Below are positions 1 to 64,000 of a stretch of 64,000 nucleotides of DNA, piece after piece; positions within the stretch are counted from its first letter, which is position 1, and each line of letters starts with the position of its first letter. Made by a program: the position numbers and the translations under genes. Where the stretch lies: assembly GCA_965226885.1 (NCBI GenBank), contig CBDDEL010000017.1, forward strand, positions 416,001 through 480,000. Reading direction: 5' to 3'. The notes below the pieces were generated by a model, which was not told where the DNA came from, did no database searches, and saw only the letters and a program-made list of their open reading frames with translations. Source of the DNA: Opitutales bacterium (lineage in GTDB: Bacteria; Verrucomicrobiota; Verrucomicrobiia; Opitutales; UBA2987).

Positions 1-274
1 AATACTCCTCTAACTGCGCCATGGCTTCCCGCCTGGCCTCGGCAAAATCGGCGGAACCTGGATAAGTCTGCGTCAAATCCCCCATGTGGATGACCCATTC
101 CGGCTCTAGCGAGGCCACCAATTTTAAGGCCAATTCGATGCGCGCGGTTTGCTTACGCCGCGATTCGAACTCCACTGGTCGGTCCCCCGGATCCATCATG
201 TAGTGGGTGTCGGCAATGACCACAAACTGGCACTCAGCCGGGGGTAACAGAGATAGATCGAAGTGTGAACGCAT
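1..274 (-). CDS. Calcineurin-like metallophosphoesterase, N-terminal part (runs off window edge)
   Basis: Manual translation from ATG at 274: MRSHFDLSLLPPAECQFVVIADTHY...WVIHMGDLTQ, with the DxH and GD metallophosphoesterase motifs. Confidence 0.75.
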   Translation of the reverse strand, partial: MRSHFDLSLLPPAECQFVVIADTHYMMDPGDRPVEFESRRKQTARIELALKLVASLEPEWVIHMGDLTQTYPGSADFAEARREAMAQLEEY

Positions 275-334
275 TAATCAGCAAAAATTTTTGAAATTAC
301 TTCTCCTCGACATAGCATTTGACAAGCACTAAAA

Positions 335-350
335 GTAACCATTTAGTTAC
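335..350. promoter_or_regulatory. Palindromic operator GTAACCATTTAGTTAC (putative TetR site 1)
   Basis: Divergent intergenic region; flanked by TTGACA at 319-324 (+) and 352-357 (-); exact reverse complement of the site upstream of tetR. Confidence 0.8.
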
Positions 351-413
351 TTGTCAAGGTTGAATTGGTTGAATTCATTTTCTGACTGGAAGAATATTCT
401 GGAAACGCGATTT

Positions 414-1955
414 ATGAAAAGAACGGATATCATCGTTGTCGGAGCCGGCCACAATGGGTTGGTCGCGGCGACCTATCTGGCCCGTGCCGGTTTGGAGGTT
501 CATGTTGTTGAAAAAAAACCCTGGGTCGGTGGCTGCGCCAGAACGGAGGAAGTTTGGCCGGGTTTTCATTTTTCCACCTGTGCCCACTTGATTCATGCCA
601 TTCACCCCAAAATCATGCGTGATTTCAAGCTGAAGGACCGCGGTCTGCGATGGGTGGAAACCGCACCCACCATCTATCTGCGGGAGGATGGGACCTATTA
701 CGGTCCGCCCGGGCACGTTTCTCTCCGCAATCGCTGTGCCGGGAACCTGCAAACCGCGAAGGAGCAAAAGGCCGAAATTGATTACAACGCCTTTAAATTG
801 AGCCTGAACCGGATATTCTCCCCCTACCGTTTGTGCCCTCCGCCTTCTTTGGAAGAATTAATGAGGAAACTTGAGGGAACCCCGGAGGAGACGATCCTGA
901 AAAGGGCGCTGGAAACGAAACTTTGGGATTTACAGGAACAGTTTTTGCAATCGCCCATGCAACTCGATCAATATGCCTGGGAGGGCGCAGCTTTTAACCG
1001 AAACCCGCTGGCCCTGGCCCTGGCTTATAGTTCCATTGAGGAGCCGGAGGAGGGAGAGGGAAGAGGAGAAACGCCGGCCGTGGGATATGTCAAAGGAGGC
1101 ATGGGCGAATTGAGCCGCCTCCTTCTCGACAACGCCCGAGAGGCGGGGGCGACCGTTCATTGCAATCAGGCGGTTTCCCGTTTTATCGTCGAGGGCAAGG
1201 CCGTAACCGGAGTGGTATTTTCCGATGGCGGGGAAATGCGCGCCCCGCGGGTTCTTTCCAACATCGATCCCATTCAGACATTTACCCATCTGGTTTCCGG
1301 CCAACATTTCCCGGCGGGCTTCCGGCAACGTCTGCAAGAGATTCGTTCCAATGTATCCTGCCTCAAACTACTCGCCGTTGTGAAGGAGTTGCCGAAATGG
1401 ACTCATTGGGACGGTGACCCGGATAGAATACATGAGGGGGCCCTCCGCCTGGGTGTATCCCGCCGGCAAGTCTCCGCAGCTTATGACGACCTGGAAGCGG
1501 GCCGCCCGCCCGCCCGCCCGATAATGAGCGTCAATTTCCCTTCCTTCAAAGATGCCAGTCTCGCGCAAAAGGGTTTTCACACCGCATCGGTATGGATTTT
1601 CCCGGCATCGGCTCAATTAAGGGAAGGAAGCTGGGATGACGCGAGGGAGAAGGTGACCGAAAACCTGATCGACCGGATTACGGAATACGCGCCCAACTTC
1701 CGGTCTTCGATCGTGCACAAAAAGCTGCGCACACCCCTCGACCTGGAACGCGATAACTCCCTCACCGATGGGTGCATCTGGCACATTCAACACGAAGGTG
1801 AATTACTTTTTTGGAACCGTCCCCTACCCGAACTTTCACGATACCGGACGCCCCTCAAAGGCCTCTACCTCTGTGGGGCCGGGCAACACCCCGGCGGAGA
1901 AGTGAGCGGCCTGCCGGGACATAACGCGGCCCATGAAATCCTTAAGGAGTTGTAG
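414..1955 (+). CDS. NAD(P)/FAD-dependent oxidoreductase, phytoene desaturase-like (COG1233)
   Basis: GAGHNGLVAA dinucleotide-binding motif; C-terminal YLCGAGQHPGGEVSGLPGHNAA; ATG 414 preferred. Confidence 0.85.
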   Translation: MKRTDIIVVGAGHNGLVAATYLARAGLEVHVVEKKPWVGGCARTEEVWPGFHFSTCAHLIHAIHPKIMRDFKLKDRGLRWVETAPTIYLREDGTYYGPPGHVSLRNRCAGNLQTAKEQKAEIDYNAFKLSLNRIFSPYRLCPPPSLEELMRKLEGTPEETILKRALETKLWDLQEQFLQSPMQLDQYAWEGAAFNRNPLALALAYSSIEEPEEGEGRGETPAVGYVKGGMGELSRLLLDNAREAGATVHCNQAVSRFIVEGKAVTGVVFSDGGEMRAPRVLSNIDPIQTFTHLVSGQHFPAGFRQRLQEIRSNVSCLKLLAVVKELPKWTHWDGDPDRIHEGALRLGVSRRQVSAAYDDLEAGRPPARPIMSVNFPSFKDASLAQKGFHTASVWIFPASAQLREGSWDDAREKVTENLIDRITEYAPNFRSSIVHKKLRTPLDLERDNSLTDGCIWHIQHEGELLFWNRPLPELSRYRTPLKGLYLCGAGQHPGGEVSGLPGHNAAHEILKEL

Positions 1956-1968
1956 AAACGAACGTCCG

Positions 1969-2784
1969 TTATTCGTTGAAATAACTGTATATCAAAGCCT
2001 GAATGCTGCTGGGGTGTGTCCGTTTGATCTCCCATCTTTCTGCATGTTCCTCGTCGCGCCGGAAAAAATACCGCATCTCGTAGGGTGGAGAAATATGCGG
2101 GTAGCTGAATCGGCCGGGATCATTTTTCAAATCCTGGGCCGCTTGCTGGGCGCCTTCGGACATTTTTAAACGAGCACTTTCAGGAGACAGGTGCCGCGCC
2201 CCAAGCTTCGCACGAGCGCATTGAGCGGCGGATAAATTTTCCATTCCATCCGGCAAGAGTCCCTCTTTTACCGAAACGGTTAGGATTCCCGGCGTCAATG
2301 ACTCCGCCTCTTCGCACAATGCCTTTTCACCCGATGCAAAAAAAGAAGGAACCCCAAGTTCCATGGCGCAAAGGGCCACCTGGCCGAATTCGCCAATTGA
2401 AATGCCATTGAGGCTAACGTCGATATAGGAGAAGCTCTGGGTGTGGGTGAGATGGGAAAAAGGAGTCCCCGCTTTGGCGTGCTGCCCGATCCAGCAAATG
2501 CCATCGTAAGTGTTGTCCAACCCTGGCGGGTATTCCATTCCTGGACCTCGAATCAGATCGACCCGAGGATCGAGCAAGGCCGGATCGATGCCTCCTTCGC
2601 CATGACCATCGAGCACGGTTATGGCGGAGACGCCGCCCGCATAGAGCCCCTTGACAGCCGCGTTCACTTCCCTAGTCAGGAGAGCTTGTCCATGATTATA
2701 AAATATTCCATTTCGCACACACCAGTTTTCGTAATCGAGTACACCGGCCACACCTTCGATATCGGTTATAATGTAAATTTTCAT
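1969..2784 (-). CDS. M55 family metallopeptidase (DppA/D-aminopeptidase-like)
   Basis: MKIYIITDIEGVAGV, DGHG, GQHAKAG and LTHT motifs. Confidence 0.9.
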   Translation of the reverse strand: MKIYIITDIEGVAGVLDYENWCVRNGIFYNHGQALLTREVNAAVKGLYAGGVSAITVLDGHGEGGIDPALLDPRVDLIRGPGMEYPPGLDNTYDGICWIGQHAKAGTPFSHLTHTQSFSYIDVSLNGISIGEFGQVALCAMELGVPSFFASGEKALCEEAESLTPGILTVSVKEGLLPDGMENLSAAQCARAKLGARHLSPESARLKMSEGAQQAAQDLKNDPGRFSYPHISPPYEMRYFFRRDEEHAERWEIKRTHPSSIQALIYSYFNE

Positions 2785-2809
2785 CGTCCCTGGGTCGTTG
2801 GGTTTTGAA

Positions 2810-4345
2810 TCAAACTTTCCCCCCGTTCAACATATCCAAATCCGCTTCCAGATCAATATCCGGCGGAACCAGCAGTTCATCCGATTTTGGTTTTACTCTT
2901 TTGCCCCACGCTTCCAATGCTTGATATCGCCGGTCATTTTTCCTAGATTCCGGGCGAACCCATTTAGGGTTCCAATTTTTTTCCAGTTTGGCCAAAAGTG
3001 TCTGTCCGATTTCCTCATACTCCGGTTGACCCCAAAGATCATTTTCTTCCGCTCTGTCTTCATTGAGATTGAACAAAGCCGGCGGCAGGTTTTCATCATC
3101 GACATATTTCCACAACTTCCAGGGACCCGATCTTATCATCTTGGCCGCAAAATAATCACTATCCCCAACGGTATCCACAAATTCGCTGAAAGTTTCATTT
3201 TCCCATTCGCTGGAATCCTCATTTTTCAAGAGCGGAAGCAGTGAGCGCCCCTCGATCATAGGGGGAGGCTCGCCTCCACCCAATTCACATAGAGTAGGAC
3301 CAAGATCCATCAGATTGCAGACTTGGGAAATCGATCGACTCGATCCGAATTTCGCGGGATTCCTGATAATCAGTGGAATGGATACACTTTCCTCGTAAAA
3401 ACTGCTCTTCCACCAACAGCCCTTGGTGCCCGCCATCTCCCCATGATCAGAAGTATAAACGACCGTAGTATCTTCCTTCAACCCGTTAGCTTCGAGTGCC
3501 TCCAGCACCTTGCCGATCTGCTGGTCGAGAAATTCACACATGCCGAAATAGGCGGCCCGGGCAATGCGTATCCGACGTTCGGAAATCGGCGGATCGTCCA
3601 GATCACGGATTCTCCGGAATCGTTTGATGGTGGGCGGGAGGTCTCTTGGAACCGTGGGCGCCTCCACTAATGGATAATAATAATCGAATAGATCGTCGGG
3701 GGCAAAGAAGGGGCAATGCGGAAGAACGTACCCGACAACCGCGGCGAATGGTTGCTGGGAATCTCTTTTCCCTTCGAGATAAGCGCAGGCCGCCTCGGTA
3801 ACTTGTTCATCAAACCATTGATAAAAAGTTCTCCCCTTTCCCGACATTTCAACCGAGGCCCTGGTTTGACCGGCAGTTTCTACAGGAATCCGGCTCCATA
3901 AATTCTGGTGATCCGGCTCGGAACCGGGAGGGCAGGCCGAAAATTCTCCCAATGGCCGTTCCATAAAACCACCTAGTTGATCCTTTCCCACGAAGTGCAT
4001 CCGGCCTATAAGGCTCGTCCTATAGCCAACTGCCCCCAGCGAATGTACCCATGTTGGGGTATTGGGATCAAGCATGTGGCTATTGTCCCAAACGCGGTTC
4101 CGGCTCGGCGAATTGGAAGTAAGAAAACTCATGCGGCTAGGTACACAAATGGGAGCAGGACAATAAGCCTCGTCAAAACGAACCCCCTCAGCCGCTAACG
4201 AATCCAGATTGGGAGTTCGAATAATCGGATTTCCGTAGGCGCCCAAGCAAGACTTGGAGTGCTGGTCGGACATAATGACGAGTAGGTTCTTCATCGACAA
4301 ATAGCGTGGCTCATCAGAAGAAAAAGACTTGTCTTTATTCTCCAT
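2810..4345 (-). CDS. Cys-type sulfatase (choline-sulfatase-like); alternative start at 4294
   Basis: SDQH, CVPSR formylglycine motif, GRMHF, SDHG; no signal peptide; first 9 codons from 4345 resemble the TetR N-terminus. Confidence 0.9.
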   Translation of the reverse strand: MENKDKSFSSDEPRYLSMKNLLVIMSDQHSKSCLGAYGNPIIRTPNLDSLAAEGVRFDEAYCPAPICVPSRMSFLTSNSPSRNRVWDNSHMLDPNTPTWVHSLGAVGYRTSLIGRMHFVGKDQLGGFMERPLGEFSACPPGSEPDHQNLWSRIPVETAGQTRASVEMSGKGRTFYQWFDEQVTEAACAYLEGKRDSQQPFAAVVGYVLPHCPFFAPDDLFDYYYPLVEAPTVPRDLPPTIKRFRRIRDLDDPPISERRIRIARAAYFGMCEFLDQQIGKVLEALEANGLKEDTTVVYTSDHGEMAGTKGCWWKSSFYEESVSIPLIIRNPAKFGSSRSISQVCNLMDLGPTLCELGGGEPPPMIEGRSLLPLLKNEDSSEWENETFSEFVDTVGDSDYFAAKMIRSGPWKLWKYVDDENLPPALFNLNEDRAEENDLWGQPEYEEIGQTLLAKLEKNWNPKWVRPESRKNDRRYQALEAWGKRVKPKSDELLVPPDIDLEADLDMLNGGKV

Positions 4346-4385
4346 AGATGTAACCGTTTAGTTACTATTTATTGAATTTTGTAAA
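4320..4385 (-). repeat. Dispersed 66-bp copy of the tetR promoter/operator/start region (13651-13716)
   Basis: Reverse complement matches 13651-13716 at 59/66 positions by manual alignment. Confidence 0.9.
4350..4365. promoter_or_regulatory. Palindromic operator GTAACCGTTTAGTTAC (site 2)
   Basis: 4 bp upstream of ATG 4345; TTTACA at 4385-4380 on minus strand. Confidence 0.8.
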
Positions 4386-4602
4386 GTTCTTTTTATAGAG
4401 CAAAAAAATTATTGTGATGTTTCGTATTATTTTGCGTTGGATGTAATTTGAAATTTTACTTAGGCGACAAAGGACATGGCAAGCTGTAGAAAATCCGAAT
4501 TCGCGGCGGGGGCCTGATATCTACGAATGAAAACGTCACGAGATTCTGGAACTCAGGTCTGAGATAGGATTCGAATTGTCTGCAATCAATTTGGGGAACC
4601 AG

Positions 4603-5664
4603 ATGGTAAAAAAAATACGGCTTGGATTCATTGGCACAGGCAACATGGGCCATGTGGCCCACCTGCGTAATTATCTTGCAGTTCCTGACTGCGAAGTATG
4701 CGCGCTGGCGGAATTGAGGCCGCAACTGGCCAGGAAAGTCGCCCAACGCTACGGCATCGGGCAGGTTTATCGCGATCATGAAGAACTACTTGCTTCAGCC
4801 GATGTGGACGGCCTGGTCGCCATCCAGCCGTTTGTCCGGCATGATCGACTTGTGCCGAAGTTGCTGGAGGCCCGTTTGCCCCTGCTCATCGAAAAGCCGC
4901 TCGCCCACTCGGTGGAAGCGGGAGATAAAATACTGGCGGCGCAGCGGAAGACGGGAACGCCGCTATATATTGCCTACAACAAGCGCAGCGATCCGGCTGT
5001 GGTCTGGTCGATGGCGTTGATGCGGAAATGGCAACAGAGTGGCCAATACGGGCCGCTCAGGTATATTCGCATATCTATGCCGCCCGGAGATTGGAGGGCG
5101 GAAGCTTTTACCGAACTCGTAAGGACAGAAGAGGTACGCCCGTCACCGGAAATCCCGCCACCCCCTGAAGGCTTTAGCGAAGAATTAGCAAAAGAGTACA
5201 AATATTTTGTCGATTACTACATCCATCAGGTGAATCTTCTGAGGCATTTACTGGGGGAAGATTACGAAGTTGCGTATGCCGATCCGGCTAGAATCGTTAT
5301 GCCCATAAGGTCCCAAAGCGGCGTGCCAGGGATTCTTGAGATGAACGCCTGCCGAACTACCCGCGATTGGCAGGAAGAGGCTTTTATAGCGTTTGAAAAA
5401 GGCTGGATAAAAATAGCTTTGCCCGCGCCACTGGCCGTTAATCGATCTGGGAGTGTCACGGTTTTCCAGGATGCGGGCGATGGGGCCATACCTGAAAAGT
5501 ATTCTCCCACACTGCCCATGATCCATTCCATGCGACAGCAAGCGATTCACTTCGTCAGCACTTTGCGGGGGGAGAAGACCTGCCTGTGCACTGCCGAAGA
5601 AGCCATAAAAGACCTTCGCACCGCGAAATCCTACATCGAACTTTTAGGAGGCAGGCAGGGCTAG
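4603..5664 (+). CDS. Gfo/Idh/MocA family oxidoreductase
   Basis: GFIGTGNMG Rossmann motif, EKP motif, DYYIH. Confidence 0.9.
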   Translation: MVKKIRLGFIGTGNMGHVAHLRNYLAVPDCEVCALAELRPQLARKVAQRYGIGQVYRDHEELLASADVDGLVAIQPFVRHDRLVPKLLEARLPLLIEKPLAHSVEAGDKILAAQRKTGTPLYIAYNKRSDPAVVWSMALMRKWQQSGQYGPLRYIRISMPPGDWRAEAFTELVRTEEVRPSPEIPPPPEGFSEELAKEYKYFVDYYIHQVNLLRHLLGEDYEVAYADPARIVMPIRSQSGVPGILEMNACRTTRDWQEEAFIAFEKGWIKIALPAPLAVNRSGSVTVFQDAGDGAIPEKYSPTLPMIHSMRQQAIHFVSTLRGEKTCLCTAEEAIKDLRTAKSYIELLGGRQG

Positions 5665-5666
5665 CC

Positions 5667-6491
5667 ATGAAGAAAGAGCAAATCGCCATAAACACTGTTT
5701 CCTTAACCATAGACGATCTGGAAGCGGCCTTGGGAGCGATCCGGGAGAGCGGTTTCCTTAAAGTGGAGTTCGCCCTCCGCCAGGTAAAAGAGTACTTCAA
5801 AGCAGGGGGTTCGACGGAAAACCTGCGTCGCGTCCTGGACCGGCTGGGGCTGCGCTGCATCGGCGGTTTTGAATGTATTTTGGCCTGTTTTGCGAAAGAA
5901 GAACAGCGCGAGCGAAACCATGTTCTGCTGAGGGAAAATGCCGGGCTTCTGGCAAATCTGGGAGCCCGCAACATGGTGATAGGGATAGACCGCCCAGATT
6001 CTGCCCAACTAGAGATGGCTCATATTAACGTCATTGCGGAAACCCTCAAAACGGTCGCTGACGATATCGCCGGGACGGGAGTCAGTCTGCTCATCGAATT
6101 TAACTGGGGCTCGATTAAAACCTTGGATGCGGCAGCGCAAATTGTCCGCCGTTCGGGTGCTGCCAACGCGGGCGTCTTGTTCGATCCCGCGCATTATTAC
6201 TGCACACCGACGAAATTCGACCAGCTCGGGCCGGAGAATGTCGCTTGCATCAAACACGTCCATGTGGACGACATGGAAGACATCCCGGCGGAATTCAGCA
6301 ACTGCAATTCGAGTCGCGTCCTGCCGGGGGAGGGCTGTCTCGATCTGGCGGCGCTGATCGGCCGCCTGGAGGCCCATGGGTATGGCGAAGATTACTCCAT
6401 CGAATTGTTCAACAAGGATTTGTGGAAGCTGCCGGTTCCCGAAGCCGCTTCCCTGATGTATGCCAGCATGGAAAACCTCTGCACTCCTTGA
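5667..6491 (+). CDS. Sugar phosphate isomerase/epimerase (xylose isomerase-like TIM barrel)
   Basis: IEF, DPAH, HVHVDD, RVLPGEG and SIELF motifs. Confidence 0.85.
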   Translation: MKKEQIAINTVSLTIDDLEAALGAIRESGFLKVEFALRQVKEYFKAGGSTENLRRVLDRLGLRCIGGFECILACFAKEEQRERNHVLLRENAGLLANLGARNMVIGIDRPDSAQLEMAHINVIAETLKTVADDIAGTGVSLLIEFNWGSIKTLDAAAQIVRRSGAANAGVLFDPAHYYCTPTKFDQLGPENVACIKHVHVDDMEDIPAEFSNCNSSRVLPGEGCLDLAALIGRLEAHGYGEDYSIELFNKDLWKLPVPEAASLMYASMENLCTP

Positions 6492-7150
6492 TTTGCCTTT
6501 CCAGTGGCGCAACGCTTAAACTTTAACCAATTATTGCAACTGTCATGACTGAATTGAAAATGAAAACGCGTACGGGAGGATTTGTCATTGGTTTCCGAGT
6601 CGGCACGGGCGGCTGGCAAGAAAATCTCAATACTGCTATCGACTGGGCTCTGAAGCAAGGCTTTGGGGCGCTCGATCTGGTAGGCCGACCTCCGGAAGAC
6701 ACCAAACGTGTTCGGGAGACCGGTTTGCAGGTAGGCTCTGTGGACTTGGTCGGCTGGAAGGCGCTGCTTTCTCCAGATCCTGGCAAGCGCCGCCAAGCAT
6801 TCGCCGCCGCAGAATCGCATATCAGGTCCTGCGCGACGTTCGGGGCGCGTAATTTTTTCACTATCATGCTGCCCGAAGATCCTTCCCTTGAGCGGGCGGA
6901 AAACTTCAAATACATGGTGGAGAGCTATGGCGCTATGGCCCCGGTTCTTGAAAAAACGGAAAGCCGTATTGTCATAGAAGGCTGGCCTGGTCAGGGAGCG
7001 CTTTGTTGCACACCGGAAAGCTGCCGGGCCTTTTTTACCGAGTGTCCATTTGCTTGTATGGGTATCAATTACGATCCTTTGCACCTCATCCGTATGGGTA
7101 TTGAACCGCTTCGATTTTTGCGTGAATTTGCCCCGCGCGTATTTCACTTA

Positions 7151-8281
7151 TACCAAATCGCAAAAGGATTGATAAAGATTAAAAAACAGCTATAAAGGCG
7201 GAATGAGAAGATATATGGGAACCGATGAAGACCGTGAACGTATCAAGAAATTGCTCAACAAAGAGGCTGTCGGCTGGCGTAAAGAGCGTTTGGTGGCATT
7301 AAAAATGGGCTTCCAGCCGCACCACAGCATTGATGAAATTGGAGCCATCGTGGGCCGAGGCAAAGCGACGATCCAGCGTTGGTTTGACAAATATCGTGCT
7401 GCAGGGCTCGGGGCGGTGCTTACACGCGCCTACAAAGGCGGGATCAAAAGCCGTTGCGACAAAGAGGTGGAGGCCTTCTTGCTCAATGGTTTGAAGGTCG
7501 CGCGCTGGAACACAGCCGTTCAGGCGGGGCAAGAGCTGGAGCGACATTTCGGGCGCTCCTTCGCCTACAAGACGGTGTGGCGATGGCTAAAAAAATGCGC
7601 CGGGGTGCTTCGAGTCCCTCGCCCCGTGCATGAGAAACGGGACTCGGCAAAAGCGGAAGCGTTCAAGCGAGACTTTTTTAAGATCCTCCAGGAGCTTTCC
7701 CTCACCCGAGGCAATCGGGTTCGGGTGTGGTTTGCCGATGAAAGCCGTTTTGGTTTGCTTCCGGTGTACCGCCGGTGCTGGACGCAAAGAGGGCTTCGGC
7801 CGCACAAAAAATATCAGACAAGATACCAGTGGAGCTACTGTTACGGAGCCCTCGACGTGGTCAACGGCGAGATGGTATGCATCCAAACCCCTAGCACGAA
7901 TCTACAGTGGACGGAGGCTTTCCTCCAACAGATCAAAAAGCAATATCCTGAGGAGGAACATGTGGTTGTATGGGACGGGGCAGGCTTCCATCCGCACGAC
8001 TCGGAGCACCCCAACGTCCCCCCGGGCATACATATCGTGAATTTGCCGCCGTATAGTCCTGAACTCAACCCGATTGAAAGACTTTGGGATATGATACAGG
8101 ATCAAACGGCCAACAAACTGTGGCCGAGCATTGAGCGACTCGAAGAAGTCGTCGCAACCCATCTCAAAGACTGGTGGGAGGACACTGAAAAAGTCCTCTC
8201 TTTAGTTGGCGGAGGCTGGCAGCACATTCAAGCAAACGCTTCTGCCAAATAATTTATTATCATACCTAATGAGATTTGGTA
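7151..8281 (+). mobile_element. IS630 family insertion sequence
   Basis: Terminal IRs TACCAAATCGCAAAAGG / CCTAATGAGATTTGGTA; TTA (TA core) duplicated at 7148-7150 and 8282-8284. Confidence 0.9.
7203..8252 (+). CDS. IS630 family transposase, single intact ORF
   Basis: HTH region, FADESRF, WDGAGFH and LPPYSPELNPIE DDE motifs. Confidence 0.95.
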   Translation: MRRYMGTDEDRERIKKLLNKEAVGWRKERLVALKMGFQPHHSIDEIGAIVGRGKATIQRWFDKYRAAGLGAVLTRAYKGGIKSRCDKEVEAFLLNGLKVARWNTAVQAGQELERHFGRSFAYKTVWRWLKKCAGVLRVPRPVHEKRDSAKAEAFKRDFFKILQELSLTRGNRVRVWFADESRFGLLPVYRRCWTQRGLRPHKKYQTRYQWSYCYGALDVVNGEMVCIQTPSTNLQWTEAFLQQIKKQYPEEEHVVVWDGAGFHPHDSEHPNVPPGIHIVNLPPYSPELNPIERLWDMIQDQTANKLWPSIERLEEVVATHLKDWWEDTEKVLSLVGGGWQHIQANASAK

Positions 8282-8579
8282 TTACACGCCAAGGACACCA
8301 TCCGCTTGCCGGACGATCTGTATGAATACGGCACTGAGCAGCCGGCCACTTTTAAAAAGAAACACCGTTATGGAGGATTTAGCTGGCGCTACACTCTGCC
8401 CGGGCTGGGCGAGGCGCCATGGACGGAGATATTCCGTCTATTGCTCAAGAGCGGTTACACCGGAATGGCCAGCATCGAATTGGAAGACGAGAATTTTAAC
8501 GGTGCCGAGGAAGGGGAAAAATTTGCTTTGGCACACTCGATGCGATACCTTGCCGGTTGCTGAACCCGGTTTCGCTGAG

Positions 8580-8604
8580 GACCGGCAGACCGGCAGACCG
8601 GCAG
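8580..8604 (+). repeat. Tandem repeat (GACCGGCA)x3
   Basis: Directly visible, intergenic. Confidence 0.85.
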
Positions 8605-8637
8605 TAGTGGAAAGTTTTAACGAATATAAACACTTCA

Positions 8638-9531
8638 ATGCTCTTGACGCCAAAAACTTTTGCAGGAGATGAGATGGAGGGCCCATTGACAACTGCTTGG
8701 CGATTCAGTCAAGACGGCACAGCCGGCTACATTTCGGGCGGCCATGGGCACGGCGTCGAGATCACTTGTGGCGCGGATTCCGAACCAGTGACGCGACCCA
8801 TGTGCATGAACTTGGAGCATTACTACGCGCGCGGAAAGCCCGGTACGTTCGTTCCCCGCTACAAGGCAGAGGTGCATTCCGAGTTGATCTCGCAGAATTC
8901 GGTTCGGGTATCCATCGAGCCCTACGGGAGTTGGCGTCTACGTTCGACGATCACTTATCGTCTGCTGCCTGAGTCTACCATCGAGGCGGAGTACAGCTTT
9001 GCCTTCGAGCAGGCATACCCTGATTTTCATGTGCTCATCAGCAACTACTTTAACGAACCCACCGAGCCTTTCCTGCGTATTGACGGCAGGTGGACACAGC
9101 CTTCGTTGGGTGAGAAGGAGCATCGCAATTGGCCGCGCGACTCCGAATCTCGCAGGCTCATGAGCGCCACCATGGCCACGATCAACGCTGATCCGGAGGC
9201 GCTTTCAGATCAGGCCCGGCCCATCGACCAGCAATGTTACGAGCATCCCATCATGATATCTCCAATTCGCGATACCGGGTGGAGTGTTGTTCACGTCATT
9301 GAACGGGATGCGTGTCCAAGCATTTCGGCTAACCGGCGATGGAATGCACATGATTTCTCGCTTATTGGTCACAATGTCGCTGAAGGTGAGACCGTTGTGT
9401 GCCGTGCCTGGATGGTTTACACGAAACTTGAGACATTTGATAAAGCCCTGGGCCTGGCTGATCAACTGACACGGAAGCCGAACAAACAGTCTGAGTCGGA
9501 CGCGCAAGAATCGCGCGCCGCTCAACCGTAA
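8638..9531 (+). CDS. Hypothetical protein (putative former integron cassette gene)
   Basis: 297-aa ORF with no recognised motif; 3' end reads through an attC-like site. Confidence 0.6.
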   Translation: MLLTPKTFAGDEMEGPLTTAWRFSQDGTAGYISGGHGHGVEITCGADSEPVTRPMCMNLEHYYARGKPGTFVPRYKAEVHSELISQNSVRVSIEPYGSWRLRSTITYRLLPESTIEAEYSFAFEQAYPDFHVLISNYFNEPTEPFLRIDGRWTQPSLGEKEHRNWPRDSESRRLMSATMATINADPEALSDQARPIDQQCYEHPIMISPIRDTGWSVVHVIERDACPSISANRRWNAHDFSLIGHNVAEGETVVCRAWMVYTKLETFDKALGLADQLTRKPNKQSESDAQESRAAQP

Positions 9532-9539
9532 CGTTGTGC
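9477..9539 (+). mobile_element. Integron attC-like recombination site (63 bp, solitary)
   Basis: R'' GCCGAAC, 5-bp spacer, L'' GTCTGAGT, central hairpin CGGACGCGC..GCGCGCCG, L' GCTCAAC, 6-bp spacer, R' GTTGTGC. Confidence 0.7.
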
Positions 9540-9555
9540 CACTAGAGGAATTGAC

Positions 9556-10500
9556 ATGAATACGAAGAATCTCGACGAAGGAACACTCGAAGCAAATCGA
9601 ACGGAGCAACATCCGAATCGCGACAATGCCGATGTTCCCGATGATGTCCGCTTGGAATTAAGGTTGCCCTACGGAGAAGTAGAGGGCCGCCAACTGACAC
9701 TCGATTTGTTTACGCCTAAGAGCCAGCCTTCTCATCCACGCCCAGCCATCGTTTTTCTTCATGGCGGCGCTTGGTGGGAGGGGAGTCCAAGTCAGTTCCA
9801 TTTTCAGGCCGCCCATCTGGCTTCACGATATGGTTTTTTCTCAGTTAGTGTTGACTATCGTCTGAGCCGGGAAGCACCATTTCCCGCAGCATTACAGGAT
9901 GCGAAGTGCGCGGTACGATGGGTCAGAAGCAAATGTGATGATTTTAATATAGATCCGAACCGCATTGCCATCTGCGGCGGCTCGGCAGGAGCTCACGTTT
10001 CTTCCATGATGCTCACCACTGCCGGAGTATTTGAATACGAAGGGTCAGGTGGGAATGATGGATATGGTAGCGATGTAAATCTCGGTATTCTGTTTAACGG
10101 TGAGTTCGATATGTGGGATCTTGTCAATAAAGGCAGTCTCACAGAACCGATGCGTCTGTTCATGGGAGGAACACCGGAAGAAGTTCCAGACCGTTACACA
10201 GAACTCAGCTCGATAGATCGAATCCATTCAACCGTCCCTCCCATATTGCTCCTCCACGGCACGGAAGACAAATGTGTCTCACATAATCAGTCCCTTGCCT
10301 TTCACAAAAAGCTCACGTCTTTGGTAAGTCATTCCGATGTGGAGATTTATGACGGCAAACCGCATGCCTGGTTTAATAAGGAACCCGACAGGACAATCAC
10401 CACCAAACGTATGGTTCGCTTTCTTGTTAATCAGTTTGGTCTAAAAAAGAATGAGACAGTAACGGGCGGTTCCGACAAAACACCGGCATCAGGCCCGTAG
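9556..10500 (+). CDS. Alpha/beta hydrolase (HSL/BD-FAE-like esterase)
   Basis: HGGAW oxyanion motif, GGSAG nucleophile, HGTED, PHAW; RBS AGAGGA. Confidence 0.9.
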   Translation: MNTKNLDEGTLEANRTEQHPNRDNADVPDDVRLELRLPYGEVEGRQLTLDLFTPKSQPSHPRPAIVFLHGGAWWEGSPSQFHFQAAHLASRYGFFSVSVDYRLSREAPFPAALQDAKCAVRWVRSKCDDFNIDPNRIAICGGSAGAHVSSMMLTTAGVFEYEGSGGNDGYGSDVNLGILFNGEFDMWDLVNKGSLTEPMRLFMGGTPEEVPDRYTELSSIDRIHSTVPPILLLHGTEDKCVSHNQSLAFHKKLTSLVSHSDVEIYDGKPHAWFNKEPDRTITTKRMVRFLVNQFGLKKNETVTGGSDKTPASGP

Positions 10501-10525
10501 TAAACTACAATCCAGGTATTAAGTT

Positions 10526-11416
10526 CTAGCCTAATTCAGGTCCGGCCGCGGCGAAAATTTCATTGGGTCGCCCGAAGGGTGTCCGTCGTCCTTTGCCCAT
10601 GCGGACAAAATCCCGCTGACGGGTGAATCCGCGAGAGCTCAGCCATTGGCAAAGTCCCTGGCATAGCAGAGGCGCGTCTATAAATACCGGCCCCTGCAGT
10701 CGGGCCAGGGCAAATGCGATTAATCTTTGCCCGATTTCCTCGTCTTGGGCGACCACCGGTCCGATTTGCGTAGCGGTTCTGCCATCCCGGCCCAGGAGGT
10801 ATCCCAGCACGTTTTCTTTTATGTCGCGGTAGGTGCAGCAAAAGTCTCCGCTGCGGCCATACAGTTCCCGCAGAACGAAACCTCTGTCGCCGCCGAAGCG
10901 TTCTGCATCCCAGGCGCAGATTTCTTCGAGTTCAGGGCCGGATATCGATTGAACTTCTGGTTGCTGCGGTTCGTGGCCGCCGCCTGCTCGATATCCCTCC
11001 CCGGAGGCTTGCCAGCGGCTTAAAGGGTAGAGTTGGCTAAAACCTAACCGCTGGTAAACTTTTTGCCCCGCTTCGGTCGCATCGAGGATCGAGACAACGC
11101 CTTGCGCCTCCAATTCCGCTATGCAGGATTTCACCAATTCCGTGGCCAGTCCGCGCTTCCTCCAACTCTTCGTCACCAGCACCATACTGATCCAGGCGAA
11201 GGAGCCGCCGAAAGGGAGAGTGGCTGCTGTGGCAATCAACTCATTTTGACCGGTGAATAGTCCCCTAGCATTGCCCCGCGCGATTAAAAATTCCCAATCG
11301 CAAATGGTTTGGTTCCAATTGGCTTCTTTGGATAGCATGAGGGCCGCTCCGGCTTGTGCGGTTGTCAGCCGGTCCATTCGCAATTCTCCAATGGTTTCCA
11401 TTTTTGGTTTCGCCAA
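10526..11416 (-). CDS. GNAT family N-acetyltransferase (two-domain, YitH-like)
   Basis: ISMVLVTKSWRKRGLAT, LDATEAGQKVYQRLGF, QIGPVVA. Confidence 0.85.
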   Translation of the reverse strand: MAKPKMETIGELRMDRLTTAQAGAALMLSKEANWNQTICDWEFLIARGNARGLFTGQNELIATAATLPFGGSFAWISMVLVTKSWRKRGLATELVKSCIAELEAQGVVSILDATEAGQKVYQRLGFSQLYPLSRWQASGEGYRAGGGHEPQQPEVQSISGPELEEICAWDAERFGGDRGFVLRELYGRSGDFCCTYRDIKENVLGYLLGRDGRTATQIGPVVAQDEEIGQRLIAFALARLQGPVFIDAPLLCQGLCQWLSSRGFTRQRDFVRMGKGRRTPFGRPNEIFAAAGPELG

Positions 11417-11440
11417 GAGGCGCCTTTTCCAGACGATTCT

Positions 11441-12490
11441 TCAAGCCAGCCAGCGATCGATGTTTTCCTTCACGAAGGCGTCGTCGTTGAAAGTGGGGTA
11501 AGCTCGCTGCACACGATGGAGTTCCTTTTCCTGGCCGGGGGAGAGCGTCAATTCTTGATCGAGACATCGGCGGGAGGGGACCAGACCTTGTCGGCGCAGC
11601 ACCTCCAATATTCCTGGTATACACCCCGAAAACTGATTGGCGGCATCAAAAATAGCCGCATTGGCGTCGGTTAAGGCGATATTCATTTTGAGCCATTTGG
11701 CCGGGATTTCCTTTTGCCCCCGGACTCGTTTAAGTTCCTCCAGCAGTTGGACCGCCCGTTGCGTCCAAACGCCCCATTGCCCCAGCAGTCCTCCGTTAAA
11801 CAAACGGCAACCCTGTTTCCCTCCCACCGGAAATTCATAGATCGTCAATAGATCGAGGATGATATTGTCGTCGTTACCAGTGTAGAGAGCAATGTCCTCG
11901 CGGCCGCTTTCGACAACGGCTCGAACCACATCAAGCGTCTGATACCGGTTGAAGGGCGCGATCTTGACCGCCACGACATTGGGGATCTCGATAAATTGCC
12001 TCCAGAAATCAAAACTGAAAAGACGACCTCCAACCGACGGCTGCAAATAAAACCCGATCACAGCAATCTCTTGAGCGACCCTCCGGCAATGCTCCAGCAC
12101 GGCGGATTCCGGCTCGCTCCTCCAGGCGCCTAGACTGAGTAAACCGACTTCGTAATTAAGGGAGAGAGCAGTTTGCGCCTCCTGCAATGCCTGAGCGGTT
12201 TTGCCGCACAAACCGGCGATTCGGGCAAATCTCTCCCCTTCCCTTCCTGAGTACGCATCAATCTCCTCCGAAACGAGCCTCAAAACCGGCTCGAACAAGC
12301 CATGCTGCGGATCGCGGATTTCAAATTGAGTTGAATGCACCCCGACTGCCAACCCACCCGCTCTTGCATCGATATAGTATCGCACCAAAACCCTCTGATA
12401 TTGCTCCGACCAAATACCATTTTCATTGAGAGCCAACGGACAGGCAGGCACAACCTGCCCTTCTAGCAAGTGTTCGCGCAATCCTTTCAA
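11441..12490 (-). CDS. Dihydrodipicolinate synthase/N-acetylneuraminate lyase-like family protein
   Basis: GLAVGVHSTQF, FYLQ, VAVKIAPF (Schiff-base Lys), YTGNDD. Confidence 0.8.
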   Translation of the reverse strand: MKGLREHLLEGQVVPACPLALNENGIWSEQYQRVLVRYYIDARAGGLAVGVHSTQFEIRDPQHGLFEPVLRLVSEEIDAYSGREGERFARIAGLCGKTAQALQEAQTALSLNYEVGLLSLGAWRSEPESAVLEHCRRVAQEIAVIGFYLQPSVGGRLFSFDFWRQFIEIPNVVAVKIAPFNRYQTLDVVRAVVESGREDIALYTGNDDNIILDLLTIYEFPVGGKQGCRLFNGGLLGQWGVWTQRAVQLLEELKRVRGQKEIPAKWLKMNIALTDANAAIFDAANQFSGCIPGILEVLRRQGLVPSRRCLDQELTLSPGQEKELHRVQRAYPTFNDDAFVKENIDRWLA

Positions 12491-12605
12491 TTTAACTCAA
12501 TAGTTTTCAATTTGTTATGAATGACTAGAACCTGTCTTCTGCTGTTTTTCAATCTTTGATTAGGTGGATGCGGTGGAGGTCAAGGGGGTAGGAGTTGGGG
12601 TGGTT

Positions 12606-13634
12606 TTAGAAATTTCCGGTGCGTTGTTCGAAGAGGGTCGGTTTGCCCCAGGTTTCTCCGTCGGCTTGCAGCCAGAACGCCGTCCAGGCGATGATTTGCT
12701 CTATGTCCACTTCTTTGCCGTTGAACAGGTGCCGGGATTTTTGCGCGTTGTTGAGCCAGCCCGTCTTCGCTTCCTGTCCCGTGATGATCGGCTTTTTGTC
12801 GAATATTTCTCCGAATCTTTGGGCCACCTGGCGCACCGAGAGGGTTTGCGATCCGGCCACGTTCAGGATGAAGGGCGGAGAGGTCGCGTATGATAGTGTC
12901 TGGATGATGTAGGCGATGGCATCGCCCTGCCAGATGGCGTTGAAATGCCCCGTGGTGACATCGATGGGCTTGCCTTGATAAACTTTTTCCGCTATGTCCA
13001 TGAGTATCCCGTAGCGGAATTCCACCGAGTAATTGAGCCGCACGATGGTGCAGGGTGTGCCCTGTTGGCGCGAGGTGTGGATGAATGCTTCCTCCCGGCC
13101 CAGGCAGGAGCGCGCATAGGTGCCCACCGGGTCGGTCTGGTCCTCTTCCCGCGACCCGCCCGAGCTTATCGGCACAAAGGAGTAGACGCAGCCGGTGGAA
13201 AAGACTACCAGGCGCGAATGGCTGAACTTTTTGGCCACCAGTTCCGGCGTGTACACGTTCATCCGCTGGAGCATCTGCGGGGCGGAGGCGGTGCCGAATT
13301 TTATCCCCGCCAGGTAAAATATGTTGGGGCAATCGGGCAGTTCCTCCAGTTCCTCGGCCACGCTCAAGTCGCACCGATGGGTCTCGATGCGGAACTTCTC
13401 GAAATCGATGCGCGGGCGCAGGCTCTGGAAGCGCGATACCGCTATCACACGGTTGTCCCGGCCCAGGAGCCGAAAGCCCTCCTGCAGGGCCAGGGACAGG
13501 TGCAGCCCCATCTTTCCCCCCGCCCCCAGAACCATGACATCTCCTTTGACATTTGCCAGTGCCTCTATTGAGTTCGGGGTCGGTGTGGCAATAAACGAGT
13601 CGATCTCCGCGGTGTGGCAAGGCAAGATTCCCAT
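12606..13634 (-). CDS. NAD-dependent epimerase/dehydratase
   Basis: LGAGGKMG, FSTGCVY, YARSCLGRE, RLNY. Confidence 0.85.
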   Translation of the reverse strand: MGILPCHTAEIDSFIATPTPNSIEALANVKGDVMVLGAGGKMGLHLSLALQEGFRLLGRDNRVIAVSRFQSLRPRIDFEKFRIETHRCDLSVAEELEELPDCPNIFYLAGIKFGTASAPQMLQRMNVYTPELVAKKFSHSRLVVFSTGCVYSFVPISSGGSREEDQTDPVGTYARSCLGREEAFIHTSRQQGTPCTIVRLNYSVEFRYGILMDIAEKVYQGKPIDVTTGHFNAIWQGDAIAYIIQTLSYATSPPFILNVAGSQTLSVRQVAQRFGEIFDKKPIITGQEAKTGWLNNAQKSRHLFNGKEVDIEQIIAWTAFWLQADGETWGKPTLFEQRTGNF

Positions 13635-13670
13635 TGGTTCCTTTAAAAATTTGACAAAATTCAATAAATA

Positions 13671-13686
13671 GTAACTAAATGGTTAC
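13671..13686. promoter_or_regulatory. Palindromic operator GTAACTAAATGGTTAC (site 3, autoregulatory position)
   Basis: Between TTGACA (13651-13656) and tetR ATG (13691), in a 56-bp divergent gap. Confidence 0.85.
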
Positions 13687-13690
13687 GTGC

Positions 13691-14335
13691 ATGAAAAATA
13701 AAGACAAGTCTTTTTCGAGAAAAAAAACGCGGCCCCCCAACACCCGCGAGCGATTGCTTAAAACTGCTATCGGGCTTTTTTCCCGAGACGGCTACAACGG
13801 GGTCTCGGTGGACAAAATCGTGAACGCTGCCGGCGTCAACAAACGGATGGTCTATCACTACTTCGGGAGCAAGGAAAACCTCTACCATGCCGTCCTGCTG
13901 GAAGTTTACCAGCGGCTCGAACGGCTCGAATTGAAAATTTTTGAAAAGCCTCAATCGCCCGAGGAGACCCTCAAACACATTCTCTCCAGCTACTTCACCT
14001 TCCTGGCCGACAACCCCGAATTCGTCAACCTGCTGCTGTGGGAAAACCTCAACCATGGCCGTGCGATCCAAAAACACGGCCACCTGCTGACCAAAAACCC
14101 GGTCATCGCCCACCTCGGCGCCATCATCGAAGAAGGCAAGGAAAAGGGCATCTTCGAGCGTTCAGTCAACGTCAAGCACTTGCTCATCAACTTCATCGGA
14201 CTGTGCTTCATCTACCACTCCAACCGCTACACCCTGAGCCAAGCGCTGGAAATGGATTTGGGAGACAAAGAAGTACGCCAAAACGGCCTCGAGCAAGCCC
14301 TCCACCTCGTCCTCGACGGCATCCGCAGCAAATAA
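13691..14335 (+). CDS. TetR/AcrR family transcriptional regulator (RutR/NicS-like C-terminus)
   Basis: GVSVDKIVNAAGVNKRMVYHYFGSKENLY HTH; LWENL motif. Confidence 0.95.
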   Translation: MKNKDKSFSRKKTRPPNTRERLLKTAIGLFSRDGYNGVSVDKIVNAAGVNKRMVYHYFGSKENLYHAVLLEVYQRLERLELKIFEKPQSPEETLKHILSSYFTFLADNPEFVNLLLWENLNHGRAIQKHGHLLTKNPVIAHLGAIIEEGKEKGIFERSVNVKHLLINFIGLCFIYHSNRYTLSQALEMDLGDKEVRQNGLEQALHLVLDGIRSK

Positions 14336-14358
14336 AAGAATTGCCTACAGATCGTATT

Positions 14359-14398
14359 CGTAAGCAATGACGGCCTGGCGTAAGCAATGACGGCCTGG
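14359..14398 (+). repeat. Perfect 20-bp tandem duplication CGTAAGCAATGACGGCCTGG x2
   Basis: Directly visible between convergent genes. Confidence 0.9.
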
Positions 14399-14447
14399 CT
14401 CCACTGCGCAGAAATATCCCGAAGCATGTTCAACAGGCAAGATTTCC

Positions 14448-17213
14448 TTATTCCCGTAATCTTGACAGTTGGATTTGCGCCCCGTGGTATTCGGCCGAGT
14501 CTTCCAATGCGGTTTCTATAACGGCCTCCAGCAATTCCCCGGCTTCCGTCCGATGATTGTTGACGAGTTTATTTTGAGCCATGAAAAAGAGCGCTGTCGA
14601 ACGCTGTTGCTGCTTTGTGAGGTCCATCACAGCCTGATTAGCGGCGGATAATACCGTTTCGCGGGTGGTTTCGCCGCTAAAATAACCAGCCAGTTTCGTG
14701 AGCCAATCGTTCTTTTCGCTCTCGGGCCTGATTTTCAGGTAGGCTTTGTATTCGGCCAGCGCGATCAGACCTTCACCCAAAAAATCGCGTGCCAGGTAGT
14801 GGTAAAGACGATCGGTATCATTTACCTCCACTGCGGGAAATGCCAGCAGACGCCTGAAATCATCGAACGATTGTGGGTATTGGGCATCGTAAAAATGGGC
14901 GATGCCGCGAAGCTGGTATAACAATGCTTGGTCCGGGTTTTTGGCCAATGCCGCGGTGAAATCGGCCACTGCTCCCTGAATATCGTGAACCAGCATTTTC
15001 AATTTTCCGCGCTTTTCATAGGCGGACGTCGCATCCGGTGAAAGCCGAAGAAGGGAATCCAGATCGGAAATGGCGCCCGCAATATCCTGCCGCAGGTTAC
15101 GCAGAGAGGCGCGCGCGGAGAAGTATTCCGGTATGATGGGGGAGAGTTGAATCGCTCTGTCAAAATCGGCCAATGTGCCCGTGAGGTTACCTTTTCTATA
15201 AATGGCCAGGCCGCGATTGAACCATATACTGGATTCATCGGGACGAAAGATGAGGGCATCGGTATAATCTTCTATCGCTTCGTCTAAGTCGCCCTCTTCG
15301 ACTTTTGCCCATGCCCCTTGCAGGAGGTTCTCCAGGTAAGACGGATCGTTTTCGAGGATCGCTTCGATATCTTGCCTCGATCCTGCAATGTCCTGCAAAT
15401 TTACCTTGGCCCGGGCGCGGGCCGTTTTGGCCCCGGCCAGAGACGGATCGCGTTCCAAGGCCAGATTGGCGTCCTCAATGGCCCCTTGCCAGTCCCCGTC
15501 CGATATTTTGGCCCGACTGCGGTGGTAATAACCATCGGCGTTATCGGGCTGTAGGGCGATCGCGCTGGTGAAATCATTGATTGCCTGTTCCAGTTGCCCC
15601 AATTTGGAGTATGCTTGGCCGCGTTCCCGGTAAGCCGGAATAAATTCGGGTTTCAAGTTAATCGAATGGCCAAACAACTCGATGGCGGCTCCGAAATGGC
15701 CCGCTTTCACTAAATCTTTTCCCTGGTGGTAGGATTTCAGGTAAAATTCCGGGTCAATTTCGTTGATTTTGGCGTAATCCAATTCCGCCGTTTTCCCGTC
15801 ATCCGCCAGTCGGCTAAATTCAGCGCGGCCAAGCCTGGCCTTGATGTCGAGGGGGTTGTTTTCCACCAGCTTCGAATAATCTTTCATGGCGCCTTCCGTG
15901 TTGCCCGTTTCAGCTTTGATGTGAGCCCTGAAAGCAATCGCCTGGCCGGCCTCAGGATTGCCCTCAATGATTATTCCGAGATCTGCCAGGGCGCCCTCGG
16001 TGCGGCCGGAAAGATAACGGGCGCGGGCACGCTGTAACCGCACCAGCCAATCGTCGGGAAATTCTTCCAGGGCGAAAGTGAAATCCGAAATGGCACCTTG
16101 GTAATCCTTTTGCGCCAGTTTGATATTGGCGCGGATGACATAGGCGGTCTGATTGTGGGGCGCAAGTTGGAGAGCTTTTTGGAGGTCTTGCCGAGCTCGA
16201 TCAAATTCCAGCATGTCGGCCAGGGTGGCAGCACGGGAAGTATAGCCATCGACGAATTCCGGCAGCAATTCGATGGTCTTTCCGTAATCCTCCGCCGCCC
16301 GGTTCCATTGGCCAAGACTGCGAAAGATATTTCCTCGAAAAAAATAGGGTCGCCCCAATTGGGGATTCAGTTCGATGGTCTTGCTCAAGTCTTCCAGGGC
16401 ATCTTCCCTGCGGCCCTCGCTTAATCGGAGAATGCCTCTGTGCCAATAGGTGTCGGGAAAATTCGGAGCGTTTGCAATGACGTTGTCGAAGTCCGCTTCG
16501 GCGGCATGGGGCGAGTCCATTTCCACATAGAGCAGGGCGCGCCGGTAATAGGCATCGATATTATCCTGAGGCCGGATTTCTATGGATCGTGAAAAATCGG
16601 CCAAGGCTGCCTCGTAATCGCCCCTGGCTTGCCGGGCGATGGCGCGAAGGTGGAGAATTCGCCAGTTCTCACCTCGCACCAGGAGATAATCCTCATAACC
16701 TGCGATGGCACCCTCTATATCCTCCAGTCTGAGTTTGAGGGGCCCCAGTTTTTCCAGCGCTTCGACCGTGAGCAATTCGCCCCGGTAGGCAGTCTCATAG
16801 TCTTCCAAAGCCCCTTGGTAATCGCCGTTTTTTTTCAGCAAATAGCCACGCCGCAAAACGGCCTCGCGGAAGCCGGGATCGAGGAGGAGCGCCTTAGTGT
16901 AACTCTGCAAAGCGCCTTCAATTTCTCCCAGCGCCTCGAGTGCCTGCCCGGAGTACAAATATATTTGAGGGGCCTCTCCATAATCCTTGATGATGACTTC
17001 CAAAATTTCCAGTGCCCGTTGGTAGTCGCGTTGTCCGATGGCTTTCTTGGCATGTTCGAGAAGATCGGTTGCCAATGAACGCGATTTAGATTGAGGAGTC
17101 GCAACGGAGGTCGAATTGGCGACCACTGTGGAAAATGCCGGAATAATGATTAAACCGAAAATACAGAAGATAACCTGAAACCTGAAACCTGACAACTGTA
17201 TCCTGTTTCCCAT
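14448..17213 (-). CDS. Large tetratricopeptide repeat protein with N-terminal hydrophobic segment and NlpI-like C-terminus
   Basis: Many 34-aa repeats of the type AY..RG......G....A..DF..AI.L.P. Confidence 0.9.
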   Translation of the reverse strand: MGNRIQLSGFRFQVIFCIFGLIIIPAFSTVVANSTSVATPQSKSRSLATDLLEHAKKAIGQRDYQRALEILEVIIKDYGEAPQIYLYSGQALEALGEIEGALQSYTKALLLDPGFREAVLRRGYLLKKNGDYQGALEDYETAYRGELLTVEALEKLGPLKLRLEDIEGAIAGYEDYLLVRGENWRILHLRAIARQARGDYEAALADFSRSIEIRPQDNIDAYYRRALLYVEMDSPHAAEADFDNVIANAPNFPDTYWHRGILRLSEGRREDALEDLSKTIELNPQLGRPYFFRGNIFRSLGQWNRAAEDYGKTIELLPEFVDGYTSRAATLADMLEFDRARQDLQKALQLAPHNQTAYVIRANIKLAQKDYQGAISDFTFALEEFPDDWLVRLQRARARYLSGRTEGALADLGIIIEGNPEAGQAIAFRAHIKAETGNTEGAMKDYSKLVENNPLDIKARLGRAEFSRLADDGKTAELDYAKINEIDPEFYLKSYHQGKDLVKAGHFGAAIELFGHSINLKPEFIPAYRERGQAYSKLGQLEQAINDFTSAIALQPDNADGYYHRSRAKISDGDWQGAIEDANLALERDPSLAGAKTARARAKVNLQDIAGSRQDIEAILENDPSYLENLLQGAWAKVEEGDLDEAIEDYTDALIFRPDESSIWFNRGLAIYRKGNLTGTLADFDRAIQLSPIIPEYFSARASLRNLRQDIAGAISDLDSLLRLSPDATSAYEKRGKLKMLVHDIQGAVADFTAALAKNPDQALLYQLRGIAHFYDAQYPQSFDDFRRLLAFPAVEVNDTDRLYHYLARDFLGEGLIALAEYKAYLKIRPESEKNDWLTKLAGYFSGETTRETVLSAANQAVMDLTKQQQRSTALFFMAQNKLVNNHRTEAGELLEAVIETALEDSAEYHGAQIQLSRLRE

Positions 17214-17216
17214 ATT

Positions 17217-18728
17217 TCAATCCTGTTGCCTGCAATCAAAATGATCAAGAGGCCAGACCGGTCTGCGAATATTTTTGTAGGGCAGGGATTTGAGGTTGCT
17301 GGCGCACGGTCCCGGCGTATCCACTTCTATATTGAGCCGGGCGATTTTGTCGTAAGCCTGCCGATGGGCCACAGCCGCCTTGACATGGATCACGCCAAGC
17401 CGTTCGGGATCGATCCCTTGGCTGCGCCACTGACCGAGGTCGAAGGGGGGCGTTTTTCTGCTCGTCAGGAGAATAGTCGAATTTTTATGCTGGACAACCG
17501 CGCATGGTCCCATATCAACGGTTTTACCGGCGATGGCAGCGAGATGGCTGTGCGGGTCTTCGAGTTGAAAACGGCCATCGGAGGTTGAGACCAGCTGGAC
17601 TTTTAAAGTTAACGATTCGGCCCCGATAACCCCGCTATTTCCGCCTATGGCCAGTTCCACCGTTGCTCCCAAAGGCGACTTCAGCACCTCTTGCACGGCC
17701 TTAGGATCGTTTATTATGGAGCCAATGGAGGGAAAGGAAAATTTGAGCATTTCCTTTAGAACCAGAGTAAGATCGCCGGGAGCGCCCCCGCCTATATTGT
17801 CGGCGGACTCGACTATGACGGCTGGAAAACGGTTCTTTTTTTCAATCAGCGCTAACAGCGCTAGCGCATCATTGAGCGGAAGGCCGGGTTTGGGGCCTTT
17901 GTCTTTCCGTTCCCAGGCCAGGCTTTCCAGATCGTCGAGAACTCCTGCGCAGTCCGTTGAACTGCCGGTCGAGACAAGGGAAAAAGAGACCCCGCAATCC
18001 GCCATATCGGAATAAGCATAGCCCGCGAATACATTCACTACCTCGATTCCTTCTGTTTTCGCCTCCGCCTGGCGGGCCCGCTTCTCGAGGGATTTCATCG
18101 GTTCTTCAGCCGTTGCGGTGGCGCTGGCATTGAGCACGATGGAAGTCTGCCGCCAGATCGTTTTGGGACGGCGCCCGGAAGTAAGACAGCTATGGAGAAG
18201 GTGGGCGGCTCGTATGGCGGTGGCGCGGGCGTCCGTGTGGGGATTTTTCCGATAGGTGACCAGGCAATCGGAGAAACGGGCCATTTTCTCCGTGAAATTG
18301 CAATGCAGATCGAGAATGCCGAAGAGGGGGACCTTTTCCAAACCAGGCAGCCCTCTTATACGGGAAAGCAGCTCGCCCTCGACGTCGGGAAATGAACGCG
18401 AGACCATGGCCCCGTGAAGAAAAAGAAACACCGCATGGATGGTGGTGTTCCGGCCATTGGGCAGGGAATTGAGAAAATCGGCCCAGAAACTCTCCACCAC
18501 TTCGTCCTCGACCATCCCGCCGGGCGTAGCCTGATACAGAACCCCGGGAAAGACCTGCCAGTCGTTGGCCTCGGCCACTTCGAGAAAGCCGTCAACGGGA
18601 GAGGGGGAACCGCGAAAATCGAAAATGGATTCGCCCCGGTATTGCTCAAAGACTTTCAGGGGGGTTGACGAGTTTAGGAAGGTGTGCGTTTCATGCCGCA
18701 ACCCGGCGAAAAAAATGTTCCGTTTCAT
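17217..18728 (-). CDS. M81 family metallopeptidase (MlrC-like)
   Basis: HETHTF, LHGAM, DLHCN, YRKNPHTD and ADNIGGGAPGD motifs. Confidence 0.9.
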   Translation of the reverse strand: MKRNIFFAGLRHETHTFLNSSTPLKVFEQYRGESIFDFRGSPSPVDGFLEVAEANDWQVFPGVLYQATPGGMVEDEVVESFWADFLNSLPNGRNTTIHAVFLFLHGAMVSRSFPDVEGELLSRIRGLPGLEKVPLFGILDLHCNFTEKMARFSDCLVTYRKNPHTDARATAIRAAHLLHSCLTSGRRPKTIWRQTSIVLNASATATAEEPMKSLEKRARQAEAKTEGIEVVNVFAGYAYSDMADCGVSFSLVSTGSSTDCAGVLDDLESLAWERKDKGPKPGLPLNDALALLALIEKKNRFPAVIVESADNIGGGAPGDLTLVLKEMLKFSFPSIGSIINDPKAVQEVLKSPLGATVELAIGGNSGVIGAESLTLKVQLVSTSDGRFQLEDPHSHLAAIAGKTVDMGPCAVVQHKNSTILLTSRKTPPFDLGQWRSQGIDPERLGVIHVKAAVAHRQAYDKIARLNIEVDTPGPCASNLKSLPYKNIRRPVWPLDHFDCRQQD

Positions 18729-18733
18729 CGCCG

Positions 18734-19603
18734 TTACTTGGAAGATGGCGATCCCCGGAAGTTCGGATTTTGGGCATCGATGGCCAGGCGTTTTTGCTGC
18801 GACAGGGCACTCGCCATGGGATGGGTGACGCCGCCTTCCACGCTCAACGTTTGCCCGGTTATGCCCCCGCCAGCCTCGCTTAGAAACAAACACATCGGGG
18901 CCAGCAGGTCGGTTGGGACGATTCGCCTGCGCACCGATTGCCAGTTGATCAAACGCTGGTCTTTCTCCTCATCGCGCCCCTCCTTTTCCACCACAATGGC
19001 TCCTGGTGAGATGCAATTGACGGTTATGCCGCTGGGTCCCAATTCATGGGCGAGGGAGCGGGTCAAGCCTACCAAAGCGCCTTTTGAAGCCACATAGGCG
19101 CTCATATAAACCCCGCCCAGGTCAAAGGTTACAGACCCAATCAGTAAAATGCGGGGGGCCTTACTTTTCTTTAAATGCGGAAGCAATTCGCGCGTAATAT
19201 CGATGGCCGGCTCCACATTGGTGGCCATGACCTGGCGAAAGAAATCCATGTCGAGCTCCTCGAAACGGCGGCGCGGGTCGATGGCGGCATTGTGCACGAT
19301 GCCATCGATGACCTCGTGCCTGGCGGCGATTTCATGGCTGGCCCGGATGCGCGCTTCCCGGTCGGCAAGGTCGCATACGGCATATTCGATGCCACCCCCG
19401 CAGCCCTCATATTCCTCCTGGATTCTTTTCAGAGCGGCCTCTTTGCGGGCGACTAAAATGAGGTGGATTCCCTGGGCCAGAAGTCCCGGAATCAAGCCCA
19501 ACCCAATGCCGCGATTGGCACCCGTAAGGATGATCTTTTTCCCGTCAAGGTCATCAAAATGGAAACCGGGTGAGTAGGTTAGTTTGCCAGTTGGTTTGTT
19601 CAT
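18734..19603 (-). CDS. Short-chain dehydrogenase/reductase
   Basis: TGANRGIG, HNAA, YVASK, VNCISPG. Confidence 0.9.
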   Translation of the reverse strand: MNKPTGKLTYSPGFHFDDLDGKKIILTGANRGIGLGLIPGLLAQGIHLILVARKEAALKRIQEEYEGCGGGIEYAVCDLADREARIRASHEIAARHEVIDGIVHNAAIDPRRRFEELDMDFFRQVMATNVEPAIDITRELLPHLKKSKAPRILLIGSVTFDLGGVYMSAYVASKGALVGLTRSLAHELGPSGITVNCISPGAIVVEKEGRDEEKDQRLINWQSVRRRIVPTDLLAPMCLFLSEAGGGITGQTLSVEGGVTHPMASALSQQKRLAIDAQNPNFRGSPSSK

Positions 19604-19694
19604 TTTAAAAAATCCGTATTAACCATGATGTTCTCAAAAAGTAAGAGCATTGCTTCTAAATTCCAGCCCAAATGGGCTTGAAAGTTTACAAAAA

Positions 19695-19710
19695 GTAACT
19701 AAAGGGTTAC
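19695..19710. promoter_or_regulatory. Palindromic operator GTAACTAAAGGGTTAC (site 4)
   Basis: Upstream of SDR; overlaps the spacer and -10 of TTTACA-N17-TACCTT on plus strand; TTTACA also on minus strand near 19720-19725. Confidence 0.8.
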
Positions 19711-19793
19711 CTTGCGGTTTGTAAAGCAGATAAACTGAATTTCTACACTATGAATGAGCGACAACGTTTTCACGCCACCATGCAGTCCGGAGG

Positions 19794-21298
19794 TCAATTA
19801 TGCTGGAGAGGGGTGTTGCTTTCACCACCTTGGGGCGGGGTGGGCCATTGGAGGCCGCGTTGACCGCATAATCCCCGGTTGGGCTGCGGCTCATAAGGTT
19901 TGTCCGGCAGTCCCATTAATTTTCCATCCCGAACCCATTCTTTATCCGCTCCGTAGAATTCATTTATGAGCAGGGTGGTCAGCTTTTTAAGAATTTGGCT
20001 GTTTTCGGGGGATTGAGCCAGGTCAGTGGATTCATCGGGGTCCTTCTCCAGATCGAAAAGCTGCAAGTGGTTGCCGACGGGGTAATAAATAAGTTTATAA
20101 CGCCCATCGTGGATCATGCGCGTGGCTGTGTCGTCCTCGCCGTATTCTCCGTAGAAAAAATCCCTTTTTCGCTCTCCCGCCATGGAGAGGCCCTCGACCG
20201 AATCGGGGATCGGTATACCGGCCAGGTCCAGCAGGGTGGGCATGACATCCCGCAGCCCAACCAGGCGGCCGTCAACCCGGTGATGCCCGATGCGCTCATC
20301 TCCTGCCGTACCCACGAGAATCATCGGTATGTGGGCGGATTCTTCATAAAACAGCCGCATGGCAAATCGCCGGTGTTTGCCCAACATTTCTCCGTGATCG
20401 GAGGTGAACAGGATAATGGTGTTGTCCAGCAGTCGTTCCTCGCGCAGGGTCCCGATGACTACCCGTATTTGGTGGTCGATGTGGGTGCAGAGTGCATAAA
20501 ATGCCCGCCGGGCCATGCGCACTTCTTGTTCGGAATATTGTTCCCACTCCAGCTCCCGCTGTCTCAGCGCATAGGGCAATGCGTCCCCATCTTCCGCCCA
20601 TGAGCCCACCTTGGGCAAGCCGGGATCGATATCCCGATAGAGGTCCAGGTAGCATTGGGGCGGTGTCAAGGGTAGATGGGGATGGGTGTAGCCGAGGTAC
20701 CAAAAACCCGGTTTCCGTGGGTCCCGACGCTGGATCATGCGGGCCATCTGCCGGGTCGTCCAGGTTGTGGGATGGCAATGTTCGGGCAGATGCCAGGGGC
20801 GGCATTGGTAGTCGTTGTTGCTCAAACCATGTGCGAATTGCTGCCCTGCGTAGCCGTTTTCTCCCAGAAAAATTTCGTAATCGTCGGTCGTGCCAAATTG
20901 CAGCCGGCCTTCTTCGTTGAGAATAGCGTCGTCGAATCCGATGCGGTCCCGCTGGGGGTAAACGTGCAGTTTGCCAGCCGCAAAGGCCTGATAACCGGCC
21001 TCTTTAAATACCTGCGCCAAAGTGGGAAAGGCGGGCATCTCTAGGGATTCGTTGAAGCCGCGGTCACCGTGGGTGCGTGTGGTCGTTCCGGTCATGAGGC
21101 TCCGACGGGCTGGTATGCAGACCGGTTATTCGGAGTAAGCCCGTAAATAACGAGTCCCATTGCGTGCCAATTGATTTAGGGTCGGTGTCAGTATGCTCGG
21201 ATGCCCCGCGACGCCCAATCGGGAAGCGGCCCAGCGGTCTGTCGTAATAAGCAGAGCATTAGAACATTCGGTTTTTGTTTATGTTTTTGTCTTTTCAT
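19794..21298 (-). pseudogene. Cys-type sulfatase pseudogene
   Basis: 8-bp near-duplication (21253-21268) frameshifts PNVLLITTD; in-frame TAA at 21126-21128 just before catalytic CIPAR; remainder open (GKLH, SDHG). Confidence 0.85.
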
Positions 21299-21640
21299 GG
21301 TTGTAGAGGAAAACTAGGCGCTGAATTCCCGACTGAGAGATTTGTGCATTCCAAGGGTGAAAATAGAAAAAAGGTTCTCCCTTACGAGGCGGGCGAAGGC
21401 GCCATCCAGGAGGCTATTGAGGTCGGCCTTCCAAATATCGGAACGGCTGAGGACGACCCCGGTCAACCGGCCCAGGCTCTCTTTTGATCTAAGGTCCGTT
21501 TTCTCGTAGGCACGATAAAAAAAGTCCGCATGGAGGTGGTCGTTGACCGGGTAGCGGCCGCTGTCATTTCGAGGTTGGTCTTTGCGACCGCAAGCATGTC
21601 CGTCCGCATCCATTTCCACGACTTTCATGAATACTATATA

Positions 21641-23471
21641 GAGGCTGTCCCAAAAATATAAAGATTTTATAGTCAACTGGATGACGTTGATAAAAAGAGC
21701 CGGAAAGAGCAAGTTTTTGCTCGATTCGGCCAAAAAAGGGTTCTATAATTGAGTTAGCGAAAATCAATATAGCCCTTTCTATGAAAAATATAGCCATCCA
21801 ATGCCTCCTGCGTCCAGCTTTAACTGTGGTCGACCGGTGCCTCGATTACGATAACTTCCGCGCCACCATTGATCGAATCGATCGGCTGCTGATCGACTCG
21901 GAGGTGGAATCGCAGGCCATTGAGCTGGCCTTGGAGGGGTGGCCGCCAATGGGTCTAAAGGCCCGGCGGCAGCGGGCCAGTTTTGCCATCAAGGCACTGC
22001 GCATGGATACGCTGGGCCGTCTGCTCGGAGGGATTTCGTTTCGGCATTTGTCGCGGGCTCTGGGCAGCAGCGATCTGTTGGCCGACTTTTGCCGTGTCCG
22101 GCAGATCGATGGCATCAGGGGCATCTCCAAAAGCACCCTGGAGCGGGCCTCGAAGTTTTTCAGCGAAGAGCAGTTGAGGGCCTTGCACCGGACCTTGACT
22201 GAGGTGGTGGGCGATGCCCTTCTGGCCCGGCAGGTGGGATTGGACAAGCCGATTGACACCACCATTTGCCTGATCGACGGCACCTGTTTGGAGGCTAACA
22301 TTCATTGGCCGACGGACTGGGTATTACTCAAGGATGTAGCCGGCACGTTGCTCAAAGCGATCCGGCTGATCCGCGAGAAGGCCGGTTTGCGCCATCGCAT
22401 GCCGATCGAACCGGAGCCCTTGGCTCGGCAGATGAATCGGCTGTGCATACAGATGACCCACAGCCGGCGGCGAAAGGACAGCGCGCGGCAGCGCAAGGGT
22501 ATCTTGAGGCAGATGAAAAAGCTGCTCAAACGGATCGGGGAGCATGCCCGCAGTCACCGGGAATCAGTCACCGGGAATTATTGCAAGCCTGCTGGGAGCA
22601 AAGCGATTACAGCGAAAAACAGGTCCAACAGATCCTCGCCCGGATGGAGCGCATGAGCGAGCAAATCCCGGTGGTCATCAAACAGGCGCACGAGCGGATC
22701 ATTGGCGGCCGCCAGGTGAAAAACGCAGAGAAAGTCTTGAGTGTTTACGAACTCGATGGGCAGGTGATTGTGCGAGGTAAAGCGGGCCAAGAGGTCGAGT
22801 TCGGCAACACCCTGTTTTTGGGAGAAAGCGTTGAAGGGTACCTGCTGGACTGGAAACTCTACGGCAGCCGAACTCCAAGCGAAAATGAACAAATGCAAGA
22901 GAGTTTGCAAAGACAGAACCGCTTCAACCTGGAAGAACCCATAGCGGCCATGTGCGCGGACCGGGGATTTGCCTCCCAGCGGGCCCGCCGGCAGTTAGCC
23001 CAGGAGGGAATCTACGACGCGCTCTGTCCACGCGATCCGAAGCAGTTGAAAAAACGGATGGAGGAACCACTGTTCAGACAATTGCAAAAGCGCCGGGCCA
23101 GCACCGAAGGGCGGATCGGGGTATTGAAGAATCGCTGGCAGGCCGGGCGGTTGCGCAGCAAAGGCTTTGCCAACCGCTCGATCAGCGTAGCCTGGTCGGT
23201 ACTCTCGCACAACCTATGGAAAGTAGCCAAGATGCTGGCCCAGCAAGACGAACTAAAAACCAAAGCGGCGGCCTAGAGAGCGGAAAAGCAAGGACAATAC
23301 TTTTTCACAGCCGTACTGTCGGCTCATACAAAGAAAACCAGGCAACCGGACCCCAAAACCAGTATCCTAACGTCATAGGAGAGCAAAGTTGATACTCTCC
23401 CAAATGCAAATACCTCTAAAATGAGCGCCTATCAAAAGCCCTCGCAAAAATCACCCTTTTGGGACAGCCTC
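21641..23471 (+). mobile_element. IS5/ISNCY-like insertion sequence (1831 bp)
   Basis: 15-bp perfect IRs GAGGCTGTCCCAAAA; TATATA duplicated at 21635-21640 and 23472-23477. Confidence 0.9.
21781..23276 (+). pseudogene. DDE transposase frameshifted by a 14-bp tandem duplication
   Basis: DGT..ANIHWPTD, RGK...EFG, ADRGF, RASTEGRIG; CAGTCACCGGGAAT x2 at 22551-22578 splits the ORF. Confidence 0.85.
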
Positions 23472-24735
23472 TATATATGCGGCCAGGGCAAAGGCCAGGC
23501 CCTTTGGAGGGATGGGGTTCTGGCGGCAAAAGTCAATGATTGAGGGAATGATCCTCTCGGCCATTTTGGAGGTGTAGTTGAGCGAGAGGGTAAGCAGCTT
23601 GTGCTCAATAAAAGGATTGCGGAATCTCTCCAGGACGGCGTCGGTATAATCGGCCGCTTGCCGGTAGGGTATATCCATGCTTGGACAGGCTTCTTCATAG
23701 AGCATTCTGCGCAGATAGGAGAGGATGAGGGGGTCTTTCATGCTCTCGCCCACCGTGTCATTGCCGACCAGAAAAGAGGGGGCGATCATGGCGCTGTGGG
23801 CCCCGCAGAGGAGACGCATTTTCATTTGGTGCTCGTATTCCAGATCGTCAACGTATCGCATCTGAAAACCTGGAATGTCCTCGGCCGGAAATTTTGCCCG
23901 GACGGTGCGCGCCGGATCCTCTATGACCCATAATTTAAACGGTTCACCGATGGAAAGGGCGTTGTCTGTATAACCCAGTTCCCGGTGAAGCTTGGCGCAT
24001 TCCACGGCGTTGGGTTTTCCCGATATGATCGAATCCACTATAGAGTTGGCAATGATGACATGCCGTTGAAGCCAGTTCTGAAAATCCTCTTCCAGTTTAA
24101 AACGGCGGATCAGTTCCTGGATGCAGTCGCGCAGGAGATCGCCGCTGCGGTAGTTTAATTCCGTCGGTACGATGATGAGACCGGATTCCGCGGTTGAGCC
24201 CAGGCAGCGGTACCTATTATATAGAAAGAGGGTCAGTTTGGCGGGAAAGGAATGTGGCGGGGTGGCATCGGGAGCATCGGCCGGGTCGATTCGGATGCCG
24301 GCTTCGGTCGTTTGCGAAAAAACCAGTTCGAGGGTCGGGGAGGACGCCGCGGTGAGAATATCTTGCCAGTAGGTTGTGGATTTAAATGGAATGATTCTAC
24401 TCATCGAGGAGACGATGTATTTTTCCTCGATCCTGCCGCCGTTTCGCAACCCTCTCAAAATACTTGTGTAAAGACAATCCTGCCGGGCCAGGCCAAGGGA
24501 CAAGTCCTCCTGGGTGAGAAGGCCGGGGTCGACCGGCTGGACGGCGATGCCCCGGCCCGCGAAACGTCCGTTGAGGTTCATCCGGTCGATGATCCAGTAT
24601 AAGAAAGAGCGCAGGAAATTCCCCTCCCCGAAAGTGAGGAATTTCTCCTCGTGCGAGAATGCCTCGGGTGATGGAAGGATGATTCCCCTGGATTCCATCG
24701 CTTTTTGGAAATCATCCCGCTCCATCCGAGTTCTA

Positions 24736-24773
24736 GTCAGTTCGGGGAGATAGTGTCAGTTCGGGGAGATAGT
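24736..24773 (+). repeat. Perfect 19-bp tandem duplication GTCAGTTCGGGGAGATAGT x2
   Basis: Directly visible just upstream of the uxaB-like start. Confidence 0.9.
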
Positions 24774-24892
24774 GTTTCAATGTAATTTCATCAGAAAACT
24801 CTGCCTTGTGGAGATATCAGTCCTAAGCCAAATGGGTTTATTTCACGATTTCAAAAAAAATTTTACCTTTTTTTTTAAAATCCTTGACAGGG

Positions 24893-24935
24893 GTAACCAG
24901 TTGGTTACTTTGGCTGAAGATAACTATCCAGTTAC
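24893..24935. promoter_or_regulatory. Tandem operators GTAACCAGTTGGTTAC (24893-24908) and ATAACTATCCAGTTAC (24920-24935)
   Basis: Enclosed by TTGACA at 24884-24889 (+) and 24949-24944 (-) in the uxaB/TBDR divergent region. Confidence 0.8.
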
Positions 24936-25121
24936 GTTACCTATGTCAAGAGATAAGAATTACCGCTAACTTGAAACCGGAAAATATTCATTTACCTCAT
25001 GCGTGAAAAATTCCTTAACCAGCTGATTTCCAACATAACAGCCTGTGTTCGTCTCTTCCTGTTTAACCAATAGGCACGCTATACTATATTAATCAACAAA
25101 CAACTCAGATTCGATCCTATC

Positions 25122-27386
25122 ATGAAAAATCAAATACTGCGCAAACTCCAATTATTAATCACATTCACTCTCCTGGGGGCAATTCCACTGCTCGCCCAGG
25201 GCCAATCAATCGAGGAAGACGAAGATATCCTGACTCTCTCCGAATTCGAAGTCACCGCGGACTCCGTTCAAGGCTGGGTTGCCTCCAGCGGCACCGTGGC
25301 CACCGCTGCTGCATCCAAACTGATCGACATTCCGCAGGCGGTCACCATCATCACCCGCGAGTTTCTGGAGGACAATGGTTCCATTGAAGAGCTTGACGTC
25401 ATTCAAATGGCTACGCCCGGAGTACTTATCAGGAACAGTGCAAATCTGGACGTGGACATCAGAGGCTTCCGGTCATTGGCGAGCGGAGTCGACGGAGTGG
25501 TTTCACGGGTGGTTTACAACTATCCATCGATTTTGTTTGAACGAATGGAGGTCGTGAAAGGCCCGGCATCTATGCTTTACGGCTCGTTTGCCACAGCGGG
25601 AGGCTTCATCAATCGCGTAAGCAAGAATCCCCAGCGCGAATTCGGCGGATTCATAAGAGGGACCATAGGCACGTCCGATCTTTACGAAATCGGCGTTGAC
25701 GTGACCGGCCCCATCGACTGGGAGGGCTTCGATGGCAATGTTCAATACCGTATCATCGCCGATATCGTGGAACGGGATAATGTAGCCGGCTATGATGACA
25801 CCTATGATAAACACCATGTAATTTCGGTTGAGTTCGGCTTCGATCTGGGAAAGACCAGCCGGCTACTCATTGGCTATTGGCATAATGACCGCGACGTTGC
25901 GGGGGGGGATCGGGGCATTATCGATCCTTCCACGGCACCGGACGATTCGAACGCCAGCAGGGCCAACCCGGTCAGTTCCGGAGTGCCGCTCCGTGGTTTC
26001 GTTTCCGGTCAGGCTTGGACAGAGTTCACTGATTTTCCCGCGGTCATGCAAACACAGGCCGATATTCTGGATATCAATTACACTTCCAATCCTTTTGCCG
26101 GGTTCTCCTTCAGGACGCATTTTGTATGGGAACACCGCCAACAGTCCGGCAACCTTTTCGGCGGAACCGGCAACAATCTTGCCGATGTTTACGGTGCTTC
26201 ATTATCGGCAAATGACGATGATCAAGAGATACTGAACGGGCTTATTGACTTATCGTGGACTGTTAAGAAAGGTGAAAACTTTGAAAACCGTTTTACCATG
26301 GGGGCCGAGATCAGCTATATTAACGGTACATTTACCCGCGCGGTAGGGGGTGGAGCGACCGTGGTGCCGATGGTGCCCATAACTGTCGCTAACCTCCAGC
26401 CTTATCTGGACCAGCCCTTGCCTGATGTCTTCTGGTCGGATACCGGTGAGAGCGATGAGATCGTAGGTGGGTTTTACGCTCAAAACCGGTTGGGTTTCTG
26501 GCAAAATAAACTGCAATTCAACTTTGGCATCCGTTACAACTATATCGGCGGTGCACGGTTGTTTATCCGAACTCCGACGGGGGTGAAAGGCGATTTTCTG
26601 ACAGACCCTGATACAGGTGAACAAATTGGGAATTTCGATTTCGACGCGAATCAGCGGCATTTTGCCAAGGCGACTTATGTCAGCACTCCTTATGGGTTCG
26701 TGGTCAAGCCGATTGAGCAGCTCAGTTTCTTTTACGGATTCAGCGATTCGTTCCGCTCGAACGGGAGCAACACCCTCACCTTTAGCGGCGAAAGGCCGGG
26801 GCCGTCCATCAGTGAAGGGACCGAATACGGCGTCAAGTTTGACTTTTTAAAGGGGTTGTCGGGAACCATCAGTTTCTTTGATATTAATGTGACCAACCGC
26901 ATTACCGGTGATCCCGACCATGTTTGTTGTAAAATCATCCTGGATCCCATTAATAACGAGGGCTGGGAAATGTATCTCTCTTATGCCATGAAAGATTTAA
27001 CCGTCATGGGCGGCTATTATTCTGGTGATATCAAGGACATAGCAACCGGTTTCCAGGTTGATCGTACTGCCAATAAAACTTTCAACCTGGCTGCCCGTTA
27101 CCAGGCGTCCAAAGGCAGTCTTAAGGGATTGTATTTTGGCGGCAATTATAGCTGGATAAGCGAGATGCTTGCCAGAGGCGGAACCAGGATACTCCCCGAC
27201 TACGAGTTGATGGATGTATTTTTGGGCTATCGTTGGGGTGACTGGAAGTTCCAGGTCAATGGAAAGAACATCTTTGATGAAAATTATAACCGGCGTTATG
27301 TTCGTCCCAGCCTGACGCTGGTGTCTCCGGGAGAAACCTGGCAGTTTTCCGTAACCCGCTATTTCGGCGCTCGTAGCGTTAAATAA
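25122..27386 (+). CDS. TonB-dependent receptor
   Basis: Signal peptide, LSEFEVTAD, DIPQAVTII, ERMEVVKGPASMLYG plug motif, NIFDENY barrel end. Confidence 0.92.
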   Translation: MKNQILRKLQLLITFTLLGAIPLLAQGQSIEEDEDILTLSEFEVTADSVQGWVASSGTVATAAASKLIDIPQAVTIITREFLEDNGSIEELDVIQMATPGVLIRNSANLDVDIRGFRSLASGVDGVVSRVVYNYPSILFERMEVVKGPASMLYGSFATAGGFINRVSKNPQREFGGFIRGTIGTSDLYEIGVDVTGPIDWEGFDGNVQYRIIADIVERDNVAGYDDTYDKHHVISVEFGFDLGKTSRLLIGYWHNDRDVAGGDRGIIDPSTAPDDSNASRANPVSSGVPLRGFVSGQAWTEFTDFPAVMQTQADILDINYTSNPFAGFSFRTHFVWEHRQQSGNLFGGTGNNLADVYGASLSANDDDQEILNGLIDLSWTVKKGENFENRFTMGAEISYINGTFTRAVGGGATVVPMVPITVANLQPYLDQPLPDVFWSDTGESDEIVGGFYAQNRLGFWQNKLQFNFGIRYNYIGGARLFIRTPTGVKGDFLTDPDTGEQIGNFDFDANQRHFAKATYVSTPYGFVVKPIEQLSFFYGFSDSFRSNGSNTLTFSGERPGPSISEGTEYGVKFDFLKGLSGTISFFDINVTNRITGDPDHVCCKIILDPINNEGWEMYLSYAMKDLTVMGGYYSGDIKDIATGFQVDRTANKTFNLAARYQASKGSLKGLYFGGNYSWISEMLARGGTRILPDYELMDVFLGYRWGDWKFQVNGKNIFDENYNRRYVRPSLTLVSPGETWQFSVTRYFGARSVK

Positions 27387-27458
27387 TTTCTCGAACCCAA
27401 TTTTAAATCGAGTTTGTATATTATTGAAATAGCAGACCATTAAAACCTTTAGGAAACG

Positions 27459-27492
27459 AAAAGGCGAAAGGAGATTCTCCTTTCGCCTTTTT
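27459..27492. terminator. 15-bp stem hairpin (intrinsic terminator or mRNA stabiliser)
   Basis: AAAAGGCGAAAGGAG-ATT-CTCCTTTCGCCTTTT. Confidence 0.8.
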
Positions 27493-27527
27493 GCGTGATA
27501 AATATATAACATCCAAAAAAAAAGATT

Positions 27528-30500
27528 ATGGAATTTCCACAATTACAGCCCCGGGCCCTAAATCGAGAAACCGTGCTTTCCGGCGCCTCTAAAATCGTGG
27601 TGGCAGCCCCGTCCGAGGAAAGCGGGATAGCCGAGGCGCGGAAATTGGCCGATGCGCTGCGATCCGTCGTCGATAACGTCGAACTTCTCATCGATCCCGA
27701 TGCCAAAACCATTACGGCGGCCAGCGGCCCCGTTTTCCTCATCGGCAATCTGGCCAACAGCCTGTGCGTGAAGCAGCTATACTGGCTCTTTTTATGCCTT
27801 AGCGACCGCTGGTATCCAGGCCCCGGAGGTTACGAGGTAAGGACGCTGCTCGATCCGTTGGGGACCGGCCACAACATCATCCATGCGGGCTATTCCGATG
27901 ACGCAGGACTGGCCTCCGCAATGTCCATTCTTCTGGCCAAAATAGGAAGTCCCCTGCCCTTTCTGAGCGAGGTGCAGGCCACGCGTTTTCCCTTGCCGCC
28001 GAACGAGGTCGAACGGATACACAAAGAACCGATGCCGTTGATTGACAGCGATATGGCGAAATCCGAAACCGCCGTAGGCAAGCTCTATCTGGGTTATCTT
28101 TCGGGGGACCGGGAGCTGCTTCGGGAATCGGCCAAATTCTGGGAGGCGCTGGCGCGTTACGGCGTTCCCCCCGGCGACCACAAAATCAAGGATATGCACC
28201 TGCGCACGCCGTGCATCGTCTCGCTCTATCGATTGCTTGAGCAGGCCGGCATGGTGGAGGAAAGATTGCGGCTCCCTGCGCTGCAACTCATCTGGGAATT
28301 GGCGCAGAGCGATCAAGGCATTTGCCTCCTTGAGGGACCGACATATCAGAACGAAGGCTATCCGCGCCAGAACCACGGCCTCAATCCCGCTTTTGGCTAT
28401 ATCATGGCGGCGGACTATTTCAACCGGCATCATCCCGAGCTGAAAGAACCCCACCGCTGGAAGGAAATAGCGGATGGTGTCTTCTCTCCCTATAACGACG
28501 GAAGCTGGAAACCCATGTGCGACGGCATCACCCACGGCTGGTGGCTTTCACAGCCGGTCATGCTCGATTATGCGCTCTTCGAGCCCGAACATCGTTATCT
28601 GGAAAGCGGCGGAGCGCGCCGGGCGGCCGATTGCGTCCTAGCCGTCACTACCAATGAAGGCTGGCTTCCCAGTTCGGGGGACAGCAATATATTGCGGGCT
28701 TTCGCCGGTCCCAGCCTGCGGGTGGCGGCAGCCTGGTATGGCGATGGTCGTTATCTTTTTGCCCATGAATTGGCACCCCTCTACCGGCGGCATCATTTGC
28801 AGGCTTTTCTCGTGCGCACGTTCTGCACGGATGTGGAGCCGGTCCGGCCGGACGACTGCACCGGCCTCACCATCGTTCCCATGGACCCCCTCGTTTACAA
28901 CGTCTGGGAAACGAACCCCAAACTGATCAAAGAGCAAGGGCGCTCCGACAAACCGCCCCACGCGCCGATTGAGAAATGTTTCGATAAACTCTCATTTCGC
29001 ACTGGCTGGGACCCCGACGACGAGTTTCTGCTCATCGATGGTTTGGGGCATTTTTCGCATTCCTATGCCGATGCCATGGAACTCATTCTATACGCCCGTT
29101 ACGGATTGAGTTTCATCGTTTCGGAACACGGAATACAATACCCAGAACCGGAAAATCATTCCATGGTAACCATCACCCGAGACGGGGAGATGGGCGACAT
29201 CCCCGGCTGGGCCGAAATCCTAAAGGCCGAATACGATGCCGAGGGCAATGGCTACGTCAGCCTGAGGCTGGAGGATTTCGCCGGAGCGGACTGGGTACGG
29301 GAGGTACATTTTCGGCCCGGCGTGGGCGTGGTTATAAACGACACAATCACGGCTACCAAACCGGGCCAATACTCCATCAAGACCCATTTGCGGGTTCCCG
29401 GCCACGCCTCGTTGGAGGATAACACGTTGGTCAGCCATCGCCAATCTCCCACTGCCGGAGCGGTCGAATTCCGGTTGTCGGGCCTGTCTTCGGAGGGTAC
29501 CGCATTCCGGGTCGATGAACAGGACTTGAGCCTGTGGCATCGGACTAGACCGGGATTATCGGAAATTCCACCCGAGAGCTGTAGTGTCACGGCCTGGCGA
29601 CGGCGTTATCATATTGAGGAGACGTGCCTTTCGATTTTTTCAGGACGCATCGCATTGGCCCTGGAACCGGGGGAGTCCGTTTCTTTTACCCAATTCGCCC
29701 AGGCGCTCGGGAAAAATGATGCCCAATATGAGATTGTTCCCGAAGAAGGCGCCGTCACACTTAGCGGGAACGGCCAGTCCTGGAAATTGCCTCTTTCCGG
29801 TCGCGGCGAAAGGAAGAAGTCTAGCGATTCCGCGCCCGCCGGGGGGGGTGTGCATCTGGAGACAACAGAGGTCGTCAGTTTTGACGCAGCTATCAATAGC
29901 ATGGCTCCGGCCGTAGAAGGGCGGCTGGTCTGCGGTTTGCAAAATGGAGTCGTCGCCCTGCTCGACGGATCGGGACGGATCGATTGGGAAAAACAGGTGG
30001 AAGCACCCGTGCACGATGTTGCCGCCCTCGCCGTGGAGGGCCAACAGATGTATTTTGTCGGTCATGGAAAAACCGGGCTGACTGCCCTCAATGAACGTGG
30101 AGAGACAGTGTGGGCTCGCCAAATCGAACGTGACCCGACCTCCTGCGCTTGGTGGGAGTTGAATTATGCCTCCGCAATTCAGGTTAAAGCATTTAATGCG
30201 GGTGGCTCGGCGATGATTGCGGTTGGTTGCGGGGATTTGCAGGTCAGGGGCTTCAATACAGAGGGCGAAAACCTCTGGGGTTTTCTTTATGAGAACGGTG
30301 TGCCGGCCCGCATACGGACTCATGATGTTGATGGCGACGGCCTCCCGGAGATCGTCGTTGGGGGCGAGATTATCAGCAATCAGGCGACTTGCCGCATACT
30401 GACGCACGAGGGCCGGCTGAAATATGAACTGCCCATCGAAGGTTGGACCAGCAAATTGACTTCTGTGGCTTATGCGAAGGTAAAGGGACGTTCCCTTCTG

Positions 30501-30920
30501 GCCTGCGGGGCGAGCCGTGGGCGGAACCTGCATCTATATGATCTTACCGTAGATTCCGATGAACGAATCCCCCACCACTTGTTGGAAAAGAAATTGGGCG
30601 GCGCGGTCACGGGAGTCGGTCTGTTTCCCGATGAAGAGATGGTAGTGGCCGGTACTTCCCAAGGATTCATTACGGCTTTCAATTTCGATGGAGGCACCCG
30701 ATGGATTAAGTTGCTGGACAATGGGGTGACGCTCTTGACGGTTCTGGGGGAACATATCGTCGCCTTTGAAAATGATGGCCGCTATTGGGTGTTTTCCAAA
30801 AAGGGAGAGAGTCTGTCTGGCGGAAAAACAGGTTCACCCGTGGGGCCCTGGCTCGTCGATAATGATTCAGGCGCAATCATGCTGGCTTCGGACGGGAGGC
30901 TTTTGCGCCTGTCTACCTGA
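27528..30920 (+). CDS. 1130-aa protein: heparinase II/III-like (polysaccharide lyase-type) region plus C-terminal beta-propeller
   Basis: RQNH, FRTGW, SHSYAD and NHSMVTI resemble PL12/15/17/21-type motifs; DVDGDGLPEIVVG and PQQ-like repeats; no signal peptide. Confidence 0.55.
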   Translation: MEFPQLQPRALNRETVLSGASKIVVAAPSEESGIAEARKLADALRSVVDNVELLIDPDAKTITAASGPVFLIGNLANSLCVKQLYWLFLCLSDRWYPGPGGYEVRTLLDPLGTGHNIIHAGYSDDAGLASAMSILLAKIGSPLPFLSEVQATRFPLPPNEVERIHKEPMPLIDSDMAKSETAVGKLYLGYLSGDRELLRESAKFWEALARYGVPPGDHKIKDMHLRTPCIVSLYRLLEQAGMVEERLRLPALQLIWELAQSDQGICLLEGPTYQNEGYPRQNHGLNPAFGYIMAADYFNRHHPELKEPHRWKEIADGVFSPYNDGSWKPMCDGITHGWWLSQPVMLDYALFEPEHRYLESGGARRAADCVLAVTTNEGWLPSSGDSNILRAFAGPSLRVAAAWYGDGRYLFAHELAPLYRRHHLQAFLVRTFCTDVEPVRPDDCTGLTIVPMDPLVYNVWETNPKLIKEQGRSDKPPHAPIEKCFDKLSFRTGWDPDDEFLLIDGLGHFSHSYADAMELILYARYGLSFIVSEHGIQYPEPENHSMVTITRDGEMGDIPGWAEILKAEYDAEGNGYVSLRLEDFAGADWVREVHFRPGVGVVINDTITATKPGQYSIKTHLRVPGHASLEDNTLVSHRQSPTAGAVEFRLSGLSSEGTAFRVDEQDLSLWHRTRPGLSEIPPESCSVTAWRRRYHIEETCLSIFSGRIALALEPGESVSFTQFAQALGKNDAQYEIVPEEGAVTLSGNGQSWKLPLSGRGERKKSSDSAPAGGGVHLETTEVVSFDAAINSMAPAVEGRLVCGLQNGVVALLDGSGRIDWEKQVEAPVHDVAALAVEGQQMYFVGHGKTGLTALNERGETVWARQIERDPTSCAWWELNYASAIQVKAFNAGGSAMIAVGCGDLQVRGFNTEGENLWGFLYENGVPARIRTHDVDGDGLPEIVVGGEIISNQATCRILTHEGRLKYELPIEGWTSKLTSVAYAKVKGRSLLACGASRGRNLHLYDLTVDSDERIPHHLLEKKLGGAVTGVGLFPDEEMVVAGTSQGFITAFNFDGGTRWIKLLDNGVTLLTVLGEHIVAFENDGRYWVFSKKGESLSGGKTGSPVGPWLVDNDSGAIMLASDGRLLRLST

Positions 30921-30948
30921 GGGAGACAAAAAGAGGAGACGATGTTGT

Positions 30949-31791
30949 ATGGTTGATATAAAGGAAAAGAAACTATCGGTAGTCCTCGTCGGCAGCGGCG
31001 CGGTGCGGGTGAATCCACGGAGGGGTGGAACTTGTCAGGTGGTAAGGGTCGGGGGGCGTAATTTGCTCTTCGATTGCGGGCGTTTGGCGGTCCATAACAT
31101 GACGCAGTTCGGATTTCCGGTCGAGTCGATCGACGAGGTTTACATCAGCCACCTGCATTTCGATCACGTTTGCGATCTGGCGCAGTTGATACTGCTTTCC
31201 TGGAACAACGGAAGGAGTCATAAAATGCCCGTCTATGGGCCGCAGGGAATCGCGGATTTTATGGAAGAAGGCATCCGCAAAGCCTATGCGCATGATATTG
31301 CCAGTCGTCTTTCCCATGGAAAACTAACCCACGGATTCGAGTGGGATGCGACCGAGATTTCCCGTGATGGCTTGTTAAGAGAGAACCTGAACCCCCAATT
31401 CGCCATCAGCACCCTTTCCACTGAGCATGGAGGCTTGAACAATATCAATTATCGCCTCGATGCGGGAAACAAGCGAATCGTCATCACGAGCGACACGGAA
31501 CCGGACGAGCGGCTGATCGAATTCAGCCGTGGGGCAGATCTTTTGATTGTGGAATGTTCCGGCACTCAGGAGTTCCTCCAGACCCAAGGTTGGGGAGGCT
31601 GGCACATGAACCCGGAAGAGGTCGGCCGTCTGGCCCGCAAGGCAGACGTCAAGCAGGTCGTAATCAAGCACCTGGTGATCGAGAATTTTTCCGACGATCC
31701 TCAGGTCTCAGAAAAAATGGCGGAAAAAATCAGACACCTTTGTCCCAGCGAAGTCCTGGTCGGCGAAGACGGGATGCGATTCGATTATTAG
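30949..31791 (+). CDS. MBL-fold metallohydrolase (RNase Z/AtsA-like)
   Basis: LFDCG, SHLHFDH, TSDT, HMNP, KHL. Confidence 0.88.
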   Translation: MVDIKEKKLSVVLVGSGAVRVNPRRGGTCQVVRVGGRNLLFDCGRLAVHNMTQFGFPVESIDEVYISHLHFDHVCDLAQLILLSWNNGRSHKMPVYGPQGIADFMEEGIRKAYAHDIASRLSHGKLTHGFEWDATEISRDGLLRENLNPQFAISTLSTEHGGLNNINYRLDAGNKRIVITSDTEPDERLIEFSRGADLLIVECSGTQEFLQTQGWGGWHMNPEEVGRLARKADVKQVVIKHLVIENFSDDPQVSEKMAEKIRHLCPSEVLVGEDGMRFDY

Positions 31792-31843
31792 AACCTATCG
31801 TAAGTTAAAACGTCCGGTCTTTCCGCTTGGTAAGGAACCATGA

Positions 31844-33463
31844 TCAGCCGGAAAAATCCTTGAGATCGCGAAGCATAACCTGAGCCGCGTTGTATCCGGG
31901 CAATCCCGTAACATTTCCGCCAGGATAGGAAGAGGAACCGCATAGGTAAAGCGAATCGAAGCAGGTTCTGTAATGCCCGGCACCGGGGAATGGGCGGTTA
32001 TACCCCAGTTGCCCGTTGGCAAAACTGCCTACCAGAAGATCGCCTTCCCTCATGTTGGGGAAACCCCTGAAGGTATCATACGCACTGCGCGTAAAAGATG
32101 AAAGAATGGCGCCTTCGAGGTTGGGCGCATATTCGGTCCATAGTTTAATCATGTCGTCGCCGTGGGTATCCTTGTAATCATCCCAATTATGAGGATCCCC
32201 ATGAAGAGCATAGGGCAGCTTTTCCCACATAAAGGCCGTATGCATGCCATTGGGTGCTTGAGTGGGATCGAACACGGTGGGACTACAACCCCACATTACC
32301 GTTTTAGGGATAGTACCTTTCTGATGATGGCGCACTAGATGGCGCACTATTTCCGGAAACTGCTCAAAAGTCTCCAATCCTAGAACAACCATTAAAGCTT
32401 CATTGAGGTGGGGATGATTTTCTGCCGCGCGGTAGCGGGGAGGTTCTTTCAGGTTAAGGTAGACACCAAACAAAGGCGCAAGGAGGTTATACTCAAAATT
32501 TTCGGCCTTTTTTGCCCAGTCATCAGGCAGTGCCTTGCGGTCCAGCAGTTCGAGAAAAGTCTGTTGAGGATTGAGACTGGATGCCACGAGTTTACTCGCT
32601 TTGTAGTAGCGGCCATCGGCGGTCTCCACGCCCACAGCCTTGCCGGATTCCACTTGAATCCGTTTTAGCTCAATATTCGTAACTATTTTACCACCAGTTG
32701 CTTCTACAGCGCCAATAAGCGCTTTGGCAAGACGAGCGGAACCGCCACGCGCCATCTGAGGCCGCCCTTTGCTGGCCAAAAGCGCGGGTATATGATACCC
32801 GAAACCCTTGCATCGTAAGTCCACCTCGCGCAGACCATTGAAGAATAGCAAGCCCGCCTGCACCGTAGGATGCTTAAATTCGCGCGTGACAAACTCGATG
32901 GGTGATAGCTTGCTGGTTTCCAGTAAAAGCCGTCCCTCTGAGGTCTTTTGCAACATGGCCTCTCTCTCGGCCCAAGGAAGGGGCGGAGACTGACTTTCGG
33001 GAATGAGGATCTGTTCCACTATCGGCACAAACCGGTCGTGCCACATGACCAGGGTCTCAGCGTCATCCTGGCTGAAACGCGCAAAGGATTCTACCGTCTT
33101 TTCTAAGCTGGTCCACCATTCGAGCGCGTCGCCGTTTTTCAGGATAACGGCTGTGTTCAACTCAGGTTCGATGTAATCCAGACCGTGATTTTCAAGTTCC
33201 AGCTCTTTAAACCAGGGTAAATGCGTAACACCCGTAACACCCCTATGGAAAAATGAGTGCGTGTTATGAAGAAAGCCGGGATGTTTGGTGTCTTCGACAG
33301 TGACAGAGGCTCCGCCGGCAATCGGGCGGCGATCCAGACTCAGGGTCTTCAGCCCGGCTTTTCCCAAATGAGCCTGCGTGATGAGCCCGTTGTGGCCAGC
33401 GCCGAGAATAATCGCATCGTATTCTGTGTTATCATCTGAAATATCGTTGCGGATACTATTCAT
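31844..33463 (-). CDS. NAD(P)/FAD-dependent oxidoreductase, phytoene desaturase-like (COG1233)
   Basis: GAGHNGL; LYLCGSSSYPGGNVTGLPGYNAA; carries in-frame 9-bp and 12-bp tandem duplications. Confidence 0.85.
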   Translation of the reverse strand: MNSIRNDISDDNTEYDAIILGAGHNGLITQAHLGKAGLKTLSLDRRPIAGGASVTVEDTKHPGFLHNTHSFFHRGVTGVTHLPWFKELELENHGLDYIEPELNTAVILKNGDALEWWTSLEKTVESFARFSQDDAETLVMWHDRFVPIVEQILIPESQSPPLPWAEREAMLQKTSEGRLLLETSKLSPIEFVTREFKHPTVQAGLLFFNGLREVDLRCKGFGYHIPALLASKGRPQMARGGSARLAKALIGAVEATGGKIVTNIELKRIQVESGKAVGVETADGRYYKASKLVASSLNPQQTFLELLDRKALPDDWAKKAENFEYNLLAPLFGVYLNLKEPPRYRAAENHPHLNEALMVVLGLETFEQFPEIVRHLVRHHQKGTIPKTVMWGCSPTVFDPTQAPNGMHTAFMWEKLPYALHGDPHNWDDYKDTHGDDMIKLWTEYAPNLEGAILSSFTRSAYDTFRGFPNMREGDLLVGSFANGQLGYNRPFPGAGHYRTCFDSLYLCGSSSYPGGNVTGLPGYNAAQVMLRDLKDFSG

Positions 33464-33507
33464 GCTTAGAACAATCTTCGAGATTATAGTTGATATGAGA
33501 TTATTTA

Positions 33508-33523
33508 GTAACTAAACAGTTAC
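33508..33523. promoter_or_regulatory. Palindromic operator GTAACTAAACAGTTAC
   Basis: Divergent gap; on minus strand fills the 17-bp spacer after TTGATA. Confidence 0.8.
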
Positions 33524-33557
33524 TTATCAAGTCTAAATTCTCTTATTTAAAAAACAC

Positions 33558-33746
33558 ATGAGTAATAAAGGCATTCCGATTCGAGCGACATTGGTAGGCA
33601 GTGGACCGGAACGTATTAACAAAAGGCGTAGCGGTAGATGCCAGGTAGCCAGTATCGATGGACAAAATCTGTTGTTTGATTGCGGGCGCAACGCAATTCG
33701 CAATTTGATCGATGAAGTCTTTAACACAAACCTGGTGTTAAAATGA
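33558..33746 (+). pseudogene. Internally deleted MBL-fold hydrolase paralog
   Basis: LVGSG.ERIN.RRSG.CQV...NLLFDCGR matches the N-terminus of 30949-31791; no HxHxDH motif. Confidence 0.75.
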
Positions 33747-34492
33747 AAATTTTGTTTACAGGCGCGGGCGGATTTCTGGGACAAGGGCTGGTCAAGCCTT
33801 TTGCTCGGGATCATGATCTGAGGCTGATCGATATTGCTGATTTCGAAACCGGCCATGAGAAACTGATGGGGGATGTATCGGACCTGGATACCGCTTTGCG
33901 TTCCGTCGAGGGTGTGGATGCCATCGTGATCGCGCATATGGCTTCGCGTCAGGCGGGCGCTTATGAAAACCCTTCCACTTGTTTCGATGCCAATGTCAGA
34001 GGGACCGCGAACCTGTTCTTTGCAGCGAATAAACTTGGAGTGAACAAAGTTTGCCTAATCTCCAGTACGGGTGCCGTTAGCGGAAATCCCGATGGTATGT
34101 ATCTGACACGTAACCTTTACCCCAAGGGACGCGATATGTACACCCTGACCAAAGCGTGTCAGGAAGTAATCGCGGAACAATACCACCGAATTTGTGGAAT
34201 CAAGACAGCAGTTCTAAGAGTGGGGGGCATTATCGATACTGACGAAGGAACGAATAAATACGGTATAAAGAAAACCGATCATATAGATGTGCTTGTCGAC
34301 CGCCGGGATATTGGCACGGTTGCAAAGCTTGCGCTGGAATTACCCAATCTCGAGTATGAAGTATTCTATGTTTACGGATGCCTTGAAGCCGATGAATTTT
34401 GCGATGCGGGTTACACCCGAAAGCGCTTGCAATGGACACCACGTTATCAAGCCAAAGATATTGCAAAAAAACTCCATTCAGGAGCAATTTGA
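33743..34492 (+). CDS. NAD-dependent epimerase/dehydrogenase (uronate dehydrogenase-like)
   Basis: TGAGGFLG, ISS, YTLTK. Confidence 0.8.
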   Translation: MKILFTGAGGFLGQGLVKPFARDHDLRLIDIADFETGHEKLMGDVSDLDTALRSVEGVDAIVIAHMASRQAGAYENPSTCFDANVRGTANLFFAANKLGVNKVCLISSTGAVSGNPDGMYLTRNLYPKGRDMYTLTKACQEVIAEQYHRICGIKTAVLRVGGIIDTDEGTNKYGIKKTDHIDVLVDRRDIGTVAKLALELPNLEYEVFYVYGCLEADEFCDAGYTRKRLQWTPRYQAKDIAKKLHSGAI

Positions 34493-34523
34493 AGAAGAAA
34501 AATCTAAATTGGCCGATTTTTAA

Positions 34524-36077
34524 ATGGAAAAATTAATCATTGATACAGAAACGGTGCAGGCGCGTATAAGCCGGCACATTTACGGGCATTTTTCGGAACA
34601 CTTGGGGCGTTGCATATACGGAGGCTTCTGGGTGGGCGAAGATTCCAAAATTCCCAACACAAGGGGTATTCGCGACGACATCGTCGAGGCGCTGCGACGA
34701 ATCAAGATACCCAATCTACGTTGGCCCGGCGGCTGTTTCGCCGATGAGTACAATTGGATGGACGGGATCGGGCCGAGGGAAAAACGCCCCGTCATGGTCA
34801 ACACCCATTGGGGCGGCGTGACCGAGAACAATCATTTTGGAACCCACGAATTCATGGATCTCTGCCAGCAGCTCGGCTGTGAAGCCTACGTGGCTGGAAA
34901 TATGGGCAGCGGGACCGTTCGGGAGATGCAGCAGTGGGTGGAATACCTCAACTTAGGCGGCGTCAGCCCGATGGCGAACCTGCGCGCCGCTAACGGGCGC
35001 AAAGAGCCCTGGAACGTGAAATTCTTTGGCGTGGGCAATGAAAACTGGACCTGCGGCGGCAATATGCGGGCGGAGTATTATGCCGACGAGTATAGGCGTT
35101 ATGCGACCTATTGCCGTGATTTTGCGAACGACGATTTTTCCTTCAGTCGGGATAGCGGCGAGGTCCTCTTGTTCAAAATTGCCTGCGGTCCAAAATCCCG
35201 CGACTACAATTGGACGGAGGTGCTCATGGACCGGATATCGCCCCGGCAGATGCAAGGGCTGGCCCTGCACTACTACACCATACCCGGTTCCCCGCGTGCA
35301 TTGTCTATTCCATATACCGAAGGGCGGGACATCGCGGAGAAGAGGGGTTCGGCCACGGAATTCACCGCCACGGACTGGTTTGCCACCATGAAAAGAGCGC
35401 TTATTATGGAGGAGCTGGTAGAGAAACATTCCGCCATCATGGACAAATATGATCCCGAAAAAAAGGTCGCGTTAGTGGTGGATGAATGGGGTACCTGGTA
35501 TGAATCGGAAGCGGGCACCAACCCCGGTTTTCTCTACCAGCAGAACACGCTGCGGGACGCATTGGTGGCCGGGCTGACGCTCAATATTTTCAACAACCAC
35601 TGTGAGCGCGTGCGATTGGCCTGCATTGCCCAGACGATCAACGTGCTGCAAGCCATGATCCTCACGGATGAGGAAAAGATGACGGTCACGCCCAGTTATC
35701 ATGTCTTCGAGATGTACAAAGTGCACCACAACGCAACCCGGCTCCCCATCGAATTGGAGTGCGGTCCCTACCGAAGCGGTAAAAAGGAAATCCCCTCCCT
35801 CTCCGCCTCGGCTTCCCGGCAGGACGATGGTAAAGTGCACCTCTCTATTTGCAATTTGCATCCCGATGAAGACAAGGAGGTATCCGTGGAATTTCGCGGA
35901 CTGCGCCCCCGGTCCGTCAAAGGGCGGATACTCACTTCCGGGTCAATGAACGCCCACAACACATTTGATCAACCAGAGCGCATAAGGCCGGTGGAATTCA
36001 GCGAGGCGAGATGCCAAGGGCAGAGTGTTTACCTGAAAGCGCCGGATAAATCCGTCATTGTTCTGGAAATTGACTGA
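34524..36077 (+). CDS. GH51 alpha-L-arabinofuranosidase
   Basis: [36 protein letters not shown]. Confidence 0.95.
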
Positions 36078-36097
36078 ACCCGGCGCCCGGACGGTTT

Positions 36098-37423
36098 CTA
36101 GGTTGCGACCGATTTCTCCTTCAGGGCGTCGGTGACGATTTCCAAAGTCTTTTTGATGTCCTCTTCGGTGTGGGCGCAACTGATGAACCATATGCCCCGG
36201 CAGGTCGTGCGGACTCCCCGGCGCAACAAGGCTTCCCGCAGCCGGAACCAGCGTTGGCGGTCATTGTGGAGCACGTAGTCGCGGTAATTGCGTGGAGCGG
36301 ATTGGTCCGTCACGGTAACCTGAAAAACCGCCCCCGGTCCGCTCACACACAAAGGAATACCCGCGCGCGCACCAAGTTCAGTCAAGCCCTCCATAAGCCG
36401 CCGGCCCAGTCTTTGCAATCGTTCGGCATAACCTTGGTCCGTCTCCAGAGCGCCCAAGGCGGCTTTGGCCGAGGCCAGGCAGAGGGGGTTGCCGTTGAGC
36501 GTGCCGGCATGGACGACATCGCCGTTGATAATATGCTGCATCAATTCCTCGCGGGCTCCGAGGGCCGCAATGGGCACGCCTCCGCCGAGAGCTTTGCCCA
36601 GGACGCAGATGTCGGGCCGCACCCCGCTCCAGCTTTCGGCTCCTCCCAGTCCGAAACGGAATCCGCTTATGGTTTCATCGAAAACGAGCACCGTCCCGTG
36701 TTCGTCGCAGAGGTTCCTCAAGTGCTGCAGAAACCCCGCTTCGGGCTGGATGCAGCCATTGTTGCAAAGTGTCGGTTCACAGATAATGGCGGCAATTTCA
36801 CCACCGTGCCGCGCGAACAGATTGTCCACCGATTCCGGGTTGTTCCACTGGGCCAGGAGGTGGTATGAGGCAAGTTCGGGTATAATGCCCTGGCTCAAAT
36901 GCCGGGGCGGGGTTCCATCTCCCTCCACGCCGTTCCAGGTATCCGGGGGCGGAGCGACTCCGAAAAGGCCTTCGTCGTTCCAACCGTGGTAGTGCCCCTC
37001 GAAGCGGAGAAATTTCCACTTTCCGGTATGGAAACGTGCCAACCGTGTGACCGCGATAAGTATCTCGGTAGCTGAATTGCCGAAACGCACCTTTTCACAA
37101 ACCGGGATATGTTTTTGCAGAAATTCGGCTACATCGATTTCGAGCCGGGACTGCGCGGCCCAATGGGTTCCTTTACCGGCTTGATCGCAGAGCGCCTTGG
37201 CGATGGAGGGATGGGCGTGCCCCAAAAGGAGCGCCCCCTGTCCGATCTGGTAGTCGATGTACTCGTTGCCGTCCTCATCCCACAGGCGGGAACCCCGGCC
37301 ATGCGTGTGGTAGAGGGGGACCGGCGTTTCCATCAGCCGAATGCCGGAATTGACTCCGCCTGCGATGGAATTTTTGGCCCGATCGAAAAGTTCTTTTGAT
37401 TGGTTGAATGAGTGATTATTCAT
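36098..37423 (-). CDS. Class III PLP aminotransferase (glutamate-1-semialdehyde aminomutase-like)
   Basis: FEGHYHG, FDETISGFR, GKALGGG, HAGTLNGNP. Confidence 0.85.
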   Translation of the reverse strand: MNNHSFNQSKELFDRAKNSIAGGVNSGIRLMETPVPLYHTHGRGSRLWDEDGNEYIDYQIGQGALLLGHAHPSIAKALCDQAGKGTHWAAQSRLEIDVAEFLQKHIPVCEKVRFGNSATEILIAVTRLARFHTGKWKFLRFEGHYHGWNDEGLFGVAPPPDTWNGVEGDGTPPRHLSQGIIPELASYHLLAQWNNPESVDNLFARHGGEIAAIICEPTLCNNGCIQPEAGFLQHLRNLCDEHGTVLVFDETISGFRFGLGGAESWSGVRPDICVLGKALGGGVPIAALGAREELMQHIINGDVVHAGTLNGNPLCLASAKAALGALETDQGYAERLQRLGRRLMEGLTELGARAGIPLCVSGPGAVFQVTVTDQSAPRNYRDYVLHNDRQRWFRLREALLRRGVRTTCRGIWFISCAHTEEDIKKTLEIVTDALKEKSVAT

Positions 37424-37467
37424 GGATTTTTAGCGGCTGTGTCTTCCCGCTCCGATAACGGCGATTT

Positions 37468-38235
37468 TCATTGTTGGAAACTCAAAACCCCGTCATCCGG
37501 CCCGGTTGGGCAGGCTTCCTTGGAGGCATCGAAGCGGCCGATACCGGTGGTTATACGCTTATTGCTCAAGGCATTGAAGCATATGATAAAGGAGCGGCGC
37601 GACTTGCCGGAGGTGTTGGCTTGGGAGCCGTGCAGGAGATTACAATTGAAATAAAGAACCGACCCGGGCTCCATTTCGCAGTAAACACGCTCGAACAGCG
37701 GTTCCAACTGGGCCATGCGGTTTGGATCGACAGCGGTTTGTTGTCCGATTTTGCAGTGCTCCAGCCGACCCAGTAAATGTGAACCTCTGAGGACTTCAAG
37801 GCAGCCATTTTCCCTAGTGGCGGCATCGAGAGCGACGAAGGCGCTTATCATGCGGGGAAAGACAAAACCATTGTTGTACCAATAACCGTAATCCTGGTGC
37901 CATTCCCAGGCTCCGCCAGTCTTCGGCTCCTTCAAAATAACCTTGCCATGATAGAAGGAGATTTCCTCGCCGAGCAGAATGCGCACCCGATTGACGATGC
38001 CAGGTAAAGTAGTGACGGCCGACCAAATGTCGTCCTTCAACTCGTTCCAAATGGCCAGCCGGACCAATTTCCCCGTCCCGTCAACGGTTGAGCTGCCCTC
38101 GGTTTGGACCCGTCCGTTGCCTTCGATGGCATCGGTCAAGAGATTTACCTCATCACTGTTGATGACATCCGGAACCAGGAGATATCCGTCCCGGTGGTAT
38201 TGGGCTGCTTGTTCTTCGTTTAGTTGCAATGGCAT
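37468..38235 (-). CDS. Phytanoyl-CoA dioxygenase (PhyH) family protein
   Basis: WEWHQDYGYW, ENGCL, LLHGS. Confidence 0.9.
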   Translation of the reverse strand: MPLQLNEEQAAQYHRDGYLLVPDVINSDEVNLLTDAIEGNGRVQTEGSSTVDGTGKLVRLAIWNELKDDIWSAVTTLPGIVNRVRILLGEEISFYHGKVILKEPKTGGAWEWHQDYGYWYNNGFVFPRMISAFVALDAATRENGCLEVLRGSHLLGRLEHCKIGQQTAVDPNRMAQLEPLFERVYCEMEPGSVLYFNCNLLHGSQANTSGKSRRSFIICFNALSNKRITTGIGRFDASKEACPTGPDDGVLSFQQ

Positions 38236-38290
38236 AACATTTTTCCTTCTCGATATTGATTGAAAACAAAATAAGATGTGAATTAAAAAA

Positions 38291-39502
38291 TTACTCTCGA
38301 AACCAGCGTTCACCCGGTTTGGCGTAGAGACGGGCCGCCGATTCATTCAAGGTCACGCCGATTCCCGGTTTGTCCGTTATGGCAACTCGTCCTCCTTGAA
38401 TGATGGGTTCCTCCTCGATTAAATCGTTCCAGAAAGGCACGTCCTGCCCGTGGTATTCGAGGACCGCGAAATTGGCCGAGGCCGCACAAACATGAGCCGC
38501 CGCCATCAAACCGAGGGGACCCGCGATATTATGCGGGGCCAGGGATACGCCATAGCGGTCCGAGATGTCGGCGATTTTTTTGGCCTCGGCCACGCCCCCG
38601 CATTTTTGCACATCCGGGGCAATGAAATCGATGGCCTGAGCCTCCAGCAGGGGAAGAACTCCGTAAACCAAATAAAGATTTTCACCCGTTAAAATGCGAA
38701 CTCGGGAAGCTTTTTTGACCTCGGCGATATGCCGCCAGTCTTCCGGCGGGCAGGGGTCTTCCAGCCAATACGGGTTAGTCGATTCGATGGCGTGGGCGAT
38801 GCGGATGGCGTCGGCCGGTTTGAACCGGAAATGGCAATCCCATGCCAAATCCACGTCGTCTCCGACGGCCTCCCTCACAGCCTGGACCACAGCCTCCATT
38901 TTAGCCAATTCTTTATTGGACAGGGGCCGGTGCATCTCGTCTCCGGGTGAGACGACGATATAGTCGAGATCGAATTTCAAGGCATCGAAGCCTTTGTCCA
39001 CAACCTCCTGAGCCCTCTTGGCGTAAGCTTCCGGCATATAAATCTCCGACGGGCGTTCCCCTTCACCCTCTTTCATCCATTTTGGGAAGCGTTTTTCATG
39101 CATGGGCGAAATGCTTGATATATTTTCTCCCGCGTGGCTGTCGGCATATATGCGCACGGAATCGTGAATCTTTCCCCCCAGAAGTTGATAAACGGGGATC
39201 CCGTAAAATTTGCCGGCAATGTCGTGCAGGGCCGCGTCCACACCGCTAATGGCATTCCAGATGATGCCCGCGCTGGATCCAGCGCCGCTTCCTTTCCGCG
39301 CCAGGTAGCGGATGTTGCGTTCCAGTTCCCGCGGATCGCGCCCGATCAAGAGCCCTTCCATATCCCGCAGGATAGCCGTCAGGCCGGGTGCGGGGAAACA
39401 TTCTCCGGTGCCGTCGAGGCCATCCTGGTCTGTGTAGAGGCGCACATAGGTATAGTCGAGATTGGCCTCTACGACGGCTGTGGAAAGTCCGGTAATTTTC
39501 AT
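38291..39502 (-). CDS. Mandelate racemase/muconate lactonizing enzyme family (acid-sugar dehydratase-like)
   Basis: ALKFD, DCH, WLEDP, TGEN, APHN. Confidence 0.9.
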   Translation of the reverse strand: MKITGLSTAVVEANLDYTYVRLYTDQDGLDGTGECFPAPGLTAILRDMEGLLIGRDPRELERNIRYLARKGSGAGSSAGIIWNAISGVDAALHDIAGKFYGIPVYQLLGGKIHDSVRIYADSHAGENISSISPMHEKRFPKWMKEGEGERPSEIYMPEAYAKRAQEVVDKGFDALKFDLDYIVVSPGDEMHRPLSNKELAKMEAVVQAVREAVGDDVDLAWDCHFRFKPADAIRIAHAIESTNPYWLEDPCPPEDWRHIAEVKKASRVRILTGENLYLVYGVLPLLEAQAIDFIAPDVQKCGGVAEAKKIADISDRYGVSLAPHNIAGPLGLMAAAHVCAASANFAVLEYHGQDVPFWNDLIEEEPIIQGGRVAITDKPGIGVTLNESAARLYAKPGERWFRE

Positions 39503-39528
39503 ATTGAAACCATTCGGGATTGACAAAA

Positions 39529-39544
39529 GTAACCAACTGGTTAC
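39529..39544. promoter_or_regulatory. Palindromic operator GTAACCAACTGGTTAC
   Basis: 3 bp after TTGACA (39520-39525) in a divergent gap; exact reverse complement of the 24893 site. Confidence 0.8.
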
Positions 39545-39568
39545 TTCAAAGTGTTATAGTTTTCGACA

Positions 39569-40477
39569 ATGTCAATTGAAATGAATGTGATAGAGAATCA
39601 TTGGCCCCCCCTTGAAGGGACGCTGGAAGAAATTGTCGGCCGACACGAAAATCCCATGGGTGCGCTCGCGAATGGCGAAACACCTGCCATTATTCTGCTT
39701 GGCGCCTACCGGCAATCCCAGTGTACGCAGTTGGTAGATCGTTTTTACGAGCGCAATTTGGTGGAGAACCTGCCCCTACCAGGCGAAACTATTCCACCAG
39801 AACCGGCATTAAAGCGGGTCGATATTGGAACCAGCTTGGGAAATATAGGAGAGCAGCCGGAAGCATTTTTTACCAGAGCCCGAGAGACTCATGCCTTATT
39901 TCAAACCCTTTTTGAGGGATTGGATAATCCCGTTGAACTTCTTTATAATGCACTCAGCGCCCTTTCTCCGGGTAAAACGGCGAAAACAGCCCGCGAGCCC
40001 GATGGCCGTTTGTATGGGCCCGCCATTTTCCGATGTCATATGCCCCATGCCGGGTATCCACCGCACATTGATTCGGTCCGGCAGAGGGAAAAGCGCACCG
40101 GATATGCCGTCCACCGTTTCGAGCGTCAGTTGGCGGGTATACTTTGCCTGCAAACACCGGATCGGAGCGCGCATAGTTGCGATGCCATCCAATACCGGTG
40201 CACCTGGAACGAGGAGTTGAGCCGTTTATTGCAGACCGAATGGACCGGCCGCGAACAGGTCATGAAAACCTCTTTTAACCGCGAGCCTTTCAACCGGTTC
40301 ATAGCGGAAAACGGCATTCCCTCCTGCCGGGTAGTCCTTTCCCCCGGCGATATGTATTTTTTCAATACCGAATACCTGCACGAAGTGCCCGCTTTTAAGG
40401 GAAACCGCGTCCGTATTGTGGAAGCGACTTTTTTTGGTTACTCAAGAGGCGATCCCGATATATTCGTATGGTCGTAA
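39569..40477 (+). CDS. Putative 2OG-Fe(II) oxygenase-fold protein
   Basis: HxD (PPHID), GDMYFFN, distal LHEV and R motifs. Confidence 0.6.
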   Translation: MSIEMNVIENHWPPLEGTLEEIVGRHENPMGALANGETPAIILLGAYRQSQCTQLVDRFYERNLVENLPLPGETIPPEPALKRVDIGTSLGNIGEQPEAFFTRARETHALFQTLFEGLDNPVELLYNALSALSPGKTAKTAREPDGRLYGPAIFRCHMPHAGYPPHIDSVRQREKRTGYAVHRFERQLAGILCLQTPDRSAHSCDAIQYRCTWNEELSRLLQTEWTGREQVMKTSFNREPFNRFIAENGIPSCRVVLSPGDMYFFNTEYLHEVPAFKGNRVRIVEATFFGYSRGDPDIFVWS

Positions 40478-40509
40478 TAATTCGGGAAAGAGGTTTTTCC
40501 TAACAAATC

Positions 40510-41865
40510 ATGGAAAACGTGAATACAGGCAAAAAAAAATCTGGCAGTGCGTTAGCCATCCACGGCGGTTCCAGGGCGGTCGCCGGCAATCCCACCGACC
40601 TTTGCCAGTGGCCGATTATCACAGCGGAGGATGAGGAGGCGGTTTTAGGTGTTCTCCGAAGAGGAGCAGCGATTTCCGATTGGGACATCAGCACGAAATT
40701 TGAGGAAGAGTTTTCCCAATGGCAGGGTTGCCGCCATGCCATTACCTATCCCAATGGGACGGCGGCTATATTGGCCGCCATGTACGGGTTGAAAATCGGG
40801 GTGGGCGACGAGGTCATTTGTCCCAGCATCACGTTTTGGGGAAGCATCCTGCAGTCCTACTCACTCGGGGCAACTCCCGTTTTTGCCGACATCGACCGGC
40901 AAACCCTCTGCCTCGATCCGAAAACCCTGGAGGCCTGGATTACACCTCGGACAAAAGCCATCGTGGTGGTCCATTATTGTGGGCATCCGGCCGACGTGGA
41001 CGCCATTATGGAAATTGCGGCAGGCAGGAATATAAAAGTGCTGGAAGATGTTTCCCATTCCCAGGGAGGGCTTTACAAAGAACAAAGGGTGGGTTCATTC
41101 GGGCACGTTGCCGCTACCTCGCTGATGGCCCAGAAATCCCTGGTTGCCGGGGAGGGCGGAATGGCCTGGACGGAGGATCAGGAAATCTATGACCGTATGG
41201 TGGCCTGGGGCCATTACAACCTCTTCAAACCGGATATCGAGACGGACTATCTGAGGAAGTATGCCGGTTTGCCATTGGGTGGAAACAAGGGCCGGTTGAA
41301 CCAGATGTCAGCCGCCCTGGGTCGTGTGCAACTAAAGCAGTACGATAAACGCTGCGCCGAAATCCGCAAGGCCATGAATTATTTTTGGAATCGCATGGAA
41401 GGCATACCAGGTGTTTATGGGCATCGCGTGGATGAAGGCTCCGGCAGCAACATGGCCGGATGGTATTCGCCCAAAGCACATTTTCGATCAAATGAACTGG
41501 GAGGTCTTTCCCTGACCGCATTCTCACGCGCTGTCCGGGCCGAAGGGAGTGCCGTAATGCCCGGCTGTAACTTGCCGCTCCATTTGCATCCCGTTTTTAT
41601 CGATGCCGACATTTACGGTCACGGCCGGCCTACCCGCTGTGCTTTTTCCGAGTCCCCGATTCGCCAGCCGGCGGGAAGCCTTCCGGTCAGTGAATCGATA
41701 AACGCGAGGGTTTTCGGGTTCGAACTTTTTGTCCACTTTCGGCCCAAGGAGATAGACGAGCATGTGGAGGCTTACCGCAAGGTGGCGTTTAATTACAGGG
41801 AACTGTTGGCCGACGACCCCGGTGATGGGGCTGGAATAGGAGCCTGGAGCGGCTCTTTCGGCTGA
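40510..41865 (+). CDS. DegT/DnrJ/EryC1/StrS family aminotransferase
   Basis: NGTAA, GDEVI, LEDVSHSQG, SLMAQKSLVAGEGG. Confidence 0.9.
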   Translation: MENVNTGKKKSGSALAIHGGSRAVAGNPTDLCQWPIITAEDEEAVLGVLRRGAAISDWDISTKFEEEFSQWQGCRHAITYPNGTAAILAAMYGLKIGVGDEVICPSITFWGSILQSYSLGATPVFADIDRQTLCLDPKTLEAWITPRTKAIVVVHYCGHPADVDAIMEIAAGRNIKVLEDVSHSQGGLYKEQRVGSFGHVAATSLMAQKSLVAGEGGMAWTEDQEIYDRMVAWGHYNLFKPDIETDYLRKYAGLPLGGNKGRLNQMSAALGRVQLKQYDKRCAEIRKAMNYFWNRMEGIPGVYGHRVDEGSGSNMAGWYSPKAHFRSNELGGLSLTAFSRAVRAEGSAVMPGCNLPLHLHPVFIDADIYGHGRPTRCAFSESPIRQPAGSLPVSESINARVFGFELFVHFRPKEIDEHVEAYRKVAFNYRELLADDPGDGAGIGAWSGSFG

Positions 41866-41875
41866 TGAGCCATGT

Positions 41876-42202
41876 GGTATTGAAGCCCGCCTTGAGCGCT
41901 ATTGCAAAAATCAAAAAACGCTTGTCGACGGTATGCGCGCTTTGGGGTTTGAATGCCTTTTGCCGAGAGAGTGGCAATCCCCGTTCATCACCTCCTTTCT
42001 TTATCCCCATGACGAAGCGCTCACTTTCCAGCGATTTTATACTGAATTGAAATCCCTGGGGTTTGTTATCTACCCGGGAAAAGTTACCACGGGAGATACT
42101 TTCCGCATTGGAAATATCGGAGATATAGACCCGGTAGATTTTCAGGAACTGATTAAAGCGGTCAAAGAATCGATGTATTGGAAGCAAATGAATCAAAAAT
42201 AA
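41876..42202 (+). pseudogene. phnW: C-terminal fragment of 2-aminoethylphosphonate-pyruvate transaminase
   Basis: GIEARLERY..NQKTLVDGMRALGF...SPFITSF...GFVIYPGKV...FRIGNIG...MYW; N-terminal two thirds absent. Confidence 0.8.
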
Positions 42203-42233
42203 CCTAATGAATCCATGATAAGAAAATGGATCG

Positions 42234-42741
42234 ATGGAGCGGGCCGCTGTGATGGCTGCCGGGACCTTTTCGTTAGCCTGCCATTACCCAATGGCGTATG
42301 GTGAAGCGGAAACGGACTTAGTTGGGCTAGAGGAGGCAAACCCCGCCCAAGGGCGTCCGAATGTGGTATTCATAATGAGTGATAACCACGGAGCATGGCA
42401 ACTCGGGTCCTATGGCAATTCTGACATTCATTCTCCTAATATCGACAAACTTGCAAAGGACGGAATCCGGTTTACGAGAGCGATTCGCACGGACCGGTGG
42501 AAATACGTCTGGCGTTACCAACAGCCGGATGACCTTTTCGATTTGAAAAACGATCCAGGTGAATTGCAAAATATTGCGGAGGATTCGTCGCATCAAGATG
42601 TTGTCGCCGGGCTGAAAAAACAACTGGAGGCGTTTTTTTGACAAATACGCCGATCCCAAATACGACATTGTCCATGGCGGAACGTCAAAAACATGGCGAC
42701 CCCCGTTTGTGGAACCCGACCTTATTCCGGCCACTGACTAG
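42234..42741 (+). pseudogene. Sulfatase remnant with large internal deletion and late frameshift
   Basis: PNVVFIMSDNH...GIRFTRA joined directly to IRTDRWKY...LFDLKNDPGE; no CxPxR; T7 run at 42633-42639 shifts off the DKYADPKYD tail. Confidence 0.8.
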
Positions 42742-42755
42742 ACCCGATATGACGA

Positions 42756-43859
42756 TTACGAAAATTGATCGGATTTACTCAACGGCCTCACTCCGCCAGC
42801 CCCTGCTTTGTTGATCGTTCGTTTGGTCGAATTTAACCGAACCTTGTGTTTGACTGTTTCGTGGATGATTTCTCCTCGGTAGCCGTGGATTCTGCGGATC
42901 ATTAGGCGGGCTGCCACCTCCCCCATGCCGAAGCTGGGTTTTACGATTGTATTGACGGTAACGCCTTGGGGTATGCTTTGGTTGTCGTGCAGGAGCATGA
43001 CAAATTGCTTGCCGGGGTCGCGGCCCCAGGTGGTTCCTTGAAAGACATCGTAAAATCCGGAATCTTCCAGGGGCACGCCGATGATCAGGTGCCCGCTGAT
43101 TTTGCGTTTTTTGAATTGGTTCAGTTTGGCCAGAAAATCCCGGTTGTTGCCATGGGTTATATCTACTATGAGCCGGTCTTTTCCCCCTAATCCTACTTCG
43201 AGTCCTTGTAAGCGGGCAAAGGAGGGTACGGTGGTGTTTCCGAGGAAGTAGATGGGCCCTGCGGTCTGCTTGCGCAAATGTTCTCCCACTTGTTGAAAGG
43301 AGGCGAAGTAATCGGGGGTGACTGAGTCGACTTGCACCGCGGGGGTGGGCCGGCAGGTGACCAGGGGCAGTCTTACGGCTTTCAATCGTTCCATCCAATG
43401 GCGGTCGTTATCGAGTAGAAAGGTGTCCATGCCCGAGTGCCGGGTGATGATGCCGGCAAATTTTTGACCGGTCAGGGTGGGTAAGATGTCTCTGCGGATT
43501 CTAAAAAAGTTCTTGGGTCCAAAGTCGGCCACCTGAAAGCCTTTCTGTTCGGCTACATTGCGCACGCCGCTCAAGAACAGGCTGTTGGTCGGGTCGGATA
43601 TTTCGATATCGGCAAAAACGCATATCACGTTGTTGTTGGAGTCCCATCCTTCGACATATACACCGCTGCCGCGCCGGCGCCGGACCAGCCCTTTGCGTTC
43701 CATTTTATCGAGGCTGCGTTCGATGGTGGATTGGCTGACGTTGTAGTCGGCCCTTAACTGGCGCACGCTGGGTAGACGCTCCCCGGGGGTCATTTTATCG
43801 ACCTTCCGCAGCAAGTCGTCGTAGATTATCTGGTATTTGGGAACATAGTTCACGATCAA
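42756..43859 (-). CDS. GntR family regulator with LacI-type sensor domain (AraR-like)
   Basis: PKYQII, RLPSVRQL, YNVSQSTI, RRRGSGVYV; C-terminal MGEVAARLM. Confidence 0.85.
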   Translation of the reverse strand: MIVNYVPKYQIIYDDLLRKVDKMTPGERLPSVRQLRADYNVSQSTIERSLDKMERKGLVRRRRGSGVYVEGWDSNNNVICVFADIEISDPTNSLFLSGVRNVAEQKGFQVADFGPKNFFRIRRDILPTLTGQKFAGIITRHSGMDTFLLDNDRHWMERLKAVRLPLVTCRPTPAVQVDSVTPDYFASFQQVGEHLRKQTAGPIYFLGNTTVPSFARLQGLEVGLGGKDRLIVDITHGNNRDFLAKLNQFKKRKISGHLIIGVPLEDSGFYDVFQGTTWGRDPGKQFVMLLHDNQSIPQGVTVNTIVKPSFGMGEVAARLMIRRIHGYRGEIIHETVKHKVRLNSTKRTINKAGAGGVRPLSKSDQFS

Positions 43860-44090
43860 AACAGGGACAACCTGGCCGGTTTTATGTTAAGGCCAAGACA
43901 AATCTTATTCTCGACGCCATTTGTTTTTTATTGAGAAAATCAAACCATAGGCTTGACAATTGTAAGGTTCAATCAAAAACTGAAGCTTTCCTCTTTCCTG
44001 TAAGAAATTGAATTCTTGAGAGATTTTCCCTTCCAAACCCAACCTTACCTTCCCCTCCAATCCAGTAAACCTCAATCAACTGCTAGAGCC

Positions 44091-47000
44091 ATGAACAATA
44101 CACACCAGTCAGAAACTAATCCTGTTACCCACCCACTGCCAAAAGGCTTCTCATTTTCAGCCTTTTTTTGTTTTCTTTCCCTAATTTGCCTTATGGCCCT
44201 CCCTCAAAACGTCTGGGCCGGCGATATCAACGGAACGGCTGTAGATGCCAATAATGGATCGTTCTTGCCAGGGGCGAGCGTCCGCATAACAGAATTGGGA
44301 CGCACCACTGCTACCGACCGCAGCGGTGAATTCCGTTTTACCAATGTTGCCGGAGGCAGTTACACTCTGAGCATTCGCTACATCGGTTACGATGCGGCAC
44401 GGGATACAGTGCAGGTGCCCGCAACCGGTTCGGTTTCCACCAGAATTTCTGTTGGAGGAGAAATTGCTGAGCTGGAAGGGTTTACGGTAGAAGGCATGCG
44501 TGAGGGCCGCTCCCGCGCCTTGCAGCAAAAGAGGACCTCCACGGGCATCCGCGATATCATTTCGGCCGACTCCATCGGTAACCTGCCCGACCAAAACGTG
44601 GCCGAAGCTCTCGTGCGGCTGCCAGGTATTTCCCTCGGCTTGTCCCAGGGGGAAGGCCGCTTTGTCTCCATTCGCGGCGTCGAGCCGAACCTGAACAACG
44701 TGACCATCAATGGGGCCAGCGTAGCCAATCCCGGCGTTAACGGCCGCCAGGGTCGTTCCATGCCGCTGGACGTTATCGGCTCTTCCCAGGTTTCCCAGCT
44801 GGAGGTGATTAAATCGGTGACGCCCGGTATGGATGCGCAGGGACTGGGTGGAACTGTCAACCTGGTAACGGCGAGCGGGTTCGATAAAGAAAAGTCCTTC
44901 CTCTATGGAAGTATTGAAGGCGGCTACAACGATATGGTCGAGGATACACAGTATTCGGTTCAAGGAACCTATGGAACGACATTTGGGCCGGACAAGAAAT
45001 TCGCCATGGCCGTATCGGGCAGCTATGAGTGGCGCCCCTATCGAAACGAGCACGTCATTTTTGGCTGGACTGAGACAGAAGACGAAATAAGTGGAAATGA
45101 TTTTGTGGTTCCCACTGTTTTGGAAATTAATCCCGACCAGGGAAACCGCCGCCGCTACGGTTTCAATGGCAAGTTCGAATACCGGCCCGACCCTGATACC
45201 GAAATTTATTTAAACGTCGTCTACAATAGTTTCGTGGAATGGAATACCCACATCGAAAGCAAGCTGGAAGCCGACGGGGACTTATTTTGTGTGAATGCTG
45301 ATTGTTCTCAGGGTTTTTGGGATGCACCGGAAGCTGATGTGCACTGGAAAAAGTGGACACGAGATTCTCCTAAATGGAGAATCGAAGCATGGGAAGAAGA
45401 CGCTTTAGTATAGAGTTCAAAAATGAGGCAGTTCAACTGATGATACTCGATGGTCTGAGCGCCACCGAGGTATCGACCAAACTTGGGGTCAACACCAACC
45501 AATTGTATAGGTGGAAGAGGCTCTATCTGGACGATCAGCAGGGCGAAGCCACCTCAAAGCGACAGAGCAGTCCGAAGGAGATGGCGGCCGAGATAGATCG
45601 TCTTCGCAAAGAGCTGCGCCGCTCGGAGCGGATCAACCAGATACTAAAAAAAACGGTGGGCTACTTTGCCAAGGACGAACAATGAAGTACCAGTTTGTCA
45701 AAGACAACGAGGGGCGCTTCAAGATCGAGGAAATATGCTCGGCGATGGGGATTTGTCGCAGTGGCTATTACTGCTGGAGGCACCGAGCGCCCTCGGCCCG
45801 GCGGATCGAGGACGAGGGAATCAAGGGGGCGATCCTGAAGGTACACAAAGAGGCCAAGGGCCGCTATGGGCATCGGCCAATGCACCGCCATCTGAAGGAT
45901 GATGAGGGCATCGATTGCGGCCGTGACCGGGCTCTGCGTCTGATGCGTGAAATGGGAATCAAAAGCACCCAGAGTAAACGCTTTAAGCCATTAGAAACCA
46001 ACAGTAACCATCCCTATGGTTACAGCCCCAATGTGCTTAAAAAGCATGGCCAGCCGACCCATATCGACGAGGTCTGGGTGGCGGACACGACCTACCTACG
46101 GACCCTGGCCGGTTGGATGTACTTGGCCACGGTGATGGACCTGTTCAGCCGACGCCTGCTGGGCTGGAGCGTTTCCAACCACAACGACGCGAAGCTGGTT
46201 GGCAAGGCCCTCAAAGCCGCGGCCATGACCCGCGGCACACTGCGCACCGGGATTATTCATCACAGCGATCGGGGCAGCCCCTACGCCAGCGACGACTATC
46301 AGAGGCTGGTCTCTGAACTAGGCATGAAGCCGAGCATGAGCGCCCAAGGCAACTGCTACGACAACGCGGCCATGGAATCGTTCTACGGCCGCTTCAAGAC
46401 CAGCACGATTCGAGGCCGCCACTTTGCCGACGAGCGCGAACTGCGATCAACTGTCTTCGAATACGTGGAAATCTTCTACAACCGATATCGCAAACATTCC
46501 TCTCTGAGTTACCAAAGCCCAGTCCAATTCGAGGAAAATATTTGCCCCCCATGGGGGGCAACGAGAAAACAAAACCCTTTACCAAAACAAGCCGCCTGAC
46601 ACACTAATCAATAAACAATGAATATAAGAGAATCCCGTGTCCAACAAATCCAGTACACGTCACTTCGCACCGACCAGAAATTGGTCAACGCCACCTTTGG
46701 TGGAAAGAAAACCTGGAACAACCTGACCGTATCGGGTGAATTTACTTACTCCTTCGCCAGTGAGACAGACCCCTTCAACCATCACACTCAGTTCCGGGGG
46801 CGGGCCAGGGGGAGTCAATTCGTTTTTCGGGATGGGGATACGCCGTATTCTGATATCAACGGGGTTGCCTTTCCTCCGGAAATTGGCGATAACGGAACTG
46901 TTGGCCCGGGTGGAGATCTTCCCATCTTATTTGATACAAACAGCTTAGAGTATGTCTGGACGACCGGGGCTGATATATACGCTGACACGACACGTTATGA

Positions 47001-48648
47001 GCACCGCCGTAATCGGGTCGAAGGTTCCAGTAGCGAGGAAACTACCTTGATTCCAAGAGTCGACGTCCAGTGGGACAGCGACAACTTCCTGGGAACGGGT
47101 CATACCGGGTTTTTCAAGGTCGGTTTCAAATACTTCGACCGGGACCGTTTTGTCGATGACGACTCCTTTCGTCCGGTGGACGGGGACCTGCTCTTGAGCG
47201 ATAATCCAGCCTTTGTCGGGCCGGGTCAGAACGTCCTCTCCTACAATACCGGTTTCGATTACAATTGGGATCCTCTCTTCAACGGCCATTTTGGCGGACG
47301 GGGCACCCCGGATGAACTCCGCCAGCGCACATCGCCTATAACCGGTGAGCCTTTCGAAGTCGATGACTCGGAATCGGTGGAGAACAGTCTCGAAGATGAC
47401 TACAAAATCGGCGAGAAAATCACGGCTTTATACGCCATGGGCAGTATCGATATCGGAGAAAAATTGACCATAATGGGCGGTTTCCGATTTGAAAAGACCG
47501 ATGTTGATTTAGTTGCCAACCAGTTCAACGCACTTGGAAATAATCCCTCCGATATCGATTTGAGCAGTTGCACAGATTCACTGGAGGGCGAATTCTGCGC
47601 TCAAAAGACTGTCAGTAAATTCGATTATGACAACTGGATGCCCAACATTCAGATGCGCTACGAGTTCACCGATAACCTGATCTTGCGGGCCGCCTTTACT
47701 TCGACTATCGGCCGGCCGGCCTTCGAGGACGCGGCCCCCATTTCCCAATTCGAAGCGGAAGATCCGGTTTTTGACGTTGGGAATACTAGCAACGTACCTG
47801 ACGAGTGGGAAAGATTCACCGTCCGTTTGAGAAATCCCAGCCTCAAACCGTATGAATCCAACAACTTCGACGTTTCACTGGAATACTACCTGCCCTCCGG
47901 CGGTCTGCTCGCCGTCGCCTTCTTTCACAAGGCCGTTGACAACCCGATCTTCGAGTTCAGTTTCGACATTAGGGGGGATAGAACGGGATTTGATTTCGAT
48001 GGAGATGGAGTAACAACCAGGACTATTACCGTTGCCGAGATGGAGGAGGTTTTTCTCCGTGTGACTAACTCTACGATTAACAAACTCGGTGTTAATGACG
48101 ATCAAAGAATTGAAAGGCTGCGATTGAGAAGAGGTCAGGAAAACGCCTCCAGCGGCACCATAACGGGCGTCGAACTGACCGCGCAGATCCCCTTCACATT
48201 CCTTCCCCAACCGTTTGACGGATTTGGAGTTGACGCCAATGTCACCCTAATCGACTCGAGTATAGATCTAACTGGCACCAACCTCTTAAAGTTTCAGCCA
48301 GACCGTGAAGGTCTAGACATGCCATTCTTCAGACAACCTGACTGGATTGGCAACGTGTCGCTCTGGTACCAGAAGGGCCGCTTGTCCGGCCGCATAGCGG
48401 TACGCTTCCAGGATAGCCAGTGGGATGAAGCAGAAGATAGCGCATTGCTTGATGCCTGGAGCGCCGAACAGACCTTCTGGGACGCACAGATCGCCTACCG
48501 GTTCAATGACAACTGGACATTCTATGCAAATCTACAGAACCTTACCAACGAGACCGACGACCGATGGACGGGTAATGTTCCCAGCCGCCTCGCAGATCGC
48601 GAAGACTTCGGCGCGACCTACCGTTTTGGTCTTCGCTGGAATTACTAA
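44091..48648 (+). pseudogene. TonB-dependent receptor with N-terminal extension domain, interrupted by IS3
   Basis: IGNLPDQNVAEAL.RLPG, GEGRFVSIRG, LEVIKSVTPGMDA; 3' half NPSLKPYES and terminal GLRWNY. Confidence 0.9.
45335..46662 (+). mobile_element. IS3 family element, copy 1 (1328 bp)
   Basis: TG...CA ends with imperfect ~35-bp IRs; orfA 45389-45685, orfB 45682-46599 (WVADTTY, HHSDRG, DNAAMES); A8 slippery site 45646-45653; no target duplication. Confidence 0.95.
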
Positions 48649-48687
48649 TTTGATTTAGCGCGGCACAACACAGGCGATTTTAATTTG

Positions 48688-48722
48688 ACCAGCCCTTTAC
48701 GGTAACCCCGTGAAGGGCTGGT
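48688..48722 (+). terminator. Stem-loop after TBDR
   Basis: ACCAGCCCTTTACGG-TAACC-CCGTGAAGGGCTGGT followed by T-rich tract. Confidence 0.7.
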
Positions 48723-48814
48723 TTACATTTATCCATTCACCATATCCCAATTTAATAAATAGCGCTGTTTGGATGACAAATTTAATCCTCTACCATGTTT
48801 AAGTATTTTTGCTA

Positions 48815-49960
48815 ATGCGAATCGTTAATTTCTTGAATCCTGGACTGTTGGTGTTCGGTAATGGATGCGTAACCCGGTGCGCGGAGGATATTTTGTCGAG
48901 GAGACTTAAATCCGTTTTTTTGGTAACCGCCAATCCGGTTGCGGAACTTGCCGATCCCCTGTTAAGCGCCCTGGAAAAGGGCGGCGCAAAAACAACCGTT
49001 TTCAGCGAAATCAATACGGAACCTTCCATCGGCATGTTGGCGGATGCATTGCAGGCGGCTAAAACTGTCATGCCCGATGCCATTGTCGGCCTGGGGGGCG
49101 GTAGTCCCCTGGATGTTGCCAAACTGTTGGCAGCCCTGCTTGGCTCAGAGCAAAAGATTGAAGACGTTTTGGGAATCGGTTTATTAAATAGCAGAAATAC
49201 CTATTTGGCCTGCATCCCGACAACTTCCGGAACCGGTAGCGAGGTATCGCCAAATGCGATCCTTCTGGACGAAAGGGACGGCCTCAAAAAAGGAGCCGTT
49301 AGCCCATTTCTGGTCCCGGACGGCTCCTTCGTCGATCCTCTTCTAACGGTTACTGTTCCACCGCCCGTAACCGCATCCACCGGTCTCGACGCAATGGTCC
49401 ATTGCATTGAGGCCTACGCCAATAATTTCTCACACCCAACAGTCGATATTTACGCCATCAAGGGCATTCGGTTGATAGCGGCAAATCTCCGGCGGGCGGT
49501 TGATAACGGCAATGACATCGAAGCGCGAACCCAGCTATCATTGGGAAGTCTTTACGGAGGAATGTGCCTCGGTCCGGTCAATACGGCGGCCGTCCATGCC
49601 CTCGCCTATCCTTTGGGAGGGGAATTCAAAATCGCCCATGGAGTATCCAATTCCATGCTTCTTCCCCATGTCATCGAATACAATCTGGAATCGGCCGTTG
49701 AACGTTATGCCGATATCGCGGCGGCCATGGGCGTGGAAGAGGGTTCCAGTTCGGAAGAAACGGCCCAAAGGGGTTTACTCAGGATGAAGGAGCTTTCCCG
49801 GCAATGCGGAATCCCGCAACACATGGCGGAACTGGGCGTACCATTAGAAGCCATTCCCAAACTTGCCGCTTCCGCCATGACGGTGACGAGGTTATTAAAG
49901 AACAATCCCCGTGAAATGACCGAAGAGGCCGCTTGCGCTATTTATAAAGCGGCTTATTGA
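48815..49960 (+). CDS. Iron-containing alcohol dehydrogenase
   Basis: GGGSPLD, PTTSGTGSE, DAMVHCIE, HALAY, AHG. Confidence 0.92.
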   Translation: MRIVNFLNPGLLVFGNGCVTRCAEDILSRRLKSVFLVTANPVAELADPLLSALEKGGAKTTVFSEINTEPSIGMLADALQAAKTVMPDAIVGLGGGSPLDVAKLLAALLGSEQKIEDVLGIGLLNSRNTYLACIPTTSGTGSEVSPNAILLDERDGLKKGAVSPFLVPDGSFVDPLLTVTVPPPVTASTGLDAMVHCIEAYANNFSHPTVDIYAIKGIRLIAANLRRAVDNGNDIEARTQLSLGSLYGGMCLGPVNTAAVHALAYPLGGEFKIAHGVSNSMLLPHVIEYNLESAVERYADIAAAMGVEEGSSSEETAQRGLLRMKELSRQCGIPQHMAELGVPLEAIPKLAASAMTVTRLLKNNPREMTEEAACAIYKAAY

Positions 49961-49989
49961 TAACTCCTAAATTTAATTTAATATAATTT

Positions 49990-50907
49990 ATGATGCTAAC
50001 TGAAAAGAAGAAAAAACACAGCGGCGTAATCGTGCCCATGGTAACGCCCTTTACCGCTAATAGAGAACTCGATGAGAAAGCCGTCTGCCGCTTGATCGAA
50101 CACATCCTGGGCGGTGGATGTCATGGTATCTTTGTCCTTGGGACCACCGGGGAAGCCCTTTCCATGCCATTTTCAATGCGCAAGCAATTGATCAGCCTGG
50201 CGGCAAAAGAAGTTGGCGAAAAGGGACTTTTTTATACCGGTATTGCGGACAATTGCCTGGAGCATTCGCTGGAGTTGGCGCAACATTCCCATGATTGTGG
50301 AGTCGATGCCGTGGTGGCCCATCCGCCCTTTTACTATCCCGTCAGTGAAGACGTATTTTACGACTACTACGAAGAGCTGGCCAACCGGGTGGAAAGTCCT
50401 CTTTTAATTTATAATATTCCGCAAACGACAAATTTGTCAGTGCCGTTGGATGTATTGCAAAAATTGCATGAGCACCCCAATATAATAGGCATTAAAGACT
50501 CCGAGTTCAATGCCGAACGTTTGAGTGAACTCAACAACCGTCTTGGGAAAAAAGAGAACTTCGCCATATTGGTAGGTTGCACATCTCTTTCCTTAAGAGT
50601 CCTCAACGAAGGTTCCGACGGCCTTGTTCCAAGTTCCGGAAATTTTGATCCGGAAGGCGCAAGCCAACTCTATGAAAGCGCCATTTGCGGTAATACGGAA
50701 GAGGCGGCGGCGGCACAAAACCGAATGAACCAGGTAATCGAAGTTTTAAGAAAAGGAAGAAATTTACCGCAAACCATAGCCGCATTGAAGACGGGTTTGG
50801 ATTCGCTAGGCTTGTGCGGAAAAACAGTCTTGCCCCCCCTAAAATCCCTCGGCGAAGAGGACAGCCGCACCGTTGTCGATGACCTTCAAAAATTGGTAGT
50901 GTATTAA
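49990..50907 (+). CDS. DapA/NanA family aldolase; last 7 codons displaced by IS1 (native stop 51727-51729)
   Basis: GTTGE, YNIP, GIKDS; IS removal restores LQKLGEFNAIV*. Confidence 0.88.
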   Translation: MMLTEKKKKHSGVIVPMVTPFTANRELDEKAVCRLIEHILGGGCHGIFVLGTTGEALSMPFSMRKQLISLAAKEVGEKGLFYTGIADNCLEHSLELAQHSHDCGVDAVVAHPPFYYPVSEDVFYDYYEELANRVESPLLIYNIPQTTNLSVPLDVLQKLHEHPNIIGIKDSEFNAERLSELNNRLGKKENFAILVGCTSLSLRVLNEGSDGLVPSSGNFDPEGASQLYESAICGNTEEAAAAQNRMNQVIEVLRKGRNLPQTIAALKTGLDSLGLCGKTVLPPLKSLGEEDSRTVVDDLQKLVVY

Positions 50908-51696
50908 GTAGGAATGGTGGCTAATTCTTGATTATATTGATGAATGAAAAGTCTCAGACAGGTTTCATGCATACTCTTAAGCTTGGAAAAGGAGAGGGTT
51001 TTGCGTGTGAAACGACCCAGTCGTTGGCGCAGGGTATTGTTCCATCGTTCCACATGGGCCGTTTCACCGGTTTCTTTTCCCACGGATCGGTTATGAGGAA
51101 AGACTTCATCATAAGTGCTCCAAAAGTCGCTGTAGGTGGCACATCTTTTGTAGGCCCGTGGCAGACGCTCGTAAAGTTCCCGGCAACGATACCAATCCCG
51201 AGGCCCAATGGCATAGGAGAGGATTTGACGGGTGCGTCGGCAAAGAGCGATCCAAACCCATTGGGCATCGCTCTTGCGCCCCACAAAAGACCACAGTTCG
51301 TCCAGTTCAATGACATCATGGCGGCGGGCCGCAAGAATCGTGCTTTTGAGCGGTCGCAGCGATTGTCGTTTTTTTTAACCAACTCAAAACGGTGTTGGGA
51401 CTCACCCCGAAGGCGCGCTGTAAACCGCGTAGACTGCTGCGTTCCTGATAGACTCGAAGGATCATTTCTTTTTGCTCTTCGGTGTATTTCACTGTGGGGT
51501 TTTCGCGGCTTTGTTTACCACAATCATGGCAGCGGTAGCGCTGTTTATGGTTGGGCGTCTTGCCAAATTTAATGATATTTTCACTTCCACAGTGCCGACA
51601 ATTAATAATTTTAGTAACCATGCACTAAGAATAAACTGCCTAACGCTATTTGTACAGCTAAAAATACAAAATAACATTCTTTTTTTATACACTACC
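50895..51696 (-). mobile_element. IS1 family element (802 bp)
   Basis: GGTAGTGTAT terminal IRs; 8-bp TSD CAAAAATT (50887-50894, 51697-51704); InsA zinc ribbon 51621-51316; InsB ELDELWSFVG...HVERWN ending 50904. Confidence 0.95.
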
Positions 51697-51791
51697 CAAA
51701 AATTGGGTGAATTCAATGCTATAGTCTGAACAATCCGCATGCGGGTTTTCACATCCCGCCAAACTAGCTGGACACGATCCAGTTTAATAAA

Positions 51792-52952
51792 ATGATTGGA
51801 ATCATCGCCGACGATTTGAGTGGGGCGGCAGAGATGGCCGGGTTGACATTTCGTTGCGGGCTTGAAGCCGTTGTCTGCTTGCAACCCGAATCAGAAAATT
51901 TGCAAAGCGATGTGCTCATTTTGGATACCGATTCGCGAACTCTTTCAAAATTGGAGGCTGCCGCAAGGTTACGTAAAACTGGCAGAGAACTTCGGAAGAA
52001 AAATCCCGACTGGATTTATAAAAAAGTGGATTCGGTATTTCGCGGAAACATCGCCATCGAGCTGGAAACTTTAAGCGATGTGTGGAAATTTAAGAGCACT
52101 CTTTTAATTCCAGCCAATCCTTCGCTGGGCCGAACCATCCGCGACGGCCGCTATTATATTCATGAACGGCTCCTGGAAGAAACCGATTTTGCGGCTGAAC
52201 CTGAACTTAAAAAAGTTACATCGGATGTTGTCAAACTATTGAATCCTGCCATTGCCGATAAAGCTGTTTCGGCAAAATCGGGAGATTCCGTGTCGGATGG
52301 GAAAATCGTAATTGGAGACGCGCACTCGGCTGATGATCTGATTGGCTGGGCGGAGAAACTGGAGGACGATATCCTGGCGGCCGGCGGATCCGATTTCCTG
52401 GCCGCAATCCTGGAAAAGAGAGGTTTTCAGCTGACTACCCGAACATTATCAAATCAATTTAAATGGCCCCGGCAAACTTTGCTGGTTTCAGGCACGGCGT
52501 CTTCGGCCGGACGGGAAAGGATCAATCAAGCGGAAAGAGAAGGTATTCCCGTTTGCCGTATGCCGGAAGAGCTGATGGAGCCAAAAAGCAACAGCGATGA
52601 ATTTTTGGAAGGATGGCAAAGGCAAATTTCGGCCTGTCTTCGAAAAAGAAAGCTTGTCATTGCAGCCATTGGGCTTCCACGGTCGAATGATCCACTAGCC
52701 CCGTCGAGAATTATTGACCATTTATTGGAACTGACAAAAAAACTGCTCCATGAACAAAAAATCGAACACCTGTGGATTGAAGGAGGAGCTACCGCCTCCA
52801 GTATCATACGCGGGCACAACTGGAATTTTCTAAAAACGTTGCATGAATGGGAGAGAGGCGTTGTGTCATTAACAACGGGAAATAAAGACGAACCGATCCT
52901 GACGATCAAACCGGGCAGTTACCCTTGGCCAAAGGATGTATGGAAAGGATAG
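51792..52952 (+). CDS. Four-carbon acid-sugar kinase family (DUF1537)
   Basis: IADDLSGA, DTDSR, YKKVDSVFRGN, GGATA, KPGS. Confidence 0.9.
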   Translation: MIGIIADDLSGAAEMAGLTFRCGLEAVVCLQPESENLQSDVLILDTDSRTLSKLEAAARLRKTGRELRKKNPDWIYKKVDSVFRGNIAIELETLSDVWKFKSTLLIPANPSLGRTIRDGRYYIHERLLEETDFAAEPELKKVTSDVVKLLNPAIADKAVSAKSGDSVSDGKIVIGDAHSADDLIGWAEKLEDDILAAGGSDFLAAILEKRGFQLTTRTLSNQFKWPRQTLLVSGTASSAGRERINQAEREGIPVCRMPEELMEPKSNSDEFLEGWQRQISACLRKRKLVIAAIGLPRSNDPLAPSRIIDHLLELTKKLLHEQKIEHLWIEGGATASSIIRGHNWNFLKTLHEWERGVVSLTTGNKDEPILTIKPGSYPWPKDVWKG

Positions 52953-52965
52953 TGTTTTTTAAATC

Positions 52966-53979
52966 GTGAATATATCAAATAATTATAGACCTTTAATTGC
53001 CATTACCATGGGTGACGCGAGCGGAACCGGGCCGGAATTGATCACGATGGCCCTGGCAAAACCCGAAGTCATCGCCTTGTGCCGCCCGGTCGTTATCGGG
53101 GAAGCTAAAACAATGGAAGAGGCATTCAGGATTACCGGAAAGCCGGGAGTGATGAGAAAAATTCATAATTTGGAGGAGGCTCAATTTGAGGAAAATTTTG
53201 TCAATGTACTGGATATGGAAAATATCGACACGGATAAACTCAAACGCGGTGAAATTAATCTTATGGCAGCCACAGCCGCGTTTGCATTTATAAAGTTTGC
53301 GACCGAGCTTGCCCTGGAAGGAAAAGTCGCCGGTATCGTTACTTCGGCAATTAACAAAGAGGCATTAAACAAAGCCGGGTTTCACTATGACGGCCATACC
53401 GGTTTGCTGGCGGAGTTGTGCGGCAACCCTCCGGTGACTATGATGCTGGCGGCGGGTAATTTGCGCGTCAGCCATGTCAGCACTCATGTATCGTTGAGCG
53501 AGGCCATTGGCCGGGTACGGCCGGATCGAATTTTACAGGTGATCGAGCTGATGAATAAGGGCATCGGCGATCTGGGCATTGCAAATCCGAGAATTGCCGT
53601 GGCCGGGCTCAATCCCCATGCCGGTGAAGGCGGACTTTTCGGGAATGAGGAAAGCGAATATATTGCTCCGGCAATCGAGGAAGCCTGCCGAAAGGGTATC
53701 AACGCCTCCGGTCCTCACCCGGGTGACACGGTATTTTTTCAAACAATGGAGGGGGAGTTTGACGGAGCCGTGGCAATGTATCACGATCAGGGCCATGTGG
53801 CCGCCAAAATGCTGGGGATTTGGAAAGGCGTGAATATAACTCTCGGCCTACCGATTATACGCACTTCAGTGGAGCATGGCACCGATTTTCAAAATGCAGG
53901 GAAAGCTAAGGCTGATCCGAGAAGTCTTGTTCAGGCTATAAAACTGGCCACTATAATGGCAAAAAATCGCCGCCTGTGA
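52966..53979 (+). CDS. pdxA: PdxA-family dehydrogenase (PdxA2, threonate/erythronate-4-phosphate type)
   Basis: ITMGD..G.GPE, GHT, GLNPHAGE, MYHDQG, IRTSVEHGT; adjacent to DUF1537 kinase. Confidence 0.88.
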   Translation: MNISNNYRPLIAITMGDASGTGPELITMALAKPEVIALCRPVVIGEAKTMEEAFRITGKPGVMRKIHNLEEAQFEENFVNVLDMENIDTDKLKRGEINLMAATAAFAFIKFATELALEGKVAGIVTSAINKEALNKAGFHYDGHTGLLAELCGNPPVTMMLAAGNLRVSHVSTHVSLSEAIGRVRPDRILQVIELMNKGIGDLGIANPRIAVAGLNPHAGEGGLFGNEESEYIAPAIEEACRKGINASGPHPGDTVFFQTMEGEFDGAVAMYHDQGHVAAKMLGIWKGVNITLGLPIIRTSVEHGTDFQNAGKAKADPRSLVQAIKLATIMAKNRRL

Positions 53980-53995
53980 AGTCCTCCTAAGAATA

Positions 53996-54763
53996 TCACG
54001 TCATGGCAAGGCTGCCCACTTCCCCTTCCCGGCTGCGCAGTGGACGTTCAGTACCGTGTTTTGAATTTTCCGGTTTCGGCTCGGAGTCATAATCAATAAT
54101 GCAGCAGAGGCGGCCTTTGTCGGAGTGATTGGCTGCTGAGGCGTGCAATGTCAACACGTCGAAAAACAGGACATCGCCAGGTTTCATAACGGCGTAAATA
54201 ATTTGACCTGAATCGATCCCATCTTCTTCGATCATAAAATCCTCACCGTGATGGTGCTTGATCAAACCATTTTTATGGGAACCGGGAATGACCTCAATGC
54301 ACCCGTTTTCCCTGGTTGCTTCATCAATGGCCATCCAAACGGTGACCTGGCGCTGGTTCATGTTATCCCAATAGGCCCAATCCTGGTGCCAGGGTTTGCG
54401 CCTGCCGCCGCGAGCCGCCTTGAAAAACAATTTGCTGGAATGATAATAAATTTCAGAACCAATCAGTTTCTCCACAATATCGAGGATTTTGTCGCTTCCG
54501 GTAACATTGCGGAACGCCTCTTCATTCCACCACGGGTCCTTCACCGCACGCAAAGTGGAGCGCGCGGGCATTCCATCGGTTTCAATTCTTTCAATCTCAT
54601 AACGAGTTTTTCCTTTGATAAAATTTTGAAATCCACCATCTTCAGCCTCTGTATCAATCCTTTTACGCAGGTCTTGAATAGACTGAATTTCCTTCATGCT
54701 TAATAGGTTTCTTATGAGAATGAAGCCGTCCTCATTGTATTGCTTTAATATATTATTTTCCAT
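53996..54763 (-). CDS. Phytanoyl-CoA dioxygenase (PhyH) family protein
   Basis: WHQDWAYW, ENGCIEVIPGSH, LHAS. Confidence 0.9.
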   Translation of the reverse strand: MENNILKQYNEDGFILIRNLLSMKEIQSIQDLRKRIDTEAEDGGFQNFIKGKTRYEIERIETDGMPARSTLRAVKDPWWNEEAFRNVTGSDKILDIVEKLIGSEIYYHSSKLFFKAARGGRRKPWHQDWAYWDNMNQRQVTVWMAIDEATRENGCIEVIPGSHKNGLIKHHHGEDFMIEEDGIDSGQIIYAVMKPGDVLFFDVLTLHASAANHSDKGRLCCIIDYDSEPKPENSKHGTERPLRSREGEVGSLAMT

Positions 54764-54947
54764 GGTAAATAGTTTCTGGTAAACCAGAATTTTAACAACC
54801 GATTTTGGTTATTCTAAATTAATGTAATATCACAATCGTTCATAAAGCGTCAATCCAAAGAGTCGGATATATTTATATTACTTTCATCATAAAAAAAATA
54901 TTCTGGACAGCGCCATCAATCGAAGGCAAATTGGAATTACCATTACA

Positions 54948-56357
54948 ATGAGTAAGCAACCTAACCTATTAATCATTTGGACCGATCAACAAAGGGCCGA
55001 TACTTTAGCCTGTTACGGCAATGATTACATAGAAGCGGCCCATATTAACAAACTGGCCGAAACGAGTTTTGTATTTGAAAACGCGTATTGCTGCCAGCCA
55101 GTTTGCACGCCGTCTCGGGCCAGCATCCTGAGCGGGCTTTGGCCTCATACTCACGGGTCGGTAACAAACAATATTCCGCTCGATAGCGAGGTGAAAACTA
55201 TCGCTGAAATGGTGAGTGAAGATTATAATTGCGCCTATTTCGGCAAATGGCACCTGGGCGATGAAGTTGTGGCGCAAAGAAATTGCAAGGAATGGATCAG
55301 CATTGAGGATGGCATATACCGGCCCCATTACTCTAAACCGGAATACCTGGAGCTGCGCAGTTCCTACCATCATTTCCTGGTTAAAAACGGATTTTCTCCA
55401 GACGATAAGGACAACAACGGAGAAGGAATTTTCTCCCGGCACTTTGCCTCCGCCCTGGCCGAGCCGTACACCAAAGCTTCTTTCCTCGGGGATGTGTCGG
55501 CCGATTTTTTGCGCCGGCAGAATGGAGACCAGCCCTTTTTGCTCAATGTGAATTTTCTGGAACCGCATCCGCCGATATTCGGTCCGTTAAATGATCTTTA
55601 TGAGCCGAACGATCTACCGGTGGGAGAGGCCTTTTTAAAGCCGCCCGGCAGGGATGCCTCGGAACGGAACCGGCTGGACTCCGATGAATATGTAAATGGA
55701 GGGTTTAAAAACTACCCATTGAAAACGGAATGGGACTGGCGGCGACTACGGGCCAATTATTGTGGACTGGTCACGCTGGTTGATCGGGCCGTAGGCAAAA
55801 TTATTTCCGCACTCGAAGAATCGGGCCAGATGGAAAATACGATCATTGTTTACACTTCCGATCACGGTGAGATGATGGGAGACCACGCCCAAATGGGAAA
55901 GGGAGTGCTTTATGAAGAGTCGGCCCGGATCCCTTTCTTCATACGGGTGCCGTGGTTATCGGAGAAAGGGGAAATGGTCGAAGGCAGGGTCAGCCAGATA
56001 GACCTGGTACCGACGCTCCTGGATTTGATGAGGCAGCCGGTCGGTGACCATTTGCAAGGTCGCAGCCTACAGCCAGTGCTCAAAGGGGAAGAAAATTTGA
56101 AAGACAACGATGTCATTATCGAATGGAACCAACCAGACAATGCAAAGCAGCAATGGCGCACAATTGTCAGCGCCGATGGCTGGAAATTAAACCTCTGCGC
56201 CCATGACCAATGCGAGCTTTACGACCTCAATTCCGATCCCTGCGAGTTGACTAACCGGTTCGATGACGTTTCCCAACGCAACCGCATCAATGACCTAACC
56301 GAGCGAATCCGGTCCTGGCAGTCAAGCACGGGAGACACCGTTACCCTGCCATCTTGA
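54948..56357 (+). CDS. Cys-type sulfatase
   Basis: WTDQQR, CTPSR, GKWHLG, SDHG. Confidence 0.92.
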   Translation: MSKQPNLLIIWTDQQRADTLACYGNDYIEAAHINKLAETSFVFENAYCCQPVCTPSRASILSGLWPHTHGSVTNNIPLDSEVKTIAEMVSEDYNCAYFGKWHLGDEVVAQRNCKEWISIEDGIYRPHYSKPEYLELRSSYHHFLVKNGFSPDDKDNNGEGIFSRHFASALAEPYTKASFLGDVSADFLRRQNGDQPFLLNVNFLEPHPPIFGPLNDLYEPNDLPVGEAFLKPPGRDASERNRLDSDEYVNGGFKNYPLKTEWDWRRLRANYCGLVTLVDRAVGKIISALEESGQMENTIIVYTSDHGEMMGDHAQMGKGVLYEESARIPFFIRVPWLSEKGEMVEGRVSQIDLVPTLLDLMRQPVGDHLQGRSLQPVLKGEENLKDNDVIIEWNQPDNAKQQWRTIVSADGWKLNLCAHDQCELYDLNSDPCELTNRFDDVSQRNRINDLTERIRSWQSSTGDTVTLPS

Positions 56358-56377
56358 AGCAAATAGGGAAGGTCATA

Positions 56378-58306
56378 TCAGCGGCCCGATTTTATAAATA
56401 ACTGTTCGTGAAAGATCGGCCGGGACCAGCCGCGGAAGTTATTCTCTAAACTGCAATCCACGGGAATATTGCCCAGACGCGTACTGGCGCCCCAGCTTCT
56501 ATACATCGACCCGATGCAGATATGAGGAACTTCTTCGGAGTGCAAATCTCTGACTTTTACCATTGCCTCGCGCCGCACTTCGGGATCAACGGTATAGAGG
56601 GCGCGCTTAATAAGTTCCGTTGATTCCCAAAGCCAAGGAGGAGCTTCAACCGAAGCAGTGCGGTGCCAAATAGGTGTCGTGGATGACCAAATAGCCCATA
56701 AATGCGGCGTGTCCAAAGGATCGGAACCTTTTTGATACCAGATATAAATATCATGCTCCCCGTTCATGCGACGTGGAAAAATGATCTCTTCCTTAGCCGG
56801 ATTCAAATGCACTCTAACGCCTATCTGTTTCCAATGCTCGGCGACCAATTCGGCCACATCCAAAAAACCGGAGGTATTGATAACGTCGATAATTAACTCG
56901 AAGGGAGTTCCGTCTTTGAACTCCCGGATGCCATTGCCATCGGAATCCTTGAATCCGGCTTCATCCAGCAGGGAGCGCGATAATTCGGGGTCGTAACTGG
57001 CATAAGATTTAGCTGCTTCAGGAGAATAATAGGGATTGGCCGGTAAAAAACTGTATCCGCTGGGAACCAAAAGGTCCGAATAGGATATACGGTTAATTTC
57101 ATCCCGGTTGATGCCGTGCGAAAGCGCTATCCTGACTTTTTTCTCGCGAAAAGCTGCCCTCAAAGCCGGATTGGGAGCATCCCAGTTTAAATAAAGAGTC
57201 GGTCCCTGTGTGGGACCCGCTTTCATCAGGCGAATGCGTCCCAATTTTTCTGCCGCTCTGACTGCCGACACCATATCGATGGTGAAATTTCTACCCACCA
57301 AGTCTAATTCTCCATTTAAAAATTTGAGCAGTATCATCTGGCGTTCGGGGATTACGTTGAACTCTAGACGATCGGCATAGGGCAATTGATTTCCGGCGCT
57401 ATCCACTTTCCAGTAATAGGGATTGCGTTGGTAAACAATTTTCTGCCCGCGAACCCACTCGACAGGCACCCAGGCGGACAACCTCGGAATACCCGGCTGC
57501 ATAACTAGCTTGCCGACGGTTGTCCGATTTTTAAAATCCACATAAGTTGCCTCCGGGTTGTATCGGGGATGGTATTGAGCCCAAATGTGCCTGGGCTGGA
57601 ATAAATCGTCATGACTCAGATTATTGAGAATTCTCCCCAAAGGTTTGGGAGATGAAATTTTCAGGGTCAAATCGTCAATTTTCTCCAATTTTATCAATTC
57701 GCCATCGACGATCCACTCGTTAGGGGGTAGCGGTTCAGTGTTGGCGTTTTCATCGAATACCATATCGTAATACCAGAACAGGATGTCATCGACCGACACG
57801 GGAACGCCATCGGACCAACGGATTCCTTTTCTCATTTTAAAAATGGCCGTTTTCCCTTCATCTAGGAACCGATAGCTTTCTGCCATGTTGAGCTGAATGC
57901 TTCTGGCTACGGGCCGCTCGTATCCCATCAGGTTTTCATTCAGGGTTTTGGTAATGGCGGTTTCCTGCACAGTATCGTCGATCAGAGCCCGTCGCAAGGT
58001 TCCGCCGTAAACTCCGATTTCTTCGATAGGAACCACCACGAGCGGTTTTTCAGGCAACCTTTCCGAGACCGAGGGCAATTCGCCCCTGGCAACTTGTTCA
58101 GCAAGTAAAGGCGCTTCTTGAAAAGAGCGGTTGGCTAAAATAGAGGGATCGATTTCCAGCGGAGCCCGTGTTTTTTGCTTTAACTCAACGGCTTCAGGTG
58201 CAGCATTTTCCGGCTTTGCAGCATCTTCGACCGAACCGGGTTTTAAACAACCGCCGAGAAAGAGGCTGCAAAGGATAATATATATTCGCATAACCAATTG
58301 AAACAT
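56378..58306 (-). CDS. ABC transporter substrate-binding protein, family 5 (lipoprotein)
   Basis: Lipobox LFLGGC; GELPSVSERLPEKP, RWSDG.P, RNPYYWKVD..GNQLPY. Confidence 0.9.
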   Translation of the reverse strand: MFQLVMRIYIILCSLFLGGCLKPGSVEDAAKPENAAPEAVELKQKTRAPLEIDPSILANRSFQEAPLLAEQVARGELPSVSERLPEKPLVVVPIEEIGVYGGTLRRALIDDTVQETAITKTLNENLMGYERPVARSIQLNMAESYRFLDEGKTAIFKMRKGIRWSDGVPVSVDDILFWYYDMVFDENANTEPLPPNEWIVDGELIKLEKIDDLTLKISSPKPLGRILNNLSHDDLFQPRHIWAQYHPRYNPEATYVDFKNRTTVGKLVMQPGIPRLSAWVPVEWVRGQKIVYQRNPYYWKVDSAGNQLPYADRLEFNVIPERQMILLKFLNGELDLVGRNFTIDMVSAVRAAEKLGRIRLMKAGPTQGPTLYLNWDAPNPALRAAFREKKVRIALSHGINRDEINRISYSDLLVPSGYSFLPANPYYSPEAAKSYASYDPELSRSLLDEAGFKDSDGNGIREFKDGTPFELIIDVINTSGFLDVAELVAEHWKQIGVRVHLNPAKEEIIFPRRMNGEHDIYIWYQKGSDPLDTPHLWAIWSSTTPIWHRTASVEAPPWLWESTELIKRALYTVDPEVRREAMVKVRDLHSEEVPHICIGSMYRSWGASTRLGNIPVDCSLENNFRGWSRPIFHEQLFIKSGR

Positions 58307-58360
58307 GAATCATCGAATGGATAATATTAGAACTTTGGCTAAAAAAATTTTAAATACTAT

Positions 58361-59974
58361 ATGAGCCGACCGAATATCCTCATCATTCTGTCAGATCAGC
58401 ACAACGCTAAAGTGCTTGGGCATAAAAACCACCCGGACGTGAAGACTCCCCATCTGGACAGGATGGCGGCGGAAGGTGTGCGCTTCGATAACGCCATTGC
58501 CCAGAATCCTATCTGCACACCCAGCCGCCTCTCATTTCTATCCGGCCAATACTGTCACAACCACGGCTATTATGGATTATCGGGACCGAAACCGCATGGT
58601 CTGCCCAGTATTTTCAGTCATTTTAAAAAAGGCGGGTATAGAACCGGGTATTTTGGAAAATCTCATCTTCCGGCTGGCTGGATTGAAGAATTTTGCGACC
58701 GATTCCAGGACCCGACCGGCGGCAGTGTGCGGGGTGTCGATCCAGAATATATGGAAATGCTGAAAGAACGAGGAATGGAGCAATTGGCCAAAAAAAAGGG
58801 ATTGCCGCAGTTTCAGCATCTCAATGCTTCCACCATGGAGGGCTGTCCCTCACCCCTACCCTTCGATTATTCCGAGGAGGGATTTTCAACGAATCGAGCC
58901 ATTGATTTCATGGGGAAAATGTGTAAAGAAATTGAGCCGTTTCTAACCATCGTCAGTTTTCCCCGGCCCCACCAAATTACTTATCCCAGCGAGCCCTTCT
59001 GGTCCATGTACGATGAATCCAGTTTGACTTTGCCCCCAAATGCCGACTCCGACCTCACGGGCAAAGCGCCGCACTTGATTGCCCAGGCGGAAAAATGGCG
59101 CTCTGGGGACTGGACCCTGTTTGAACCGAAGACTTACCAAGCCGGGCGTTTGCGAAAACTGCATGGTTATCTGGGCGCCGTTAGCCAAATGGATCACGGG
59201 GTCGGCCTTTTGATGGATTTTCTGGGGGAAAATGGATTGGGAGAAAACACCATCGTCGTTTACAGTTCGGATCATGGCGAATACAATTGCGAGCACGGCC
59301 TGATGGAAAAAAAACCCGGTAATTGTTCCGATGCGGTAACTCGGATTCCCTTTATCTGGTGGGCTCCGGGTCGTTTTAGAAAAGGCCATTTGGCAAAGGA
59401 AATTGTGGAATCGGTCGATCTCTCCAACACCTTGTGCTCTTTGGCCGGTCTCGATCTTATGGAAACGAGCGACGGCAAGGATTTGTCTGCCCTGTTGCAA
59501 GGGAAACAGAAGGAAGTTCACACCCTCGGGGTCACCGAAATGGCCTGGAGCAAAAGCATACGTAAAGGGAACTACCGGTTTGTTTATTACCCGAAGGAGA
59601 TGTTTGTGGAGACTTATCCAGATGGATTTGGGGAATTGTATGACTTGGAGAATGATCCGTGGGAAATGAACAACCTTTTTTTCGAACCGAAATACAAAGA
59701 GTTGATTCAAAGTATGCTGAAGGAATTTCTGGATTGGCTGGTCACAACCACACGCCCGGCCACGGTCAGAAGCGTCAATTCCGTAATCGGCATGGAGGTG
59801 AATGAGCAAAGAATTTTCAACCATCGCTGCATCACCAATGAGGACCTGAAAATTCACCCCGACGAGATCAGGAAATTAAAAGACAATGTTTACAATTTTG
59901 ATGTGCACTGGAAAAAGTGGACACGAGATTCTCCTAAATGGAGAATCGAAGCATGGGAAGAAGACGCAGTATAG
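58361..59974 (+). CDS. Cys-type sulfatase; C-terminus extended by IS3 sequence
   Basis: SDQH, CTPSR, SDHG; native end YNFL* recovered at 61228-61234. Confidence 0.9.
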   Translation: MSRPNILIILSDQHNAKVLGHKNHPDVKTPHLDRMAAEGVRFDNAIAQNPICTPSRLSFLSGQYCHNHGYYGLSGPKPHGLPSIFSHFKKGGYRTGYFGKSHLPAGWIEEFCDRFQDPTGGSVRGVDPEYMEMLKERGMEQLAKKKGLPQFQHLNASTMEGCPSPLPFDYSEEGFSTNRAIDFMGKMCKEIEPFLTIVSFPRPHQITYPSEPFWSMYDESSLTLPPNADSDLTGKAPHLIAQAEKWRSGDWTLFEPKTYQAGRLRKLHGYLGAVSQMDHGVGLLMDFLGENGLGENTIVVYSSDHGEYNCEHGLMEKKPGNCSDAVTRIPFIWWAPGRFRKGHLAKEIVESVDLSNTLCSLAGLDLMETSDGKDLSALLQGKQKEVHTLGVTEMAWSKSIRKGNYRFVYYPKEMFVETYPDGFGELYDLENDPWEMNNLFFEPKYKELIQSMLKEFLDWLVTTTRPATVRSVNSVIGMEVNEQRIFNHRCITNEDLKIHPDEIRKLKDNVYNFDVHWKKWTRDSPKWRIEAWEEDAV

Positions 59975-61223
59975 AGTTCAAAAATGAGGCAGTTCAACTG
60001 ATGATACTCGATGGTCTGAGCGCCACCGAGGTATCGACCAAACTTGGGGTCAACACCAACCAATTGTATAGGTGGAAGAGGCTCTATCTGGACGATCAGC
60101 AGGGCGAAGCCACCTCAAAGCGACAGAGCAGTCCGAAGGAGATGGCGGCCGAGATAGATCGTCTTCGCAAAGAGCTGCGCCGCTCGGAGCGGATCAACCA
60201 GATACTAAAAAAAACGGTGGGCTACTTTGCCAAGGACGAACAATGAAGTACCAGTTTGTCAAAGACAACGAGGGGCGCTTCAAGATCGAGGAAATATGCT
60301 CGGCGATGGGGATTTGTCGCAGTGGCTATTACTGCTGGAGGCACCGAGCGCCCTCGGCCCGGCGGATCGAGGACGAGGGAATCAAGGGGGCGATCCTGAA
60401 GGTACACAAAGAGGCCAAGGGCCGCTATGGGCATCGGCCAATGCACCGCCATCTGAAGGATGATGAGGGCATCGATTGCGGCCGTGACCGGGCTCTGCGT
60501 CTGATGCGTGAAATGGGAATCAAAAGCACCCAGAGTAAACGCTTTAAGCCATTAAAAACCAACAGTAACCATCCCTATGGTTACAGCCCCAATGTGCTTA
60601 AAAAGCATGGCCAGCCGACCCATATCGACGAGGTCTGGGTGGCGGACACGACCTACCTACGGACCCTGGCCGGTTGGATGTACTTGGCCACGGTGATGGA
60701 CCTGTTCAGCCGACGCCTGCTAGGCTGGAGCGTTTCCAACCACAACGACGCGAAGCTGGTTGGCAAGGCCCTCAAAGCCGCGGCCATGACCCGCGGCACA
60801 CTGCGCACCGGGATTATTCATCACAGCGATCGGGGCAGCCCCTACGCCAGCGACGACTATCAGAGGCTGGTCTCTGAACTAGGCATGAAGCCGAGCATGA
60901 GCGCCCAAGGCAACTGCTACGACAACGCGGCCATGGAATCGTTCTACGGCCGCTTCAAGACCAGCACGATTCGAGGCCGCCACTTTGCCGACGAGCGCGA
61001 ACTGCGATCAACTGTCTTCGAATACGTGGAAATCTTCTACAACCGATATCGCAAACATTCCTCTCTGAGTTACCAAAGCCCAGTCCAATTCGAGGAAAAT
61101 ATTTGCCCCCCATGGGGGGCAACGAGAAAACAAAACCCTTTACCAAAACAAGCCGCCTGACACACTAATCAATAAACAATGAATATAAGAGAATCCCGTG
61201 TCCAACAAATCCAGTACACGTCA
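59899..61223 (+). mobile_element. IS3 family element, copy 2 (1325 bp)
   Basis: Near-identical to copy 1 (3-bp deletion in orfA, two substitutions seen); 4-bp TSD ATTT; orfA 59953-60246, orfB 60243-61160. Confidence 0.95.
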
Positions 61224-61320
61224 ATTTCCTGTAAACTATTTGAAAATGTTTTCATAACTGTTTAACAATTATCCTTGTAATCTGTGGTTCTTTTATTGAA
61301 ACTATGGGGGAAATATATTG

Positions 61321-61890
61321 ATGGATTCGGAGAAAAAAGAAATTCTGGACATTTTCACGCAGACAGGGGCTCTTTTGCGGGGGCATTTTGTTTTGCGTTC
61401 GGGGCTGCACAGCGGTCATTTTTTTCAATGCGCCCGGGTGGGGGAACACCTCGACAAAATAACGCGGCTGGCGGAAATACTTCTGCAGCGTATTGATGTG
61501 GAGGATTTTGAAACTATTCTGGCACCCGCCATGGGCGGTCTGGTTTTCGGGCAGGAAGTGGCCCGGCAGGCAGGAAAACGTTTTATTTTTCCCGAAAAGG
61601 TGGAGGACCGCCTGGTTATGAGGCGCGGTTTTAATATCGCTCGTGGCGAACGGATCCTGGTGGTGGAGGATGTGGTGACTCGCGGGGGAAGGGTTCAAGA
61701 GTCCCTCGAAATCATCCGCAAGGAGGGCGGAGTGGCGACGGGAGTCGCTGCTATGGTAAACAGAAACGAAAGAATATCGCTATTCAATGCGCCCTTCACG
61801 GCTTTGCTGGAATTGAGATTTCCCACTTACCCTGCAAACGATCTACCGGAGGAATTAAGGGCCTTGCCCGCACAAAAACCGGGCAGTTGA
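61321..61890 (+). CDS. pyrE: Orotate phosphoribosyltransferase
   Basis: GHFVLRSGLHS, VVEDVVTRGG PRPP loop, C-terminal KPGS. Confidence 0.92.
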   Translation: MDSEKKEILDIFTQTGALLRGHFVLRSGLHSGHFFQCARVGEHLDKITRLAEILLQRIDVEDFETILAPAMGGLVFGQEVARQAGKRFIFPEKVEDRLVMRRGFNIARGERILVVEDVVTRGGRVQESLEIIRKEGGVATGVAAMVNRNERISLFNAPFTALLELRFPTYPANDLPEELRALPAQKPGS

Positions 61891-61921
61891 AGCAATTACG
61901 ACCTTAAAAGGGTAATAATTA

Positions 61922-63100
61922 TCAGGCGGCAGGGTGATTGAGGACGGGCCGCCCTCTTGTTTGCCAGACAAGGACACATGCGGTCAGGAATATGAGGAAA
62001 CCGACACCGCCAATGGCCGGAAAAACCATGGCCAAGGAGGAGTGGCCGATGATGGCTTTGACACCCCAGACGGAAAATGCGCCGATGGCGAAGGTGACGG
62101 TAAACTTCAAGCCGTAACCGGTACTGCGCCAACGATCGGGGGTAAAGCGGGCCACCAGACTGTTTTCAATGGGCTGCATACCGATACTGAAAAACACGAA
62201 TGTAGCCGCACAGGCCATCAGAGGGGCTCCCGACAAGGCCACCATGGCAATGGCAAATGGAAAACCCAAGCCGTGAAAAAGCATGTACAAAATTCGCAAG
62301 TCGTAGCGGTCGGCCAGATGGCCGGAGATGTATTGCCCGAAGGTTGCCATTAAATAAACAATGGAGGTGGCCGCACCGTAGCCAATAAAATCAACCCGCT
62401 CGGCGTAATAAGCCGGTTGGGCAACGGAGCTGGCCCTGTAGGTGAGGCCCGCAAGGGTCATGGCCACCATGAGGATGAGGAACAATTTGAGACGCTCGCT
62501 CGGTTTGTGGTGCCGTTCGTCTCGAATCGCTTCTCCGGGTTTGGGTTCTTCGATGTGGTGAAAAGTGACCAGTAGCCCCATGACAAGAAGCATCCCGCCA
62601 ATAACTGCATAGGCGCCCCGCCAACCCCAATTGAGGGACAGCCATTCCGTCAAGACGGGAGCGCTTGCGATGCCGATATTGCCGCAAATGCCGTTGATCC
62701 CAAGGGCTTTACCGCGATGGCGGACGGTTCTTGAAATCAGGCTCATGCCAGCGGGATGGTAGAGGCTGGCGAATGCCCCTACACCGGCCAAGGCAATGGC
62801 CAGGGAGGCCCCCGGAGCGCTCAAGGCAACCAGCATCATGGCTGGACCGATGCCCAAAACACCGGTCCGTACGACCCATCTGGCGCGCAGGCGGTCCGTT
62901 ATCAAACCGACGGGAAAGGCGCCCAGTCCGAAAATGAAATAACCGGCGAAACTCCAGCCGAGAACGGTTTCGAGGGCCAAACCTTCCTCCAGGGCTAAGG
63001 CAATGGCGGCGGTTGGAAAAATGAGCATGGCCAGGTGACAGCCGAAATGAGCCACCCCGGTCAGCAAGAGCATATGCCGTTCGTTATTGTTTAAATTCAT
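61922..63100 (-). CDS. MFS transporter
   Basis: About 12 hydrophobic segments; GLITDR, YHPAG and GHLADRY motifs. Confidence 0.9.
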   Translation of the reverse strand: MNLNNNERHMLLLTGVAHFGCHLAMLIFPTAAIALALEEGLALETVLGWSFAGYFIFGLGAFPVGLITDRLRARWVVRTGVLGIGPAMMLVALSAPGASLAIALAGVGAFASLYHPAGMSLISRTVRHRGKALGINGICGNIGIASAPVLTEWLSLNWGWRGAYAVIGGMLLVMGLLVTFHHIEEPKPGEAIRDERHHKPSERLKLFLILMVAMTLAGLTYRASSVAQPAYYAERVDFIGYGAATSIVYLMATFGQYISGHLADRYDLRILYMLFHGLGFPFAIAMVALSGAPLMACAATFVFFSIGMQPIENSLVARFTPDRWRSTGYGLKFTVTFAIGAFSVWGVKAIIGHSSLAMVFPAIGGVGFLIFLTACVLVWQTRGRPVLNHPAA

Positions 63101-63278
63101 GCCGCTAGATAAATTGAAACCCCCACCCTGCGGCGATGCCTGGGAAGTTCAGAAATCATGGCAAGCAACGAGGCGAGAAGAAGCGGTTTAATTCATCCCT
63201 ATTTTGAAAAAAGGCAATGAAAAGCTGCACTCTAATGTCCCAGTTACCTTAGATAACAGGCCATACGCCGGTAAACCC

Positions 63279-63998
63279 TTAATAGGGCATGCGGATGTAT
63301 TCTTTGGCGGGAGCGCTGTTATTTGCCTGGGCAGTGGACCGGTTGCGGTTAATTATAAGCCGAAAGGTGATGGGAACGCGCATGCGGAATTTTACCTCTT
63401 TGCCGTCTTTTCTTCCGGGCAAGAATTTCCAGGTGAATATGGCCGTCCGGGCGCTTTCGGCAAATTCCAGATAATCCGCTTTTTCCACCTCGACATCAAA
63501 TACATTACCATCCTCGTCAACCGACAAAATAGCGAATACTTTTCCCTCCACTCTTTCCGCAACAAGATTGCGGGGATAATGAGGTTTGCCCTGTATGATG
63601 GGGATGGGGGCAGAGTCCAGGTCCGTGATTTTATAGACAAAATCCGCTTTTGATTCTTTCTCAGATGATACTTTTTGAGAATTTGGGGGAAGTAATTCCG
63701 GAATTAAGGTTTTATGAAATTGTTCTTTAGCCTGCAACCCGTGGGCCGAAAATAGCGGTGGTTTAAATAACTCAACGAAAGGTAGAATGTCCCTTGGGCC
63801 TCCACTGTAAGCATTATCCGCGAATGTTTTTTTCGCAGTAACAGGGTAATTGTTGATTATATTATTGTTTTGGGAAATCGTGTGGGGACTAAAGCGGAAC
63901 CCGCTCAGAAGGCTCAGGGTACCGCATAAAAGTATAGTGAGGAAGCCGGCAACAGCCAAACAAACCCATCTGCTTGCTAAATTATGACCCTCTGGGGG
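63279..63998 (-). CDS. tonB: TonB family energy transducer (frame open to window edge)
   Basis: PHYP...VEGKV...VDEDGNV...WKFLPG.KDG.EV...VPITF. Confidence 0.8.
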   Translation of the reverse strand, partial: PPEGHNLASRWVCLAVAGFLTILLCGTLSLLSGFRFSPHTISQNNNIINNYPVTAKKTFADNAYSGGPRDILPFVELFKPPLFSAHGLQAKEQFHKTLIPELLPPNSQKVSSEKESKADFVYKITDLDSAPIPIIQGKPHYPRNLVAERVEGKVFAILSVDEDGNVFDVEVEKADYLEFAESARTAIFTWKFLPGRKDGKEVKFRMRVPITFRLIINRNRSTAQANNSAPAKEYIRMPY

Positions 63999-64000
63999 AA

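Follow-up and report, generated by a model that had tools for sequence, protein, structure and literature searches.

A recurrent 16-bp palindrome as the predicted operator of a RutR-like TetR regulator in a Verrucomicrobium of the order Opitutales

Introduction

Transcription-factor regulons in Verrucomicrobia appear to be poorly charted, and the locus described here, a 64,000-nucleotide stretch of an Opitutales bacterium (hereafter the window; contig CBDDEL010000017.1, or C17, positions 416,001 to 480,000), raises a direct question: which factor reads the palindrome GTAAC-N6-GTTAC that recurs in its promoter gaps, and what unites the genes placed behind it? A first-pass annotation had taken the palindrome for the operator of the TetR-family protein encoded at 13691-14335 and had proposed that it ties about 11 transcription units and some 30 genes, over roughly 40 kb, into one pathway. 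A literature search for the regulator or the motif returned no paper, although its motif-string part was too unspecific to count for much.

Results

The repeated palindrome is confirmed as a real, non-random feature of this DNA. All seven perfect sites reported earlier, at 335, 4350, 13671, 19695, 24893, 33508 and 39529, were recovered at those positions, every one of them between long open reading frames and six of the seven in divergent gaps, that at 19695 being co-directional; the pairs 335/13671 and 24893/39529 are indeed reverse complements, and no perfect copy follows position 39544 of the window. None of 100 dinucleotide-preserving shuffles gave a match, and with up to one mismatch allowed the eight sites of the window compare with an average of 0.57 in the shuffles, which never gave more than 2. 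The one-mismatch copy at 24920 (ATAAC...GTTAC) is present as described but is weak evidence when taken alone, as 33 such sites occur genome-wide, only two of them in the island delimited below.

A pattern scan of the whole 5.48-Mb genome located 12 perfect sites in total, 11 of which fall in a single 63-kb stretch (C17:392198-455544) that starts 24 kb upstream of the window. The ~40-kb extent proposed at first thus falls short, as a further four perfect sites (C17:392198, 393672, 401821 and 411465) precede the window by 4.5-24 kb, and the twelfth (C14:308010) is found on another contig, upstream of a second TetR copy with 98.6% identity to the first. A reversed control pattern occurred once, and scanning the island with other spacings and other palindromes produced no match. 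The refined motif reads aaGTAACY-N4-RGTTACtt, with Y at position 6 and R at position 11 in 12/12 perfect genome sites; that the 12-position consensus is complete at all 12 argues for selection on every site.

The candidate reader of this motif, TetR 13691..14335 (+ strand), matches PF00440 (TetR_N) over residues 26-72 of the 218-aa ORF (E 1.3e-15, 57.4 bits vs. a cut-off of 24) and PF17938 (TetR_C_29; E 1.2e-26, 93.6 bits). Its AlphaFold model is all-helical (pLDDT 85.7), and all the Foldseek matches listed are TetR-family proteins, with 4jyk, 4xk4, 6z1b and 3loc at the top (TM 0.76-0.84, 22-23% identity); a sequence search of the PDB returned only distant, mostly uncharacterised TetR proteins (best 3npi, E 1.5e-15), which offer no clue to the ligand. 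Computationally the protein combines several features of its family, namely a TetR_N helix-turn-helix, an all-helical C-terminal domain and a palindrome at its own, divergent promoter. The recognition-helix/HTH block V49-K61 (VNKRMVYHYFGSK) does not vary among 31 orthologues (52-83% identity), the two closest relatives being 83% and 73% identical. Among the island ORFs scanned, IS transposases set aside, no other DNA-binding regulator family was found.

The sites had also been described as adjoining TTGACA-, TTTACA- or TTGATA-type hexamers, and the counts bear this out. In 14 of the 24 orientations of the 12 genome sites the operator follows the end of a TTGACA-like hexamer (at most one mismatch) at a distance of 1-14 nt, against 10.4% of 1500 random non-ORF positions (search reach, 18 nt upstream of the site), and 11/12 sites carry such a -35-like element in at least one orientation. 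Since most sites start 1-14 nt after it, a bound repressor would cover the spacer, the -10 element and the start region. TetR dimers insert two recognition helices into successive major grooves, and the half-site centres are here 11 bp apart; by analogy, a TetR dimer on the palindrome would place its helices in the same way and would shut one or both promoters of a divergent gap, its own included, until a small-molecule intermediate occupying the C-terminal TetR_C_29 pocket released it. We regard aaGTAACY-N4-RGTTACtt as very probably the operator of the RutR-like TetR and of its C14 copy, the switch itself being of an ordinary, well-known kind.

Within the window the operators and their putative units are arranged as follows. 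The leftmost operator (GTAACCATTTAGTTAC, 335..350) is preceded by TTGACA hexamers ending 10 nt (+) and 1 nt (-) upstream; it lies in a divergent gap between a CrtO/CrtI-like FAD oxidoreductase gene (351..1955, +), the true start of which is probably later than the listed TTG, and a leftward 590-aa unknown/enolase-superfamily unit outside the window. A putative minus-strand unit (1969..4345), comprising a sulfatase (2810-4345) and then an M55 D-aminopeptidase-like gene (1969-2784), faces the operator GTAACCGTTTAGTTAC (4350..4365), which is embedded in a ~75-nt copy of the bidirectional TetR promoter-operator cassette. On its other side runs a putative plus-strand unit of estimated extent (4576..10500), with a Gfo/Idh/MocA oxidoreductase, a xylose-isomerase-like TIM barrel, a second TIM-barrel gene interrupted by IS630 at 7203-8252, two unknown ORFs and a BD-FAE esterase. 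The core operon (10526..13634, -) encodes an SDR/epimerase-like protein (12606-13634), a DHDPS/N-acetylneuraminate-lyase-like protein (11441-12490) and a GNAT protein (10526-11416), and is separated from the TetR gene by the operator GTAACTAAATGGTTAC (13671..13686), with a TTGACA ending 14 nt upstream of it; this operator ends 4 nt before the TetR ATG at 13691.

Beyond TetR, a putative minus-strand unit of estimated extent (14448..19603) comprises an SDR gene (18734-19603), an M81/MlrC-like peptidase (17217-18893) and a 921-aa TPR protein (14448-17213), with the operator GTAACTAAAGGGTTAC (19695..19710) upstream of it and a TTTACA ending 9 nt upstream on the minus strand; the co-directional gap that holds this site lies downstream of a truncated sulfatase. 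A mannitol-dehydrogenase-family (tagaturonate-reductase-like) gene (23451..24725, -) is followed by the operator GTAACCAGTTGGTTAC (24893..24908), 3 nt downstream of a TTGACA, and, 11 nt after that perfect site, by the possible second operator with one mismatch (ATAACTATCCAGTTAC, 24920..24935); a putative plus-strand unit, again of estimated extent (25122..31791), then encodes a TonB-dependent receptor, a 1130-aa beta-propeller protein and an MBL-fold hydrolase. The divergent gap between a second CrtO-like FAD oxidoreductase gene (31844..33463, -) and a putative unit with a NAD-dependent epimerase-like gene and a GH51-type alpha-L-arabinofuranosidase (33743..36077, +) holds the operator GTAACTAAACAGTTAC (33508..33523), with TTGATA ending 12 nt (+) and 1 nt (-) upstream. 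The rightmost member of the cluster, the operator GTAACCAACTGGTTAC (39529..39544), lies 3 nt downstream of a TTGACA, between a putative minus-strand unit with an enolase-superfamily acid-sugar dehydratase, a PhyH dioxygenase and a class-III aminotransferase (36098..39526) and a plus-strand one with a WelO5-like Fe/2OG enzyme and a DegT-type aminotransferase (39569..41865). DegT-type genes recur in related loci (cluster 9), and IS-disrupted genes adjoin some of the sites. The 12 putative units mapped in the window are in keeping with the original estimate of about 11 units and 30 genes.

Across the order, the motif accompanies the TetR orthologues. In the 201 genomes of the order, TetR (E<=1e-40) is found in 11, and a perfect site in 9 of these 11 (the exceptions being G024 and G157) as compared with 20 of the 190 TetR-less genomes, which hold 23 perfect sites together, one or two each. 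Five of the 10 carriers other than G000 have a site no more than 40 nt from the 5' end of TetR. In G023, G058, G083, G100 and G119 the site adjoins the TetR start codon, and these orthologous sites have a counterpart at TetR in G024; in G023 the site is the only one in 3.4 Mb and sits between TetR (55% identity) and an SDR-like gene, and G024 has a one-mismatch site at the equivalent position between the same two genes. On a 3.6-kb contig of the 73%-identity relative the site is found 9 nt before the TetR ATG.

The picture extends to 160 loci with TetR orthologues of 45-73% identity. Of the 75 SDR-like genes there whose 5' flank measures 120 nt or more, 73 are preceded by a site no further than 300 nt away, and perfect sites numbered 64 in the genome loci (1.18 Mb) and 42 in the metagenome loci (0.71 Mb). 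Sites are kept beside orthologues of only 45-58% identity in high-GC genomes. These loci were selected by the presence of TetR, and the genomes of one order are kin rather than independent samples; 18 of the 80 genome loci and 36 of the 80 metagenome loci, many on short contigs, showed no site with up to one mismatch. Some 30 of 114 sites in related loci fall inside an ORF of a conserved cluster, an upper bound because antisense shadow ORFs of high-GC DNA were counted. Together, the predicted TetR-palindrome pairing is conserved across this whole order of Verrucomicrobia and unusually expanded in the present genome, with 12 operators as compared with 2-9 in five other carriers and 0-9 across the other carriers as a whole. 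Comparative genomics thus lends strong support to the original assignment of the palindrome to TetR 13691-14335.

Could the palindrome instead be bound by a factor encoded elsewhere, for instance a CRP/FNR- or GntR-type dimer, with TetR merely travelling with the cluster? CRP-type sites share the 5-N6-5 layout, a gene of the GntR family is found 3 kb beyond the last site, and the perfect sites of the 20 TetR-less genomes include one in G001 in a promoter-like context with no TetR nearby; in five such genomes that were examined no TetR, SDR-like or DHDPS-like gene was present within 4 kb of the sites, and the motif is accordingly not exclusive to the TetR system. Against this stand the tracking of TetR by the site (9/11 vs. 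20/190 genomes), its repeated position at the TetR start codon in five genomes, and the fact that where the core operon occurs without TetR it also occurs without the site: in all three genomes concerned (G001, G030 and G035) the ~10 kb around the SDR-like/DHDPS-like pair holds no site with up to one mismatch. No other regulator family emerged either from the scanned island ORFs or from the clustered families adjacent to sites, and we judge a different cognate factor to be decidedly unlikely. A purely passive origin, whether as a piece of some dispersed repeat or copied promoter cassette, as a type-I restriction-modification target or by chance, is more improbable by far: bipartite 5-N6-5 patterns do resemble type-I targets, and 3/12 sites share a ~75-nt cassette, but the other nine have unrelated flanks, a restriction target would not be confined to the promoter gaps of one island, and neither the empty shuffles nor the conservation beside distant high-GC orthologues fits such an origin.

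With TetR retained as the predicted binding protein, it may still be no simple repressor, some promoters being activated or unaffected and the functional regulon being much smaller than 12 sites suggest. The geometry is off at 3/12 sites, so that some may work differently or have no activity: at C17:401821 the 18-nt search reach contains no -35-like hexamer, C17:411465 and window 4350 have one on the minus-strand side only, and at C17:411465 a plus-strand TTGACA lies downstream of the site. Site 19695, moreover, serves one direction, and the IS-disrupted genes beside sites suggest decay of parts of the island. We nonetheless consider this reading unlikely in view of the -35-like hexamers at 11/12 sites and the intact consensus at all of them.

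What, then, would the predicted repressor control? In related loci the site is followed by the SDR-like/DHDPS-like pair, and the families clustered beside sites comprise the SDR-like gene, TetR, transporters and enzymes, with no second regulator among them. The core that is conserved consists of TetR and the SDR-like/DHDPS-like operon with amino-sugar-type genes, accompanied by variable companions (M20 deacylase, AGE epimerase, UxuA, amidohydrolase, NagB-like, Gfo/Idh/MocA, TIM-barrel and DegT genes, and transporters). We infer that TetR and this operon form the ancestral regulon across the order, the gene content of which suggests that an amino sugar or a sugar acid is broken down. The claim of a single pathway goes further than the evidence: conservation is confined to this core, and the local genes are mostly strain-specific additions. 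In the present genome the 12 operators would front about 20 putative transcription units with some 45-50 genes in one IS-rich island, an expanded set that includes sulfatases, M81/M55 peptidases, aminotransferases, acid-sugar dehydratases, a TonB receptor and an ABC transporter.

The flanks of the sites bear traces of how such growth may have occurred. The ~75-nt promoter-operator cassette is common to window 4350, window 13671 and C14:308010, with 87.5% identity over 72 nt (blastn) between the copy at 4350 and the TetR region, and the sulfatase ORF 2810-4345 starts with nine codons that duplicate the TetR 5' end; a blastn search with the TetR region returns cassette copies only, the remaining nine sites having unrelated flanks. 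At least one unit, that of the sulfatase, was recruited by cassette copying. A possible broader reading, which we put forward tentatively and short of even confidence, is that the two near-identical RutR-like TetR copies are the master switch of a ~75-kb, 45-50-gene island for degrading sulfated, amino-group-bearing glycans in a marine Verrucomicrobium, that the regulon expanded from an ancestral core of two genes by cassette copying and gain of new sites, and that this core encodes an undescribed catabolic route, with an intermediate of the route serving as inducer.

Discussion

The analysis yields a predicted, testable regulator-operator pair that occurs in hundreds of uncultured members of the order and in a few that have been cultured. 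As the motif labels genes that would be co-regulated, it provides a handle on a widespread SDR-like/DHDPS-like operon with at least 8000 uncharacterised homologues, and likewise on a large set of sulfatase, peptidase and aminotransferase genes whose connection would escape annotation by itself. The genome further shows regulon growth in progress, with more operators than in any other carrier and a cassette that has carried TetR codons to the front of a sulfatase, and the tight 16-bp operator with its cognate repressor could serve as a genetic tool for Verrucomicrobia.

Among known systems, the first-pass annotation had pointed to RutR (YcdC), the regulator of pyrimidine utilisation in Escherichia coli, and the resemblance stands at the level of fold but not of family or motif. 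RutR is the best structural match of the TetR model (4jyk_B, TM 0.78/0.84) and its second-best NCBIfam match, is likewise a TetR-family dimer, with uracil as a small polar ligand according to PDB titles, and, as quoted in that annotation, has a palindromic box of 16 bp, the same length as the motif here. It is, however, only 22% identical; the present protein falls below both RutR family cut-offs (TIGR03613, 55.1 vs. 368 bits; NF011584, 41.5 vs. 230), its C-terminal domain is called TetR_C_29, the RutR half-site quoted in that annotation is TTGACCA as opposed to GTAACY, and the units flanking the sites contain no rut-type genes. The modelled fold is therefore RutR-like, a resemblance and not RutR membership.

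Outside the RutR group, McbR of Corynebacterium glutamicum regulates a regulon that is dispersed on the chromosome, whereas 11/12 sites are here gathered in one 63-kb island. McbR is absent from the listed sequence and fold matches of the present TetR, and half-site, phylum and metabolism all differ. This TetR-type repressor of sulphur metabolism recognises a strictly conserved TAGAC-N6-GTCTA (PMC2723105) and thus shares with our system the 5-N6-5 palindrome architecture and a TetR-type metabolic regulon.

The layout at 13671 is that of the classical representatives of the family. In TetR-TetA, QacR and AcrR systems the repressor is divergent from its target, with a palindromic operator in the shared promoter region and self-regulation. 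Classical TetR/tetO shares the divergent arrangement seen here, where the site ends directly before the TetR start codon, but controls a single efflux or resistance gene, whereas the system described here fronts catabolic operons with 12 operators.

Results

The palindrome GTAAC-N6-GTTAC recurs in the window as the first-pass annotation had described: seven perfect sites (335, 4350, 13671, 19695, 24893, 33508 and 39529), with no match across 100 dinucleotide-preserving shuffles, and an eighth site at 24920 when up to one mismatch is allowed (shuffle mean 0.57, maximum 2), all of them placed between long open reading frames. This observation was upheld and extended by a scan of the complete assembly (5.48 Mb, 17 contigs), of which the window covers C17:416001-480000; the scan returned only 12 perfect sites: the seven in the window, four just upstream of it (C17:392198, 393672, 401821 and 411465) and one on a different contig (C14:308010). 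A 63-kb stretch (about 1.2% of the genome), in a region referred to here as the island, thus contains 11 of the 12. Altered spacings gave 3 (N4), 1 (N5), 4 (N7) and 0 (N8) matches genome-wide and the inverted arrangement a single one, none of them in the island; three unrelated 5-N6-5 palindromes were matched 9, 5 and 1 times, again never in the island. Position 6 is a pyrimidine and position 11 a purine in all 12 perfect sites, the 5' flank is rich in A and the 3' flank in T, and the consensus is refined accordingly to aaGTAACY-N4-RGTTACtt. Since one-mismatch sites number 33 genome-wide, the two in the island, at 24920 and at C17:386408 (in the gap where a sulfatase and an epimerase-like gene diverge), are weakly supported.

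Most sites also lie just downstream of promoter-like sequence. In 14 of the 24 site orientations, the 18 nt upstream of the operator contain the end of a hexamer that departs from TTGACA at one position at most, with gaps of 1, 1, 3, 3, 3, 4, 8, 9, 10, 10, 12, 14, 14 and 14 nt, and 11 of the 12 sites have such a hexamer in at least one orientation; for 1500 positions drawn at random from outside long open frames the figure is 10.4%. Occupancy of the 16-bp site by a protein would thus mask the spacer, the -10 region or the start point, and with a 3-nt gap the distal half-site and its T-rich flank (TACttt), as we read the flanks, would fall at the expected -10 hexamer. In genome G119, which carries the TetR, two perfect sites lie end to end in 16-bp register (G119:C12:25976-26007); together with the window pair 24893/24920, this arrangement suggests tandem operators at some promoters.

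The predicted repressor gene (13691-14335, + strand) encodes TetR_N and TetR_C_29 domains. Its listed open reading frame begins at 13679, inside the operator, and the ATG at 13691, 4 nt past the operator end, is therefore the likely start. The helix-turn-helix block VNKRMVYHYFGSK is invariant across 31 orthologues of 52-83% identity and the ligand domain likewise retains several invariant blocks (WEN, F-Y-NR-LSQ), a pattern that fits both a conserved operator and a conserved effector. The predicted structure is confident (pLDDT 85.7) and finds its best matches in E. coli RutR structures (TM 0.78-0.84, 22-23% identity). By domain content, fold and operator arrangement the protein belongs to the TetR family, with DNA binding predicted. 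A small palindrome, AAAGAC-TT-GTCTTT, lies within its first codons (13691-13720) and could act as a second protein site or form a 5' RNA hairpin.

Divergent from the TetR gene are an SDR/epimerase-like gene (12606-13634; Pfam Epimerase, E 2e-7, and a distant MoeE5 match), a DHDPS/N-acetylneuraminate-lyase-like gene (11441-12490; weak PDB match to DHDPS) and, third, a GNAT gene. A Pfam search of the 11441-12490 DHDPS-like copy gave no match; the gene has at least 8000 homologues, many with PF00701 and a DHDPS/N-acetylneuraminate-lyase name. Elsewhere in the window the sites front sulfatases, two CrtO-like FAD oxidoreductases, Gfo/Idh/MocA and xylose-isomerase-like TIM-barrel genes, M81/MlrC-like and M55 peptidases, an SDR, a mannitol-dehydrogenase-family gene, a TonB-dependent receptor, a GH51 arabinofuranosidase, enolase-superfamily dehydratases, PhyH and WelO5-like oxygenases, and class-III and DegT aminotransferases. 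Those upstream of the window front a gluconolactonase-ABC-transporter unit, an aldo-keto reductase, RidA, a second M81 peptidase with an aminotransferase, HUMPS and TIM-barrel genes, an amidohydrolase, a 2-hydroxyacid-dehydrogenase/ComA/DUF3604/D-serine-dehydratase-like unit and another sulfatase. Counting both gap directions and with presumed operon extents, the total comes to about 20 putative units with roughly 45-50 genes, about 12 of these units being in the window. The scanned island ORFs, eight leftover small ones included, revealed no other regulator family. Directly past the last site, a GntR-family gene (42756-43859) heads a separate set (42756-53979) with an Fe-alcohol dehydrogenase, a canonical DHDPS-family gene, an SBD_N/NBD_C (DUF1537-type) kinase and a PdxA-like dehydrogenase, which we take to resemble four-carbon acid-sugar catabolic modules; GTAAC-N6-GTTAC is absent from this set.

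Several IS elements break the island. An IS630 adjoins a truncated TIM-barrel gene (6545-8252), a two-ORF ISNCY-type transposase lies beside a sulfatase lacking about 60 N-terminal residues (19794-23276), a 135-aa sulfatase fragment remains at 42234-42641, and a TonB-dependent receptor (44016-48648) is split by an IS3-type element (45511-46599), to which a second IS3-type ORF (60072-61160) is near-identical in Pfam scores. The truncated and split genes around the window IS elements represent IS-driven decay.

Comparative evidence supports the prediction that the TetR is the protein binding the palindrome. Among 41 close relatives it is found (at E<=1e-20) in three, namely the source genome, G023 and G024; G023 has a single perfect site in 3.4 Mb, in the gap between the TetR and SDR-like genes, and G024 a one-mismatch site in the same gap. 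In a sample of 201 genomes of the order (>=90% complete; TetR threshold E<=1e-40), 11 carry the TetR, and at least one perfect site is present in 9 of these 11 versus 20 of 190 non-carriers, a contrast that overstates independence because the genomes are kin. The 10 carriers besides the source genome total 13 perfect sites and the 190 non-carriers 23. In G023, G058, G083, G100 and G119 only 10-37 nt separate a site from the 5' end of the TetR match.

The motif is likewise conserved at TetR orthologues of 45-73% identity. We collected 160 such loci, half of them from species-representative genomes and half from metagenomes, labelled Opitutales, Opitutaceae, Puniceicoccaceae or other Verrucomicrobiota. 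The genome loci contain 64 perfect Y/R sites in 1.18 Mb and the metagenome loci 42 in 0.71 Mb (54-59 per Mb), with at least one perfect site in 44/80 and 28/80 loci, respectively. At up to one mismatch, 18 genome and 13 metagenome loci have a site in the 250 nt upstream of the TetR, 17 and 13 have one just downstream of it, and 27 and 18 have one elsewhere; 18/80 genome and 36/80 metagenome loci have none, many of the metagenome contigs being short. The most consistent feature of these loci is the SDR-like gene after the site, followed by the DHDPS-like gene: in an ORF clustering over 84 sources, 45 of the 50 that contain the SDR-like family have a site in the 400 nt upstream of it, and in a tblastn-based recount over all 160 loci, limited to SDR-like genes with 120 nt or more of 5' flank, a site precedes 73 of 75.

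Loci without the TetR serve as a negative control. The SDR-like/DHDPS-like pair occurs without it in G001 (same genus), G030 and G035 at 40-56% identity, and the roughly 10 kb around the pair contain no site at up to one mismatch. At the five background sites inspected in TetR-less relatives, TetR, SDR-like and DHDPS-like genes are all absent within 4 kb. Same-genus genomes without the TetR have a single perfect site (G001:C49:178330; locus L169, 4001-4016), which likewise lacks these three genes within 4 kb; it lies 14 nt past a TTGACA and within the longer palindrome tatatGTAACTAAAAAGTTACatata, and may be the operator of some different regulator.

The source genome has the most perfect sites of any examined (2-9 in five other carriers, 0-4 in the 10 order-sample carriers) and is, on a coarse view of the layout elsewhere, the only one with its sites crowded into one island. 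The count of nine belongs to a cultured carrier (locus L036, labelled Horticoccus sp.). The TetR is absent from all four same-genus genomes; its closest orthologue in a 185,579-species collection shares 58% identity (best aligned segment), and metagenome assemblies contain relatives at 83% and 73%, the former on an 87.5-kb contig that also encodes an 84% DHDPS-like relative. One mechanism of regulon growth is visible: about 75 nt around the 4350 site (4290-4400) duplicate the bidirectional promoter-operator cassette between the TetR and SDR-like genes (87.5% over 72 nt), including the first nine TetR codons, which now open a sulfatase ORF (MENKDKSFS vs. MKNKDKSFS) whose Pfam domain begins at residue 19. 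In addition, a 1757-bp segment spanning TetR, operator and SDR-like gene is duplicated at 96% nucleotide identity on contig C14 (307364-309114; locus L003, 9361-11090), between tyrS and aspS, with a TetR copy of 98.6% aa identity and without the DHDPS-like gene. The AAAGAC-TT-GTCTTT palindrome is kept in all three cassette copies (4315-4345 at the 4350 site, and on C14).

Discussion

By analogy with the TetR family, we propose that a TetR dimer would bind the palindrome, with half-site centers 11 bp apart, and block RNA polymerase at one of the divergent promoters or at both, repressing its own gene as well, until a small ligand in the C-terminal pocket frees it from the operator. The TetR-palindrome pairing put forward in the first-pass annotation is supported by comparative genomics; its further claim that the regulon forms one pathway lies outside that support. 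Related loci recurrently hold, beside TetR, site, SDR-like and DHDPS-like genes, an M20 peptidase or deacylase, AGE-family epimerase, UxuA, SDR, amidohydrolases, NagB/6-phosphogluconolactonase-family, Gfo/Idh/MocA, TIM-barrel, DegT aminotransferase and RidA-like genes, together with SSF and MFS transporters and a TonB-dependent receptor, and the family names in this core suggest an amino sugar, N-acyl amino sugar or sugar acid as the compound being degraded.

The proposed TetR/operator pair represents a new, well-delimited case of a familiar type of switch. What sets it apart is that it is conserved across an order that has been little studied, that it has undergone an unusual local expansion, and that the copying of its promoter-operator cassette can be seen. 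A literature search on TetR regulation in Verrucomicrobia and the order's taxa, most subscription journals lying outside its coverage, found no publication on this regulator or motif among the matches listed. Identity with RutR is ruled out by scores of 55 vs. 368 bits and 41.5 vs. 230 bits on two RutR models; RutR further differs in its half-site, and no rut genes accompany this TetR. Both in operator layout and in commanding a multi-operon metabolic regulon, the predicted switch resembles McbR of Corynebacterium glutamicum (TAGAC-N6-GTCTA; PMC2723105).
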